A stretch of 47,058 nucleotides of DNA from an uncultured Planctomycetia bacterium. GTDB lineage: Bacteria > Omnitrophota > Gorgyraeia > JAGLLT01 > CAZKQD01. The notes beneath the pieces are model-generated. The model ran no database searches and was not told where the DNA came from. It saw only the letters and a list, made by a program, of their open reading frames with translations. The stretch is from contig CAZKQD010000003.1 in NCBI GenBank assembly GCA_964554835.1, positions 1 to 47,058 of the forward strand, read 5' to 3'. Position 1 is the stretch's first letter; each line of letters begins with the position of its first letter. This document shows, piece after piece, positions 1-47,058 of the stretch. The position numbers and the translations under genes were made by a program.

Positions 1-2
1 TT

Positions 3-398
3 TCAGCCTTAAGGCTTTTACGCGCTGCATTAGAAGAAAAATTTATTCAAGGAGAAAGGGAAGATTTAAAAGACGAGGATGTTATGCAGATTATAAAGAA
101 AGAAGCTAAAAAAATTAAGGATTCAATTGAGGCATTTAAAAAAGGAAAACGTGAGGATCTAGTAAAAAAAGAACAAATTGCTCTTGAGGTACTAAAGGAC
201 TATTTGCCGCCCGAAGCTTCGGATGAAGAAGTTAGAAAATATATAAAAGAGACAATTGATGAAATGAAACCAGAGGGCAAGAAAGATTTTGGTCGAGTTA
301 TGTCAGAAGTTATGGGCAAGTTAAAAGGAAGAGCTGATGGTAAATTGGTAAGTCAGTTAGTCGCCAAAGAATTATCTAAATTAGAGAAAGAGAACTGA
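3..398 (+). CDS. GatB/YqeY domain protein, 5' end cut by window edge
   Basis: Translation reads like the YqeY family (LKDYLPPEASDEEVRKYI, FGRVMSEVMGKLKGRADGKLVSQLVAKEL). The frame stays open upstream of the ATG at 84 back to base 3 (SALRLLRAALEEKFIQGEREDLKDEDV), so the gene starts before the window. Confidence 0.8.
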   Translation, partial: SALRLLRAALEEKFIQGEREDLKDEDVMQIIKKEAKKIKDSIEAFKKGKREDLVKKEQIALEVLKDYLPPEASDEEVRKYIKETIDEMKPEGKKDFGRVMSEVMGKLKGRADGKLVSQLVAKELSKLEKEN

Positions 399-404
399 GC
401 GGCG

Positions 405-1175
405 ATGAAGACATTAAAATTTTTAGGGACGGCTGGCGCCAGATTTGTTATGTTAAAGCAATTGCGTGCCTCTGGCGGTATGTGGCTTACTTGGGAGAAT
501 ACAAATATTTTAATTGATCCTGGTCCTGGGAGTCTGGTCAAAATTTTGCGCTCCCGTCCTAAACTTGATCCATCTAAATTAGATGCTATTATTTTAACTC
601 ACCGCCACCTTGATCACTCAGGAGATATAAATGTTATGATTGAGGCTATGACAGAAGGCGGCTTTAAAAAGAAAGGAGTTGTCTTTGCGCCGAAAGATTG
701 TTTAGAAGATGATCCGGTTATTTTAAAATACAACCGTGATTATGTTGACAAGATAGAAATATTAGAGGAAAATAAAACCTATAAAGTAAAAGATGTAACT
801 TTTAAGACAGCAAAAAAACATATTCATGGAGTTCAAACTTATGGTCTGAATTTTAAAGAAGGAAAAAGTATATTATTATCTCTATTAACTGATACAAGAT
901 ATTTTGAAGGTTTAGCTAAAGAATATCCGGGTAAGGTTCTGGTAATTAATGTTGTCAGGTTTGAAACGAAGGAAGGACTTGATCATTTAGATATAGGAGG
1001 CCTCAGGAGGATTCTTAGTAATGCAAAATGTAAGACTTGCATCTTAACTCATTTTGGCATGACTATGTTGAAGAATAGACCTCATGAGATTGCCCAGGGA
1101 CTTGGGCGTGAGTTTAATGACAGGGAAGTAATTGCTGCCTATGATGGTATGAGCTTTGATTTAGAAGAGAATTAA
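405..1175 (+). CDS. MBL-fold metallo-hydrolase
   Basis: HRHLDHSGD (HxHxDH) metallo-beta-lactamase motif; 256 aa; starts 7 nt after the upstream stop. Confidence 0.8.
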   Translation: MKTLKFLGTAGARFVMLKQLRASGGMWLTWENTNILIDPGPGSLVKILRSRPKLDPSKLDAIILTHRHLDHSGDINVMIEAMTEGGFKKKGVVFAPKDCLEDDPVILKYNRDYVDKIEILEENKTYKVKDVTFKTAKKHIHGVQTYGLNFKEGKSILLSLLTDTRYFEGLAKEYPGKVLVINVVRFETKEGLDHLDIGGLRRILSNAKCKTCILTHFGMTMLKNRPHEIAQGLGREFNDREVIAAYDGMSFDLEEN

Positions 1176-1192
1176 AAAAGGAAATTGAACTA

Positions 1193-1320
1193 CCCCTCGC
1201 TTAAACAAGCTAAAATTCTCCCCCGTGGAATTTTTCAATGAAAAATTCCCGGGACTAAGTCCTCGGAATTTCACAGTGTGAAATTCCAGAGGGTTTGATA
1301 ATTTTAGCTTAAGCTTCGGG
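1193..1320. repeat. Nested palindromic element: long closing stem around three internal hairpins
   Basis: The 5' arm CCCTCGCTTAAACAAGCTAAAATT (1193-1217) pairs with the 3' arm AATTTTAGCTTAAGCTTCGGG (1300-1320). Inside are GGAATTTTTCAATGAAAAATTCC (1227-1249), GGAC-TAA-GTCC, and GGAATTTCACAGTGTGAAATTCC (1265-1287). The arms recur at 40255-40320 around a 9-nt loop. Confidence 0.6.
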
Positions 1321-1334
1321 ATTAATTCGGGCTT

Positions 1335-1366
1335 ATCAGTTATGTTTACTTTGTTCCGTAACTGAT
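1335..1366. repeat. Leader hairpin, inverted-orientation member of the GAACGAA-loop hairpin family
   Basis: ATCAGTTATG / 12-nt loop TTTACTTTGTTC / CGTAACTGAT. The reverse complement has loop GAACAAAGTAAA, 11/12 identical to the loop at 32200-32211. It ends 22 nt before the ATG at 1389. Confidence 0.55.
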
Positions 1367-1388
1367 GCCCTCATTAAGGAGATTAACT

Positions 1389-2546
1389 ATGGAGTTTTCA
1401 AAAAGAGCTCAATTCATAAAGGCTTCACCAACACTTTCAGTTACGTCTAAAGCAAAGGCGCTAAAAGCTAAAGGCGAAAATATTATAAATTTTGCAGGGG
1501 GGGAGCCTGACTTTGATACACCAGAACATATAAAAGAAGCTGCCATCAAAGCTATAAAAGAAGGCTATACTAAGTATACTCCTTCATCAGGTGCGCCATT
1601 TTTAATTGATGCGATAATTGATAAATTTAAAACAGATAATAATCTTGAGTATAATAAGAATCAAATCGTTGTCTCATGCGGCGCTAAACATTCGCTGTTT
1701 AACCTTATGCAGGTTTTATGTGATGAAGGGGATGAGGTGATTATTCCTTCTCCATATTGGGTAAGTTATCCCGAGATAGTAAAATTTGCAGAAAGTACCC
1801 CGGTAGTTATAAAAACTGTTCAGACGAATAATTTTAAATTAAAAGCAGATATTTTAGAAAAATATATAACTCATAAGACAAAATTATTAATTCTAAACAG
1901 TCCTTCAAACCCAACAGGGACAGTTTATAATAGAAAGGAATTAGAAGAGATTGCCAGGGTAGCAGTTAATCGTAAAATTTATGTTATAAGTGATGAAATT
2001 TATGAGAAGATAATTTATGATGATAATGAGCATATATCCATTGCTTCTTTAGGCGAAGATATTTATAATTTGACTATTACAGTTAATGGTGTCTCAAAAG
2101 CTTATTCTATGACTGGCTGGAGAATTGGATATCTGGGCGCGAATGAGGAGATAGCCATTAAGGTGAAGAACTTACAGAGTCATTCTACTTCAAATCCAAC
2201 TTCAATCAGTCAAAAGGCTGCTTATTGCGCCTTGACATCAGATCAAAATACAGTTAGTGAAATGGTCAATGAATTTGATAGAAGACGCAAAGAAATAGTT
2301 AAAGGTCTAAATTCTATTAGGGGTTTCTCAACTAATGAACCCCAGGGGAGCTTTTATTGCTTCTGCAATATAAAAGAGACCGGTCTCACCTCTATGGAAT
2401 TAAGTAATAAATTATTAGATGAGGTAAGAGTTGCAGTTATCCCCGGCGTTGCCTTTGGAGATGACAATTTTATCAGAGTAAGCTTCGCATGTAGTTTTGA
2501 TGAAATAGAAGAAGGTATAAGCAGAATGAAAAAGTTATTCGGATGA
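1389..2546 (+). CDS. aspC: Class I PLP-dependent aminotransferase, aspartate aminotransferase-like
   Basis: SPSNPTG and NGVSKAYSMTGWRIGY (PLP-lysine context) motifs. Start moved from ORF-track 1365 to the ATG at 1389, because AAGGAG (1376-1381) sits 7 nt upstream. Confidence 0.85.
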   Translation: MEFSKRAQFIKASPTLSVTSKAKALKAKGENIINFAGGEPDFDTPEHIKEAAIKAIKEGYTKYTPSSGAPFLIDAIIDKFKTDNNLEYNKNQIVVSCGAKHSLFNLMQVLCDEGDEVIIPSPYWVSYPEIVKFAESTPVVIKTVQTNNFKLKADILEKYITHKTKLLILNSPSNPTGTVYNRKELEEIARVAVNRKIYVISDEIYEKIIYDDNEHISIASLGEDIYNLTITVNGVSKAYSMTGWRIGYLGANEEIAIKVKNLQSHSTSNPTSISQKAAYCALTSDQNTVSEMVNEFDRRRKEIVKGLNSIRGFSTNEPQGSFYCFCNIKETGLTSMELSNKLLDEVRVAVIPGVAFGDDNFIRVSFACSFDEIEEGISRMKKLFG

Positions 2547-2547
2547 A

Positions 2548-3804
2548 ATGGGAAAGACAATAGCTGAGAAGATACTATCAAATCATGCAAGTACTGATCT
2601 AAAAGCTGGAGATTTAGCTATATGTGAGGTTGATTTTTGCTTTGGTCAGGATGGAACAAGTGGTCTTATTATAGATTCTTTTAATAAATTGAAGAATAAA
2701 AGAATCGCTGATAAATCCCGCTTTGCGATGATAATTGACCATTCAGCGCCCAGCCCAAATGAAAAAATATCTGCTATTCATAATAAGATGCGAAAGTTTG
2801 CCAAATCAAAAGGTCTAAAGCTCTATGATGTTGGATGCGGAGTATGCCATGTGGTGATACCTGAAAACGGACATATATCTTGTGGGGATTTAATAGTAGC
2901 TGCTGATTCTCACACCTGTACATATGGGGCCTTAAACTCTTTTTCAACTGGTATGGGCTCTACTGATTTGAGTATAATTTTAGCGAGTGGTAAAACCTGG
3001 TTTAAGGTTCCTGAGACTATTAAAATTATGATAGATGGCGAACTTTCAAAGGGAGTTTACTCTAAAGATTTAATTTTACATATAATAGGTGATTTGGGAG
3101 CAAACGGCGCCACTTATAAATCAGTTGAATTTTGTGGTAAGACCATTGACAATCTAAGCATGGACGGGCGATTTACAATTTGTAATATGGCAGTTGAGAT
3201 GGGTGCCAAAGCAGGCATTATGGAGGCAGATAAAAAAACACTTAATTGGCTAATGAAATACTCAGACAGAATCCCAAAACCTGTATCGAGTGACGAGGAT
3301 ACTCGTTATTCCGAGATTAAAGTCTATGATGCTTCTAAGATTGAACCAACAGTTTCAAAACCTCACACTGTAGATAATACAGCAGTAGTAGAAGAAGTTG
3401 AAGGAACGCCCGTAAACCAGGGTTATCTGGGTACCTGCACTAATGGAAGATTAGAAGATTTAAGGATTGCAGCCAGTATATTAAAAGGCAAGAAAGTTCA
3501 TCCAGAGGTTAAGTTAATGGTTGCACCTGCATCAAGACTTATTTATCTTGAAGCACTTAAAGAAGGTATTATATCTATTTTGGCTGAAGCAGGAGCTGTT
3601 ATACTTCCACCAGGATGTGGCCCTTGCGTTGGAACTCATCAGGGGATACCAGCAGATGATGAAGTGGTTATATCAACCGCTAATAGAAATTTTAAAGGTC
3701 GCATGGGAAATCCCAATGCCTATATTTATTTAGCTTCCCCTGCAACTGTTGCATCAAGTGTAATCGAGGGCAAGATAACAGATCCAAGGAAGTTTATAAA
3801 ATGA
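2548..3804 (+). CDS. Aconitase-family hydratase large subunit (LeuC/HacA type, 418 aa)
   Basis: Fe-S cluster cysteine contexts [16 protein letters not shown] and GCGPCVG. The short archaeal-type length and 4-nt overlap with the small subunit fit this family. Confidence 0.85.
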
Positions 3805-4337
3805 AACTGCAAAGTAAAGTTATAAGATTAAAACAGGATGATGATGTAAATACTGACTATATAATATCTGGAAGATATAAATTCCAGATTGAAGATCCGG
3901 ATGAATTGGCAGAACATATCTTTGAAGACTTAGAGCCTAACTTCATTAAGCGGCTCGGCAATAGGTCCATTATTGTAGCCGGTCGTAATTTTGGCTGCGG
4001 TTCATCTCGTGAGCAGGCGCCTTTAGCTCTAAAGCACGCTGGCATAAAAGCAATAATTGCTGAAAATTTTGCCAGAATTTTTTATAGAAATGCGTTTAAT
4101 CTGGGCATTCTCTTAGTTGAAACCGAGACTGAAAGAATAAAAAATAAGGATTTAATAGAGTTAGATTTAGATAAAGGGATTTTAGAAAATAAAACCCAAG
4201 GTTTTAAAAATGATATAAAGCCCTTGCCGGATTTTATGAAGGAAGTTTTAAAGGAAGGCTCAATCATAAATTATTTAAATAAATCCCGCACCTTTCTACT
4301 ACGGAGAGATAGTTCGCAGCAAAAAGGTGTGGGATAA
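3801..4337 (+). CDS. Aconitase-family hydratase small subunit (LeuD/HacB type)
   Basis: [10 protein letters not shown] swivel-domain motif. ATGA overlap with the large subunit. The substrate loop reads SGRYKFQ. Confidence 0.85.
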
Positions 4338-4360
4338 ATATGGAGGTTTTAAATTAAAGA

Positions 4361-5437
4361 ATGCATAAAATTACTTTAATCCCAGGAGACGGTATTGGCC
4401 CAGAGGTAACGGATGCTGCTAAAAGATGTATAGAAGCAACTGGTTTAGATGTAGAGTGGGATGTGATCAACGCAGGGACTTCAGTTTTAGAAAAAGAAGG
4501 TACGCCTTTACCTGATAGTGTAATTGATTCAATTAGGAAGAATAAAATTGCTTTAAAAGGTCCTATAATTACTCCTGTAGGAGAGGGATTCCGCTCTGTA
4601 AATGTCGCTCTACGGAAAAAGTTAGACCTTTATGTCTGTTTAAGGCCATATAAGAGTTATCAGGGTTCACAGGCTCCTTATAATAATGTGGATATTGTGA
4701 TAGTAAGAGAGAATACAGAAGATTTATATGCGGGTATAGAATTTGAAGAGGGCAAAAAAGAAACTAAAGATTTAATTTCTTCTATTGATAAACTAACAGG
4801 TCAAAAGATTAAAGAAGACTCAGGAATAAGCATAAAACCTATTTCAATAGGAGCCTCAAGGAAAATAGTGAAATTTGCCTTTGAGTATGCCTTAAAAAAT
4901 AATAGAAGAAAAATAACTGCTGTCCATAAAGCTAATATTATGAAATTTTCTGATGGTTTATTTTTAAAAGTTGCCCAAGAAGTTGCCAAAGAATATGAAG
5001 GAAGGATAGAGTTTAAAGATAATATCGTAGATAATATGTGTATGCAGTTAGTCTTACGACCATATAATTTTGATGTTTTAGTTTTACCAAACCTCTATGG
5101 AGATATTCTCTCTGATTTATGCGCTGGTTTGGTGGGCGGATTAGGTTTATCGCCCGGGGCAAATATTGGAGATGAATATGCTGTCTTTGAAGCTACTCAT
5201 GGCGCAGCTCCAAAGTACACGGGCAAAAATAAAGTAAATCCAACAGCTATGATTTTATCCGGCGCGCTGATGCTTAAGTATTTGGGTGAAAATGAAAAGG
5301 CAGAGATATTAGAAAAAGCTGTTGCTGAAGTGATAAAAGAAGGCAATTCTGTTACCTATGATTTAAAAAAAGACAGAAATGATCCCACCACTGTAGGTAC
5401 AAGTCAGATGGCAGATGCAATAATTGAGAAGCTATAG
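4361..5437 (+). CDS. NAD-type isocitrate/homoisocitrate/isopropylmalate dehydrogenase family protein
   Basis: IPGDGIGPEV, SVNVALRKKLDLYVCLRP, IVRENTEDLYAG, HKANIMKFSDGLFL and LPNLYGDILSD motifs. Closest by eye to NAD-IDH-like sequences. Confidence 0.85.
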   Translation: MHKITLIPGDGIGPEVTDAAKRCIEATGLDVEWDVINAGTSVLEKEGTPLPDSVIDSIRKNKIALKGPIITPVGEGFRSVNVALRKKLDLYVCLRPYKSYQGSQAPYNNVDIVIVRENTEDLYAGIEFEEGKKETKDLISSIDKLTGQKIKEDSGISIKPISIGASRKIVKFAFEYALKNNRRKITAVHKANIMKFSDGLFLKVAQEVAKEYEGRIEFKDNIVDNMCMQLVLRPYNFDVLVLPNLYGDILSDLCAGLVGGLGLSPGANIGDEYAVFEATHGAAPKYTGKNKVNPTAMILSGALMLKYLGENEKAEILEKAVAEVIKEGNSVTYDLKKDRNDPTTVGTSQMADAIIEKL

Positions 5438-5489
5438 AGCTATCAGCTGTCAGCTTTCAGCTTAGAATCCCTTGCTGATGGCTGATAGC
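5438..5489 (+). terminator. Heptad-repeat hairpin starting directly after the stop codon
   Basis: agctatc agctgtc agctttc agcttag (7-nt period), then GCTGATGGCTGATAGC. GCTATCAGCTGTCAGC pairs with GCTGATGGCTGATAGC using two G:U pairs. There is no clear U tract. Confidence 0.45.
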
Positions 5490-5511
5490 CGAAAACTGTG
5501 GGCTAATAATT

Positions 5512-6435
5512 ATGAAAATTAGTATAATCGGTGCAGGCAATGTAGGTTCAACTCTAGCTTTTAAAATTTTAGAAGAAGAGTTAGCTGATGTTGTATTAGT
5601 TGATGTAAAAGAGGATTTAGCCAGGGCTAAAGCTTTAGATTTACAGGACGCTATAGCGGTATTAGGAAAGAAAACAACAGTTTCTGCATCAGGTGATTAT
5701 GAAAACATAAAAGACTCTAAGGTAATTGTTATAACGGCGGGATTACCAAGAAAACCAGGCATGGATAGAGAGGATTTACTTTTTAAAAATGCTCAAATAA
5801 TTAAAGAAGTAGTTACAAACATAAAAGAAAAGGCCCCCGATTCTATTATATTAGTAGTAACGAATCCCCTTGATGTTATGACATATTTAGCTTATAAAAT
5901 AAGCGGTTTTGATAAAAGAAAAGTTTTTGGTATGGCTGGAGTTTTGGATTCAACCCGTTTATCTGTGATACTATCTAAATTGTTAAATAAAAATACTTCA
6001 TCTATAGAAGCTTTAATTTTGGGCACTCATGGTGATTCAATGGTTCCTGTAAAAAGTAAAATTGTAGTTGAGGGAGAATCTCTAAATAACTTTTTAGATG
6101 ATGAGAAGATAGATGAAGCCTTAGATAAAGTTAAGAAACAGGGAACAAAGATAGTTTCATTATTAAAAGGAGGGAGCGCCTATTACGCCCCGGCATTAAG
6201 TATATATAAGATGCTTGATGTAATCTTAAATAATAAAGAAGAGATACTTCCCGCATCTGTTTATTTAAAAGGTGAATATGATTTAGTGGATGTCTGTTTG
6301 GGAGTGCCGGTTAAGCTGGGGAAAGACGGCATTAAGGAAATTATAGAAATAGATTTAACCAATGAGGAACAATCAGCTCTTAATAAAGCCGCAAATATCA
6401 TAAAGTCAAACATCTCTAAAATTACAAACCGCTGA
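5512..6435 (+). CDS. mdh: Malate dehydrogenase (LDH-like family)
   Basis: IIGAGNVGS Rossmann motif. GLPRKPGMDREDL carries the Arg typical of MDH where LDH has Gln. GTHGDSMVP is the catalytic His context. Confidence 0.9.
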   Translation: MKISIIGAGNVGSTLAFKILEEELADVVLVDVKEDLARAKALDLQDAIAVLGKKTTVSASGDYENIKDSKVIVITAGLPRKPGMDREDLLFKNAQIIKEVVTNIKEKAPDSIILVVTNPLDVMTYLAYKISGFDKRKVFGMAGVLDSTRLSVILSKLLNKNTSSIEALILGTHGDSMVPVKSKIVVEGESLNNFLDDEKIDEALDKVKKQGTKIVSLLKGGSAYYAPALSIYKMLDVILNNKEEILPASVYLKGEYDLVDVCLGVPVKLGKDGIKEIIEIDLTNEEQSALNKAANIIKSNISKITNR

Positions 6436-6441
6436 TTAAAT

Positions 6442-7371
6442 ATGCATAATAAATCTTGCCTTAAATTTTTATTGATTATCTTAAGCCATCTATTGATAGC
6501 GGTCTGTTTATTATCCTGTTCTAATGATAAAGTTATTAGTGATAAACGACTGCTTATGGGCACAACTGTTGAGATAACGGCAGTAGGTAAAGATAAAAAG
6601 CATCTAAGAAATGCCATAAATAGAGCTTTCTACGAAATTAAAAAGATTGATATATCAATGAATTATTATGATAAAGATAGCCAGTTGAGTAAACTCAATA
6701 ATGAAGCAAAAAATAAACCCTATAAAGTTGATAAAGACCTCTATTATATAGTTGATAAATGCGTAAAATTTGGTAAAATAACAGATGGTGCTTTTGATAT
6801 AACTGCAACTTCTTTAGATGAACCAAACGGCTATAAAGATATTATATTAAATCGCGATGATAGAACTATTTATTTTAGGAATCCGAACCTAAAAATTGAT
6901 TTATCTGCAGCGGCGAAAGGATATGCAGTTGATAAAGCAATATACAGTCTTAAAAAATCAGATATAAAAAATGCCTTGGTTAATGCAGGCGGAGACATCA
7001 GAACATTAGGTAAATATAAAGATAAAAGATGGTCTATTGGTATTCGCGATCCCGAAGCAACCAATAAGATTATATTGACCATTAAATTGGCTGATAAAGC
7101 AGTAGCAACATCGGGCAATTATCTACGCCAACATATAATAGATACGAAAAAGAATGATAGAGATAAAGATAACATTAAGGTTTTCTCGTCAACTGTTATA
7201 GCTGATAATTGTATAACCGCTGATATTTTAGCTACGTCAATGTTTATTATGGACAAAGAAGGAATTAGCCTGATTGATAAAATGAATGCAGTTGAAGGTT
7301 TGCTTATAGTAGCCAAGGATAAAAAGATGAATTTTATTGAAAGTGCTAATTTCAATATATATTATAAATAG
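6442..7371 (+). CDS. apbE: FAD:protein FMN transferase (ApbE family) lipoprotein
   Basis: AKGYAVDKA and NAGGDI motifs. N-terminal signal with LLSCS lipobox-like cysteine. Confidence 0.85.
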   Translation: MHNKSCLKFLLIILSHLLIAVCLLSCSNDKVISDKRLLMGTTVEITAVGKDKKHLRNAINRAFYEIKKIDISMNYYDKDSQLSKLNNEAKNKPYKVDKDLYYIVDKCVKFGKITDGAFDITATSLDEPNGYKDIILNRDDRTIYFRNPNLKIDLSAAAKGYAVDKAIYSLKKSDIKNALVNAGGDIRTLGKYKDKRWSIGIRDPEATNKIILTIKLADKAVATSGNYLRQHIIDTKKNDRDKDNIKVFSSTVIADNCITADILATSMFIMDKEGISLIDKMNAVEGLLIVAKDKKMNFIESANFNIYYK

Positions 7372-7403
7372 ATAAATCACGCACTCATTAAGGGAGGTTG
7401 ATA

Positions 7404-8366
7404 ATGTTTAAGCTGTTTCTAATTAATCTTTTTGTTGCTGTGCAACTTCTTGTGTATCCTGCTTTAGGATATTCAGGGCTAGTGAATGAAATTGCAGTTG
7501 TAGTTAATGATAAAGTTATAACCCAAAGTGAGGTAAATAAGATTTTGATGCCTATCTATACTCAATACAAATCTGCTTATAGCGGTGAAGAGCTACTTCA
7601 GAAACTCCAAGAAGCCCGGAAGAATGTTCTAAATCAAATGATAGAAGATAAACTTATGCTTCAAGAAGCAAAAAAGCAGGGCATTGAAGTTAGCGATGAA
7701 GAATTAGAGGAAAAACTTAATCAAGTTAAATCTCAGTTTTCAAATGATGAAGAATTCAGGCAAATTTTGAAATCTGAAAATTTGACTATGCTGGATTTAA
7801 AAGAAAAATATAAAGAACAGATTATGATAAAAAAGCTTATTAATAGAGAGGTTCGCTCAGAAATAGATATTACTCCAACTGGAGTGTTTAGATATTATCA
7901 GGAGCATGAGGAAGACTTTAGGATTCCAGCTAAAATTAAGGTCCAGACAATTTTAATACGCAAAACCAATGAGACTCAATCGCAATCTGTAAATCTCAAA
8001 GAGAGGATTGAAAAAATCTATAAAGAATTAAAAGAAGGAACTGAATTTTCCAAACTTGCCAAAGAATATTCTGAGGATCCATCAGCTGAAGATGGAGGGA
8101 ATATGGGCTATATCAAGAAGGGCGAGATGATGGCAAAAATAGACAAGGCATTATTTTTACTAAAGGTGGGTGAAATATCAGATATAATTGAGACGAAGAT
8201 AGGATATCATATTTTTAAAGTTAACGATAAAAAAGAATCTATTATAAAGCCTTTTAAAGAGGCAAGGACAGAGATTGAGAATCTGCTGTTTCAGAAGAAA
8301 GCTAAAGCTAGATTTAAAGAATGGATGGAAGGTCTAAAGGAAAATGCCTATATCTCAATCAAATAA
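7404..8366 (+). CDS. surA: SurA/PrsA-like periplasmic chaperone with parvulin (PpiC) PPIase domain
   Basis: Signal peptide, SurA-like helical N-terminal region, and parvulin block GGNMGYIKKGEMMAKIDKALFLLKVGEISDIIETKIGYHIFKV. Start placed at the ATG at 7404, 6 nt after AGGGAGG (7391-7397). Confidence 0.8.
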   Translation: MFKLFLINLFVAVQLLVYPALGYSGLVNEIAVVVNDKVITQSEVNKILMPIYTQYKSAYSGEELLQKLQEARKNVLNQMIEDKLMLQEAKKQGIEVSDEELEEKLNQVKSQFSNDEEFRQILKSENLTMLDLKEKYKEQIMIKKLINREVRSEIDITPTGVFRYYQEHEEDFRIPAKIKVQTILIRKTNETQSQSVNLKERIEKIYKELKEGTEFSKLAKEYSEDPSAEDGGNMGYIKKGEMMAKIDKALFLLKVGEISDIIETKIGYHIFKVNDKKESIIKPFKEARTEIENLLFQKKAKARFKEWMEGLKENAYISIK

Positions 8367-9369
8367 GATAAATATTGGTATAACAGCTGGTGATGCTGCA
8401 GGCGTTGGTCCCGAGATATTATTAAAGGCACTTGCTAAAATTAAAGAAAAGAATGTTTCTTTTTTAATTATTGGAGATTACTCTGTTTTAAAAAAAATTA
8501 AGGATAGATTAAGCCGCAAAAGAATCAAAATTCCTCATGTTAATATCATAAGAAATATCGAGAATTTAACTTTACTGGATTCAAAAATAAATCTTCTAGA
8601 TTTAAGTATTATCGGCAGAAGAAAATACAAGATGGGAAAACCACAGAAGATATGTGGTTATTCTTCAGTAGAATATATAAAGAAGGCAGTTAATTTAGCA
8701 GGCGCAGGTTTAATAGATGCTTTAGTCACGGCCCCTATAAACAAAGAGGCTCTTCGTCTTGCAGGTTATAGGTGGCCAGGGCATACTGAGTTATTAGCTC
8801 ATCTTACAAAGACAGATGAGTTCGCTATGATGTTTGTAGCAGAACATCTAAAAGTTATTTTAGCAACAACTCATATCCCAATTGAAAATATAAGCGCCAA
8901 ACTAAATAGTAAAGATATTTTTAAAAAAATTAGATTGACTCAAGAGTCTCTTAAAAAATATTTTCATATAAATAGACCTTTAATTGGCATCGCCGGACTT
9001 AACCCCCATGCCTCAGACGGCGGAACCTTTGGAGACGAAGAAGAAAAAATAATTCTTCCTGCCGTGAGAAAGGCCAAGAGGGATAAGATTAATATAGTTG
9101 GCCCCGAATCTGCAGAATCTCTTTTTTATAAAATGCATCATAAGAAAATCGATGCTGTAATTTGTATGTATCATGACCAAGGCCTCATACCTCTTAAGAT
9201 GATTCTAAGAGATAAAGCTGTTAACCTTACCCTTGGCCTTCCATTTATCCGCACTTCATGCTCTAGCGGCACTGCTTATGATATATCAGATAAATTAATA
9301 GCTTCACCCTTATCAATGATTGAAGCAATTAAACTAGCCGTCCATTTAACAAGAGTGAAAACAGGATAG
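8344..9369 (+). CDS. pdxA: 4-hydroxythreonine-4-phosphate dehydrogenase
   Basis: WPGHTELLA, GLNPHASDGG and MYHDQGLIPLK motifs. surA-pdxA-rsmA gene order matches that of E. coli. Confidence 0.9.
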   Translation: MPISQSNKINIGITAGDAAGVGPEILLKALAKIKEKNVSFLIIGDYSVLKKIKDRLSRKRIKIPHVNIIRNIENLTLLDSKINLLDLSIIGRRKYKMGKPQKICGYSSVEYIKKAVNLAGAGLIDALVTAPINKEALRLAGYRWPGHTELLAHLTKTDEFAMMFVAEHLKVILATTHIPIENISAKLNSKDIFKKIRLTQESLKKYFHINRPLIGIAGLNPHASDGGTFGDEEEKIILPAVRKAKRDKINIVGPESAESLFYKMHHKKIDAVICMYHDQGLIPLKMILRDKAVNLTLGLPFIRTSCSSGTAYDISDKLIASPLSMIEAIKLAVHLTRVKTG

Positions 9370-9372
9370 AAG

Positions 9373-10239
9373 GTGTTTCATCAGAGCCAAATTAAAAAAA
9401 TACTCATAAATCATAATATAAAACCCAGAAAAAGATTGGGTCAGAATTTTTTAATAGATAAGAATATAAATGATAAAATCTTAAAATATATAAATGCAAC
9501 CAAAGACGATATCATAATAGAAATAGGAGCAGGTTTTGGCAATTTGACAATACCTCTTGCGCAGTGCGCTTACAGAGTGTATGCCATAGAAAAAGATAAA
9601 AGAATTGCCGAGGTATTGAAAGAAAATCTTTCAAATTTTGATAATGCCTATGTAATAATAGATGATTTTCTAAAGGTAGAGTTAAGGGAAATTTTAAAGA
9701 ATAAATCCTTAAAAAATATTAAAGTGGTAGGTAATCTCCCTTATTATATAAGCAGTCCTGTAATATTTCGTCTAATGAACTACAGAAACAAAATCTCTTC
9801 TGCAATATTTATCTTTCAGAAAGAAGTAGCTGAACGTCTAATTGCAACTCCTCACAGTAGAAATTATGGTATATTGAGCTGCCTAATTAATCTTTATGCT
9901 GAAACTCATAAGATAACGAATATAAGCAAAAATTCATTTTATCCTAAACCGCAGGTAGATTCTTCTTTGATAAAGTTAGAATTTCTACCCAAGCCTAGAT
10001 TTAAAATAGACAATAACGATGTATTTGTTAAAGTTGTAAAAGCTGCTTTTTCAAAAAGAAGAAAATACATATTAAATGCCTTATCTACATATTACAATCT
10101 TAAACTTGATAAAAAATTGGCATCTTCTCTATTAGATAAATTAGATATAGATTACAAAACAAGAGCAGAAGACATTTATCCTGAAAATTATGCTAAATTA
10201 TCTAATTTGGTAACAAAAAGCCTTAAAGAAATTACGTAA
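9373..10239 (+). CDS. rsmA: 16S rRNA (adenine1518/1519-N6)-dimethyltransferase
   Basis: LGQNFLID, EIGAGFGNLT and VGNLPYYISSP motifs. GTG start. Confidence 0.9.
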   Translation: MFHQSQIKKILINHNIKPRKRLGQNFLIDKNINDKILKYINATKDDIIIEIGAGFGNLTIPLAQCAYRVYAIEKDKRIAEVLKENLSNFDNAYVIIDDFLKVELREILKNKSLKNIKVVGNLPYYISSPVIFRLMNYRNKISSAIFIFQKEVAERLIATPHSRNYGILSCLINLYAETHKITNISKNSFYPKPQVDSSLIKLEFLPKPRFKIDNNDVFVKVVKAAFSKRRKYILNALSTYYNLKLDKKLASSLLDKLDIDYKTRAEDIYPENYAKLSNLVTKSLKEIT

Positions 10240-10317
10240 CTTCAAGTATAATAGGGATTTGATTTGACTTTTAAATTTATCTATGTTATTGTTTAAAGGG
10301 AAGAAAGGATTTGCCTT

Positions 10318-10590
10318 ATGAATGTTAAATATGTCGCGGAGCTCGCAAAAATTAAGTTGAACCCTGCGCAAATTAAAAAATTAGAATCTCAATTTAGCGA
10401 CATACTTTCCTTTTTTAAGAATTTAGAGGAAATAGATACAAAAGAAGTTGCCCCGTGTGCTCATATCCTTCCTTTAAAGAACGTCTTAAGAGAAGATGCA
10501 GTTAAGCCATCTTTAAAAACAGAAGATGTTCTAAAGAATGCGCCGGAGAGAGAAAAAAACTTTTTTAGAGTTCCAAGGGTAATAAAATAA
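10318..10590 (+). CDS. gatC: Asp/Glu-tRNA amidotransferase subunit C
   Basis: 90-aa GatC-like protein (VAELAKIKLNPAQIKKLESQFSDILSFF) directly upstream of gatA, with an ATAATG stop/start junction. Confidence 0.9.
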   Translation: MNVKYVAELAKIKLNPAQIKKLESQFSDILSFFKNLEEIDTKEVAPCAHILPLKNVLREDAVKPSLKTEDVLKNAPEREKNFFRVPRVIK

Positions 10591-12023
10591 TGCAATTATC
10601 TAAATTAAGCGCGAGGCAGCTTACTGAATTGTTGAATTCTAAAGAAGTTAATCATTCTGATATAGTTAGGGCTGCATTGGAAAGAATAGATAAGATAGAT
10701 GATAAAATTCATGCTTTTGTGCTCGTAAACCATAATTTAGAGAAAGTCCAGAATAATTCAAGCAATAATAAGAAATTAGCAGGCATTCCGGTTGCTATAA
10801 AAGACAATATTTGTATTAAAGATGAGCTTACCACCTGCTCTTCTAAAATTCTAAAGAATTTTAGACCCCCCTATGATGCCACCGTTATAAAGAGATTAAA
10901 ACAAGAAGGAGCGGCGCTTTTAGGTAAAACCAACATGGATGAATTTGCTTTCGGTTCATCATGTGAAACATCCTGTTATGGACCAACAAAGAACCCCTGG
11001 GATTTATCCAGAATTCCGGGAGGCTCAAGCGGTGGTTCGGCAGCAGCTGTTGCAAGTGATGAGGTAGCTTTTGCTTTAGGTTCTGATACAGGGGGTTCAA
11101 TTAGGCAACCTGCAGCAATGTGTGGAGTCGTGGGCCTAAAACCTACATATGGGAGAATCTCGCGCTTCGGATTAATTGCTTTTGCCTCAAGTCTAGATCA
11201 AATAGGTCCCATAACAAAAACAGTTGAAGACGCTGCTTTAGTTATGAATATTATCTCAGGTTATGATAAATCAGACTCAACCTCATATGATGTGGAAGTA
11301 CCTGATTTTACTAAATCTTTGGTAAATAATATAAAGGGTGTAAAGATTGGGATACCTGATGAGTACTTTGTAGAAGGGATGGATAAAGAAGTAGAAAAAG
11401 CTGTTAAGGATGCTATAAAGTTACTCGAAGGTTTAGGCGCTGAGATAAAAAGAATTTCTCTTCCTTCTACAAAATATGCAGTGAGTACTTATTACTTGAT
11501 AGCTCCTGCTGAAGCCAGTTCTAATCTAGCTCGCTTTGACGGAGTGCAGTATGGACTAAGAAAGAAAGCAGACCGCTTAGGCGATATGTATAAATTAACA
11601 AGGGCTGAGGGCTTTGGCGAAGAGGCTATAAGAAGAATAATCCTTGGGACATATTCTTTAAGCAGTGGATATTATGAAGATTATTATCTTAAAGCCCAGA
11701 AAGTAAGGACTATTATTCAGGAGGAGTTCAAGAAGGCATTTAATGAAGTTGACTGCATAATTACTCCTACCTCACCAACAGTCGCCTTTAAGCTCGGCGA
11801 AAGAATTAATGATCCATTAAAGATGTATTTATCTGATATCTTTACAATTGGGGCTAATTTAGCAGGTATTCCAGCTATGTCTATTCCGTGTGGCTTCAAT
11901 AGTGAGAATTTACCGATAGGATTACAGATTTTAGCTAATCTTTTTAATGAAGGAGCAATATTTAAGGTTGCCTATGCTTATCAGGAAAATACCGGTTGGC
12001 ATAAAAGAAAACCAAAGCTATGA
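10590..12023 (+). CDS. gatA: Asp/Glu-tRNA amidotransferase subunit A
   Basis: Amidase signature GGSSGGSAAAVA and GSDTGGSIRQPA. Confidence 0.95.
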   Translation: MQLSKLSARQLTELLNSKEVNHSDIVRAALERIDKIDDKIHAFVLVNHNLEKVQNNSSNNKKLAGIPVAIKDNICIKDELTTCSSKILKNFRPPYDATVIKRLKQEGAALLGKTNMDEFAFGSSCETSCYGPTKNPWDLSRIPGGSSGGSAAAVASDEVAFALGSDTGGSIRQPAAMCGVVGLKPTYGRISRFGLIAFASSLDQIGPITKTVEDAALVMNIISGYDKSDSTSYDVEVPDFTKSLVNNIKGVKIGIPDEYFVEGMDKEVEKAVKDAIKLLEGLGAEIKRISLPSTKYAVSTYYLIAPAEASSNLARFDGVQYGLRKKADRLGDMYKLTRAEGFGEEAIRRIILGTYSLSSGYYEDYYLKAQKVRTIIQEEFKKAFNEVDCIITPTSPTVAFKLGERINDPLKMYLSDIFTIGANLAGIPAMSIPCGFNSENLPIGLQILANLFNEGAIFKVAYAYQENTGWHKRKPKL

Positions 12024-13468
12024 AATATAAAACTGTAATTGGCCTAGAGGTGCATGTTCAACTTTTAACCCAATCAAAAATGTTCTGTTCATGCAGTACT
12101 GTTTTTGGCAGAGAACCCAATTCTCAAACGTGTCCTGTCTGTTTAGGACTTCCTGGCTCCCTTCCTGTTTTAAACAAAGAAGTTCTGAATTTAAGCATTA
12201 AGGCAGCCTTATCTTTAAAGTGTAAAATTAACCATAGGATGAGGTTTGATAGAAAAAATTATTTCTATCCTGATTTACCTAAAGATTACCAAATTTCTCA
12301 ATATGATATGCCTCTTGCTAAAGCAGGACATCTGGATATAACAACAGATGGCAAAACTAAATCTATTAGAATAACAAGGGTGCATTTAGAAGAAGATGCA
12401 GGAAAACTCATTCATATTGAAACAGGGAGTTTAGTTGATTTTAACCGATGCGGGATACCTTTAATTGAGATAGTGTCTGAACCAGATATAAATTCACCCG
12501 AAGAAGCTTATAATTATTTAATTGAACTTAAAAATATTTTAAATTATCTGCAGATTTCCGATTGTAATATGGAGGAAGGAAACCTAAGATGTGATGCTAA
12601 TATATCGGTTAATCCTGTTACTTCTGATAAAATGGGCATAAAGTCTGAGGTCAAAAATATGAATTCTTTTAAAGCGGTTAGAAATGCCTTAAATTATGAG
12701 ATTGAACGTCAGAAGAAACTATACGAGCAAGGCAAAAGGGTAATTCAGGAAACCCGCCTCTGGGATGAGAATGAGAAGAAAACTTTTTCAATGAGAACGA
12801 AAGAAGAAGCCCATGATTATAGATACTTTCCAGAGCCAGATTTACCTAAGTTTGAGATTGAAAAAGAGCAAATTGAGAAACTTAAAAGGTTACTTCCAGA
12901 ATTGCCTGCTAAGCGGCGAGGTAGATTTATAAAAGATTATGGACTTTCAGAATATGATGCAGGAGTTCTGACATCAAGTAAGTCCTTAGCTGATTATTTT
13001 GAGGAGAGTTGTAAAATTTATGATGAGCCGAAGTTTATAGCCAACTGGCTGATGGGGGCAATTTCTGCTATACTAAAACAGAAAAAAGAAAACTTCTCCA
13101 GCATAAAACTTAAACCAGATACTTTTATGAGCATGCTAAAATTTGTAAAAGAAGGCAAAATAAATGCTAATACTGCAAAGGAGATTGTTCTCCCTGAAAT
13201 AATAGATGGTGAAAAAACGCCAAGCGATGTCATAGATGAAAGAGACATAACTCAAGTATCAAGCGGAGATAAGTTAGGTGAAATTATTAGCGAAGTAATT
13301 AAGGAAAATCCAAAACCTGTAGAAGATTTCAAAGAAGGCAAAAAAAATGCTATAATATATTTGGTAGGTCAGGTAATGAGGCAGACAAAAGGTAAAGCTA
13401 ACCCCAAAATTGTAAGTGAGATGTTGACTAATAAATTACAAGGAGATATGAACAATGCCAAAGCGTAG
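12020..13468 (+). CDS. gatB: Asp/Glu-tRNA amidotransferase subunit B
   Basis: IGLEVHVQL, CPVCLGLPG, RCDANISV and a C-terminal YqeY-like tail. 4-nt overlap with gatA. Confidence 0.95.
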   Translation: MKYKTVIGLEVHVQLLTQSKMFCSCSTVFGREPNSQTCPVCLGLPGSLPVLNKEVLNLSIKAALSLKCKINHRMRFDRKNYFYPDLPKDYQISQYDMPLAKAGHLDITTDGKTKSIRITRVHLEEDAGKLIHIETGSLVDFNRCGIPLIEIVSEPDINSPEEAYNYLIELKNILNYLQISDCNMEEGNLRCDANISVNPVTSDKMGIKSEVKNMNSFKAVRNALNYEIERQKKLYEQGKRVIQETRLWDENEKKTFSMRTKEEAHDYRYFPEPDLPKFEIEKEQIEKLKRLLPELPAKRRGRFIKDYGLSEYDAGVLTSSKSLADYFEESCKIYDEPKFIANWLMGAISAILKQKKENFSSIKLKPDTFMSMLKFVKEGKINANTAKEIVLPEIIDGEKTPSDVIDERDITQVSSGDKLGEIISEVIKENPKPVEDFKEGKKNAIIYLVGQVMRQTKGKANPKIVSEMLTNKLQGDMNNAKA

Positions 13469-14729
13469 GATTTTCATATGGATAATTATTACAGTCTTAT
13501 TTGTAAGTTTAGGTTTGGATAGTGGATTTTGCTTACAGAGAACAGAAAAAGAGCAAAAAACATATAAAGCATTGCAGCTCTTCAGTGATGCGATTTCGAT
13601 AATAGAAGATAGTTATGTTGAAGAAATAGATTCAAAAGATTTAATTTACGGCGCCATGAGCGGTATGCTTTCATCTCTTGATCCTTATAGTCAATTTCTA
13701 AATCCAGATGAATATAAGGAAATGCAGGTTCAAACAGAAGGTGAATTCGGAGGCTTAGGAATTAGAATCGCAGTTAAGGATAGGATTTTGACGGTTATTA
13801 CCCCCTTACATGGAACCCCGGCAGATAAAGCAGGGATTGAGGCAAACGATAGAATTATTAAGATTGACGGTGAATCAACGGAAGGGATAACTTTGCGGGG
13901 CGCTGTCAAAAAATTAAGAGGGGAGCCGGGAACAAAAGTAACCTTAACTATTTTTAGAGAAGAGGAAGGCGAGATATTTGATATTGCAATAGTTCGTGAT
14001 ATCATAAAGATAGAAAGTTTAAAGGGAGGCTATATTATTGAAGATAATATTGGATATATAAAATTAATTGAATTTCAAGAAGATACCTCAAAAGAGTTTA
14101 AGAAGGCTATTCTTAAATTAAAAAAAGAAAAAATGGATAGTTTAATTCTTGATTTAAGAAATAACCCCGGTGGATTATTGAATTCTGCTGTAGATATAAC
14201 TGATATGTTAATTAATGAGGAAGGGATTATAGTTTCAACAAATGCCAGAACAGAGAAAGAATCTTATATTTACAAAACAAGAAAGGATGCGCTTATAGCA
14301 GATGATATGCCTATGGTTGTTTTGGTAAATGAAGGCAGCGCAAGTGGAGCAGAAATTGTAGCAGGAGCCCTACAAGATTATAAAAGAGCCATCCTTTTAG
14401 GCGCTAAAACGTTTGGTAAAGGGTCAGTTCAAACCATTATTCCATTAGGTGACGGATCTGCTTTAAGAGTTACTACCAGTAAGTACTTCTTGCCTAGTGG
14501 CCGCTCAATTCATGAAAAAGGGATAACTCCAGATATTATAGTTAATAAGACAAAAATACAGAAGATAGATAAAGAGGAAAAACCAGAGAAAATATTTGAA
14601 AAATTAAAAAAGGGAGAGAAATTAGAGATTTTAAAAGATGATGAATATGATTATCAGCTAAAAAGAGCCATAGATTTAATAAAGGGTCTTGAAATTTATT
14701 CAGAAAGATATTCAAAAATTGAAAAATAG
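13455..14729 (+). CDS. ctpA: Carboxy-terminal processing protease (S41 family)
   Basis: PDZ segment (GIEANDRIIKIDG), Ser context NEGSASGAEIVAGALQD and Lys context TFGKGSVQ. N-terminal membrane anchor. Confidence 0.9.
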   Translation: MPKRRIFIWIIITVLFVSLGLDSGFCLQRTEKEQKTYKALQLFSDAISIIEDSYVEEIDSKDLIYGAMSGMLSSLDPYSQFLNPDEYKEMQVQTEGEFGGLGIRIAVKDRILTVITPLHGTPADKAGIEANDRIIKIDGESTEGITLRGAVKKLRGEPGTKVTLTIFREEEGEIFDIAIVRDIIKIESLKGGYIIEDNIGYIKLIEFQEDTSKEFKKAILKLKKEKMDSLILDLRNNPGGLLNSAVDITDMLINEEGIIVSTNARTEKESYIYKTRKDALIADDMPMVVLVNEGSASGAEIVAGALQDYKRAILLGAKTFGKGSVQTIIPLGDGSALRVTTSKYFLPSGRSIHEKGITPDIIVNKTKIQKIDKEEKPEKIFEKLKKGEKLEILKDDEYDYQLKRAIDLIKGLEIYSERYSKIEK

Positions 14730-15813
14730 TCTAAAATATACATTTATCTTAAGTATTATTTTATTTCTTATAACTGGAGGATGTTCTCGAGAGAAAGTCA
14801 TCAGTTTAAACGAAAAGATAAATCGGATAGATATTGCCATTAGCAAGACAATAGCAGATTTTGATATCAACTCATCTAATCTTTTTGAAGAGATATACCA
14901 GATAAAAGAGAAGAATGATACAACATTTACTTTTATAGAAAAAACCTATCGCATAAAAAATAAGGCAGTTGATTTTAAAGATGTATTAAAAAAATTAGAT
15001 AAAAATTTAACTGAACTTAGCGCATCAATTACAAGAAGTAAATTTTCCTATTTAGAGAATTATAATTTAGCAACTTTTGACATTAAAACCCGAGGCTTAA
15101 AAGTTTACACTTTAAATCTCGAATCAGTTTCAAAGAAGAAATCTTGTCCAAAAATCGCCATAGTTATTGATGATTGGGGATATAATTTAAATAATTTAGG
15201 AAGAGTCTGGGATTTAGATATTCCTATGACATTTTCAATACTGCCAAATTTACCTTATTCAACTGTGATAGCCAAAGAGGCAATTAAAAAAAATTATGAG
15301 GTTATTTTGCATCTTCCCATGGAGTCTCACAATGCAGCAGCCAATGAAAAACATGTAGTTAAAACAGGCATGAATGGTAGGCAGATAGCTGAAATTTTAA
15401 AACGAGCTCTAATAACAGTTCCTCAAGCTAAAGGCGTCTCAAACCATATGGGCTCTAAGGCAACTGAAGATAAAGATATTCTAAAGATATTATTTAGACA
15501 GATGAAGAAAAATGATTTATATTTCTTAGATAGCCTTGTGACTAATAGAACTAAATCGGAAGAAGCTGCAAAAGAAGTGGGTTTAAAAATTGCCAAACGT
15601 TCAGTCTTTATAGACAACAGAACTGACTTTGATTATATCAAAAAACAGATGCAGGAGTTGGTTGCTATTGCTAAGGCAAAAGGTGAAGCTATAGGCATAG
15701 GGCATGATAAAAAGAGCACTCTTTTAGCTTTAAAAGAGATTGTCCCAGAGTTAAAAAAAGAAAATATAGATTTTGTTTATTTATCTGAAATGGTAAAGCC
15801 CGTTAGAGATTGA
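14689..15813 (+). CDS. Divergent polysaccharide deacetylase family (YibQ-like) lipoprotein
   Basis: IAIVIDDWGYN, FSILPNLPYS, HLPMES and NHMGS motifs typical of the YibQ family. ITGGC lipobox. Confidence 0.75.
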   Translation: MKFIQKDIQKLKNSLKYTFILSIILFLITGGCSREKVISLNEKINRIDIAISKTIADFDINSSNLFEEIYQIKEKNDTTFTFIEKTYRIKNKAVDFKDVLKKLDKNLTELSASITRSKFSYLENYNLATFDIKTRGLKVYTLNLESVSKKKSCPKIAIVIDDWGYNLNNLGRVWDLDIPMTFSILPNLPYSTVIAKEAIKKNYEVILHLPMESHNAAANEKHVVKTGMNGRQIAEILKRALITVPQAKGVSNHMGSKATEDKDILKILFRQMKKNDLYFLDSLVTNRTKSEEAAKEVGLKIAKRSVFIDNRTDFDYIKKQMQELVAIAKAKGEAIGIGHDKKSTLLALKEIVPELKKENIDFVYLSEMVKPVRD

Positions 15814-15829
15814 GGAAGTCTCTAACGGG
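15799..15829 (+). terminator. Perfect 11-bp hairpin spanning the yibQ-like stop codon
   Basis: CCCGTTAGAGA (15799-15809) pairs with TCTCTAACGGG (15819-15829). The TGA stop lies in the loop. No U tract follows, so function as a terminator is uncertain. Confidence 0.4.
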
Positions 15830-15858
15830 GTAAACCCCAGTTAGCGAAATAGAGTAAA

Positions 15859-16890
15859 ATGTTGACTTTAGGCATTGAGACCTCATGTGATGAAACTGCT
15901 GCCTCAGTAGTAAAAGATGAAAGGGAAATATTGTCCAGCGTAGTTTTATCTAGTATGGAGTTACATAAAAAATTTGGCGGCGTAATTCCAGAAATCGCTC
16001 ATAGGTTTCATTTAAAGTTCATAAATGAAGTAGTTGAAGACGCGATAAAGAAAGCAAAAATTGACCTAACATCAATTGATATAATAGCTACTACTTACGG
16101 GCCGGGTTTAATGGGTGCACTTTTAGTTGGTGTATGTTTTGCTAAATCCTTAAGTTTTGCAGTAAATAAACCTTTGATTGGAGTTAATCATCTACAGGCT
16201 CATCTATATTCAGCATTGATGAGCAATAGAATTGAGTTTCCCTTCGTGGGTTTAATTATATCAGGTGGTCATACTGCCTTAGTCTTAGTTAGAGATTATG
16301 ATAAATATACTCTTTTAGGTCAAACTCAGGATGATGCAGCGGGAGAAGCTTTTGATAAGGTGGCTAATCTCTTAAGACTCGGATATCCAGGAGGGCCTAT
16401 TATTGATAAGCTGACAAGAAAAGCAAATGGTAAAGGAGTTAAATTTCCTCGTTCATATTTAGGAAAGGATTCGTTGAATTTCAGTTTTAGCGGACTCAAG
16501 ACTGCAGTTTTGTATTATATAAAAGATCACTATGATAATAGAGAAATTCCTAAACAGGATAAGATTAACATTGCATTTGAGTTTCAAGAGTCAGTGGTTG
16601 ATGTTTTAATTTATAAATCGTTGTTTGCTTGTAAGCAATATAAGGTTAGTAGATTAGCTATAGGAGGTGGAGTCAGCCGCAATAGTCGATTAAGAGAACG
16701 TATATACAAGGAAACAGATGAGGAGAATATTAACGTTTATTTCCCTGACTATAAACTGTGTCCGGATAATGCAGCTATGATTGCTGGTTTAGGTTATCAA
16801 CTATATAAGAAAAATTACGTGTCTGACTTTTATCTAACTCCAAAGGCCGATTTGAGTGTCAAATATGAGGGTAAGGAGGCATTAAAATGA
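15859..16890 (+). CDS. tsaD: tRNA N6-adenosine threonylcarbamoyltransferase
   Basis: GIETSCDETAA, VNHLQAHL, SGGHT and GGGVSRNSRLR motifs. Confidence 0.95.
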   Translation: MLTLGIETSCDETAASVVKDEREILSSVVLSSMELHKKFGGVIPEIAHRFHLKFINEVVEDAIKKAKIDLTSIDIIATTYGPGLMGALLVGVCFAKSLSFAVNKPLIGVNHLQAHLYSALMSNRIEFPFVGLIISGGHTALVLVRDYDKYTLLGQTQDDAAGEAFDKVANLLRLGYPGGPIIDKLTRKANGKGVKFPRSYLGKDSLNFSFSGLKTAVLYYIKDHYDNREIPKQDKINIAFEFQESVVDVLIYKSLFACKQYKVSRLAIGGGVSRNSRLRERIYKETDEENINVYFPDYKLCPDNAAMIAGLGYQLYKKNYVSDFYLTPKADLSVKYEGKEALK

Positions 16891-17327
16891 TAGAGAATAC
16901 AGATGTTATATACAGATTAATTTTAGCAGTGATACTTAGCGGACTAATTGGCTTAGAAAGAGAAATCCACGGCAGAGAAGCGGGCCTCAGGACTCATATC
17001 TTAGTAGGTATAGGCGCTTCCTTAATTATGCTAACCTCCATATATATTGCCAGCCAGTACGGTGTGGGTAATCCTGCTGATCCTGGGAGAGTCGCAGCTG
17101 GTGTGGTTACAGGTATTGGATTTATTGGCGCAGGAGCGATTATAAGATCTCGCGCATCAATTAAAGGCCTTACCACAGCGGCAAGTTTATGGGCTACAGC
17201 CGGTATAGGTTTAGCTATTGGCTCTGGTTTTTATTTAGGAGCATTAATAACTACTATCCTAATTCTATTTTCTTTAATTTTCTTAGGAAAGATTGAGCGT
17301 TTCATTCATTGCAAGGAGGTGAGATAA
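16887..17327 (+). CDS. MgtC/SapB family membrane protein (short form)
   Basis: GLEREIHGREAGLRTH motif followed by several hydrophobic helices. 146 aa. Confidence 0.8.
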   Translation: MIENTDVIYRLILAVILSGLIGLEREIHGREAGLRTHILVGIGASLIMLTSIYIASQYGVGNPADPGRVAAGVVTGIGFIGAGAIIRSRASIKGLTTAASLWATAGIGLAIGSGFYLGALITTILILFSLIFLGKIERFIHCKEVR

Positions 17328-17331
17328 AGAA

Positions 17332-17874
17332 ATGTTTAAGAAGTCAAGGAGGTCAAAAAAAGAGAACGTTAAAACTCTTGATATGGATGCAAGCATGCAA
17401 GGAAGGCTTGTATTTCGCGACCCTGTAGATTTAAAAATTAGCGGGAAATTTGAAGGAAGTCTGGATGCTAAAGGAAATTTGACCATTGGTGAAGGAGCTG
17501 TGGTAAATGCAGAGATAACTGGTGAGAATATAAGAATTTCTGGTAAAGTAGTAGGAAATATTACTGCAACTTCAAAATTGATACTTTCAAGTGGAGCCCA
17601 TGTAATAGGTGATATTAATACATCTTCTTTGGTAGTGGAAGAAGGAGCTTTTTTGCAGGGTAATTGCCACATGGTGACTCAGGGAGAAAAAAGTGCCAAG
17701 CCCAAGAAACAAACTCTAAATCGCAGACAACTGGCTGAGTATTTAGAGGTAGAACTTGAGACTGTGGACGAATGGATTGAAAATCGTAAAATCCCGGCTT
17801 TTAAAGAGAACAATGAGTGGAAGTTTGATAAATCTAAAATAGATGCTTGGGTAGCTACTGAAAAAGTTAAATAG
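17332..17874 (+). CDS. Bactofilin domain protein with C-terminal excisionase-type helix-turn-helix
   Basis: Bactofilin beta-helix repeats (ISGKFEGSLDAKGNLTIGEGAVVNAEITGENIRISGKVVGNITATSKLILSSGAHVIGDI). The tail LNRRQLAEYLEVELETVDEWIENRKIPAFKENNEWKFDKSKIDAWV resembles HTH_17/excisionase-family domains. Confidence 0.7.
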   Translation: MFKKSRRSKKENVKTLDMDASMQGRLVFRDPVDLKISGKFEGSLDAKGNLTIGEGAVVNAEITGENIRISGKVVGNITATSKLILSSGAHVIGDINTSSLVVEEGAFLQGNCHMVTQGEKSAKPKKQTLNRRQLAEYLEVELETVDEWIENRKIPAFKENNEWKFDKSKIDAWVATEKVK

Positions 17875-18041
17875 TTTCCGCTGAAAAAGTTTGGAAACTA
17901 TAGTTACACCGCGTAATTTTTTACAAATCAGCGTAATCAGACCTGCCCGCCGAACATTCTGTTCTATGGCAGGCGGGGATTTCTGAGGTTTTTTCAGAGA
18001 TCTCATTAAAGGAATATTTTACATTAATTTTTGAGAATCCA

Positions 18042-18386
18042 ATGAGTCAAGAAAAATTACTAAGTTTAAAAGCTGCTGCTGAATATTTAGGCATTTCTGA
18101 AAGCAGGCTAAAAGAACTGGCAGAATTTGGAATAATACCTGCTTATAGGATTGCTGGTATTCATTTAAGGTTTAGGAAGAACCAACTTGAAAAAATTAAA
18201 GATAAAATGCAGGCCATTCAAACACAATATTCAAGATATCAGGAAATTCGTTCGAGCAATAAAAAAGATAGTTACACATACTACGATAGAATAAGAGACT
18301 TTTGGCATTTTTATGATTTTTATATTGTGAGTCTTGCAATTATTGTTATTATATTAATTTTTATATTTCGGTTAAGTATTAAATAA
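18042..18386 (+). CDS. Excisionase-type HTH protein with C-terminal transmembrane helix
   Basis: LSLKAAAEYLGISESRLKELAEFGIIPAYRIAGIHLRFRKNQLEKI (HTH_17-like), then the hydrophobic tail FYIVSLAIIVIILIFIF. No clear SD before the ATG. Confidence 0.55.
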   Translation: MSQEKLLSLKAAAEYLGISESRLKELAEFGIIPAYRIAGIHLRFRKNQLEKIKDKMQAIQTQYSRYQEIRSSNKKDSYTYYDRIRDFWHFYDFYIVSLAIIVIILIFIFRLSIK

Positions 18387-18411
18387 AGAGTTATAAAAAA
18401 ATCGGTATTTT

Positions 18412-19632
18412 ATGGGGCCAGAACTAATTTTTTTAATTGTTGCTATAATATTAGGTTTTTATATGGCCTGGAATATAGGGGCCAATGATATGGCCAATTC
18501 CATGGCCAGTGCTGTTGGCGCCAAAGCCATAACATTAAAACAGGCCGTTATCATTGGCTCTATTCTTTGCTTTGTTGGCGCCACTTTTGCGGGATCTCAT
18601 GTTACAGACACCATAAGAAAAGGCATAGTCGATCCTTCTGCTATTGGTAACTTAGATATAATAATTAAAGGTCTTCTGGCAAGTTTAATTGCTGCAAGTT
18701 TATGGATTACTTTTGCTACCTGGTTTAGCTGGCCAGTCTCAACTACTCATTCAATTGTAGGAGCGCTGGTGGGATTTGGTTTATTTGCTGCAGGTATGAA
18801 TTCAATCAACTGGGGGAAATTAATAGGAGTAGCTTTGAGCTGGATTACTTCTCCTTTACTGGCTGGTATTTTAGGATTTGTTATTTTTAGAATAATTCGT
18901 AAGTTCATTTTGACAGTTGATGATAGAGGAAAAGCGTGTTTGAAAATTATGCCGACATTTATAGGGCTGACATTTTTTATAATTGCCAGTTCGCTATTTT
19001 TTAAAACTCCAATTGGGAAGAAGATACATCTTACATCATTTGAGAGTGTTTCCGTTGCTATAATTGTAGGTATTATAAGTACAATCTGTAGCTACTTTTG
19101 GGTGCAAAGGGCAATAAATAAAGGCAGGGAAGTTGAAGATATATTTAAAAGGATTCAGGTTATGACATCGTCTTATATTGCTTTTTCTATTGGCACAAAT
19201 GATGTTGCAAATGCTATCGGACCAGTTGCTGGCATCTTTAGCATGCTTAAAAATAGTAATCTTCAGAGCAAAGTTGAAGTTCCCATTGTGCTTTTAGCTT
19301 TAGGAGGTATAGGCATAGCCATAGGCATGTATACCTGGGGTTATCGGGTTATTGAGACGGTTGGCAGAAAAATTACAACCTTAACCAATTCAAGGGGTTT
19401 CTCTATAGATTTTTCAGCAGCCACAAGCGTCTTATTAGCATCAAAATTAGGTATGCCTGTATCTACTACCCATGCAGTAATTGGAGCTGTTTGCGGAGTA
19501 GGTTTAGCCAGAGGTTTAGACGCAGTTGATTTTAGGATAGTTAAAAAGATAGTTATATCCTGGATAGCTACAATACCAGCTGCGGCAGGTACCTGTATTT
19601 TATTCTTTAAACTTTTTATGTGGCTTTTTTAA
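18412..19632 (+). CDS. Inorganic phosphate transporter, PiT family
   Basis: Duplicated GANDMANS / GTNDVANAIGP signature motifs. Polytopic membrane protein of 406 aa. Confidence 0.9.
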   Translation: MGPELIFLIVAIILGFYMAWNIGANDMANSMASAVGAKAITLKQAVIIGSILCFVGATFAGSHVTDTIRKGIVDPSAIGNLDIIIKGLLASLIAASLWITFATWFSWPVSTTHSIVGALVGFGLFAAGMNSINWGKLIGVALSWITSPLLAGILGFVIFRIIRKFILTVDDRGKACLKIMPTFIGLTFFIIASSLFFKTPIGKKIHLTSFESVSVAIIVGIISTICSYFWVQRAINKGREVEDIFKRIQVMTSSYIAFSIGTNDVANAIGPVAGIFSMLKNSNLQSKVEVPIVLLALGGIGIAIGMYTWGYRVIETVGRKITTLTNSRGFSIDFSAATSVLLASKLGMPVSTTHAVIGAVCGVGLARGLDAVDFRIVKKIVISWIATIPAAAGTCILFFKLFMWLF

Positions 19633-19633
19633 T

Positions 19634-19670
19634 GAGGTCGCTGAAAAATTCTAAAGTCATCAGCGACCTC
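19634..19670 (+). terminator. Perfect 11-bp hairpin directly after the PiT stop
   Basis: GAGGTCGCTGA (19634-19644) pairs with TCAGCGACCTC (19660-19670) across a 15-nt loop. Followed by GATTAC / GTAATC short repeats rather than a U tract. Confidence 0.45.
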
Positions 19671-19789
19671 TGATTACGGAGATTATAAAAAGATTACAGA
19701 GATTTTATGTCGTCGATAAAATAATCATTGTAATCTATGCTAATCGCTGTAATCAGGTATAATGATAATTATAACTGGAGGTGACAATT

Positions 19790-20461
19790 ATGTTTATGAG
19801 AGTTCCCATATTAAGTGCCATAGGAAGTAAGTCGCCATTCGAAGGGTTAGTTAAACATGCTTCTAAAGTGAATGAATGCATTCAGTTATGGAAGCAGGCG
19901 GTGAGTGCGTATTTAGAGAAAAAATATGACATTTTTGACCATCTCTCAGAAGAAGTTCAAAAGTTAGAGCACGAGGCGGATTTAATCAAAGGCAACATAA
20001 GCGCTCATCTGCCAAAGGGTATTTATATGCCGGTTTATAAATCAGACTTTATGAGATGCCTTAAAGAGCAAGATTCAATTTTGGATTTTGCAGAAGACAC
20101 AGTCATCTGGTTGAGTTTTAAAAGAGTGGATATGGGTTTTATAAAAGATGGAATGCTTGAGCATATTCAAAAAATTACAGAGACCGTCCAGACACTTGAG
20201 AAAGTAGCTTTAAACATAAAAGACTTTTTCTCTAGCCTTAGGAAGAAAAATAGAGAAGAAATGAAAGAGTTGATAAAAAAGGTGCATAGACTTGAGTGGG
20301 AGTCAGATCGAATTGAAAAAAGATTAACAAAGCAGATTTTTGACAGTAATATGGATTTTCTTTCCATTTACTTTATTATTAAAGTAATAAATTTGACATC
20401 AGCAATAGCTAATCATGCAGAGAATGCCGGAGACCGAATTAGAGCTATGATAGCAAAATAG
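19790..20461 (+). CDS. DUF47 (PhoU-like, TIGR00153-type) phosphate transport regulator family protein
   Basis: Helical protein with HEADLIKGNI and LEWESDRIEKRL blocks typical of PiT-associated DUF47 proteins. Start moved to the ATG at 19790, 9 nt after GGAGG (19776-19780). Confidence 0.7.
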   Translation: MFMRVPILSAIGSKSPFEGLVKHASKVNECIQLWKQAVSAYLEKKYDIFDHLSEEVQKLEHEADLIKGNISAHLPKGIYMPVYKSDFMRCLKEQDSILDFAEDTVIWLSFKRVDMGFIKDGMLEHIQKITETVQTLEKVALNIKDFFSSLRKKNREEMKELIKKVHRLEWESDRIEKRLTKQIFDSNMDFLSIYFIIKVINLTSAIANHAENAGDRIRAMIAK

Positions 20462-20544
20462 TCACAAGTCACGCAAGTCACCCGCCAAAAAGCATTGGCG
20501 AGGCAAGCAAGTCATTGTATAGCTCATAGCTGATAGCTCATAGC

Positions 20545-20768
20545 AGAAAACAGACGAAAGGATGACAGACGATGGATGAAAGGACGAAGAAAATAAGGAG
20601 TGTAAGAGCTTTAGAGGCATACGAACATATATTTGCGATGTTAAATACGATAGAAGAAGAAGGCCGATTCTTTTTGTCCAGATTCATCCAAGTAAATGCA
20701 GTGAACGGTCGTCTATCGTCCATCGGTAAGTTGCAGGTGGCAAGCCGCAGGCTTGAAGTCTGTTTTCT
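20545..20768 (+). repeat. Long imperfect inverted repeat (~225 nt) upstream of the pilus-locus promoter
   Basis: AGAAAACAGAC (20545-20555) is the exact complement of GTCTGTTTTCT (20758-20768). The nested inner segment GGATGAA..GGAC..GAAGAAAAT pairs with ATTCTTTTTGTCC..TTCATCC. The purine-rich 5' arm and pyrimidine-rich 3' arm both show a ~7-nt period. Confidence 0.5.
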
Positions 20769-20780
20769 GTGTCAAATTAC

Positions 20781-20809
20781 TTGACGATAAAATAGAATAA
20801 TTGTATAAT
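20781..20809 (+). promoter_or_regulatory. Sigma-70-type promoter for the pilus/secretion locus
   Basis: TTGACG (20781-20786), 17-nt spacer, TATAAT (20804-20809). Lies 32 nt upstream of the TTG start at 20841, with AAGAGG in between. Confidence 0.6.
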
Positions 20810-20840
20810 ATTACGGTGCTACTATAAAGAGGCAGTTAAA

Positions 20841-22553
20841 TTGATTAATGATAGAAGATTAATTATAGAAAGTATAAAAAATACAGGTCTATTAGATGAT
20901 AGTCAGATAGAAAAGGCCCTGCAGATACAAAGTAAGAATAAACAGAGATTTGGCACTGTTTTGGCTCAATTGAGCTATATTGCCAACGAAGATACAGGGA
21001 TAAGTTTACCTTCTCAGATTGGTTTAGTGCCTGTGCCTATAGATAAAAAAAAGATTTCTGATGAAACCCTTAAAAGGATTTCCTCTAAGATTGCCTACCA
21101 CCACAGGATTATGCCTATCGAGTTAGAAGATAATATTCTCACCATTGCTACGGATGATCCTTTAAATTTTCTTGCCATGGAGAATTTAGAAAAGATTTTG
21201 GGAGTTAAATTAGAGATTATTCTTACTACTGAGGATGAGTTGATCTTGTTACAGAAACAACATTACGGAGAAAAGAAGGAAGAGAAAAAGGTCTTTGATA
21301 AAGTTATTGATAAGATGGAAATAGACAAAGAAATGCCCAGAGCAAAAGAGGAAACAGGGGGATTAACCGCTGATGGAGAAAGCGCTCCCATTATTAGATT
21401 AGTTACTTTGATTTTAACAGAAGGTGTGAAGAAACGAGCAAGTGATATTCATATTGAGCCCTTAGAGAAGAAACTCAGAGTTAGATATAGAATTGATGGT
21501 ATTCTGCATGAAGTTAGCGGTCCGCCAAAACATCTTCAGGGTTCAATAATAAGTAGAATAAAGTTGATGGCCGGACTTGATATTGCTGAGAAGCGTCTCC
21601 CTCAAGATGGGCGTATAAGGATAAAACTTTTAAATAAAGATTTAGACTTGAGAGTCTCAAGTTTACCTGGTATTTATGGCGAAAGCATTGTTATGAGAAT
21701 ACTGGATAAATCAAGTCTTCTATTGGGCCTTGAAGAATTAGGATTTTTATCTGATGACAGAAAGAAATTCGAGAAACTCATTAATACACCTAATGGGACT
21801 TTACTTGTTACAGGTCCTACAGGTTCAGGTAAGACGACTACACTATACGCAGCTTTAAATTCTATCAATCAACCCAATAAGAAATTAATCACTATTGAGG
21901 ATCCAGTTGAGTATCAGATAAAGGGCATAAATCAGGTCCAGATAAAACCTCAGGTTGGATTAAATTTTGCTGCAGGTCTACGCTCTATGTTACGACAAGC
22001 TCCTGATATTATAATGGTTGGTGAGATACGAGATAAAGAGACAGCTTCTGTTGCAATACAGGCGGCCTTAACCGGGCACTTAATTTTTTCAACCCTCCAC
22101 ACTAATGATGCACCTGGCGCTGTGACCAGATTGATAGATATGGGCATAAAGCCATACTTAGTTGCATCAACTCTCCAGGCCGTCTTAGCCCAAAGATTGG
22201 TTCGTTGCGTTTGTTCTAATTGCAGAGAACAATATCAACCTAAACCCGAAGAGTTAAATGCCTTGAATTTAAAAAAAGAAGACTTATCTGAGGCTACATT
22301 TTATAAAGGTAAAGGTTGCCCTGAGTGCAATGATAGTGGCTATAAGGGAAGAATTGGCATATTTGAACTTTTGATTATGGATGATACACTTAGAGAGATG
22401 ATATTTGAGAGAAAATCAAGTGCTGAGATAAAAACCAAAGCCGTTGAACTTGGAATGAAAACCTTAAGAGAAGATGGCAAACAAAAAGTATTAAAGGGCA
22501 TTACTACAATAGGAGAGGTAGTAAGGGTTGCTCAGCTTGAAGAAGAAATATAA
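20841..22553 (+). CDS. PilB/GspE-family assembly ATPase, paralog 1
   Basis: N-terminal T2SSE_N-like region, Walker A GPTGSGKTTT, IEDPVEY, Walker B PDIIMVGEIRD, His box GHLIFSTLHTNDA. Tetracysteine CSNC...CPEC. TTG start. Confidence 0.9.
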   Translation: MINDRRLIIESIKNTGLLDDSQIEKALQIQSKNKQRFGTVLAQLSYIANEDTGISLPSQIGLVPVPIDKKKISDETLKRISSKIAYHHRIMPIELEDNILTIATDDPLNFLAMENLEKILGVKLEIILTTEDELILLQKQHYGEKKEEKKVFDKVIDKMEIDKEMPRAKEETGGLTADGESAPIIRLVTLILTEGVKKRASDIHIEPLEKKLRVRYRIDGILHEVSGPPKHLQGSIISRIKLMAGLDIAEKRLPQDGRIRIKLLNKDLDLRVSSLPGIYGESIVMRILDKSSLLLGLEELGFLSDDRKKFEKLINTPNGTLLVTGPTGSGKTTTLYAALNSINQPNKKLITIEDPVEYQIKGINQVQIKPQVGLNFAAGLRSMLRQAPDIIMVGEIRDKETASVAIQAALTGHLIFSTLHTNDAPGAVTRLIDMGIKPYLVASTLQAVLAQRLVRCVCSNCREQYQPKPEELNALNLKKEDLSEATFYKGKGCPECNDSGYKGRIGIFELLIMDDTLREMIFERKSSAEIKTKAVELGMKTLREDGKQKVLKGITTIGEVVRVAQLEEEI

Positions 22554-22573
22554 AAAAAATTAAGGAGCAGATA

Positions 22574-23635
22574 ATGGCAGATATTAATGACTATTTAAAA
22601 GAATGCATAAAACAAAAAGCTTCAGATTTACATTTAACGGTAGGTAAGCCACCAATTTTAAGAATTGACGGAAGCCTTAAACCTTTAAATGATACAATAT
22701 TGAAGGAAGATGATTTAGTGGAAATTATGAAGCAGATTACAAATGATGAGAAAAGAAAAGAGATTGAAGAATCTGGCGGCTGTGATTTTGGTTTTAGTTT
22801 TGATAGTGTTGCAAGATTCAGAGCTTCAATTTATAAGGCAAAAGGTACGATTGGCATATCTCTCAGATTTATATCTTCAAAACTTTTTACTTTTGAAGAG
22901 TTAGGTTTATCGGAAAAAATCAGAGAGCTATTACATAGACCTCGAGGTTTGATTCTTGTTACAGGTCCAACAGGTTCAGGTAAGACGACTACCATAGCAA
23001 CTTTAACAGACTACATAAACTCTAATATGGGTTCTCATATAATTACAGTTGAGGATCCAATAGAATATTATCACAACCATAAAAAAAGTATCGTTACTCA
23101 GAGAGAAGTAGGAGTTGATGTTCCATCTTTCTCAGAGGCAATAATCAAAGGATTAAGAAGCGACCCGGATGTGATACTTGTTGGAGAAATGCGAGATTTA
23201 CAAACTATTAAAGCAGCGCTCCTCGCAGCAGAGACAGGACATTTGGTTTTTGCTACTTTACACACCATAAGTGCGGTTCAGACAGTTGATAGGATAATAA
23301 ATTCCTTTCCAGTTCATCAACAGGAGCAGGTAAGGATTCAGCTTTCAGCAGTTATTTTAGCAGTTTTATCTCAGCAGCTTTTAATCAGAAAATCTGACAA
23401 AGGAAGAGTAGCTTGCTTTGAGATTATGATATTAACTCCATCCATTCAAAGCCTAATTAGAGAAAGGAAAACTTTCAGGATAATCTCTGAACTTCAAACA
23501 GGTGCAAAATACGGTATGAGGACTTTTGATGCGTCATTAATTAAACTCTACCGAGACGGCGTAATATCAAAAGAGAGTGTATATAGCAAAGCTTTTGATA
23601 AGGAGCAGATTGAGCAGATGTTGAAAGGAAAATAG
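22574..23635 (+). CDS. pilT: Type IV pilus retraction ATPase PilT
   Basis: ASDLHLTVGKPPILRIDG, GPTGSGKTTT, VEDPIEY, DPDVILVGEMRD and GHLVFATLHT. 353 aa without the long N-terminal domain; the SIQSLIRERK block resembles the PilT signature. Confidence 0.9.
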   Translation: MADINDYLKECIKQKASDLHLTVGKPPILRIDGSLKPLNDTILKEDDLVEIMKQITNDEKRKEIEESGGCDFGFSFDSVARFRASIYKAKGTIGISLRFISSKLFTFEELGLSEKIRELLHRPRGLILVTGPTGSGKTTTIATLTDYINSNMGSHIITVEDPIEYYHNHKKSIVTQREVGVDVPSFSEAIIKGLRSDPDVILVGEMRDLQTIKAALLAAETGHLVFATLHTISAVQTVDRIINSFPVHQQEQVRIQLSAVILAVLSQQLLIRKSDKGRVACFEIMILTPSIQSLIRERKTFRIISELQTGAKYGMRTFDASLIKLYRDGVISKESVYSKAFDKEQIEQMLKGK

Positions 23636-23645
23636 GTAATTACTT

Positions 23646-25373
23646 ATGCCTGAAGGAAAATTTATTAAAAAACCTATAGGTGGAATACTACTAGACCAAA
23701 ACGTCATATCCCAAGAGCAGCTTGATGAAGCATTGGAAGAGCAGAAGAAAAGCGGTCGCCTCTTGGGAAAGATCCTTATTGATTTAGGTTTTGCAGCAGA
23801 AGAGGATATTTTAAAAGCTTTAGGTAGCCAGGTAGATATAAAGGTAAGCGAACTCAGTAAAATTGAGATTCCTAAGGAAATTATAGATAAAATTCCTGCC
23901 TCGTTAGCTCAAGTTTATAATATTGTTCCTGTAGAATTTACAAATGGCGTACTTACAATTGCATTATCTGATCCTTTAAATATAAACGTCTTAGATGATT
24001 TAAGGTTTGTCTTAAATTGTGAAGTTCAAAGTGTAGCAGCTAAAGAAGAAGACATTAGTAAAGCGATCGAGAAATACTATGGAGGAGAGGCCGGAGAAGG
24101 ATCTATAGATAAGTTAGTCAAAGAAATAGAAGAAAGTCAACCGAGGGTTTTAACTGCAGAGGTAAAAGAAAAACAAGATATTGCCAGCTTAAAAGAATTA
24201 GCATCTCAGGCACCAGTTGTAAAGCTGGTCAACTTAGTATTACTTCAGGCAGTAAAGGATAAAGCCAGCGATATACACTTTGAACCATTTGAGGATGAGT
24301 TTAAGGTAAGATATAGAGTGGACGGTGTCTTATATGAGATAAGTCATCCACCAAGGGAGTTAAACTTGGCAATAACATCAAGAATTAAAGTAATGGCTAA
24401 TTTAGACGTTGCTGAGTCTAGAGTGCCTCAAGATGGACGTATTATGATGAAAGTGGCTGGCCGAGCAATAGATTTACGCGTATCTACTCTTCCGACTATC
24501 TTTGGCGAAAGTGTAGTTATAAGGGTTTTAGATAGAAGCGTAATTAACCTATCCTTAGATGAAATAGGTCTTAGCCCAGAATTAAAAGAAAAAGTTGAAA
24601 AATTGGTATCTAAACCAAATGGTATAATTTTAGCAACAGGTCCTACCGGCTGCGGTAAGACTACAACTTTATATTCATGTTTGAGAAAGATAAATAAAAT
24701 AGATTACAAAATTATCACAACTGAAGACCCTGTAGAATATGATATTACAGGAATAGTTCAAGTAACTATCAGACCTAAGATAAATCTAACCTTCGCTACA
24801 TGCCTGAGACACATATTAAGACAGGATCCTGATATTATAATGGTCGGTGAGATACGAGACAAAGAGACAGCTCAAATTAGTGTTCAGGCTTCTTTAACAG
24901 GTCATTTGGTATTTAGCACACTTCATACTAATGATGCACCCGGCTCAATTACAAGATTAGTAGATATGGGAGTAGAACCCTTTTTAATTACCTCAACTCT
25001 TGAAGCAGTAATTGCACAAAGACTAGTGAGAGTATTGTGCCCTAAATGTAAAGAGCTTTATACTCCTTCGGAGCACGAGTTAGCTGAGATAGGATTAACG
25101 CCGGATAAAGCAAAGGATAAGAAGTTTTATAGAGCAAAAGGGTGCCCTGAATGCAATGATATTGGTTATAAAGGAAGAACTGCAATATTTGAAATTTTGA
25201 TAATAGGTAATAAATTAAAAAGTCTGATTATGGAGAAATCTCACACTGCAATTCTTAGAAGAGCAGCAATTAAATCTGGAATGCGCACTTTAAGAGAAAG
25301 CGGCTTACTTAAAGTTTACGATGGAATAACAACGATAGAAGAAATAGTAAGAGAAACTCGGGGATACGCTTAA
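23646..25373 (+). CDS. PilB/GspE-family assembly ATPase, paralog 2
   Basis: Same motif set as paralog 1 (GPTGCGKTTT, TEDPVEY, PDIIMVGEIRD, GHLVFSTLHTNDA, CPKC...CPEC). The N-terminus has two tandem 24-residue MshEN-like repeats. Confidence 0.9.
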   Translation: MPEGKFIKKPIGGILLDQNVISQEQLDEALEEQKKSGRLLGKILIDLGFAAEEDILKALGSQVDIKVSELSKIEIPKEIIDKIPASLAQVYNIVPVEFTNGVLTIALSDPLNINVLDDLRFVLNCEVQSVAAKEEDISKAIEKYYGGEAGEGSIDKLVKEIEESQPRVLTAEVKEKQDIASLKELASQAPVVKLVNLVLLQAVKDKASDIHFEPFEDEFKVRYRVDGVLYEISHPPRELNLAITSRIKVMANLDVAESRVPQDGRIMMKVAGRAIDLRVSTLPTIFGESVVIRVLDRSVINLSLDEIGLSPELKEKVEKLVSKPNGIILATGPTGCGKTTTLYSCLRKINKIDYKIITTEDPVEYDITGIVQVTIRPKINLTFATCLRHILRQDPDIIMVGEIRDKETAQISVQASLTGHLVFSTLHTNDAPGSITRLVDMGVEPFLITSTLEAVIAQRLVRVLCPKCKELYTPSEHELAEIGLTPDKAKDKKFYRAKGCPECNDIGYKGRTAIFEILIIGNKLKSLIMEKSHTAILRRAAIKSGMRTLRESGLLKVYDGITTIEEIVRETRGYA

Positions 25374-25374
25374 T

Positions 25375-25450
25375 CAGAAGACAGAAGACAGAGGACAGAA
25401 TATAAATAAGAGTAAATCTGTTTTCTGATTTCTGACATCTGATTTCTGAT
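25375..25450 (+). terminator. Heptad-repeat hairpin after ATPase paralog 2
   Basis: cagaaga cagaaga cagagga cagaa (25375-25400), 16-nt loop, then tctgttt tctgatt tctgaca tctgatt tctgat (25417-25450). The arms pair with several G:U wobbles that would be C:A mismatches on the minus strand. Confidence 0.5.
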
Positions 25451-25470
25451 TAAAAAGAGGAGGATAGACA

Positions 25471-26757
25471 TTGCTGAAATTTGAATATAAAGCTATAGAT
25501 GCAAACGGCAAAGAGGTATCAGGAATTATTGAAGCCGATAGCACACAGGATGCTATTACAAAAGTTAAAAGTAAGGGATATTATCCCATTGAGCTTAACG
25601 AGATAGAAGCTGAAAGACAAGCGCCGATCTCAACAAAGAAAAAGAATAAAGAGACTAAAAAGAGGGGCAGCCTAAACAAAGAAATAACTATTCCTTTCTT
25701 GGGAATCGGCGTAGTTAAATCTCAGGACGTGGCAATCTTTACCAGACAACTTGCTACTATGATAAATGCAGGGCTACCTTTAGTGAGAAGTCTCAATGTA
25801 TTATGTGAACAGTTACGATCAGGGCCCCTAAAAGACATAATAGTTTCTTTATTAGACGAGGTTACTGCGGGTGGTTCCTTAAGTGAGGCCTTATCCAAAT
25901 ATCCTAAAGTTTTCTCACCCTTATATATAAATATGGTAAGAGCTGGTGAATCAGGAGGAGTTTTAGAGATAATTTTAGAAAGATTAGCTAATTTTATTGA
26001 GAAGAACTTAGAACTAATCCGAAAGGTTAAATCCGCCCTTACATATCCTGCTTTAGTTGTGATATTTGCTGGTGGCGTTCTTATATTTTTGACAGTATTC
26101 CTTATTCCTAAGTTTATGGGAATTTTTCAAACTATGGAAATCGGAAAATTACCTGCCGTTACTTCATTTATTTTAAACTTTTCTCAGCTATTTCAGCACA
26201 AGTGGTATATTGGACTTGGACTTTTAGCAATTTTATATTTCGGATATAAAGCAGCTATTAAATCTAAAAAGTCTAGATTGTTTATAGATAGGATAAAATT
26301 ACGTTTGCCCATTATAGGTGAACTGTTGCTAAAAATTGAAGTTACTAGGTTTACCAGAACATTAGGCACTCTTATATCAAGTGGCGTTCCAATCTTGCAG
26401 GCTTTAAGGATTGTAAAAGGCGTTGTTAAAAATGAGGTTATATCACGAGCTATTGCTCAAGTACATGATAGTATCAGAGAAGGTGAATCTATAGCCAGAC
26501 CTCTTAAGGCAAGCGGTGTTTTCCCGCTTATGGTAGTCAATATGGTTGATGTAGGAGAAGAGACTGGTTCATTAGATAGTATGTTTATGAAAGTTGCTGA
26601 TATATATGATAGCGAGGTAGACACTACAATAAATTCTCTTACCTCAATAATAGAACCTATATTAATTATCACAATGGGGCTTATGGTAGGTTTTATCGTG
26701 ATAGCTATGTTCTTGCCGCTTATCAAACTAATGACTACAATTGGCTTGAGTAGCTAA
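25471..26757 (+). CDS. pilC: PilC/GspF-family inner-membrane platform protein
   Basis: Two T2SSF-type repeats (FTRQLATMINAGLPLVRSL and FTRTLGTLISSGVPILQAL). TTG start 8 nt after AGGAGG. Confidence 0.9.
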   Translation: MLKFEYKAIDANGKEVSGIIEADSTQDAITKVKSKGYYPIELNEIEAERQAPISTKKKNKETKKRGSLNKEITIPFLGIGVVKSQDVAIFTRQLATMINAGLPLVRSLNVLCEQLRSGPLKDIIVSLLDEVTAGGSLSEALSKYPKVFSPLYINMVRAGESGGVLEIILERLANFIEKNLELIRKVKSALTYPALVVIFAGGVLIFLTVFLIPKFMGIFQTMEIGKLPAVTSFILNFSQLFQHKWYIGLGLLAILYFGYKAAIKSKKSRLFIDRIKLRLPIIGELLLKIEVTRFTRTLGTLISSGVPILQALRIVKGVVKNEVISRAIAQVHDSIREGESIARPLKASGVFPLMVVNMVDVGEETGSLDSMFMKVADIYDSEVDTTINSLTSIIEPILIITMGLMVGFIVIAMFLPLIKLMTTIGLSS

Positions 26758-26759
26758 AT

Positions 26760-26789
26760 TTGAATAGGTTATGAAAATTGTGGTATAAT
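26760..26789 (+). promoter_or_regulatory. Sigma-70-type promoter with extended -10 upstream of the major pseudopilin gene
   Basis: TTGAAT (26760-26765), 18-nt spacer ending TGG, then TATAAT (26784-26789), i.e. TGnTATAAT. Confidence 0.6.
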
Positions 26790-26801
26790 ATAAATAGAAA
26801 A

Positions 26802-26864
26802 AAGTCCGAAGTTATAAACTGCAAGCTTAAAACCTAAAACTTGAAACCTGAAGCTTGAAACTTA
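26802..26864 (+). repeat. Nine degenerate heptads forming most of the pseudopilin 5' UTR
   Basis: aagtccg aagttat aaactgc aagctta aaaccta aaacttg aaacctg aagcttg aaactta. CAAGCTT (26822-26828) and AAGCTTG (26851-26857) can pair. The SD AGGAGG follows. Confidence 0.55.
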
Positions 26865-26883
26865 TAGCAGGAGGTAAGAAGAT

Positions 26884-27333
26884 ATGAAAAATAAAGGGTT
26901 TACTCTTATTGAGATTATGATAGTTTTAGTAATTATTGGTATCTTGATGGGTTTAATCTCTGCAGCAGCTTTTAAAGCAATGGAGTCAGCCAAAAAAAGC
27001 AGGGCAGAGGTCGATATAGCAACATTAGAAACTGCCTTATCTGCCTATGAAGCAGATATAGGAGATTATCCGCCGTCGGCTGCTTTTGCAGATAATTCAT
27101 TCAAGGCTTGGTTGGAGGATTCAAGTGGTCAGCCATCAAGTTGGAATGGCCCTTATATGCATTTTAAAAATGAGGATTTAACATCAGGAAGCGACCCTGT
27201 TTGTGATCCATGGAATAATGCATATAAATATAAAGCCCCTGGTTCTAATAATTCTGGATTTGTAGATATTTATTCATTTGGGCCTGATGGCAGTAATAAT
27301 GGCGGTGCCGGTGACGATATAAAGAACTGGTAA
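26884..27333 (+). CDS. gspG: GspG-type major pseudopilin
   Basis: Prepilin leader MKNKG|FTLIEIMIV with Glu at +5. The C-terminal block DPWNNAYKYKAPG...YSFGPDGSNNGGAGDDIKNW closely follows the T2SS GspG pattern. Confidence 0.85.
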   Translation: MKNKGFTLIEIMIVLVIIGILMGLISAAAFKAMESAKKSRAEVDIATLETALSAYEADIGDYPPSAAFADNSFKAWLEDSSGQPSSWNGPYMHFKNEDLTSGSDPVCDPWNNAYKYKAPGSNNSGFVDIYSFGPDGSNNGGAGDDIKNW

Positions 27334-27338
27334 CGAAA

Positions 27339-27917
27339 ATGCAACGATTCAATATAGAAAAGAGCAAAAATTGTATAGCTTTTACCCCATTAGAAATAGA
27401 ACGCAAACGCAAGCGTTCGCGATTTCTAACGGGGTTTACACTTATTGAAATGTTGGTAGTGCTTATTATTATTAGCATTATTACCGCGGCAACATTGCCT
27501 TATTTTTTCAGCTTCTATACAGGCCAGGAACTTAAAACTTCTGCAAGAGTTGTAGCTTCAGTGTTGCGCACTGCTAAAAGTTATGCAACAACTAAAAATA
27601 CAGATTGCTGGGTCGAATTCACGCCCTCAACCAATAAATTGGAAATAGCTATCTATCATGCAGATGTCTTTGATGAAGATGGTGATGGCAATACTACTGA
27701 ATCAGTCCAGCAAGGCAAAACAGAAAAACTAGAGCTTGCAACTGGGGTTGTGTTTAGTACCAGCTTTACAAATGATAAGGTGACTTTTACTCCTCAAGGC
27801 ACATGTAATGGAGGAACTGTTGAGATAACAAATACTTCGAAAAGTAAGGAAGTTGATATATCAGTTTCTCCGGTTACAGCAAGGGTGAGTATCTCAGATA
27901 TAGAACCTCCTGATTGA
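27339..27917 (+). CDS. Prepilin-type minor pseudopilin (GspH/FimT-like) with unusually long leader
   Basis: G|FTLIEMLVVLIII cleavage/methylation motif preceded by a 32-residue leader. There is no alternative start codon between the palindrome and the motif. ELKTSARVVASVLRTAKSYA is GspH-like. Confidence 0.7.
   Translation: MQRFNIEKSKNCIAFTPLEIERKRKRSRFLTGFTLIEMLVVLIIISIITAATLPYFFSFYTGQELKTSARVVASVLRTAKSYATTKNTDCWVEFTPSTNKLEIAIYHADVFDEDGDGNTTESVQQGKTEKLELATGVVFSTSFTNDKVTFTPQGTCNGGTVEITNTSKSKEVDISVSPVTARVSISDIEPPD
27385..27434 (+). promoter_or_regulatory. ~50-nt imperfect palindrome inside the leader-coding region of the second pseudopilin gene
   Basis: CCCC-A-TTAGAAAT-A-GAACGC / loop AAACGCAA / GCGTTC-GCG-ATTTCTAA-C-GGGG, giving about 18 paired positions. 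Located about 50 nt after the gspG stop. Confidence 0.5.
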
Positions 27918-27958
27918 TTGATGTATGATGTTGTATTTTTAAAATAGGAGTATTAAAA

Positions 27959-28351
27959 ATGATAAGAAAACTAAAGAAAGCAAGAGGTTTTACCCTGTTA
28001 GAAATTGTTATAGCTTTGGCTATATTTACTATTGGATTAGTTGGTCTTTTAAGTTTATTTCCTGTGGCTTTTCAGTCTTCAAAAAGAGCTACTGATTTAA
28101 CAGAAGCCACTATATATGCTCAGGAGATTATTGAAGATTTGAAAAGACAAGGATATGATAACATTACAGATGGAACAACAACAGATAATTCTATTTCAGG
28201 GACGTCTCGTTTTACTTATGATAAAATTGTAACTTCAGGCGGCAGTTTACCCTCTGGACTTAGAAAGATTAGTATTACCATGAAGTGGACAGAAGGAGGA
28301 AAGATCTACGATGAAGATTTTGTTACCTATATGGCCGACCTTACGCCGTAA
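27959..28351 (+). CDS. Prepilin-type minor pseudopilin (GspI-like)
   Basis: KARG|FTLLEIVIALAIFTIGLVGLL N-terminus. 130 aa, the small size typical of GspI/PilV-type proteins. Confidence 0.7.
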   Translation: MIRKLKKARGFTLLEIVIALAIFTIGLVGLLSLFPVAFQSSKRATDLTEATIYAQEIIEDLKRQGYDNITDGTTTDNSISGTSRFTYDKIVTSGGSLPSGLRKISITMKWTEGGKIYDEDFVTYMADLTP

Positions 28352-28934
28352 TAAGGGCTTTACAATTATTGAACTTTTAGTAGCTTCTGTTATATTGGTT
28401 ATCTTGTTTGGCAGCATAACAGCGGTTTTTTTAGCGGCTAATCGTTCATGGACTCAAACTGAGGCAAGACTGCAGATATATCAAAATGCAAGAGAGGCCT
28501 TAGATACAATGTCAAGAGAGCTAACAACTGCTTTTCAGCCTTCAAATCCCTCCTTGCAGAAATTCGACTGGGATACCACTCCTGATCCTGGCGAATTACA
28601 TTTTACAGCTTCTTATAATTTTAATCCTGAGTCGGGCGAGTATGACCTGTGTCATTTAGGATATCGACAGGATAATTCTAATAATGAAATAGAGAGATAT
28701 AAAGAAGATTATGGTAATCCTGGTGGTAGCTGGATGCCAATAGCTGAGCATATAACAAGTTTGAGTTTTGAGTATTATGACGGTCCAAGTTCAAGTTGGG
28801 TTTCGGTTTGGGATAATACCGCTAAAGATTATTTACCCAAAGCAGTTAGAATTACTATTCAAGTTCAGGATAAACAGGAAAGATACGAACCCAAAACATT
28901 CCAGAATATAATTTATCTGCCGGCGAGTCAATAA
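28311..28934 (+). CDS. Prepilin-type minor pseudopilin (GspJ/PilW-like)
   Basis: RNKG|FTIIELLVASVILVILFG, then the RSWTQTEARLQIYQNAREALDTMSRELTTAF block typical of GspJ-like proteins. The ATG at 28311 overlaps the upstream gene by 41 nt, so the exact start is uncertain. Confidence 0.65.
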   Translation: MKILLPIWPTLRRNKGFTIIELLVASVILVILFGSITAVFLAANRSWTQTEARLQIYQNAREALDTMSRELTTAFQPSNPSLQKFDWDTTPDPGELHFTASYNFNPESGEYDLCHLGYRQDNSNNEIERYKEDYGNPGGSWMPIAEHITSLSFEYYDGPSSSWVSVWDNTAKDYLPKAVRITIQVQDKQERYEPKTFQNIIYLPASQ

Positions 28935-28986
28935 TGAATTTTTGCAGATGCCTTGCAAGGGCATTTAGAGGAAATTTAGATAATGC

Positions 28987-29014
28987 TTGAATTTTTTAAA
29001 TAAAAGTGTATAAT
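28987..29014 (+). promoter_or_regulatory. Sigma-70-type promoter upstream of the pilM-pilN fusion gene
   Basis: TTGAAT (28987-28992), 16-nt spacer, TATAAT (29009-29014). A short hairpin ATGCC..GGCAT (28948-28964) precedes it. Confidence 0.5.
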
Positions 29015-29061
29015 AATTTAATAATTTTTTAGAAAAAAAGCAAAAAAATATAGTTAAAATT

Positions 29062-30699
29062 ATGATAAAAAATCTAATTGGTTTAGATATAGGATCAGAT
29101 TCTATAAAACTGGTAAAGCTAAAGAAAGTAAAAGGTAAGATTGAATTAGAAAAAGCCAGGGCCGTAGAACTGAAAGAAGTCAAGTCTATTAAGCAGGGCG
29201 TAGCCAGTCTTTTGAGAAGTGAGAAAATAAGCTCCTGCAAGGCCGCTATTTCTATTTCTGGTCAGTCTGTATTTACACGTTTTGTAAAATTACCTAAAAT
29301 CTCTCAGAAGAAAGTTGAACAAGTTGTAAAATATGAAGCCCAACAGCAGATTCCCTTTCCTATAGAAAAAGTAGTTTGGGATTATCAATTATTTGAAAAT
29401 AGTAAGACATCTGAGGTAGAGATTTGTCTTGCTGCAGTTAAGAAGGAAATTGTAGATAGTCTCTATAATGAACTTTCGCAACTAAAAATAAATATTATCT
29501 CTATACAGCCTTCTCCTATAGCCTTATATAACATGCTGAAATTTAACGAGGATGTAAAAGATAACACTATTGTTTTAGATATAGGAGCAAAGGTTACCGA
29601 TGTCTTTATAACAAAAGGAAGAAGAGTCTGGATAAGAAGCATTCCTATTGCTGGTAAAGAGATAACCCGTGCCATAAGTGGAAAGTTAGATATTGGCATT
29701 AAGGAAGCAGAGGTCTTGAAGCAGAGAGAGGGAATTACTTTAGTAGGCGCCACTGGAGATGAAAATTTAACTCCTCGTTCAGACGCTATCTCAAAAGCCA
29801 TAAATCCTGTCTTAGCCGATCTTCTAAAAGAGATATCGCGCTCCGTCAATTATTATAAATCACAATTTGACAGAGAAGCAGTCTGTGAGAGTGTTTTACT
29901 TACCGGAGGAAGCTCAAATATAAAATACATTGAAAAGTTCTTTGAAAATAATTTAAAAATTAAAACTCAGAAACCCAACCTGCTTAAGAAAATTACCCCT
30001 AATAAATTTACCAAAGCTACACTGGATGAAACAGAAGGTCAATGGGCAGTAGCTTTAGGCTTAGGCCTAAAGGCAGTTATAGAACCCACCATCAATATAA
30101 ATCTTTTGTCTAAAGAACTGAAGAAGTTTAAAAAATTTGACAGTAAAAAACCTTATATATTTGCTTCTGAAGTTACAGCTATTTTAATATTTCTTATATT
30201 ATCATCCTTCTGCATAAACAACATCAACGCCAATAAGAAAAACTTATCTTTAATAAAGGATAAAATGGACTATTTCCGCAAAAACAGCCAGATTATAGAC
30301 AGCATCCAGTCTGATATAAGCGGTTTAAAAAATAGGTTGGATTTTTTAACCAAAATAAATAGAAGTAAACAGTTCTGGTTAGATATCTTAGCTGAAGTAA
30401 ATAGCAAGATTCCTAAAGAAACTTGGCTTATAAGTTTTAGGTCTGATGATGAGAGCGACAAAACAGTTATAATCGAGGGGAAGACTGTCGGTTCATTCGA
30501 TTCTGTTAAGAACTTAAGAGAGAGTTTAAAGAAATCTGAATATTTTATAAATGTTGAAACTTTAAGAGCCGACCCAGCAGCCAAAGAAGAAGGTAAAGAA
30601 GCAAAGCCAGATTGTAATATTATATTTACAATGAAATTAGAGCTAGCTGAGGAAATTCCTTTAGTGTTAAATGATAAAGAAACTGGCAAAACCAAATGA
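29062..30699 (+). CDS. PilM-PilN fusion protein (GspL-like architecture)
   Basis: N-terminal actin-like PilM part (GLDIGSDSIKLVKL, VKLPKISQKKVEQVVKYEAQQQIPFP, VLDIGAKVTDV, LLTGGSSNI). This is followed by ININLL (the PilN N-terminal peptide motif), one TM helix (VTAILIFLILSSFCI) and a PilN-like periplasmic domain. Confidence 0.75.
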   Translation: MIKNLIGLDIGSDSIKLVKLKKVKGKIELEKARAVELKEVKSIKQGVASLLRSEKISSCKAAISISGQSVFTRFVKLPKISQKKVEQVVKYEAQQQIPFPIEKVVWDYQLFENSKTSEVEICLAAVKKEIVDSLYNELSQLKINIISIQPSPIALYNMLKFNEDVKDNTIVLDIGAKVTDVFITKGRRVWIRSIPIAGKEITRAISGKLDIGIKEAEVLKQREGITLVGATGDENLTPRSDAISKAINPVLADLLKEISRSVNYYKSQFDREAVCESVLLTGGSSNIKYIEKFFENNLKIKTQKPNLLKKITPNKFTKATLDETEGQWAVALGLGLKAVIEPTININLLSKELKKFKKFDSKKPYIFASEVTAILIFLILSSFCINNINANKKNLSLIKDKMDYFRKNSQIIDSIQSDISGLKNRLDFLTKINRSKQFWLDILAEVNSKIPKETWLISFRSDDESDKTVIIEGKTVGSFDSVKNLRESLKKSEYFINVETLRADPAAKEEGKEAKPDCNIIFTMKLELAEEIPLVLNDKETGKTK

Positions 30700-31490
30700 A
30701 ATTTTATAAGGTATTCTTAAAAAAGAACTTAGTTAGTCTTATAGCAATAGCAGTTCTATTTCTAGGAATTGTTGCCTCGGGTATATTTTTTGTTTCTAAC
30801 CTAAGAGAAGAGAATGCTATTGAGGAGAAGATAAATTCAGAACTAAAAATATTTAATCTTTTTAAAGGCAAGGAAGAATATGTGCCGACTACTTCTTGGA
30901 TCCAATACAGCGAGAAAGAGAAAGAGGAGCTCAAAAGCATATATGATAAAATAATGAAAGAATTGGATGCGCCGTCTGCAAGAATGCCGGATGAGGTTAG
31001 AGAACCTTTAAAATTTAAAGAAGAAATTTTTAATGTACAAGATGAGCTACAACAGCAAGCTATATCAAAAGGTTTAACGTTTGATAAAGAAGCTCAATCT
31101 CTGGGTTTTAAAGAATATGAGAAGAAGATTCCAGCTGAAGAGGAAATACCCAATTTAACTGAAAAACTACTAATTGCTGAAGAATTAGTTAACTTAATGT
31201 TTAACAGTAACATAGATAAACTAACAAACATCAAATTTTCAGATTGTAAAGATAATACTCTTGATGGCGAAAGCTCACTATCCTACAGAGTTACTCCGAT
31301 AGAATTAAAGATTACCTCATCAGTGAAAGAGTTGGCGCATTTTCTTTATTTTTTATCTGAGTCTGAGTATATTTTTGTGGTTAATAGTGTTAATATCAGT
31401 TCATCGATAGATGAAAAAGATAAAGTTCAAGCTTATTTGGATATATCTTCTATTGTATTTCTGGAGAAGAAGGCAAAAAAAGAAAAATGA
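30696..31490 (+). CDS. PilO/GspM-like bitopic alignment protein
   Basis: N-terminal TM helix, coiled-coil region, and C-terminal block YRVTPIELKITSSVKELAHFLYFLSESEYIFVVNSVNISS resembling PilO. ATGA overlap with the upstream gene. Confidence 0.55.
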   Translation: MKFYKVFLKKNLVSLIAIAVLFLGIVASGIFFVSNLREENAIEEKINSELKIFNLFKGKEEYVPTTSWIQYSEKEKEELKSIYDKIMKELDAPSARMPDEVREPLKFKEEIFNVQDELQQQAISKGLTFDKEAQSLGFKEYEKKIPAEEEIPNLTEKLLIAEELVNLMFNSNIDKLTNIKFSDCKDNTLDGESSLSYRVTPIELKITSSVKELAHFLYFLSESEYIFVVNSVNISSSIDEKDKVQAYLDISSIVFLEKKAKKEK

Positions 31491-32176
31491 TAATAAAAAA
31501 AAATCTCCTTATAGATCATTTAGAGAAAGTAGCGCTGGGTCTTTTAGTAATTTTATTACTGGCCATTGCAGCGCTTTATGCAAGTAGAATTATTTTTAAA
31601 GAGCTGGATATAAAAAATAAACTTTCATCAGTTAAATTTTCTGAACCACCTGAAGCCATTAAAGGACTTGATAAATACAAAAAGGCCCTTAAAGAGCTGC
31701 AGAGTGAGAAAAAATTTACAAGTTATCAAGCCGATTTTAGCAGAAATAGTTTTTCTAAATATGTGAAAATAGAACCTCCAAAACCATTATTTGAGTTAAG
31801 ATCTATTGGAAGGCTTCCTTTAAATATACAATATAATGGATTCATTGAGTATAGTGGTGGCATAATTGGTCAGATTAATCTAAAAGGGACTACGTATTTT
31901 GTAAAAGAAAATGCAGAATTGATAGAGTATAAAACACTTGAACTTCATAGAAAATATGCTGTTCTTGAAGATAGTAAGGGTAACAAAATAAAACTGCCCC
32001 TGAGAGAACAGGTTTTATCTGATGAATATGAGGCCATAGTCTATCTAACTCGTGAAGATAAAACAACTAAGGTGAGAAAAGGTGATAAAATTAAAAATTT
32101 TCAAGTACTTGACATTTTACCCACTTATGTGGTATTATTTAACGAAACTACTAAAGAAAAGAAGCTTCTGAGATAG
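31487..32176 (+). CDS. Membrane-anchored beta-rich protein, possible PilP/GspC-like component
   Basis: N-terminal TM helix (VALGLLVILLLAIAALYA). C-terminal beta-rich segment ending KVRKGDKIKNFQVLDILPTYVVLFNETT. The call rests on position and overall shape only. Confidence 0.35.
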   Translation: MIIKKNLLIDHLEKVALGLLVILLLAIAALYASRIIFKELDIKNKLSSVKFSEPPEAIKGLDKYKKALKELQSEKKFTSYQADFSRNSFSKYVKIEPPKPLFELRSIGRLPLNIQYNGFIEYSGGIIGQINLKGTTYFVKENAELIEYKTLELHRKYAVLEDSKGNKIKLPLREQVLSDEYEAIVYLTREDKTTKVRKGDKIKNFQVLDILPTYVVLFNETTKEKKLLR

Positions 32177-32191
32177 GTGAGTGAAGGCTTA

Positions 32192-32219
32192 GATTTATGG
32201 AACGAAGTAAACATAAATC
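32192..32219. repeat. GAACGAA-loop hairpin (H1 type)
   Basis: GATTTATG / loop GAACGAAGTAAA / CATAAATC. A related copy lies at 40131-40154 and an inverted copy at 1335-1366. Confidence 0.6.
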
Positions 32220-32233
32220 TTTAGCCGAATTCA

Positions 32234-32258
32234 CCCTTGACATCTAAGATGTCAAGGG
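32234..32258 (+). terminator. Intrinsic-terminator-like hairpin after the PilP-like gene
   Basis: CCCTTGACATC / TAA / GATGTCAAGGG, a perfect 11-bp stem followed by TTTAATT. Confidence 0.55.
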
Positions 32259-32276
32259 TTTAATTCACGCATACGA

Positions 32277-32301
32277 TTTAGTTTCATTATCACTCACTAA
32301 A
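32277..32301 (+). repeat. TCACTC-loop hairpin (H3 type) in the leader of the TPR/N0 gene
   Basis: TTTAGT / loop TTCATTATCACTC / ACTAAA. The counterpart at 40327-40351 has an 11/13 identical loop and compensatory stem changes. It ends 32 nt before the ATG. Confidence 0.6.
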
Positions 32302-32333
32302 GCGTGCGTTCATTTAAAAAGGAGAGATTTAAT

Positions 32334-33419
32334 ATGTCTAGATGGTATAAGTTAAGCAGTGTTATTGTGATTATAAGTTTTTTATTCACAGTTGGTTATT
32401 GCAATTCATCTTATGGTGAAAGTAGATTAAGAGTCCGCAGTTTAGCTGAAGAAATAGCGAAACAGAAACGGCTTGAGCAGGAAGAGATAGAAATCCTGGT
32501 AGAAGAGCGTACTCAACGTGGAATAGAAAGCTATAAGAAAGGTGACTATGCTGAGGCAATAAGACAGCTAACAGCAGTTTTAGAATTAAATCCAGATTAT
32601 AAGGAAGCAGAAAAATATCTAAATTTAGCCCGGGGTAACCTGCTTGATTCTGCTGAGAAGCACTATACCAAAGGTGTAGAATACTACAAAAACGGAGATT
32701 TTGTTAATGCAGTAAATGAATTAAATCAGATTCCTGAAGATAATCGTTACTATGAAGAAGCTCGAGAATATGTTAAAGCTGCTAGGAAGACATTAAAGAC
32801 AGCCGAAATTCCTGAACCCTCAAGTCCAGATTTTGAGAAAAAAGATGTTGAGAGAGAACTTAAAAATTTGGAAAAAGAACAAGAATTGGTGTTGCTTAAA
32901 AAGCAAGCTCAGGAAAAAAGAATGATGCTTGATGTGGAAAGAGCTTATTTGTTGCCAGAAAGGTTAAAGGAAAAGAAAGAAGAAGCGAAAGTAACTGCCG
33001 AAGAAATCGCAGCGAAGAAAAAAGAAAAAAGACAAAGAGAACTAATTGAGAAAATGAATCAAAATGTTGTTCCTGCTTTAAGTTTAAGTGATGCCAATAT
33101 TCAAGATGTAATAAGAGAACTTATGAAAATGACTGGCGCAACTATTATATTAGATGAAGGCGCCTTAAAGAGAGTAGCTGAAGATAAACCCATAAAAGTC
33201 TCATTTACTACAGTAACCTCTATGCCTCTTTTGGATTTGCTTGAGATAGCATTGAAGACTACTGAATTAGCATATAAAGTAGAGTCAAATTATATATGGA
33301 TCTCTGATGAAAAGACATTGTCAAAAGAGAAATTAATCACCAAAACCTATAGGTTAAAACACGGCGCAAGAAGAACACGCGAAGTATCATTAGTTGAATT
33401 TGGCAAAGAAGAGGATTAA
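32334..33419 (+). CDS. Membrane-anchored TPR/coiled-coil protein with C-terminal secretin N0 (STN)-like domain
   Basis: Start set at the ATG at 32334, after AAGGAGAG. TPR-like repeats (YKKGDYAEAIRQLTAVLELNPDY, YYKNGDFVNAVNELNQIPED) precede a K/E-rich coil. The C-terminus (LSLSDANIQDVIRELMKMTGATIILDEGAL...KVSFTTVTSMPLLDLLEIALKTTELAYKVESNYIWISD) reads like a secretin/TonB N0 domain. Confidence 0.6.
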   Translation: MSRWYKLSSVIVIISFLFTVGYCNSSYGESRLRVRSLAEEIAKQKRLEQEEIEILVEERTQRGIESYKKGDYAEAIRQLTAVLELNPDYKEAEKYLNLARGNLLDSAEKHYTKGVEYYKNGDFVNAVNELNQIPEDNRYYEEAREYVKAARKTLKTAEIPEPSSPDFEKKDVERELKNLEKEQELVLLKKQAQEKRMMLDVERAYLLPERLKEKKEEAKVTAEEIAAKKKEKRQRELIEKMNQNVVPALSLSDANIQDVIRELMKMTGATIILDEGALKRVAEDKPIKVSFTTVTSMPLLDLLEIALKTTELAYKVESNYIWISDEKTLSKEKLITKTYRLKHGARRTREVSLVEFGKEED

Positions 33420-33430
33420 CGCAGAAAGAA

Positions 33431-34522
33431 ATGAAAAAAAATATTTTATATATAGTTATTTTATTGGCTTTCTGTTTAAGTTCTCCTTTAAATTTAGATG
33501 CTCAAGACACAATAAGCATCAAGGAATACTTAAAGCAGATACTTCCGCCTCAAGAAGGAAGAAAGATTTTTTTAGATCCGACTACTGGTTTATTAACTAT
33601 AACTGATATTCCTTCCAATCATAAATTAATTAAGGAGTTAATAGAGGCCTTTGATATAGGAATCCCTCAAGTTATGATAGAGGTTAAATTTATTGAAGTT
33701 ACCATGACTGATATAGGTGAACTTGGAATTGAATGGTACTGGTATGATCAGGATAATGTAGGTAATGCAGCCGGATATGCTGACTATGTCCCTGGCCAGC
33801 AAGATACCGGTGATGGAATATTGTGGGGCAGAGAAAATGCAGCAGGAACTTATGAAAGTTTTCCGCATACAGGACATGGTTTTGATTTTTATATAGGTAA
33901 GGCTGATACCACAGGAGGCTATATTAGAGCTTATTTGCATGCTTTAGAAGAAAAAGGTAAAGCTAATCTTTTATCAGCTCCGAAAGTAACCACCCTTTCA
34001 GGTCAAATGGCTAATATGGAGGTAACTAAAACATTTCCCTACGTAAGCAATGTGGAATTAGAAAACCGTGGTACTGCAGAATATCCTATATGGGTTCTTA
34101 CACAAACCTATGAAGAGAAGACTATAGGAATTTCACTCGAGGTTACGCCTCGCGTAGCAGCACAAAGTAGATTTATAACTTTAGATCTTCATCCAGTGGT
34201 AGATGTGTTAGTAGCACAACGGTCTATCAAGCCTACTGCAGCCAGCGCAAGTTATCCTACAGTTCCAAGTGCTGTTGGTTGGCCAGTGATAGATACCCGT
34301 TCAACTCAAACCTCTATTGTAACAAAAAGTGGAGAGACAATAGTTTTAGGTGGACTTATTAAAGAGGATGAGAAAACATACACAAGAAAGGTTCCTGTTT
34401 TAGGTGATATCCCCTTATTAGGTAATCTATTCAAATATAAACATATAAATAAGGAAAAAAAGAGTCTTTTAATTTTTATTACTGCTACTTTAATAACGGC
34501 AGATGGTGAGAAATTAAGATGA
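33431..34522 (+). CDS. Short secretin, paralog 1 (363 aa)
   Basis: Signal peptide (LNLDA|QD) and one N-domain (GLLTITDIPSNHKLIKELIEAFD). Secretin core motifs: QVMIEVKFIEV, ANLLSAPKVTTLSGQMANMEV, ETIVLGGLIKEDEKTYTRKVPVLGDIPLLGNLFKYK, SLLIFITATLI. Confidence 0.85.
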   Translation: MKKNILYIVILLAFCLSSPLNLDAQDTISIKEYLKQILPPQEGRKIFLDPTTGLLTITDIPSNHKLIKELIEAFDIGIPQVMIEVKFIEVTMTDIGELGIEWYWYDQDNVGNAAGYADYVPGQQDTGDGILWGRENAAGTYESFPHTGHGFDFYIGKADTTGGYIRAYLHALEEKGKANLLSAPKVTTLSGQMANMEVTKTFPYVSNVELENRGTAEYPIWVLTQTYEEKTIGISLEVTPRVAAQSRFITLDLHPVVDVLVAQRSIKPTAASASYPTVPSAVGWPVIDTRSTQTSIVTKSGETIVLGGLIKEDEKTYTRKVPVLGDIPLLGNLFKYKHINKEKKSLLIFITATLITADGEKLR

Positions 34523-35658
34523 GGTTAAATTTTAAGATTTTATTCATAGTGCTGTTTTGTCCACTGCTATTTTTTAACAGTAGTTTTGCTCAAGATGGCC
34601 AGACTATTAAGGAATATCTTCAGCAAGTGCTTCCATCCCAGGAAGGAAGAAAAATTGTCTTAGATGAGACTACCGGGCTGCTAACCGTAACCGATACTCC
34701 CTCAAATCATAAATTAATTATGAAATTGATTGAAGTTTGGGATGTCGGTCCGCAACAGGTACGGATTGAGGCGCGGTTTGTGGAGATAGAAGAGAAGGCA
34801 TTACATGAAGTTGGCGTGGAGTGGTTAGCAAAAAAGACCGGTGACTATATATATTATGGCGAGGGTCCCCTGAGAAGTGCGGCAAGGAGCGCTAGTAATA
34901 CACCCGCTGAGCAACCTGCCAATTACCAAAACATAGAGCCGGGTTCGAGCGTTGTAGGTGAGTATAACTACAGTACTAGTAGAGCTATTCCTCCTTGGAG
35001 TGGTTCTGAAATGGGAGCTCCTCAAGAATTTGGAGGATTAGGTCTTTGGGTAGGAGACACTAATGTGGATGGGACTAAGCTCTTCGCCTATTTAAAAGCT
35101 CTTGAAGGGCAAGATAAAGCTAATCTTTTATCAGCTCCTATAATAACTACTTTATCAGGACAAATGGCTAATATTGAGTTAGCTAATGTTATACCTTATG
35201 CTTGTGGATACGAACAGACTGATACTGGTACCGGGGCATATGGTTATTATGAAACCTATGAGATAGAGGAAAAGAAAACAGGTATTTTTTTAGAGGTAAC
35301 TCCAACTGTTAGCAGAGGGCAAAAAATGATAACACTTGAATTACATCCTTCAGTAAGTGAAATTAGTTATCAGGTTGCAATTACTAATAGTAGCGAATTT
35401 CCAAGTTATTTAGGCTGGCCGGTGGTTGAAACCCGAAGTACTCAAACTTCAGTAATTGTAAGAAGCGGCCAGACAATTGCAATAGGTGGCTTAATAAGAG
35501 ATGATGAATCAACCACAAAACGTAAAGTTCCAATAGTAGGAAATATTCCTTTGCTCGGCAATCTCTTTAAATGGGAGCATACAAGCCGGACTAAGAGAAA
35601 TCTGGTTATATTCTTAACCGCGACTATAATAACACCCGAGGGCGAGGAGATTAAATGA
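34519..35658 (+). CDS. Short secretin, paralog 2 (379 aa)
   Basis: Same architecture and motif set as paralog 1 (QVRIEARFVEI, ANLLSAPIITTLSGQMANIEL, QTIAIGGLIRDDESTTKRKVPIVGNIPLLGNLFKWE, NLVIFLTATII). ATGA overlap with paralog 1. Confidence 0.85.
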   Translation: MRLNFKILFIVLFCPLLFFNSSFAQDGQTIKEYLQQVLPSQEGRKIVLDETTGLLTVTDTPSNHKLIMKLIEVWDVGPQQVRIEARFVEIEEKALHEVGVEWLAKKTGDYIYYGEGPLRSAARSASNTPAEQPANYQNIEPGSSVVGEYNYSTSRAIPPWSGSEMGAPQEFGGLGLWVGDTNVDGTKLFAYLKALEGQDKANLLSAPIITTLSGQMANIELANVIPYACGYEQTDTGTGAYGYYETYEIEEKKTGIFLEVTPTVSRGQKMITLELHPSVSEISYQVAITNSSEFPSYLGWPVVETRSTQTSVIVRSGQTIAIGGLIRDDESTTKRKVPIVGNIPLLGNLFKWEHTSRTKRNLVIFLTATIITPEGEEIK

Positions 35659-35664
35659 TTAGCT

Positions 35665-35967
35665 ATGTTTAAGAGAATTATTTCTGCTTTAATATTTTTA
35701 AGTTTCCTGTCTTATCTTCCAGTTGCCCTATCAGAAGAGCAGAAAATCAAATTACTTACTACTAACCTAAATGAACCCTATAAAGTTGTAGGTTTTGTTA
35801 GTTATCGTTCAGGTTTCCCAGATTTAGATAAGATAAATGAGCATCTTATAAAACAAGCTAAAGGTCTGGACGCTGATTATGTTATAGGCATAAGATATAT
35901 AACTTATGCAAGTTATCTATTTGCCTACGGCACTGCTGTTAAGACTGTTAAAACTAAAAGCAAATGA
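35665..35967 (+). CDS. Small exported protein with YbjQ/UPF0145-like C-terminal segment
   Basis: Signal peptide MFKRIISALIFLSFLSYLPVALS. AKGLDADYVIGIRY...AYGTAVKTVK resembles the GADAVVG...GTAVK blocks of YbjQ-family proteins. Confidence 0.45.
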   Translation: MFKRIISALIFLSFLSYLPVALSEEQKIKLLTTNLNEPYKVVGFVSYRSGFPDLDKINEHLIKQAKGLDADYVIGIRYITYASYLFAYGTAVKTVKTKSK

Positions 35968-36029
35968 GGCACATCTTTAAAACAATCCCTTTTTGATTAA
36001 TTTATCCAAAAAAATTTAGATTATTGTGT

Positions 36030-36833
36030 ATGAAAAAGGCAATGTTGGTATCAGCTATTCTGTCAGTATTTATATTTTTTATGTCTGCCTCTTTTGCGGA
36101 AAGTAAAGTCGATAGTTGCGGTTTACCTCAAATATTAAAAAGGATGCATTTTGTAATATATCACAATAATCGCAATTATGCCAATAATATAAGCTGGAAG
36201 GCAGAATACTCTTATAAAAAAATTATAAGGCACTTTAATATTAATGGTTTTCAGCCCTGGGAAAAAGATAAAAAATGTACCATTTATATATTTAAAAATA
36301 GAGAGGATTTTATTAAAGATGCTAAAGCCCCATCGTGGTCAGCAGGATTGGCAAGATATAATCCACCTCGTTTATATATCTATAAAGGAAGCAGAGATCT
36401 AATAGAAAACACGCTTCCTCACGAGATAACTCATTTGATTTTTAGTGAATTTATGGATAGAGAAAAAATACCTTTATGGCTTAACGAAGGTATGGCTCAG
36501 TATGAAGAAGAAAAATGGGACAAAGGATATATCAAAAGATATCTAAAAGTTCATATTAGAAAAGGTATTTATATAAAATTAGATAAGCTTTTTAATATGA
36601 GAAATTATCCCGCAGGTGAAGAGGAGTTGCGTCTTTTTTATTTTCAATCAGCAAGTGTTATTGATTATTTAAGAGAAGAACAAATTGCAAGTCTTTTTGG
36701 TAAATTCCTGTTGAAGATCAAAGAAGGAAAATCGGTCGAATCAGCTTTAAAACAAACATATCAATGGAAATTTCAAAGTGGAATCCCTGAGTTAGAAGAT
36801 AGATGGATTAAATATATAAAGACGAGGTATTAA
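36030..36833 (+). CDS. Exported peptidase MA-like (HExxH) protein
   Basis: Signal peptide. LPHEITHLIFSEF (HExxH) followed by PLWLNEGMAQYEE (third ligand Glu context). Start set at the ATG at 36030. Confidence 0.65.
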   Translation: MKKAMLVSAILSVFIFFMSASFAESKVDSCGLPQILKRMHFVIYHNNRNYANNISWKAEYSYKKIIRHFNINGFQPWEKDKKCTIYIFKNREDFIKDAKAPSWSAGLARYNPPRLYIYKGSRDLIENTLPHEITHLIFSEFMDREKIPLWLNEGMAQYEEEKWDKGYIKRYLKVHIRKGIYIKLDKLFNMRNYPAGEEELRLFYFQSASVIDYLREEQIASLFGKFLLKIKEGKSVESALKQTYQWKFQSGIPELEDRWIKYIKTRY

Positions 36834-36840
36834 AGTAAAG

Positions 36841-37500
36841 ATGAAAGCTTTTTTAATTGACGCTACAGCGTTCTGTTATAGGGCCCACTATGCAATAAAA
36901 GAATTAACTACCTCAAGTGGTCGCCCCACAAATGCTATTTATGGCTTTATTCTAATACTTAACAAAATTATAAAAGAAGAGACACCCGATTTAGTTGGAG
37001 TTGCTTTTGATTTGAAAGCTCCTACTTTCAGGCATAAGAAGTTTAAAGACTATAAGGCACATCGACCACCAATGCCTGATGAATTAATTAAACAGATGCC
37101 AACAATTAAAGAAGTAGTTAAAGGATACAACATTCCTCTTTTTGAAAAAGAAGGATATGAAGCAGAAGATATCATTGCAACTATTGCTAAAGATTTAGTA
37201 AGGAAGGGGATTGAGGTCTATATAGTAACAGGAGATAAGGATATCTTACAGTTAGTTAGTAAAAACATAAAGGTATATAATACCCACAAAGAAGGATTAA
37301 TTTATGACAAAGAGAAGGTGGAAGAGAAATACGGGGTTGCACCTGATAAGGTTATTGAAGTAATGGCCTTAATGGGTGATAAGACAGATAATATTCCCGG
37401 TGTATCCGGAATTGGCATAAAGACTGCTCAGAAGTTAATTAAAAAATATAAAACCCTTGAGAATCTTTTAGATAATATTGATAGATTAGAAAGTGATTAG
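36841..37500 (+). CDS. polA: DNA polymerase I, N-terminal 5'-3' exonuclease segment ending at an in-frame TAG
   Basis: 5' nuclease motifs (AFDLKAPTFRHKKFKDYKAHR, YEAEDIIATIA, TGDKDILQLV, GDKTDNIPGVSGIGIKTAQKLI). Ends at TAG 37498-37500, in the same frame as the next ORF. Confidence 0.85.
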   Translation: MKAFLIDATAFCYRAHYAIKELTTSSGRPTNAIYGFILILNKIIKEETPDLVGVAFDLKAPTFRHKKFKDYKAHRPPMPDELIKQMPTIKEVVKGYNIPLFEKEGYEAEDIIATIAKDLVRKGIEVYIVTGDKDILQLVSKNIKVYNTHKEGLIYDKEKVEEKYGVAPDKVIEVMALMGDKTDNIPGVSGIGIKTAQKLIKKYKTLENLLDNIDRLESD

Positions 37501-39501
37501 TTGCAAACTATATTAAAGAAACATTCAAAAGATGCAAAGCTCTCAAAAGAATTAGCCAAAATAGATACCAATGTACCTATAAGGTTCAAAATTGATGAAT
37601 TAAAAGCAAAAAAACCAGATAAGAGAAAGTTATTTAAGATTTTTAAAGAACTTGAGTTCAGGAAATTATTAAAAGAATTTGCTCCTGATGACAAATGGGA
37701 AGCAGATTATAAACTTATCTTAGAAAAAGGTGAGTTTGAAGAATTGATTCAGCGCTTAAAGGCTAAAGACCTCTTTGCTTTTGATTTTGAAACTACAGAT
37801 GCAAATCCGCACAAAGCAGAACCAATAGGTATATCATTCTGCTGGAAAGAAAAAGAAGCTTACTATATTCCATTATTGGATAAAAAAGAAGAGAACAAAA
37901 AGGGCATCTTAAGGTCTGAAGTTTTTAATAAGTTGGAACCTATACTTAAAGATAAAAAGATTAAAAAAATAGGTCAAAACATCAAATATGAAATCATAAT
38001 TTTAGCAAGATATGGTTTAGATATAGAAGGTATATACTTTGACACTATGATTGCTTCTTATCTCTTAAATCCGTCAAAATTGAATCATAATTTAGATGAT
38101 ATTTCCTTAGAATATTTAGGACATAAAACGGTGCCCCTTTCAGATTTAATTGATAAGAAGAAAAAAGATGTTTCATTAAAAGATACTGATTTAAATAAAT
38201 TATCTTGGTATGCTTGTGAAGATTCAGATGTTGCTTTTAGATTATATAAGATGTTGGAAGATAAGTTAAAAGAGAAGGAGTTATTTAAACTTTACACAGA
38301 CATAGAGATGCCCCTCGTAAAAGTCCTGGCCAATATGGAATTAAATGGCATATCAGTAGATAAAGAAAAACTCAAGAGACTCTCCCGTGACCTTTCAAAG
38401 GAATTAGATAAGATTAAAAAGGGTATTTTTAACATTGCCGGCGCGGAATTTAATATAAATTCACCCAAACAACTGAGGGAAATTCTATTTAATAAATTAA
38501 AACTTCCTGTTGTAAAGAAAACTAAAACTGGACCATCAACAGACGTTGAAGTGCTTAAGATACTATCGAATAAACATAAACTCCCTGCTTTTATTTTAAA
38601 ATACAGAGAGTTTACTAAATTAAAGACTGGTTACATAGATAGTTTACCGAAGCTCATAAATCCTAAAACCAAGAAGATTCATACTTCATTTAATCAAACT
38701 ATAACCCAGACAGGAAGATTAAGTTCTTCTAACCCAAATTTACAAAATGTTCCTGCAAGGGGCAGTATAAGCAAAAAAATTAGAGAAGCCTTTATTCCAC
38801 AAAGTAAAAATTTTTCTTTTTTATCAGCTGATTATTCGCAGATTGAATTAAGAATTTTAGCGCATTTATCTAATGACGAAAATCTAAAGAAAGCATTTGA
38901 GGAAAATTTAGACATTCACGCTTTCACTGCTTCTTTAATATTTGCTAAGGATTTAGATGGGATAGATAAAGATATGAGAGCTACAGCTAAAACTGTTAAT
39001 TTTTCTATTATTTATGGAGTAAGCCCCTATGGCTTATCAAAAGAATTAAACATTGAAGTCCAAGAGGCAAAGAAGTTTATTGATTCTTATTTTAAAAGAT
39101 ATCCTAAAGTAAAAAAATATATAGATACCATGATAAAGCAGGCAACAGATAAAGGATATGTAGTTACTCTGTTTGGAAGAAGAAGATATATACCTCAAAT
39201 TAAAAGTTCTGATAAAAGCCAGGCAAATTTTGCTAAAAGAGTCGCAATAAATACTCCTATTCAGGGAACCGCTAGCGATTTAATAAAAATCGCTATGATA
39301 GATATATATAAAGAATTAAAAAAATGTAATTTATCCTCAAAGATGATTTTGCAGATACATGATGAGTTGATATTCGAAGCGGCTAATGATGAAATAGAAA
39401 GACTAAAAGGAATAGTTAAAGATAAGATGGAAAACGTAGTTAAATTAAACGTGCCCATTAAAACAGATATTAAAACTGGTAAAAGTTGGGCAGAATGTTA
39501 G
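37501..39501 (+). CDS. polA: DNA polymerase I, remainder (end of 5' nuclease domain, 3'-5' exonuclease and polymerase domains)
   Basis: LSKELAKIDTNVPI continues the 5' nuclease domain. Exo motifs FDFETTD, QNIKYE and YACEDSD. Pol motifs DYSQIELRILAH, RATAKTVNFSIIYG and QIHDELIFE. The ORF-track TTG start directly abuts the TAG. Confidence 0.85.
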   Translation: MQTILKKHSKDAKLSKELAKIDTNVPIRFKIDELKAKKPDKRKLFKIFKELEFRKLLKEFAPDDKWEADYKLILEKGEFEELIQRLKAKDLFAFDFETTDANPHKAEPIGISFCWKEKEAYYIPLLDKKEENKKGILRSEVFNKLEPILKDKKIKKIGQNIKYEIIILARYGLDIEGIYFDTMIASYLLNPSKLNHNLDDISLEYLGHKTVPLSDLIDKKKKDVSLKDTDLNKLSWYACEDSDVAFRLYKMLEDKLKEKELFKLYTDIEMPLVKVLANMELNGISVDKEKLKRLSRDLSKELDKIKKGIFNIAGAEFNINSPKQLREILFNKLKLPVVKKTKTGPSTDVEVLKILSNKHKLPAFILKYREFTKLKTGYIDSLPKLINPKTKKIHTSFNQTITQTGRLSSSNPNLQNVPARGSISKKIREAFIPQSKNFSFLSADYSQIELRILAHLSNDENLKKAFEENLDIHAFTASLIFAKDLDGIDKDMRATAKTVNFSIIYGVSPYGLSKELNIEVQEAKKFIDSYFKRYPKVKKYIDTMIKQATDKGYVVTLFGRRRYIPQIKSSDKSQANFAKRVAINTPIQGTASDLIKIAMIDIYKELKKCNLSSKMILQIHDELIFEAANDEIERLKGIVKDKMENVVKLNVPIKTDIKTGKSWAEC

Positions 39502-39523
39502 GGACTAAAAGAGAAGGTGCGGG

Positions 39524-40153
39524 GTGAAAGTTATAGGGCTTACAGGTGGATTTAAGACGGGCAAGAGTACAGTTACTAGAATGTTATCGGAACTTGGTGT
39601 AGAGGTAATAATAGATGCTGATAAGTTAGCGCACAAGGCGCTTAAACTGGATTCAAGCACATATAAAAAAATAATAAAAGAATTTGGGGAAAAATTTCTG
39701 GATGACGAAGGAAGAATTAATAGGAGAAAATTGGCGAAATTAGTCTTTAGTAATAAAGAAAAGCTGAATTTATTAAATAGTATAATTCATCCATATGTAA
39801 TAGATAAAGTGAAAGAAAAAATATACAAAACAAAGCAAAGTAGCCCTAACGCAATAATAATAGTTGATGCGCCGTTGTTATATGAAGCAGGTATGCAGAA
39901 TATGATGGATAAAATAATTGTGGTCTCAGCCACTAAAAATAAACAAATACAGCGAGCAAGACAAACTACATCATTATCAGAGTATGAAGTCAAAAGAAGA
40001 ATTGAAAATCAACTACCGCTTACTGAAAAGGAAAAATTAGCCGATGTAGTAATTGAGAATAATGGAACTTTAGAAGATACTAAAAGTCAGGTAAAAAAAA
40101 TGTGGAAGAGGATAAACGAAGAAGACATAGGTTATGGAACGAAACGGACATAA
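39524..40153 (+). CDS. coaE: Dephospho-CoA kinase
   Basis: GLTGGFKTGKST P-loop, 209 aa, GTG start, usual position after polA. The last codons and the stop lie inside hairpin 40131-40154. Confidence 0.85.
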   Translation: MKVIGLTGGFKTGKSTVTRMLSELGVEVIIDADKLAHKALKLDSSTYKKIIKEFGEKFLDDEGRINRRKLAKLVFSNKEKLNLLNSIIHPYVIDKVKEKIYKTKQSSPNAIIIVDAPLLYEAGMQNMMDKIIVVSATKNKQIQRARQTTSLSEYEVKRRIENQLPLTEKEKLADVVIENNGTLEDTKSQVKKMWKRINEEDIGYGTKRT

Positions 40154-40154
40154 C
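40131..40154. repeat. GAACGAA-loop hairpin (H1 type) overlapping the coaE stop
   Basis: GTTATG / loop GAACGAAACGGA / CATAAC. Stem and 12-nt loop layout match 32192-32219. Confidence 0.6.
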
Positions 40155-40254
40155 TCTTATATGTCTATCCCGAATGTAGCTACATCTTTAGAAACTCTTC
40201 GGGATCCTGAAAAAAACGGGAAACTTATCCTGAGCCTTTGGGGTTATTAAAATT

Positions 40255-40320
40255 CCCTCGCTTAGACAAGCCAAAATTGCCTTTGGTAATTTTAGCTTAA
40301 GCTTCGGGATAAATTCGACC
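40255..40320. repeat. Second copy of the CCCTCGCTTA...AAGCTTCGGG palindromic element (short-loop form)
   Basis: CCCTCGCTTAGACAAGCCAAAATT / GCCTTTGGT / AATTTTAGCTTAAGCTTCGGGATAAATTCGACC. The 5' arm matches 1193-1217 at 22/24 and the 3' arm plus flank matches 1300-1332 at 30/33. Confidence 0.6.
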
Positions 40321-40326
40321 ATATAA

Positions 40327-40351
40327 TTTACGTTCGTTGTCACTCCGTAAA
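40327..40351 (+). repeat. TCACTC-loop hairpin (H3 type) in the rho leader
   Basis: TTTACG / loop TTCGTTGTCACTC / CGTAAA. It ends 28 nt before the rho ATG. Confidence 0.6.
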
Positions 40352-40379
40352 TTGTGGTCTCATTTAAAGGAGGAAAATT

Positions 40380-41669
40380 ATGATAGCAAAAAGTAAGACT
40401 AAAGAAAAGGAAGAAATGGATATAAGGGAATTGAAGCAGATGAAGATGACTGAATTAACAAAACTTGCCTCCGGATTAAAAATAAACGGAATAAATGATT
40501 TCAGGAAGCAGGATTTGATTTTTAAGATTCTTCAGGCGCGCGCTGAACAAAACGGATTTATGTTTGGCGAAGGTGTTTTAGAGATTTTACCAGATGGATT
40601 TGGTTTTTTGCGTTCACCAAACTATAATTACTTACCCTGTCCAGACGATATCTATATTTCGCCTTCTCAGATTAAGAAATTTTCTTTAAAAAAAGGAGAT
40701 GTAGTAAGTGGACAGATACGACCACCAAAGGAAACTGAGAAATACTTTGCTTTACTTAGAGTTGAAGCAGTTGATTATGAGGTTCCTGAGGCAGCAAAAA
40801 ATAGAATTCTCTTTGATTATCTAACACCTTTATATCCTCAGGAGAGGTTTATACTTGAGACTAAACCCGATGAAATAAATATGAGGGTTATGGATCTGCT
40901 TACTCCAATAGGCAAGGGGCAACGTGGTCTCATTGTTGCTCCGCCATATAGTGGTAAGACAGTATTATTGCAGAACTTTGCCAACAGCATAAGTACCAAT
41001 TATCCTAATGCTATCTTAATGGTTCTATTGATAGATGAGCGCCCCGAAGAAGTTACCGATATGCAACGCTCAGTTAAAGGAGAAGTTATAAGTTCTACTT
41101 TTGATGAGCCGCCGGATAGGCACGTCCAAGTTGCTGAAATTGTTTTAGAAAAAGCGAAAAGATTGGTTGAAAGGAAGAAGGATGTTGTGATATTATTAGA
41201 CAGCGTAACTAGATTAGCTAGAGCTTACAATTCGGTCGTGCCTCATTCAGGAAGAATTCTTTCAGGCGGTGTGGATGCTGCTTCAATACAGAAACCAAAG
41301 AGATTCTTTGGTGCGGCCAGAAACATAGAGGAAGGCGGCAGCCTTACTATCATAGCTACAGCTTTAATAGATACAGGTTCTCGTATGGATGATGTGATAT
41401 TCGAAGAATTTAAAGGCACAGGCAACATGGAACTTACACTAGATAGGAATTTATTTCAAAGGAGAATTTATCCAGCTATAGATGTAAAACGCTCAAACAC
41501 AAGAAAAGAAGAACTTTTATATGACCCAGAAGAACTTAAGAAAGTATGGATATTGCGAAAGGCTTTAAATGAAACTACATCTATAGAAGCCATAGAGTTA
41601 TTGATTGGAAAGTTGAAAAAGACTAAAACTAATGCAGAATTCTTACTTTCTCTAAAGGGTATAGTTTAA
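40380..41669 (+). CDS. rho: Transcription termination factor Rho
   Basis: N-terminal Rho_N and cold-shock-like RNA-binding region (GFGFLR), P-loop [20 protein letters not shown] and [20 protein letters not shown] lies 6 nt upstream. Confidence 0.95.
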
Positions 41670-41746
41670 TTAGCGATATTGTTAATTAAAAACTAGACAA
41701 AGGTCCCTCGCTTAAACTTTGGGGCTCATTAAAGGAGGAATAAAAA

Positions 41747-41947
41747 ATGAAGAATAAGATTCATCCTGAATACAAAGAAACTACCATAACATGTGCCTGC
41801 GGGAACGTAATACATACCCGTTCTACTAAGCAAAATATGAAAGTGGAAATATGTAGTAAGTGCCATCCATTTTTTACTGGCACAGAGAAAATACTGGATT
41901 CCGCAGGCCGAGTAGAGAGATTCAAGAAGAAATATAAAAAGAAATAA
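41747..41947 (+). CDS. rpmE: 50S ribosomal protein L31 (zinc-binding type)
   Basis: MKNKIHPEY start. CxC...CxxC cysteines ([15 protein letters not shown]). Confidence 0.95.
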
Positions 41948-41948
41948 T

Positions 41949-43028
41949 ATGTTTAAACAATTGGAATCTACAGAGAAACGATTTGAAGAAATTGAAGAAT
42001 TAATGAGCAACCCTGAAGTAATCTCGGACAGTCAAGGATTAAGAAAACTTGCCAAGGAGTACTCTGACTTAGAACCAGCTGTTTCTAAATACAGAAGATA
42101 TAAGAAGAATGAGAAGGAGATAACTGAGTTAGAGGAAATGCTAAAGCAAAAAAAAGAGAACGAGGAATTCGTTAAGCTGGCTCAGTCTGAGAGAGAAGAC
42201 TTAATAGAAAGAAATGGAAAACTCAAAGACGAACTTGAAGAACTGCTATTTGAACAACGGGAAGGGGTAGATAAAAATATAATTATGGAAATTAGAGCTG
42301 GGACAGGCGGTGAAGAAGCAGCGCTTTTTGTCTCAGATTTATTTAGAATGTATTCGAAATATGCTCAAGCCAAAGGCTGGAAGACAGAAATCTTAAGTTC
42401 AAATCCAACTGGCACAGGAGGTTTTAAGGAATTTATTTTTTCTATTGAAGGTAAGGAAGTTTATAAGAGACTCAGGTATGAAAGTGGAACCCATAGGGTC
42501 CAAAGGATTCCTGCTACTGAAACTTCTGGCAGAATTCATACCTCTGCTGCAACAGTAGCTGTCTTACCTGAAGCAGAAGAAGTAGATTTAAAGATAAATC
42601 CAAAGGACCTAAAAATAGACACCTTTAGAGCATCCGGTCGTGGCGGACAACATGTAAATGTTACTGATTCTGCTGTACGTATTACACATAAACCAACTAA
42701 TACTGTAGTTAGCTGTCAGGATGAACGCTCTCAGATGAAGAACAGACAAAAGGCCATGAAGGTTTTACGGGCAAGGATCCTTGAGAAATTACAGAGGGAA
42801 AAAAAAGAAGAAATTTCAAAAACTAGAAAGTCTCAAATTGGCACAGGAGATAGGTCTCAAAAAATTAGAACCTATAATTTTCCTCAGTCTCGCATAACAG
42901 ACCACCGCATAAACCTAACCCTTTACAAATTAGATAAAGTTCTTGGAGGTAATTTAGACGAAATTATTGATGCCCTCATTAAAGAAGACCGTAAATTGTC
43001 CTTAAGGAGTAAGAATGATGAAGTTTGA
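41949..43028 (+). CDS. prfA: Peptide chain release factor 1
   Basis: [21 protein letters not shown] (PxT tripeptide region) and SGRGGQHVN (GGQ). Confidence 0.95.
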
Positions 43029-43746
43029 TAGAAGTAGATTTAGTTCGGCTGTCATTTTAATGGTGGTAGTTTTAATTTTGCCTGTACACATCTGCTTAGG
43101 TAGTTCTATAAGAGAATACCGACAGAGTCTTTTGAATAACTTAAAGGAAAAGAGCAAAGTCATAAATGATGGCAGAATATGCAGGACTGAGCATTTTGCT
43201 GTTTACATAGATAATCTGTCTTTAAAAGATTTAAATCTTGAAAGGGGTGAAAGATTGACAGAGCTTATGCTCAGAATTAGCTATGTTTTTGAGGAGGTTT
43301 ACAAAGTGGTGGGAAAAAATTTTAGCCGATACCCTAGCGGTAAATTTACGATTAATATTTTGTCTTCCCAGCAATATAGGCGTGATGCAGGCAAGGGCTA
43401 CAAGCTCACTGTGGGTAAAAGCAAACTAAAGATAGCATTTTCTCAAAACCTAATGAATAATCCTTTAGATGATTTTAAACAAGGCATTTCTAATATCTAT
43501 TATGCATACAGCAGAGTCTTTTTATATACGATTACAGGGCCTGAATTTTATAATAAGGCTTCTACTGAAATAAGTGAATATTTTCAAAAGATAGGTGAGA
43601 AGACGTCTCGCTGGACAAAAAATTTAACAGAAGACGAGAAAAAAGGAATTTTAAACTCTATAGATGAAGAAAATGAGTTTTTATTCAAAAAATACCCCCA
43701 ATATTTTAAGAGTAAATCTAAGGCAAAAAAAGGCCATGAAATGTAA
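43015..43746 (+). CDS. Hypothetical exported/membrane-anchored protein inserted between prfA and prmC
   Basis: N-terminal hydrophobic segment [19 protein letters not shown]. No recognisable catalytic motif. The N-terminal layout (EHFAVYID...) loosely resembles the MA-peptidase-like protein at 36030 but lacks HExxH. Confidence 0.5.
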
Positions 43747-44602
43747 ATGTTTAACCTCAAGAGAGTGTCTAAATGATGCAGTCGGTATTCTTAAACGACA
43801 TAATATAGAGAATCCCCAGCAGGAAGCAGAGGTTTTACTTTCTGAAGTTTTAGAAGTTGGAAAATTAGATTTATATTTAGAAAACTTTGAAATTAATAAC
43901 CTTAAACTTTCTAAATTGAGGTATTTTTTAAGGATGCGCTGTGAGCATATTCCTATACAATATCTAATAAAGAAAGTCTTTTTTTATGGATTAGAGTTTA
44001 AGGTAACCGAGGAGGTCTTTATACCAAGACCTGAGACTGAAATTATAGTAGAAGCTGTCCTTAACATAATAAGAGATAAAAGCATGCTGAACCCACAACT
44101 AGTAGATATTGGAACAGGTTGCGGTAATATTGCTATTTCGTTGACAAAACACATAACTAGTTGTAAGATGACAGCAACTGATATTTCTAAAATTTCTCTT
44201 AAAATTGCTAAAGATAATGCCAAAAGATATAATCTGATAAATAAAATCACATTTTTAGAAGGTGATTTATTTAAACCTTTAGATATTAAAAGAAAAAAAG
44301 ATATTATAATTTCTAATCCGCCTTATATAAGCTTAAACGAATTAGATAATTTACAATCTGAGGTCAACAAAGAGCCAAAACTGGCTTTATTTGGCGGAAA
44401 GGATGGGTTATATTTTTATAAAAATATTATAAATGAAGCTCCTTTATATTTAAAATCTTCTGGTTTTTTAGTACTTGAGTTAGCTAAAGATAGAGCAAAT
44501 CCAGTTAAAGATGCAATTAAAGATAGTTTACATTTTAGAAATCCGACGTTTATAAAAGATTATAACGGCATAAACAGAGTAGTAATAGCAGAAAAGGTAT
44601 AA
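43736..44602 (+). CDS. prmC: Release factor glutamine N5-methyltransferase
   Basis: VDIGTGCGNIAIS SAM motif and ISNPPY catalytic motif. Start moved from 43664 to the ATG at 43736, giving the usual ~288 aa. Confidence 0.85.
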   Translation: MKCKCLTSRECLNDAVGILKRHNIENPQQEAEVLLSEVLEVGKLDLYLENFEINNLKLSKLRYFLRMRCEHIPIQYLIKKVFFYGLEFKVTEEVFIPRPETEIIVEAVLNIIRDKSMLNPQLVDIGTGCGNIAISLTKHITSCKMTATDISKISLKIAKDNAKRYNLINKITFLEGDLFKPLDIKRKKDIIISNPPYISLNELDNLQSEVNKEPKLALFGGKDGLYFYKNIINEAPLYLKSSGFLVLELAKDRANPVKDAIKDSLHFRNPTFIKDYNGINRVVIAEKV

Positions 44603-44613
44603 GTTTTATATTT

Positions 44614-45879
44614 ATGGATAAAGTTATTATACAAGGTGGCAAAAAGCTAAATGGTGAAATTGAAATAAGCGGCGCTAAAAATGCAGTATTGCCTATTTTA
44701 GCTGCCACATTATTGACAGAGGATACTTCTATTATAAAGAATGTGCCTGAAGTGGTCGATGTCTACACTATGGCTGAAATACTTAAATCCTTGGGTGTAA
44801 CTGTTAATCATCAGAAAAATACAATAAAAGTAACTCCTAATAAACACAAGGAATTTACAGCGCCTTATCGTCTTGTTAGTACTATGAGAGCTTCTATTTG
44901 TGTGTTGGGGCCTCTTTTGGCTAAGTCAGGTAAAGCTCGTGTTTCTATGCCAGGAGGCTGTGTTATAGGACCAAGACCTATTGACTTACACCTAAAAGGA
45001 TTAAGAGCGCTAGGAGCAGATATCAATATAGATCACGGCTATATTAATGCTAAAGGGGACTCTTTAAAAGGCGCTGAGATCTATCTAGGAGGAGCTTTTG
45101 GCTCAAGTGTATTAGCAACTGCTAACGTTATGATGGCAGCTGTCTTAGCAGAAGGTCGAACAATCATAGAAAATGCAGCCTGTGAACCAGAGATTGTAGA
45201 TCTATCAGAGTTTTTAATAGAGATGGGCGCTAAGATTAAAGGGTATAGTTCTCCTGTTATAAAAATAGAGGGAGTTAAAGAATTACATGGAGCAGAACAT
45301 ACTGTTATTTCTGATAGAATTGAAGCAGGTACTTATATGATAGCTGCTGCTATAACAAATTCTGAACTGACTCTTAAAAGAACTTCTGTTTCTCATTTAG
45401 GCGCTGTGGTGGATAAACTTAAGGAAATGGGTGTGAAAATTTCAAAGGGCAGTAATACCATAAAAGTTATACCTAACGGGGATTTAAGACCGATTGACAT
45501 AGCTACTTTACCTTATCCAGGTTTTCCAACTGATTTACAAGCTCAAATGATGGCTCTTATGAGTATTGTAGATGGAATCAGTATTATAACTGAGAAAGTT
45601 TATCCTAAACGCTTTATGCATGTTAGTGAATTGAACAGAATGGGAGCTCAAATTTATCTTGAGGGACCAAGCGCAATAGTAAAAGGAGTAAGAAGTTTGA
45701 GTGGCGCGCCAGTTATGGCCTCAGACTTAAGAGCGTCCGCGGCTTTGATTCTTGCAGGATTAGTAGCAGGGGGTACAACCGAAGTCCTGCGTGTTTATCA
45801 TTTAGACAGGGGTTATGAAAAGTTCGAAGAAAAATTTTCCAAATTAGGCGCTCGGATTAGAAGAGAAAGAGACATATAA
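44614..45879 (+). CDS. murA: UDP-N-acetylglucosamine 1-carboxyvinyltransferase
   Basis: ISGAKNAVLPILAA, the active-site Cys context PGGCVIGPRPIDLH, and LRASAALILAGL. Confidence 0.95.
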   Translation: MDKVIIQGGKKLNGEIEISGAKNAVLPILAATLLTEDTSIIKNVPEVVDVYTMAEILKSLGVTVNHQKNTIKVTPNKHKEFTAPYRLVSTMRASICVLGPLLAKSGKARVSMPGGCVIGPRPIDLHLKGLRALGADINIDHGYINAKGDSLKGAEIYLGGAFGSSVLATANVMMAAVLAEGRTIIENAACEPEIVDLSEFLIEMGAKIKGYSSPVIKIEGVKELHGAEHTVISDRIEAGTYMIAAAITNSELTLKRTSVSHLGAVVDKLKEMGVKISKGSNTIKVIPNGDLRPIDIATLPYPGFPTDLQAQMMALMSIVDGISIITEKVYPKRFMHVSELNRMGAQIYLEGPSAIVKGVRSLSGAPVMASDLRASAALILAGLVAGGTTEVLRVYHLDRGYEKFEEKFSKLGARIRRERDI

Positions 45880-45880
45880 G

Positions 45881-45915
45881 AAGTCCTAAGTCCTAAGTCC
45901 GAAGTCATAAGTCAA
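45881..45915 (+). repeat. Five tandem heptads directly after the murA stop
   Basis: aagtcct aagtcct aagtccg aagtcat aagtcaa. No complementary arm is visible nearby. Confidence 0.7.
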
Positions 45916-45918
45916 ATT

Positions 45919-45993
45919 AGCTCATAGCTGATGGCTCATGGCTGATAGTAAAGAATATAAAAGCTAAGAGCTATGAGCCAAGAGCTAAGAGCT
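45919..45993 (+). terminator. Heptad-repeat hairpin
   Basis: agctcat agctgat ggctcat ggctgat (45919-45946), 15-nt loop, then agctaag agctatg agccaag agctaag agctc. The arms pair in blocks of 5-12 bp with small internal loops. A further GC hairpin CTGCC-GGCG-GGCAG follows at 45994-46007. Confidence 0.45.
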
Positions 45994-46065
45994 CTGCCGG
46001 CGGGCAGGCAAGTAACTATTTAACCAAGTTAATGTGGAATTAGTATTCATTAAAGGAGGAGTAAA

Positions 46066-46314
46066 GTGGCAGTAAAAATCAGATTAAAAAGAATTGGGGC
46101 AAAGAAGAAGCCGGTGTATAGGATCGTTGTAGCTGACGGTAGAGCCGCAAGAGACGGCGCCTTTATAGAAGAATTAGGTACATATAATCCTACAAAGGTA
46201 AATAAGATTCTCAATCTGAATAAAGAAAGAATCAAGTACTGGCTGGGCAATGGAGCTATAGCATCTGAGACGGTAAAAAACATTTTAAGAAAATTGAATG
46301 TAAAAAATATCTAA
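46066..46314 (+). CDS. rpsP: 30S ribosomal protein S16
   Basis: MAVKIRLKRIGAKKKPVYRIVVAD. GTG start 6 nt after AAAGGAGGAG. Confidence 0.95.
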   Translation: MAVKIRLKRIGAKKKPVYRIVVADGRAARDGAFIEELGTYNPTKVNKILNLNKERIKYWLGNGAIASETVKNILRKLNVKNI

Positions 46315-46315
46315 C

Positions 46316-47002
46316 ATGTTAAAAATAGATATTATTACTATTTTCCCTAATATTTTTGAGCCCATATTGGAGGAATCCATTTTAAAAAGAGCTCAGCAGA
46401 AAAATAAAGTTAAGATAACAATTTATAATTTAAGAGATTATAGCGATGATCCCCACAGAAAGGTAGATGATAGACCTTTTGGCGGTGGACCTGGAATGGT
46501 TATTAGGCCGGAGCCGATGTTTAATGTGCTCGAGAGGATAAAAAAGAAGAGCCCTGAAGCCAAAACTATACTTCTTACACCCCAAGGTGCAAAATTTGAG
46601 CAAAGAGAAGCAAAGAGATTAAGCAAAGAAAAACACTTAATTTTAATTTGCGGTCATTATGAAGGCATAGATGAAAGAATAAGAGAAGAACTTGTAGATG
46701 AAGAAATTTCAATTGGTGACTATATTTTAACTGGCGGTGAACTTCCAGCTTTAATAGTAGTAGATGCTATTATAAGGTTGATGCCCGGGGTTTTAGGACA
46801 TGAGGACTCAGCTCAATGTGATACATTTCAAGATAACTTATTAGAGCATCCTCAATATACAAGACCAGCTGATTATAAAGGCATGAAAGTGCCCAAAGTT
46901 TTGTTGTCAGGCAATCATAAATTAATTAAGGAGTGGAGAAAGAAGCAAGCTTTATTAAGGACCAAAAAGAGAAGGCCAGATCTTATAAAAGGAGAGGAAT
47001 AA
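46316..47002 (+). CDS. trmD: tRNA (guanine37-N1)-methyltransferase
   Basis: IDIITIFPNIF, DDRPFGGGPGMV, LICGHYEGIDERI and GDYILTGGELPAL motifs. Confidence 0.95.
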   Translation: MLKIDIITIFPNIFEPILEESILKRAQQKNKVKITIYNLRDYSDDPHRKVDDRPFGGGPGMVIRPEPMFNVLERIKKKSPEAKTILLTPQGAKFEQREAKRLSKEKHLILICGHYEGIDERIREELVDEEISIGDYILTGGELPALIVVDAIIRLMPGVLGHEDSAQCDTFQDNLLEHPQYTRPADYKGMKVPKVLLSGNHKLIKEWRKKQALLRTKKRRPDLIKGEE

Positions 47003-47004
47003 TT

Positions 47005-47058
47005 ATGAATAAGATGGATATAGTCGAAAAAAGTCAACTTAAAAAAGAAATATCCGAT
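47005..47058 (+). CDS. rplS: 50S ribosomal protein L19, 5' fragment (runs off window)
   Basis: MNKMDIVEKSQLKKEISD matches the usual L19 N-terminus pattern (MN..I..IE..QLK..IP). Expected position after trmD. GGAGAGG SD upstream. Confidence 0.8.
   Translation, partial: MNKMDIVEKSQLKKEISD

Follow-up and report, generated by a model that had tools for sequence, protein, structure and literature searches.

Gene content of the locus

The locus lies at positions 20,781 to 35,967 of a window of 47,058 nucleotides, the whole stretch of DNA that was analyzed. It has 15 genes, all on the plus strand, and the open reading frames are complete and closely spaced, with coordinates checked in the window. 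Seven gene calls were looked up (the ATPases E1 and E2, the major pilin, PilM-PilN, the TPR-N0 protein and both secretins), and all seven are identical to public NCBI calls. Components were classified by their best matches to Pfam and NCBIfam profiles, and the cutoffs given are those of the models. The features are as follows.

20781..20809, +, sigma-70-like promoter, TTGACG-17-TATAAT, 5' of E1; 11/12 consensus match
20841..22553, +, assembly ATPase E1, GspE/PilB family, 570 aa, degenerate N-terminal MshEN/c-di-GMP motif; T2SSE 472 bits
22574..23635, +, PilT retraction ATPase, 353 aa; TIGR01420 444 bits, cutoff 319
23646..25373, +, assembly ATPase E2, GspE/PilB family, 575 aa, intact MshEN c-di-GMP-binding motif; T2SSE and MshEN, 475 bits
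25471..26757, +, GspF/PilC inner-membrane platform, 428 aa; two T2SSF domains, 228 bits
26884..27333, +, major subunit, GspG-family prepilin, 149 aa, leader MKNKG|FTLIE; N_methyl and T2SSG
27339..27917, +, minor pilin, GspH/FimT family, 192 aa; GspH PF12019 35 bits and N_methyl
27959..28351, +, minor pilin, PilV/GspI-like, 130 aa; N_methyl; PilV 37.7, XpsI 31 and GspI 27.8 bits, all under cutoff
28311..28934, +, minor pilin, GspJ/PilW-like, 207 aa; T2SSJ PF11612 30.9 bits (cutoff 28) and N_methyl
29062..30699, +, PilM-PilN fusion, 545 aa, Amuc_1101 family; PilM_2 120 bits, TIGR01175 150 bits (cutoff 133), PilN 22.3 bits
30696..31490, +, PilO-like bitopic protein, 264 aa, Amuc_1100 family; 54 bits, under cutoff
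31487..32176, +, PilP/GspC-HR-like bitopic protein, 229 aa, in the Amuc_1099 position; from predicted structure
32304..33419, +, exported TPR and N0 protein, 361-371 aa (public gene call starts at 32334), PilW/Tgl pilotin-like; TPR, Amuc_1098 family positions 216-370
33431..34522, +, short secretin core, paralogue 1, 363 aa; Secretin 148 bits, Secretin_N 31 bits
34519..35658, +, short secretin core, paralogue 2, 379 aa; Secretin_N and Secretin domains
35665..35967, +, small exported protein, 100 aa; only weak YbjQ-like matches

The initial annotation had all of these parts in the right places and on the right strand, but it put both assembly ATPases ahead of PilT, and the actual order is ATPase-PilT-ATPase. 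It also began the locus with a promoter. The site at 20781 is indeed the best in the region, but the total number of promoter-like sites in a consensus scan is no higher than expected by chance. The gene order E-F-G-H-I-J-(K)-L-like-M-like is that of T2SS operons, as in the T2SS of a Comamonas plasmid. Profile searches found no GspK-like protein, GspC or prepilin peptidase within the window, as had been claimed, and no GspL/M homologues; ComEA, ComEC and DprA were not found in the window either. A search of 83 related loci did not find a prepilin peptidase either, and its gene must evidently lie elsewhere. The next gene downstream, both here and in four related loci (L001, L005, L009 and L012), codes for an exported Peptidase_MA_2 protein. 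The polA gene beside the locus has an in-frame TAG.

Components of the machine

The two assembly ATPases score slightly higher on the GspE model than on the PilB model. E1 gives 648.8 bits with GspE TIGR02533 (cutoff 630) and 635.7 with PilB (cutoff 676), and the values for E2 are 653.5 and 647.8. The best PDB matches of E1 are the PilB proteins of Geobacter and Myxococcus, and E2 aligns with these over its full length (~540 bits). Both ATPases are full-length, and the Walker A/B, His box and tetracysteine motifs can be read in their translations. The c-di-GMP motif reaches 63.4 bits in E2 (NF053729, cutoff 38) and 27 bits in E1, which is under the cutoff. The presence of two assembly ATPases, only one of them with an intact c-di-GMP motif, is apparently a feature not described so far. 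In a small neighbor-joining tree with weak backbone support (13-57%), canonical GspE forms a clade with 100% bootstrap support and both E1 and E2 fall outside it. Their grouping with Myxococcus/Geobacter PilB is weak (54%). In the same tree E2 belongs to a PVC E2 clade (88%) and PilT to the PilT clade (100%). PilT looks intact from its sequence, and its best PDB matches are PilT of Aquifex, Geobacter, Thermus and Pseudomonas (331-352 bits). The platform protein scores 418.9 bits with GspF TIGR02120 (cutoff 424) and 396.7 bits with the Thermus-type PilC model.

The major subunit belongs to the GspG family. It passes the GspG equivalog model TIGR01710 (98 bits, cutoff 88.85) and is 36% identical to E. 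coli GspG. Its best PDB matches are PulG (5wda, 4e-13) and EpsG, and the alignment runs through the C-terminal DPW..Y..G.DG..DDI motif, bearing out the GspG-type C-terminus reported earlier. A GspG-family pilin and PilT do share one locus. The three minor pilins match GspH-like, PilV/GspI-like and T2SSJ-like profiles, all with N_methyl, in line with the GspH/I/J resemblance first noted. The GspH-like pilin has a 31-residue leader if its sole ATG is the start, and its NCBIfam matches to GspH and ComGD are under cutoff. The GspJ/PilW-like pilin also matches Verru_Chthon cassette protein C (46.9 bits). FimU, PilV and PilW of type IVa pili (T4aP) are homologues of GspH/I/J, so the minor pilins cannot distinguish a T2SS from a T4aP.

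Some relatives have a further subunit. L001, L008 and L042 carry a K-like gene between GspJ and PilMN, unlike the window. In relatives this large GspK-like protein has a strong helix-hairpin-helix domain (HHH_3, 56 bits in L001 and 42 bits in L042), and the T2SSK Pfam model matches as well. The layout without this gene is also found in L004 and at the GspJ-PilMN junction of L005, with 56-64% identity, and thus it is maintained. The absence of the GspK-like subunit from this lineage is apparently another undescribed feature.

In the PilM-PilN fusion, a transmembrane helix joins an actin-like PilM part in the cytoplasm to a PilN domain in the periplasm. It scores 306.7 bits with the Amuc_1101 family, under the cutoff of 650. 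Its closest homologues (54-81% identity) are named Omnitrophica/Kappaea, which points to an Omnitrophota MAG as the source of the window, and its homologues form at least 515 protein clusters, all from PVC-type lineages. The orthologues of the PilO-like protein carry PF28028 (Amuc_1100). The family profile finds the Amuc_1100 crystal structures (6KNY/6LAD) with E = 5e-12 and then PilO (2rjz/5uvr) with 0.06-0.1, in keeping with the original PilO-like call. Sequence search gave no match for the PilP-like protein. However, residues 100-229 of its AlphaFold2 model are all beta with pLDDT >90, and the top Foldseek matches are PilP (3jc8_P, 2lc4, 2y4y, 2ivw) and the GspC HR domain (3oss_C, TMt 0.73), which agrees with the PilP-like assignment. 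The protein has an N-terminal transmembrane helix, and the lipobox Cys is absent. No protein of the locus has sequence similarity to GspL, GspM or GspC.

The secretin is divided among three genes. The TPR-N0 protein has a Sec signal peptide and no conserved Cys, and in its predicted model an alpha/beta domain at 250-331 resembles secretin N0 domains. Structures matched by the model include N0 domains (LspD, PilQ and GspD) and TPR proteins, as expected from the earlier TPR and N0 call. The counterpart of the TPR-N0 protein in the long PVC secretin (Amuc_1098 family) is the N-terminal half, and in L002, L015, L017 and L042 one long secretin is colinear with the TPR-N0 protein plus a short secretin. 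Secretin paralogue 1 consists of a signal peptide, a single N-domain and a secretin domain, and it scores 176 bits with GspD, 164 with MshL and 155 with PilQ, all under cutoff. Paralogue 2 gives the same ranking, and HofQ-type DNA-uptake secretin models also match both. The paralogues are 47% identical over 269 trimmed columns, and the clades of both span Omnitrophota. The 100-aa exported protein always follows the second secretin in Omnitrophota, with orthologues of 41-53% identity at this position in L001, L005, L007, L008, L009, L011 and L012. The secretin trio and this gene are kept in Omnitrophota relatives with a PilMN identity of only ~32%. A secretin split in this way, with TPR-N0 on a protein of its own and the short core duplicated long ago, also appears to be undescribed so far.

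Distribution and relationship to Akkermansia

The locus is the version, in Omnitrophota, of a system that occurs throughout the PVC group, is inherited vertically and is homologous to the Amuc_1098-1101 cluster of Akkermansia. Among GTDB species representatives, at least 587 loci extend from PilM-PilN to the secretin and have conserved flanks in common; they come from Omnitrophota, Verrucomicrobiota, Kiritimatiellia, Lentisphaerae, Auribacterota and Brocadiia. The order PilMN-(Amuc_1100)-...-secretin-polA 5' exonuclease-coaE-rho is conserved across the PVC loci, and orthologues carry the Pfam Amuc_1100 and Amuc_1102 domains. In several PVC lineages, GspG-type pilin genes lie no more than 10 kb from PilMN. 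Loci across Omnitrophota repeatedly have the whole set of genes, with the split secretin and the GspG-type pilin block among them. The ATPase-PilT-ATPase-platform module adjoins the cluster in Verrucomicrobiia; all four genes are present in the window's order in L003, and the stretches analyzed for other loci stop short of the first ATPase. PilT orthologues with 56-70% identity occur in those PVC loci that hold the module. The synteny survey revealed a conserved system and not an orphan hybrid.

Publications from 2016-17 onward treat the Akkermansia cluster as type IV pili (PMC4960237, PMC5332112). The secretin Amuc_1098 is abundant in the outer membrane and has a TPR at its N-terminus (PMC4960237), and Amuc_1098-1102 fractionate together and have been connected with pili-like structures (PMC5332112). 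Amuc_1098-1102 shares with the window a homologous PilM-PilN (Amuc_1101, 307 bits), a PilO-like protein (Amuc_1100), a transmembrane protein in the Amuc_1099 position and a TPR-bearing secretin. Verrucomicrobiota loci have the same gene order and the downstream polA-coaE-rho, with GspE-PilT-GspE-GspF adjacent in Verrucomicrobiia. In contrast to Akkermansia, the window has no Amuc_1102-like gene and has the GspG/H/I/J pilin block on that side. An Amuc_1102-like gene lies directly upstream of PilMN in 55 loci outside Omnitrophota and in none within it. The window has a TPR-N0 protein and two short cores, whereas the Akkermansia-type PVC system has one secretin of 800-1300 aa. Every score against the Akkermansia families is under the NCBIfam equivalog cutoff, so the proteins are distant homologues and not equivalogs.

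Class and possible function of the machine

The gene content suggests that the locus probably encodes a machine of T4aP architecture, retractable by PilT, that polymerizes a GspG-family pilin and is a lineage variant rather than a new class. The parts correspond to those of T4aP: assembly ATPase, PilT, platform, equivalents of PilM/N/O/P, secretin, and major and minor pilins. The NCBIfam models do not place the parts cleanly in one class, since GspE/F/G/D-like best matches occur beside PilT and PilM, which are T4aP hallmarks. The mixture described in the initial annotation is therefore real, but the system is T4aP-like overall. Its placement outside the standard classes does not hold, as the architecture is T4aP part for part and the core is common in PVC loci. 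Several observations are against the T4aP reading: the pilin is a bona fide GspG-family member, the secretins, platform and ATPases score marginally higher on T2SS models, the gene order is that of T2SS operons, and the window is without a prepilin peptidase and the large GspK/PilX-like subunit of relatives.

The single-locus T4aP of Myxococcus, Geobacter and Thermus (pilB-pilT-pilC ... pilMNOPQ) share with the window a PilB-like ATPase with an N-terminal MshEN region, PilT, PilC, PilM, PilN, PilO-like and PilP-like proteins, a secretin, a TPR (pilotin-like) element and the minor pilins FimU/PilV/PilW. The window differs in having a GspG-family rather than a PilA-type major pilin, fused PilM and PilN, two assembly ATPases, a membrane-anchored PilP-like protein where T4aP have a lipoprotein, and a split and duplicated secretin without AMIN domains; it also lacks PilY1 and a PilX/GspK-like protein. 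Fused PilMN is found in clostridial type IV pili, which have it beside PilT, PilC and PilB, as in the 561-aa pilM gene of an Alkaliphilus plasmid. However, the monoderm Clostridia have no secretin or PilP, and their pilins are not GspG-type.

A functional T2SS is an unlikely alternative. A short GspG pseudopilus would act as a piston that moves folded exoproteins through the secretin, and PilT would only reset or disassemble it, as in an early-branching T2SS that retained PilT. The canonical E. coli K-12 gsp system and the non-canonical Comamonas plasmid system (E-F-G-H-I-J-K-L-like-M-D) share the GspG-family subunit, with its PulG/EpsG motif, and the gene order. GspF and GspD are the top models for platform and secretin, and the ATPases score just above the cutoff of the GspE equivalog model. 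PilM-PilN has the topology of GspL, the PilP-like protein is membrane-anchored like GspC, the exported Peptidase_MA_2 protein downstream could be read in the same way, and Chlamydiae, another PVC phylum, use a reduced T2SS (PMC6668835). Nevertheless, the T2SS class as surveyed is without PilT (PMC6668835), which is present in the window and in the PVC loci holding the ATPase module. In addition, E1 and E2 are outside the GspE clade, PilM passes its own model, the N0-N2 domains are missing from the secretins and found on a separate protein, GspK is absent, and GspL, GspM and GspC similarity is absent by sequence. A TXSScan survey called T4aP in nearly all Omnitrophota, although these calls may concern this or a second pilus locus (PMC10066038).

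The remaining alternatives are less probable still. A dual-mode machine, in which for example c-di-GMP-bound E2 makes long adhesive pili and E1 drives short secretory pseudopilus strokes, or mixed hexamers form, with PilT as the switch, is improbable. It would account for two full-length paralogues that seem catalytically intact by their motifs, for the c-di-GMP motif kept only in E2, and for the E1-PilT-E2-F order in Verrucomicrobiia, and type IV pili that also secrete proteins are known in Francisella, Vibrio (TCP) and Dichelobacter. However, the window has a single platform, major pilin gene and minor pilin set, no substrates were identified, and E1 orthology across PVC is based on short partial fragments. 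There is little to favor a DNA-uptake pilus that would capture DNA outside the cell and draw it in by way of the secretin: PilT and a secretin are required for T4aP-mediated transformation, and the HofQ-type matches and the HhH protein of relatives fit, but that protein is absent from the window, HhH is also normal in GspK, and ComEA, ComEC and DprA were not found in the window. It is least probable of all that the system is decaying or incomplete. The missing K-like gene, the peptidase not found in the window and the TAG in polA could suggest this, but the peptidase is likewise missing from all 83 related loci, the K-less layout is kept in L004 and L005, and 15 of 15 open reading frames are intact and tightly packed.

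The T4aP-like machine may work as follows. The major pilin of the GspG family and the H/I/J-like minor ones would be processed by a prepilin peptidase encoded elsewhere, and the minor pilins would prime a filament on the GspF/PilC platform. Polymerization would be powered by two hexameric ATPases of the PilB/GspE type, with E2 probably gated by c-di-GMP through its MshEN motif and E1 having a degenerate motif, and PilT would power depolymerization, so that the filament extends and retracts. The PilM-PilN fusion, the PilO-like protein and the membrane-anchored PilP-like protein would form the inner-membrane alignment ring. The PilP-like protein would touch an N0 domain carried by the periplasmic TPR-N0 protein instead of the secretin, and the outer-membrane channel would consist of the two secretin cores, possibly in a mixed ring, with the 100-aa exported partner. 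Most likely, the filament would serve as a dynamic pilus on the cell surface, with which the cell attaches to surfaces or to host or prey cells, or moves on them. To our knowledge, neither a filament, its retraction nor a function has been observed for the PVC homologues. Within Omnitrophota, V. archaeovorus expresses T4aP (PMC10066038).

Gene content and setting of the locus

The region 20781-35967 contains fifteen tightly spaced open reading frames, all on the + strand. The initial annotation had called them by eye as a filament machine, and Pfam/NCBIfam, profile and fold checks bear out its inventory. The component list stands, but the annotated order of two ATPases followed by PilT does not; the actual order is ATPase-PilT-ATPase. 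Public NCBI gene calls are identical to all seven locus products compared.

Genes of the filament locus in order, all on the + strand
20841-22553, +, E1, assembly ATPase: T2SSE ATPase with MshEN N-domain (E1 and E2 570-575 aa; Pfam/NCBIfam)
22574-23635, +, PilT, between the two ATPases
23646-25373, +, E2, assembly ATPase: T2SSE ATPase with MshEN N-domain
next gene, +, platform protein, GspF/PilC (Pfam/NCBIfam)
next gene, +, major prepilin, 149 aa, passes the GspG equivalog model
27339-27917, +, prepilin with GspH affinity (Pfam/NCBIfam, as for the next two)
next gene, +, prepilin with PilV/GspI affinity
next gene, +, prepilin with GspJ affinity
29062-30699, +, PilMN, a PilM-TM-PilN fusion, 545 aa (Pfam/NCBIfam)
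30696-31490, +, PilO-like protein, no Pfam match
31487-32176, +, PilP-like protein, no Pfam match
32304-33419, +, TPR-N0, TPR protein (Pfam/NCBIfam)
33431-34522, +, Sec1, secretin, about 370 aa, one Secretin_N domain (Pfam/NCBIfam)
34519-35658, +, Sec2, secretin, about 370 aa, one Secretin_N domain (Pfam/NCBIfam)
last gene, +, small exported protein, 100 aa

The upstream flank holds leuCD-like genes, mdh, surA, pdxA, ksgA, gatAB, ctpB, tsaD and PHO4/PhoU, and the downstream flank polA, coaE, rho, prfA, prmC, aroA and trmD. As these are housekeeping genes, the window comes from the chromosome of a diderm bacterium. Its GC content is about 35%.

The promoter annotated at 20781 (TTGACG-17-TATAAT) is the region's best consensus match, but such sites are no commoner than in shuffled sequence. 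Further sigma-70-like sites with 10-11 of 12 matches lie at 26760-26789, 28987-29014 and 32109-32138, one in each of three gaps of about 128 bp, preceding the pilin block, PilMN and the TPR-N0 gene respectively. Two have an extended -10 TG, and the -35 box of the 32109 site falls inside the 3' end of the preceding gene. The promoter-like sites at 20781 and in the three gaps suggest four transcription units, with a site total that is not above chance. The 380-bp gap 5' of the locus (20461-20840) contains the short repeated words catagct/gatagctcatagc and agtcac (three times), a 70-aa ORF without a family match, and a terminator-like hairpin at 20741-20763, immediately 5' of the 20781 promoter. 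The window gave no matches in Rfam or tRNA scans.

Distribution and relation to the Akkermansia cluster

The conservation of the locus across phyla shows that it belongs to a known family of PVC gene clusters. The closest PilM-PilN homologues are in Omnitrophota MAGs (54-81% identity), followed by Auribacterota (about 33%) and Verrucomicrobiota (about 30%). When one genome of each GTDB species was scanned with a PilM-PilN alignment, at least 587 loci were confirmed. Of the best 80, nearly all with a phylum-level label are of PVC type (Omnitrophota, Verrucomicrobiota, Kiritimatiellia, Lentisphaerae/Victivallales, Auribacterota and Brocadiia); one is labelled Acidobacteriota, and several are labelled only 'bacterium'. 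The window proteins were mapped onto 83 related loci (numbered with L below). In this synteny survey the order PilMN, Amuc_1100-family gene, third small TM protein, secretin(s), polA 5'-exonuclease, coaE and rho is kept across phyla. The linkage from secretin through the polA 5' exonuclease and coaE to rho (33431-41669 in the window; L002-L083) occurs in Omnitrophota, Verrucomicrobiota, Kiritimatiellia, Lentisphaerae and Auribacterota. Since the neighborhood is kept across phyla, the locus is old and vertically inherited. In E. coli, too, coaE is two genes from hofC-hofB-ppdD, with guaC between, and the pilus-coaE neighborhood may therefore be very old.

Homology and gene order identify the locus as the Omnitrophota version of the Akkermansia muciniphila 'type IV pili' cluster Amuc_1098-1102, with which it shares the secretin-polA 5' exonuclease-coaE-rho neighborhood. 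PilMN (307 bits) and the Amuc_1100-family protein (54 bits) are also shared, both under the equivalog cutoffs and thus at the level of family homology. The differences lie in the secretin and upstream of PilMN. The TPR, N0 and secretin domains are the same but spread over three genes, rather than joined in a single long Amuc_1098-family protein. By tblastn, 55 non-Omnitrophota loci have an Amuc_1102-family gene immediately upstream of PilMN, but neither the window nor any Omnitrophota locus has one; the Omnitrophota loci have the GspG/H/I/J block on that side of PilMN. Amuc_1102 was considered as the PVC pilin and rejected, as it has an ordinary Sec signal peptide and no prepilin motif. Some Verrucomicrobiota, Victivallales and unclassified PVC loci also have a GspG-type gene less than 10 kb from PilMN.

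The motor module is also shared more widely. In Verrucomicrobiia an ATPase-PilT-ATPase-platform module adjoins the cluster; L003 has all four genes in the window's internal order, while the other Verrucomicrobiia loci end before the first ATPase. Those related PVC loci that include the ATPase module have PilT too.

Pilins and motors

The components are genuinely mixed at the level of best HMM match, as the initial annotation had proposed: in NCBIfam the two assembly ATPases (marginally), platform, pilin and secretins lean to T2SS, and PilT and PilM to T4aP. The major pilin scores 98 bits with GspG model TIGR01710 (cutoff 88.85), and its closest PDB matches are PulG and EpsG. Its DPW..Y..G.DG..DDI segment aligns with both, so the GspG-type C-terminus read by eye is real, and its likeness to PilA and other T4a pilins is confined to the N-terminal helix. 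No PilA-type major pilin was found in the window, where the GspG-family protein is the sole candidate. The minor pilins have no power to discriminate T4aP from T2SS, because GspH/I/J/K and FimU/PilV/W/X are homologous sets. The only ATG of the GspH-like gene gives a 31-residue leader before G|FTLIEM; the leaders of its orthologues in L001, L004 and L005 have about 4-14 residues.

A GspK-like large minor pseudopilin is absent from the window, as annotated. Several relatives encode a GspK/PilX-like protein of 794-930 aa with a strong helix-hairpin-helix (HHH_3) domain between GspJ and PilMN (L001 6319-8703, L008 1327-9919, L042 4330-7122), and in L008 this interval contains genes for PA14 and right-handed beta-helix proteins as well. 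These proteins, missing from the window, might serve as tip adhesins or bind DNA. The window and L004 have no K-like gene in the pilin block, and in both PilMN comes immediately after GspJ; L005 also has GspJ directly before PilMN, and a gap of about 1.6 kb with unassigned content inside its pilin block. The reported absence of a prepilin peptidase from the 47-kb window holds, and it extends to the 83 related loci; the gene is often located elsewhere (PMC6668835).

PilT is unambiguous, and the assembly ATPases lean marginally to T2SS in NCBIfam. PilT scores 444 bits with TIGR01420 (cutoff 319), and its closest PDB matches are PilT proteins. E1 and E2 narrowly pass the GspE model TIGR02533 (649 and 654, cutoff 630) and are under the cutoff of the PilB model TIGR02538 (636 and 648, cutoff 675.65). 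Their full-length PDB matches are higher to PilB (495 and 543 bits) than to EpsE (433 and 442 bits), a margin that owes much to the N-terminal region. Relationships were taken from a small neighbor-joining tree (327 columns, 100 bootstraps) with an unresolved backbone. PilT falls in a PilT clade with 100% support, and GspE of E. coli, Yersinia and Acinetobacter form another 100% clade with E1 and E2 outside. The PVC E2 proteins form their own clade (88%) with E1 as a weak sister, and the grouping of PVC E1/E2 with Myxococcus and Geobacter PilB has 54% support only, on that unresolved backbone. The platform protein leans to T2SS, with GspF as its best model (419, cutoff 424).

The translations show that both ATPases keep the Walker A/B, His box and tetracysteine motifs. 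The MshEN c-di-GMP-binding motif (cutoff 38) is intact in E2 (63 bits) and not in E1 (27 bits), and thus one of the two assembly motors is probably gated by c-di-GMP.

Alignment complex

The PilM-PilN-PilO-PilP subcomplex of T4aP is present, with PilN, PilO and PilP recognized at marginal or fold level only. PilM leans to T4aP (150, cutoff 133), and the PilN domain fused to it reaches 22.3 against 22.8 in Pfam. The PilO-like protein has a weak NCBIfam match to the Amuc_1100 family, and its orthologues in three related loci bear Pfam PF28028 Amuc_1100. A profile built from 16 family members matches the Amuc_1100 crystal structures (E = 5e-12), with Pseudomonas and Myxococcus PilO as the next matches (E = 0.06-1.5), in agreement with the call made by eye. 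The comparison thereby places Amuc_1100 of Akkermansia in the predicted PilO position of an inner-membrane alignment complex.

The PilP-like protein carries an N-terminal TM helix and lacks a lipobox cysteine. No match was found for it at the sequence level, and sequence and profile searches against the PDB were empty; structure prediction was therefore used. The AlphaFold model is all beta with pLDDT above 90 over residues 100-229. Fold matches, here and for TPR-N0 below, are modest in E-value (1e-3 to 7e-2) but uniformly consistent, with probability 1.0. The top Foldseek matches of the model are PilP of Myxococcus, Pseudomonas and Neisseria and the HR domain of GspC, so the predicted fold agrees with the original PilP-like call.

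GspL is structurally equivalent to a fused PilM and PilN, GspM to PilO, and the TM-anchored GspC with its HR domain to PilP, and because of this equivalence to GspL and GspC the fused PilMN and the TM-anchored PilP-like protein have T2SS-like topologies. GspC itself is absent from the window, as first noted; only the topology and the HR-domain fold are GspC-like. Searches by tblastn with E. coli or Comamonas GspL, GspM and GspC gave no matches. No significant hhalign match links the PilMN and Amuc_1100-like profiles to E. coli GspL or to the L-like protein and GspM of Comamonas; sequence homology to GspL and GspM was therefore dropped, and only an architectural analogy is retained.

A split and duplicated secretin

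The outer-membrane channel in Omnitrophota is divided among three genes. Sec1 and Sec2 have clear Secretin domains and lean to T2SS, with GspD ahead of MshL and PilQ and all models under cutoff (PilQ 155 and 148, cutoff 284). No AMIN domain was detected in them. N0 and TPR are encoded apart, by their own gene. The structural model agrees with the initial annotation of this protein: after a stretch of long helices comes an alpha/beta domain (residues 250-331), and the closest folds to that domain are N0 of Legionella LspD, Neisseria PilQ and ETEC GspD, along with the related STN signaling domains. The protein also has PilW/Tgl-like matches in NCBIfam.

In other PVC lineages TPR, N0, N-domain and secretin domain are found in a single protein of 700-1300 aa. 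TPR-N0 and a short secretin are colinear with the two halves of such long secretins (L002, 722 aa; L015, 787 aa; L017, 818 aa; L042, 893 aa). Every Omnitrophota locus that covers the region has the three-gene split layout, down to about 32% PilMN identity: TPR-N0 of 365-462 aa, two secretins of 360-400 aa and a gene of about 100 aa. TPR-N0, Sec1 and Sec2 each have a separate signal peptide, and TPR-N0 is not a lipoprotein. A small neighbor-joining tree has, within an Omnitrophota clade (84% bootstrap), one Sec1-type clade (68%) and one Sec2-type clade (74%), both with members from across the sampled phylum, and the duplication of the secretin core in this phylum appears to be old. A frameshifted long secretin, or pseudogene, was rejected on the conserved layout, the separate signal peptides and the phylum-wide spread of both paralogue clades. 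The core was also duplicated in tandem, independently, in Victivallales (99%) and one further lineage (81%). With two copies kept repeatedly, the channel may be heteromeric or have two states.

Class and proposed function of the machine

Our reading of the genes is that the locus encodes a machine of T4aP architecture, in a distinct PVC lineage, with a GspG-family pilin. The proposal that it represents a new class is not upheld. The class, T4aP-like and of the PVC Amuc type, is already known, the gene set is common, and the phylum has been surveyed as T4aP-positive: Seymour et al. applied TXSScan to 421 Omnitrophota genomes and reported type-4a pili in nearly all, calls that may concern a second locus, and Velamenicoccus archaeovorus expresses type-4a pili (PMC10066038). 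A T4aP architecture with a GspG-family pilin is compatible with the view that T2SS arose within diverse T4aP and that many 'generic' or chimeric systems exist outside Proteobacteria (PMC6668835). The apparently undescribed features are the GspG pilin with PilT, the split and duplicated secretin and the E1/E2 asymmetry; no description of a PilT-bearing machine with a GspG-family major pilin (or of a GspG and PilT PVC system), or of either other feature, was found in the open-access literature.

A T2SS that has retained PilT would account for the GspG-family pilin, the best matches to GspD, GspE and GspF, the GspL- and GspC-like topologies and the gene order, as E-F-G-H-I-J-(K)-[PilMN]-[PilO-like] is the order of T2SS operons and is matched by the non-canonical T2SS of a Comamonas plasmid (E-F-G-H-I-J-K-'PilN-domain protein'-M-D). 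It is nevertheless unlikely, since similarity to GspL, GspM or GspC is not detectable, PilT is present both here and in the related PVC loci with the ATPase module, and E1 and E2 fall outside the 100% GspE clade with PDB matches that favor PilB over EpsE. Canonical T2SS share the GspG major subunit with the window, which differs in having PilT and lacking GspK; T4aP share PilT and PilM, but the major pilin here is not PilA-type. A dual-mode machine seems rather improbable, and a DNA-uptake pilus highly so. It is possible, though we hold it only tentatively, that the locus belongs to an ancient PVC-wide branch of type IV filaments between T4aP and T2SS, with a retractile GspG-type filament, T2SS-like order, GspL/M/C-like topologies and PilT kept, in which the Omnitrophota conduit combines a free TPR-N0 adaptor with a heteromeric ring built from both secretin paralogues. 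In that case the locus would represent a living intermediate of the T4aP-to-T2SS transition, and Amuc_1100 would be recast as a PilO/GspM-type inner-membrane alignment subunit.

For the preferred T4aP-architecture machine, genes, folds and synteny suggest the following mechanism. A prepilin peptidase encoded outside the window would process the pilins, and the H/I/J minor pilins would prime the filament upon the platform. E1 and/or E2 would polymerize the GspG-type subunit, with E2 under c-di-GMP control, and PilT would depolymerize the filament. The inner-membrane ring would consist of PilMN, the PilO-like protein and the PilP-like protein; through its HR-type domain the last of these would dock the N0 domain of the free TPR-N0 protein, which would organize the Sec1/Sec2 channel, its TPR part resembling a built-in pilotin. 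With PilT present and Omnitrophota proposed to be host-associated nanobacteria (PMC10066038), the machine most likely serves as a dynamic pilus for adhesion or twitching. The PVC homologues are known by their localization and abundance in Akkermansia, and the pilus function proposed here is a prediction.

PVC bacteria blur the boundary between T4aP and T2SS, which was drawn mostly from Proteobacteria. Across the superphylum a GspG-fold subunit, T2SS-like order and GspD/E/F-like sequences occur alongside PilT and PilM, making these bacteria a natural test-bed for how secretion systems arise from pili. Omnitrophota cells are ultra-small and probably depend on hosts, with pili as the leading candidate for how they attach to them, and the parts list, with its split and duplicated secretin and two assembly motors, bears on this process. 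Amuc_1100 is a widely studied product (PMC5332112, PMC10688800) with therapeutic interest, and homology in the PilO position is relevant to its interpretation.

Other systems and neighboring genes

The Comamonas system is on the C. odontotermitis plasmid NZ_CP083452.1 (L087, 301539-312623). Its 579-aa GspE has a PilB-like N-terminal region and 44% identity to E2 over 98% of its length, and the GspL position is annotated 'PilN domain-containing protein', another blurred T4aP/T2SS case. A second plasmid-collection record, NZ_CP104448.1 (L086) of Acinetobacter baumannii, is titled 'plasmid unnamed1' yet is chromosome-sized (4.09 Mb) and nearly without annotation. The Omnitrophota 'T2SS-like' loci beside giant genes (West-Roberts preprint) were set aside as a different system of Tad/RcpC type.

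Directly 3' of the pilus locus, 36024-36833 encodes an exported Peptidase_MA_2 zinc protease with a HEITH motif. A Peptidase_MA_2 protein is at the same position in L001 (two copies), L005, L009 and L012, and a Peptidase_MA_2/DUF1570 protein flanks the cluster in the Verrucomicrobiia locus L003. The protease might be an accessory factor or a substrate. The following polA (36841-39501) has a single in-frame TAG at 37498-37500 that separates the 5'-3' exonuclease part (36841-37500) from the same-frame remainder (37501-39501) and aligns with an Arg of the uninterrupted 909-aa L001 orthologue. Possible explanations for the TAG are a sequencing error, a recent nonsense mutation, a naturally split gene and read-through. 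Upstream of PHO4/PhoU, 17332-17874 encodes an unusual fusion of a bactofilin domain with an HTH_17 DNA-binding domain, which is followed by a small stand-alone HTH_17 protein (18042-18386).

Follow-up and report, generated by a model that had tools for sequence, protein, structure and literature searches.

Three consecutive genes in the stretch of DNA analyzed here (47,058 nucleotides of an Omnitrophota contig, hereafter the window) probably encode one secretin which is made in pieces, being split inside its N3-like domain and re-formed in trans (Table 1). Type II and type III secretion, type IV pili, competence and filamentous-phage export use secretins as their gates in the outer membrane, and these proteins are treated as single-chain homo-oligomers in which the N0 domain couples the pore to the inner-membrane platform. 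In the window, the data support a secretin whose N0 domain is carried, along with a TPR module, by a separate polypeptide encoded just upstream of two minimal secretins, A and B. Such a split had been suggested by a sequence-only reading of the same DNA, and this suggestion is strengthened by the predicted N0 fold, by homology to single-chain proteins and by a fused gene which occupies the syntenic position in a different Omnitrophota genome. The three open reading frames which that reading had delineated are present and not truncated.

Table 1. Features of the split secretin locus and its surroundings (positions in the window).
Feature	Position	Strand	Basis or remark
Rest of the pilus/secretion machine	20841..28934	+	Pfam T2SSE, MshEN, T2SSF, T2SSG, GspH, T2SSJ, N_methyl
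PilM-PilN fusion, inner-membrane platform	29062-30699	+	Pfam PilM_2 1.2e-34, PilN; NCBIfam Amuc_1101_fam 3.9e-91
Amuc_1100-like, inner-membrane platform	30696-31490	+	NCBIfam Amuc_1100_fam 1.4e-14
Amuc_1099-like, inner-membrane platform	31487-32176	+	NCBIfam Amuc_1099_fam 5.6e-4
TPR-coil-N0-tail protein, 361 aa	32334..33419	+	ORF with RBS; proposed detached N-terminal secretin half
N-terminal signal peptide or signal anchor, aa 1-30	32334..32423	+	Hydrophobic stretch and small-x-small motif
TPR region, aa 59-157, two TPR-like hairpins	32508..32804	+	Pfam TPR_2, AF2, structure matches
K/E-rich long helical segment, aa 158-245	32805..33068	+	AF2 helices; K/E richness by eye
Predicted N0/STN-fold domain, aa 246-331	33069..33326	+	AF2, Foldseek, family profile
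Conserved C-terminal tail, aa 332-356, EKLITKTYRLKHGARRTREVSLVEF	33327..33401	+	Proposed N3-like β1 strand, given in trans
Minimal secretin A, 363 aa	33431..34522	+	Pfam, NCBIfam, PDB secretins
Minimal secretin B, 379 aa, paralog of A	34519..35658	+	Pfam, NCBIfam, PDB secretins
Conserved ~100-aa exported protein, directly after secretin B	35665..35967	+	Comparative loci

For the first gene, the most likely start codon is ATG 32334, preceded by aaaggagag; GTG 32304, the start given by the ORF lister, is a less likely choice. Its product (hereafter the TPR-N0 protein) is closely related to 22 proteins of 356-458 aa from Omnitrophota metagenomes, homologs being labelled only "TPR repeat protein" or "hypothetical", and its AF2 model, computed for the protein alone, has a mean pLDDT of 75. 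The sequence-only reading had described a membrane-anchored protein with TPR-like repeats and a K/E-rich coil. The repeats were recovered by Pfam (TPR_2, E 2.5e-8, two stretches), are modeled with pLDDT >90 and match designed as well as natural TPR structures, while the K/E-rich segment is predicted to form long helices (aa 165-205 and 208-242). The hydrophobic N-terminus was also found, but its role as an anchor is doubtful: in the family alignment, the hydrophobic stretch gives way to a conserved small-x-small motif, [SA]-[YF]-[AGSC], and then to E/Q, so that the N-terminus is probably a cleavable signal peptide and the protein would be soluble and periplasmic. Column conservation within the family is highest in the N0 domain (0.79), followed by the tail (0.75), the TPR region (0.59) and the K/E-rich segment (0.58).

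Structure prediction and profile searches support an N0/STN fold for the C-terminal domain of this protein. Pfam matches to STN (PF07660; E 0.014, aa 295-324, 15.7 bits for a gathering cut-off of 28.4) and to GspD N0 (PF21305; E 0.017, aa 250-275, 15.4 bits for a cut-off of 27) are below cut-off and span two halves of one domain. The AF2 model (aa 250-331, pLDDT about 80) displays the element order β-α-β-α-β-α-β-β, and the top Foldseek matches of the whole model include the N0 domains of LspD, PilQ and GspD and the STN domains of FpvA/PupA (probability 1.0, E 1e-3 to 5e-2), interleaved with TPR proteins matching the other half; the GspD N0 match has an rmsd of 2.1 Å over 86 columns. When searched against the PDB, the family profile matched only six GspD/XcpQ/LspD N0 sequences (best E 0.004). 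Furthermore, homology (E 1e-13 to 1e-18) links the domain with the N0 region of single-chain TPR-STN-Secretin_N-Secretin proteins, in which it passes the Pfam STN cut-off (29.9, 33.9, 35.5 and 33.1 bits in P0179, P0231, P0201 and P0239, respectively). Hence, the ~90-residue segment that had been noted as N0/STN-like scores below the Pfam cut-offs, but the fold model, the PDB-specific profile and the homology to fused proteins agree on its nature.

Secretin A consists of a signal peptide, an α-β-β-α N3-like remnant (aa 26-80) and the secretin core (aa 171-355). The core is matched by Pfam Secretin (PF00263, cut-off 27.5 bits) in A (aa 171-355, E 2e-43, 148.3 bits) and in B (aa 194-371, E 8.6e-43, 146.3 bits), and the N-domain by Secretin_N (cut-off 28.2 bits) at aa 26-80 (30.9 bits) and aa 29-80 (35.6 bits), respectively. 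No N0, STN or AMIN match was obtained in either protein at E<=1 (Pfam), and both align to GspD, PilQ, InvG and pIV chains, solved secretins doing so through N3 and core only (e.g., E. coli GspD residues 290-574). The proposed composition, a signal peptide, a single short N-domain and a core lacking the N0/N1/AMIN region, is thus upheld by Pfam, with the qualification that the N-domain is itself partial. Both proteins end at most about 8 residues past the secretin domain and therefore have no S-domain. They exceed none of the NCBIfam equivalog cut-offs for GspD (TIGR02517; A 176 and B 184 bits, cut-off 351), PilQ (TIGR02515; 155 and 148 bits, cut-off 284) or MshL (TIGR02519; 164 and 147 bits, cut-off 250), and the SctC models score them lower than the GspD and PilQ models do. 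The top homologs of secretin A, more than 120, are all 289-414 aa long (343-414 for all but one), and every named organism among them belongs to Omnitrophota/Omnitrophica. A and B are 45% identical overall and 73% in the N-domain (54-81% across A/B N-domains against 45-55% for the remainder of the proteins), and they differ by insertions between N-domain and core.

The genes are tightly packed, with an 11-nt spacer before A, an ATGA overlap joining the stop of A to the start of B and a 6-nt spacer after B. As the sequence-only reading had called for a comparison with relatives, it is relevant that TPR-N0, secretin A and secretin B follow one another in 16/16 further distinct loci, which stem from different metagenomes and reach 37% identity at the lowest in the close set; the same arrangement holds in two more distant members, one with AMIN and one with a supra-threshold STN domain. 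Both secretin genes are present in 15 loci, in all of which the first best matches A and the second best matches B. The ~100-aa exported protein is encoded in 15/15 loci whose contig extends past secretin B and is absent from the fused locus L018 described below; it gave only sub-threshold YbjQ_1 and selenium-binding-like matches (Pfam, NCBIfam). Upstream, the platform genes are syntenic in all related loci whose contig extends that far, and they are preceded in the window by genes for two PilB/GspE-like ATPases, a PilT-like ATPase, PilC/GspF and four pseudopilins. No PilP/GspC HR similarity was detectable in the Amuc_1099-like protein, and no partner for N0 was identified. On the same contig, polA contains an in-frame TAG.

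This TAG implies that errors or nonsense mutations occur on the contig, and the trio might accordingly be viewed as a frameshifted or truncated single secretin gene, or as a pseudogene. Such an assembly or annotation artefact has a negligible probability and is contradicted outright by the comparison of loci: the trio is found again in each of the 16 further distinct loci, which come from different samples, and is therefore not an assembly error, every part is equipped with a start, an RBS-like sequence and a signal peptide of its own, and protein-level conservation is good for all parts. Likewise, a 5'-truncation of the secretins is contradicted by the conservation of the short forms, each with its own signal-peptide-like N-terminus.

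At E<=1e-3, an exhaustive profile search with the N0+tail alignment retrieved 411 proteins. Of the 150 best representatives, 35 have a secretin domain in addition and 48 terminate with N0+tail, the split type thus amounting to at least 48 sequence clusters at 50% identity. The fused relatives (P0179, P0178 and 33 more representatives) are 700-900-aa TPR-STN-Secretin_N-Secretin proteins, one gene encoding one polypeptide, which are homologous to the window proteins over N0, tail, N-domain and core with about 30% identity to their concatenation; most have a low-complexity linker where the window gene is cut. Pfam analysis of 15 of them identified TPR in 14/15 and STN in 14/15 (with different exceptions), Secretin_N in 11/15 and Secretin in 15/15, and the fused set includes one Auribacterota and one Omnitrophota protein. 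P0179 lies in the same chromosomal slot as the window trio: at locus L018, from another Omnitrophota metagenome-assembled genome, a fused 707-aa gene is located between PilMN/Amuc_1100-like genes and polA-coaE-rho, the position which the trio occupies before polA. The presence of a fused protein in this slot indicates that the window carries the gene-fission form. The opposite polarity, with an ancestral split state and 700-900-aa proteins arising by gene fusion, would fit the abundance of split-type clusters among the representatives. We consider it very improbable. Canonical secretins of type II and type III secretion, type IV pili and phages combine N0 and N-domains in a single polypeptide, and the N-domain of linker-less fused proteins is contiguous in the ordinary way. 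Evolution is unlikely to have begun with a domain distributed over two genes, and fused forms are found in Verrucomicrobiota (NCBIfam Amuc_1098 model; PMC4960237), Auribacterota and Omnitrophota.

The gene break sits in the β1-α1 loop of the N3-like domain and not between domains, a location which is new here. In A and B, the Secretin_N match covers HMM positions 13-69 of 69, the first strand being absent from both, and the ~25 residues which precede the N-domain form the signal peptide. A junction alignment showed a 20-90-aa linker between the tail motif and the mature secretin N-terminus in most fused proteins, while both are directly contiguous in five of them, for example P0201 (LITKTYRPAGGISDVVDMLKK); in these linker-less relatives the tail runs directly into helix α1. 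In P0239 and P0291, the Secretin_N match begins at HMM position 8-9, just past the tail strand. Splicing the tail onto secretin A raised the Secretin_N score from 35.0 to 44.7 bits (+9.7) and extended the match to HMM 1-69, whereas 11 shuffled or reversed tails gave 34.2-36.3 bits and no gain. The gain was small for secretin B (+2.4 bits), and none was obtained for the fused protein P0197 with the join chosen.

The ITKTYRL tail is thus apparently the missing first strand of the N3-like domain of A and B, which makes docking in trans by strand complementation likely. Modeling points in the same direction. In the protein alone, the tail is predicted with pLDDT <50 despite its conservation of 0.75; in a chimera of N0+tail and secretin A, it becomes a strand with pLDDT of about 94 (overall mean pLDDT 83, pTM 0.65), in a model which is biased toward a fused-like fold both by the covalent join and by an alignment that included natural fusions. 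The elements of the chimera (E102-107, H133-140, E148-152, E157-162, H164-177) follow the canonical β-α-β-β-α order, and in Foldseek the model aligned with whole secretins (V. cholerae PilQ, 1.7e-18) as well as with N0-N1 fragments over 161-181 columns. From this secondary-structure order and the change in pLDDT, we infer that the strand (aa 335-340) likely pairs with the sheet of the secretin N-domain.

Based on these data, a scenario can be proposed. The ancestral form in this PVC-group lineage would have been a single chain composed of a signal peptide, (AMIN), TPR, long helix, N0, one N3-like domain and core. In the Omnitrophota lineage of the window, the gene would have been split in the loop between β1 and α1, where many fused relatives carry a variable low-complexity linker, and the pore half, after gaining its own signal peptide, would have duplicated into A and B. 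The pieces would be exported separately by Sec, and the TPR-coil-N0 protein would then dock onto the N-domain of A and/or B, its ITKTYRL segment entering the β-α-β-β-α fold as the first strand. An N0 ring would thereby be rebuilt below the outer-membrane pore, where it would meet the PilMN/Amuc_1100/Amuc_1099 platform of a type IV pilus-like machine.

Tentatively, A and B may co-assemble in one heteromeric ring whose N3-like domains are completed in trans by the strand of the TPR-coil-N0 subunit. Consistent with a joint role, the ATGA overlap couples their translation, here and in several relatives, A and B are never found apart and are confined to loci with a split gene (the fused locus encodes a single secretin), and the tail-receiving N-domain is conserved in both. 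It is also possible, if somewhat doubtful in the face of these observations, that each paralog builds a homo-oligomeric pore of its own and that the two pores differ in function, such as pilus extrusion versus protein or DNA passage, the TPR-N0 protein serving one or both; this arrangement would be compatible with a split secretin. To our knowledge, all solved secretin rings are homo-oligomers, which favors separate pores, as do the two PilB/GspE-like ATPases of the cluster and the age of the paralogs, suggested by their overall identity and their insertions between N-domain and core. We know of no heteromeric secretin so far; if it exists, an A/B ring would be the first and would also provide a natural example of one domain divided between separately exported polypeptides.

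More generally, the split secretin represents a widespread natural variant in which N0 is set apart from the pore by a cut through a domain, and hence a natural experiment on how the N0 ring is attached and what it contributes. The minimal pore subunit, with about 340 mature residues, is a simple target for structural work. Omnitrophota are ultra-small, possibly predatory or symbiotic bacteria, and surveys of this phylum count type IV pili by marker genes. With pore proteins well below the PilQ and GspD cut-offs and a poorly labelled N0 partner, their pilus machinery may be miscounted.

Among known systems, PilF, PilW and Tgl are TPR proteins which pilot secretins. Like the window protein, they are encoded with, or needed for, type IV pilus secretins; they differ in being outer-membrane lipoproteins without N0. 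The TPR-N0 protein could by this precedent act transiently in assembly or targeting, like a pilotin or a chaperone, or be a peptidoglycan or platform adaptor; it would then contact the secretins during biogenesis only and not be a stoichiometric part of the pore. The short secretins without S-domain, the lack of another obvious pilotin nearby and weak NCBIfam similarity to PilW (1e-5), Tgl (3e-4) and BamD (0.017) would agree with such a function. It is nonetheless improbable: the PilW and Tgl scores are far below cut-off (25 bits for a cut-off of 154 and 20 bits for a cut-off of 225) and come from generic TPR repeats, no lipobox cysteine is conserved among the 22 homologs, and the best-conserved parts are N0 and tail, not TPR. 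Moreover, fused relatives already carry the TPR module in the secretin chain. The TPR part, which the sequence-only reading had called pilotin-like, is probably the ancestral N-terminal module of the secretins of this clade, as in Amuc_1098, and not a recruited pilotin.

The premise that N0 invariably belongs covalently to the secretin chain, which had been taken as established, has an exception in the rhizobial Rhc type III secretion system, whose secretin gene is split into RhcC1 (NolW) and RhcC2 (PMC3574062). There too, the secretin is encoded by separate N-terminal and C-terminal ORFs, conserved within the lineage; however, they belong to another machine, lie apart in the cluster, sometimes widely, and include neither a TPR module on the N-part nor a duplicated pore part. 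Membership of the window proteins in the RhcC1/RhcC2 type was rejected, as the cluster is of the type IV pilus/type II secretion kind (pseudopilins, PilM/N, PilB/T/C) and the SctC models score lower. The likeness is one of gene structure only, by analogy, and a split secretin gene as such was already known. Once reassembled, the window secretin would resemble short secretins such as f1 pIV, with N0, a single N3-like domain and core, and the chimera model indeed matches f1 pIV (7ofh, Foldseek); the filamentous-phage protein is one chain without TPR or coil module.

A close counterpart is found in Akkermansia muciniphila, where Amuc_1098 is described as a TPR-bearing PilQ of 907 residues in the outer membrane (PMC4960237). 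The NCBIfam model Amuc_1098_fam (NF042912) covers the TPR-N0 protein (model positions 216-370 matching aa 196-341, E 1e-6) and then the secretins (579-804) collinearly; with 27, 131 and 144 bits, from different model parts, the three window proteins do not reach its equivalog cut-off of 750 bits and, judged by these scores, are related to the family without being members as defined. Amuc_1098 has the same domain order, N-terminal TPR, N0, N-domain and secretin core, in one chain (805-position model), whereas the window has three genes, for one N-terminal part and two pore paralogs. The Amuc_1098-1102 cluster, which encodes the much-studied Amuc_1100, likewise combines PilM-like Amuc_1101, Amuc_1100 and Amuc_1099 families with a secretin that follows them, and the window locus is its Omnitrophota counterpart.

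The genes of the window all lie on one strand, in DNA with a G+C content of ~35%, and the closest relatives of its proteins come, by name, from Candidatus Omnitrophota/Omnitrophica metagenome-assembled genomes. A gene cluster for a type IV pilus or type II secretion-like system is flanked upstream by housekeeping genes (SurA, PdxA, KsgA, GatA/B, TsaD and others) and downstream by polA, coaE and related genes. Judging from its NCBIfam and Pfam family matches, this cluster corresponds, in Omnitrophota, to the Akkermansia Amuc_1098-1102 locus. Its motor doubling, with two PilB/GspE-like ATPases, parallels the presence of two secretin paralogs. The hairpin which precedes the TPR-N0 gene could be a terminator, an attenuator or a regulatory element dividing the cluster into two transcription units. 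Further upstream, a bactofilin domain is combined with a DNA-binding domain, a pairing not known from characterised bactofilins.

Coordinates of the features discussed in the text
Feature	Coordinates	Description
Bactofilin-domain protein	17332-17874	180 aa; C-terminal HTH_17 DNA-binding domain
Type IV pilus/type II secretion-like cluster	20841-35658	complete
PilB/GspE-like ATPase	20841-22553	in cluster; MshEN domain
PilT-like ATPase		in cluster, between the two PilB/GspE-like ATPases
PilB/GspE-like ATPase	23646-25373	in cluster; MshEN domain
PilC/GspF, four pseudopilins		in cluster
PilM-PilN fusion; matches to NCBIfam Amuc_1100 and Amuc_1099 families		in cluster
Gap before TPR-N0 gene	32177-32333	157 bp
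Perfect hairpin	about 32234-32258	cccttgacatc-taa-gatgtcaaggg
TPR-N0 gene	32334-33419	in cluster; 361 aa
Secretin A gene	33431-34522	in cluster; 363 aa
Secretin B gene	34519-35658	in cluster; 379 aa
Small signal-peptide protein	35665-35967	~100 aa; directly 3' of secretin B
Peptidase_MA_2 gene	36024-36833	between secretin block and polA
polA, 5'-3' exonuclease part	36841-37500	
Single in-frame TAG in polA	37498-37500	
polA, remainder	37501-39501	

The TPR-N0 gene starts at an ATG (32334) preceded by a good ribosome-binding site. The AF2 model of its product, obtained from an alignment of 22 homologs (mean pLDDT 75), begins with a hydrophobic helix, followed by a TPR block modeled with confidence and by long helices, rich in K and E, that extend to residue 242; residues 250-331 then form a compact alpha/beta domain, and the final 30 residues have a pLDDT <50. 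The sequence-only reading had proposed a secretin/TonB N0 (STN) domain in this C-terminal region. Although the Pfam matches to STN and GspD-N0 are both sub-threshold, each covering one half of the domain, three lines of evidence support this assignment. Foldseek returned, among its top matches, the N0/STN domains of LspD, PilQ, GspD, FpvA, PupA and a FecR-like anti-sigma factor, along with TPR proteins covering the other half of the model. A family profile of the C-terminal 176 residues matched only six PDB sequences (E<=10), all of them N0 regions of GspD, XcpQ or LspD. Finally, an exhaustive search with this profile retrieved hundreds of proteins, many of which are long secretins in which Pfam STN clears its own cut-off. 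Among the PDB sequence searches, only the family profile gave this signal; phmmer with the whole protein returned nearly exclusively TPR proteins and did not find the N0 domain.

Two other features proposed for this protein found less support. It had been described as membrane-anchored; a small-x-small motif, conserved in the family, follows the hydrophobic stretch and suggests instead a cleaved signal peptide. Similarly, the TPR module had been likened to pilotins, but membership of a pilotin family was ruled out, as no lipobox is conserved and the family scores are sub-threshold.

As for the two secretins, the proposal that they are minimal was borne out by Pfam and by PDB alignments. Secretin_N and Secretin are their only Pfam domains, they align with solved secretins from N3 onward only, and each chain has its own signal-peptide-like N-terminus and stops right after the core. 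The best 120 homologs of secretin A span 289-414 aa (all but one 343-414 aa). A and B are 45% identical. Their genes share an ATGA overlap indicative of translational coupling, and their N-domains are better conserved (54-81% identical versus 45-55% elsewhere); both features would fit a mixed A+B ring, with which they are compatible without being demonstrative.

The position of the cut was located by joining N0+tail and mature secretin A sequences end to end and aligning them with 26 fused proteins, i.e., single-chain TPR-STN-Secretin_N-Secretin relatives. The tail of the TPR-N0 protein, with the motif E-x-L-[IV]-T-[KR]-T-Y-[KR]-L-K-[YH]-G, and the mature secretin N-terminus, [TS]-I-K-[ED]-Y-L..., each align with a conserved block of the fused proteins. 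In the majority of these, the two blocks are separated by a variable linker of roughly 20-90 residues, often acidic or Ser/Thr/Gly-rich, while in five they abut, as in P0201 (LITKTYRPAGGISDVVDMLKK) and P0239 (QTRTYELPAGATHIVETLEAS). The Secretin_N match starts at HMM position 8-9 in P0239 and P0291, directly past the tail strand, and at position 13 in the window secretins. Canonical secretin N-domains have a beta-alpha-beta-beta-alpha order, known from the GspD N1/N2 structures. Read against this order, the alignment indicates that the short secretins retain alpha-beta-beta-alpha and that the first strand sits on the TPR-N0 protein.

The tail is conserved nearly as well as N0 (mean column conservation 0.75 and 0.79, respectively, versus 0.59 for the TPR and 0.58 for the coil). 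With a 13-residue tail spliced directly onto the secretin A N-domain, the score for Pfam Secretin_N rose from 35.0 to 44.7 bits, the match now covering HMM positions 1-69; 11 shuffled or reversed tails gave 34.2-36.3 bits, none carrying the match beyond HMM position 4. The gain was only 2.4 bits for secretin B, and there was none for the fused protein P0197, for which the chosen join is possibly responsible. A chimera joining N0+tail (aa 234-361) to secretin A (aa 26-363) was modeled with AF2 from an alignment of the chimera, natural fusions and unpaired homologs (mean pLDDT 83, pTM 0.65). ITKTYR is predicted as a strand (pLDDT ~94); after a loop of low confidence come helix-strand-strand-helix, in the canonical order. 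With this model, Foldseek matched entire secretins (V. cholerae PilQ, E 1.7e-18; BfpB, InvG, GspD) and, over 161-181 columns, N0-N1 fragments from XcpQ, MxiD and GspD. The model is biased toward a fused-like fold by its covalent join and by the fused proteins included in its alignment. We infer, rather than observe, the partner of the tail strand in the N-domain sheet.

The distribution of N0+tail was examined as well. Among the best 150 representatives matching its profile, 35 have a secretin core, 48 end in N0+tail, 34 contain at least three N0-like repeats and 33 are other or partial. The repeat group (P0156, P0157, P0167, P0170, P0172 and ~30 more; 252-1677 aa) is devoid of a secretin core and has 3-5 tandem N0-like domains by local re-search, and as many as 8 matched stretches by library search. 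In 15 single-chain fused proteins (687-893 aa), Pfam found Secretin in all, TPR and STN in 14 each (the exceptions being different proteins) and Secretin_N in 11; the fused proteins include one of Candidatus Auribacterota and one of Candidatus Omnitrophota. The NCBIfam Amuc_1098 model matches the split products collinearly, TPR-N0 at model positions 216-370 and both secretins at 579-804. In an Omnitrophota genome, the fused gene P0179 (locus L018) lies between PilMN/Amuc_1100-like genes and polA-coaE-rho-rpmE-prfA, the very chromosomal position occupied by the split trio in the window and its relatives. The simplest reading of these comparisons would be fission of a TPR-N0-N3-secretin gene, with duplication of the pore half after or alongside it. 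At L018, the Amuc_1100-like gene (6732-7964, 410 aa) is not accompanied by a called Amuc_1099-like gene, and the two may be fused.

The split arrangement is conserved in relatives. Among 20 split loci retrieved, 16 are distinct after removal of identical or near-identical sequences, 14 being close relatives (TPR-N0 37-60% identical to that of the window) and two distant. The order TPR-N0, secretin A, secretin B is found in 15 of the 16, and in the last one (L007) the contig stops inside secretin A; a further short contig (L019), ending right after the TPR-N0 gene, is uninformative for gene order. PilMN, Amuc_1100-like and Amuc_1099-like genes precede the trio wherever the contig reaches. This recurrence rules out an assembly artefact or a pseudogene, and together with the signal-peptide-like N-termini it dismisses a 5' truncation of the secretins by assembly error. 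In every locus with both secretins, the first best matches A and the second B, which makes the duplication old; split loci always have two pore paralogs and the fused locus one. Both distant members also have two short secretins after TPR-N0, one with AMIN before the TPRs and the other with a supra-threshold STN domain. At L021 (4871-6526), AMIN is likewise present on the detached N-terminal part of the secretin, as in classical PilQ.

Other genes accompany the trio. The ~100-aa protein encoded after secretin B is found in 15/15 related loci extending past B and is absent at L018. It shows only sub-threshold similarity to YbjQ_1 and selenium-binding proteins. Its role may be that of an accessory or pilotin-like factor. 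One or two Peptidase_MA_2 genes follow in split loci and are likewise absent at L018. In four relatives, polA is a single gene (888-902 aa) with K or R at the position of the window's TAG, which makes an AAG to TAG change plausible; the codon may result from a sequencing error or a nonsense mutation, or it may mark a true split between 5' nuclease and polymerase.

Regarding assembly, the TPR-coil-N0 protein and the secretins would be exported separately by Sec, the former then docking, through beta-strand complementation, with the A and/or B N-domain. Docking would rebuild an N0-N3-core protomer and therefore place an N0 ring beneath the pore. By analogy with known systems, in which N0 contacts GspC or PilP, this ring would contact the inner-membrane platform. 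A search for such a partner with a ten-ortholog profile of the Amuc_1099-like protein (229 aa) found nothing meaningful in PDB and Pfam. In classical PilQ, AMIN domains bind peptidoglycan. Their position is taken here by TPR, plus AMIN in some relatives, and one may speculate that these modules anchor or space the complex.

In the literature searched, whose coverage was incomplete, neither Omnitrophota secretins nor split secretins of type IV pilus/type II systems were found to be described; the Omnitrophota genome papers that it included discuss type IVa pili and do not mention the secretin. Akkermansia Amuc_1098 has been described as a PilQ that is abundant in the outer membrane and has three TPRs in its N-terminal domain (PMC4960237). 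The only split case to turn up was that of Rhc-type type III secretion systems, in which the secretin gene is divided into RhcC1/NolW and RhcC2; the significance of this division is not known (PMC3574062). As in the window, the secretin is thus distributed over separate genes, and such separation is not new in kind. What look new are the break within a domain, the TPR-coil-N0 make-up of the part that is detached, and the fact that minimal pore paralogs obligatorily come as a pair.
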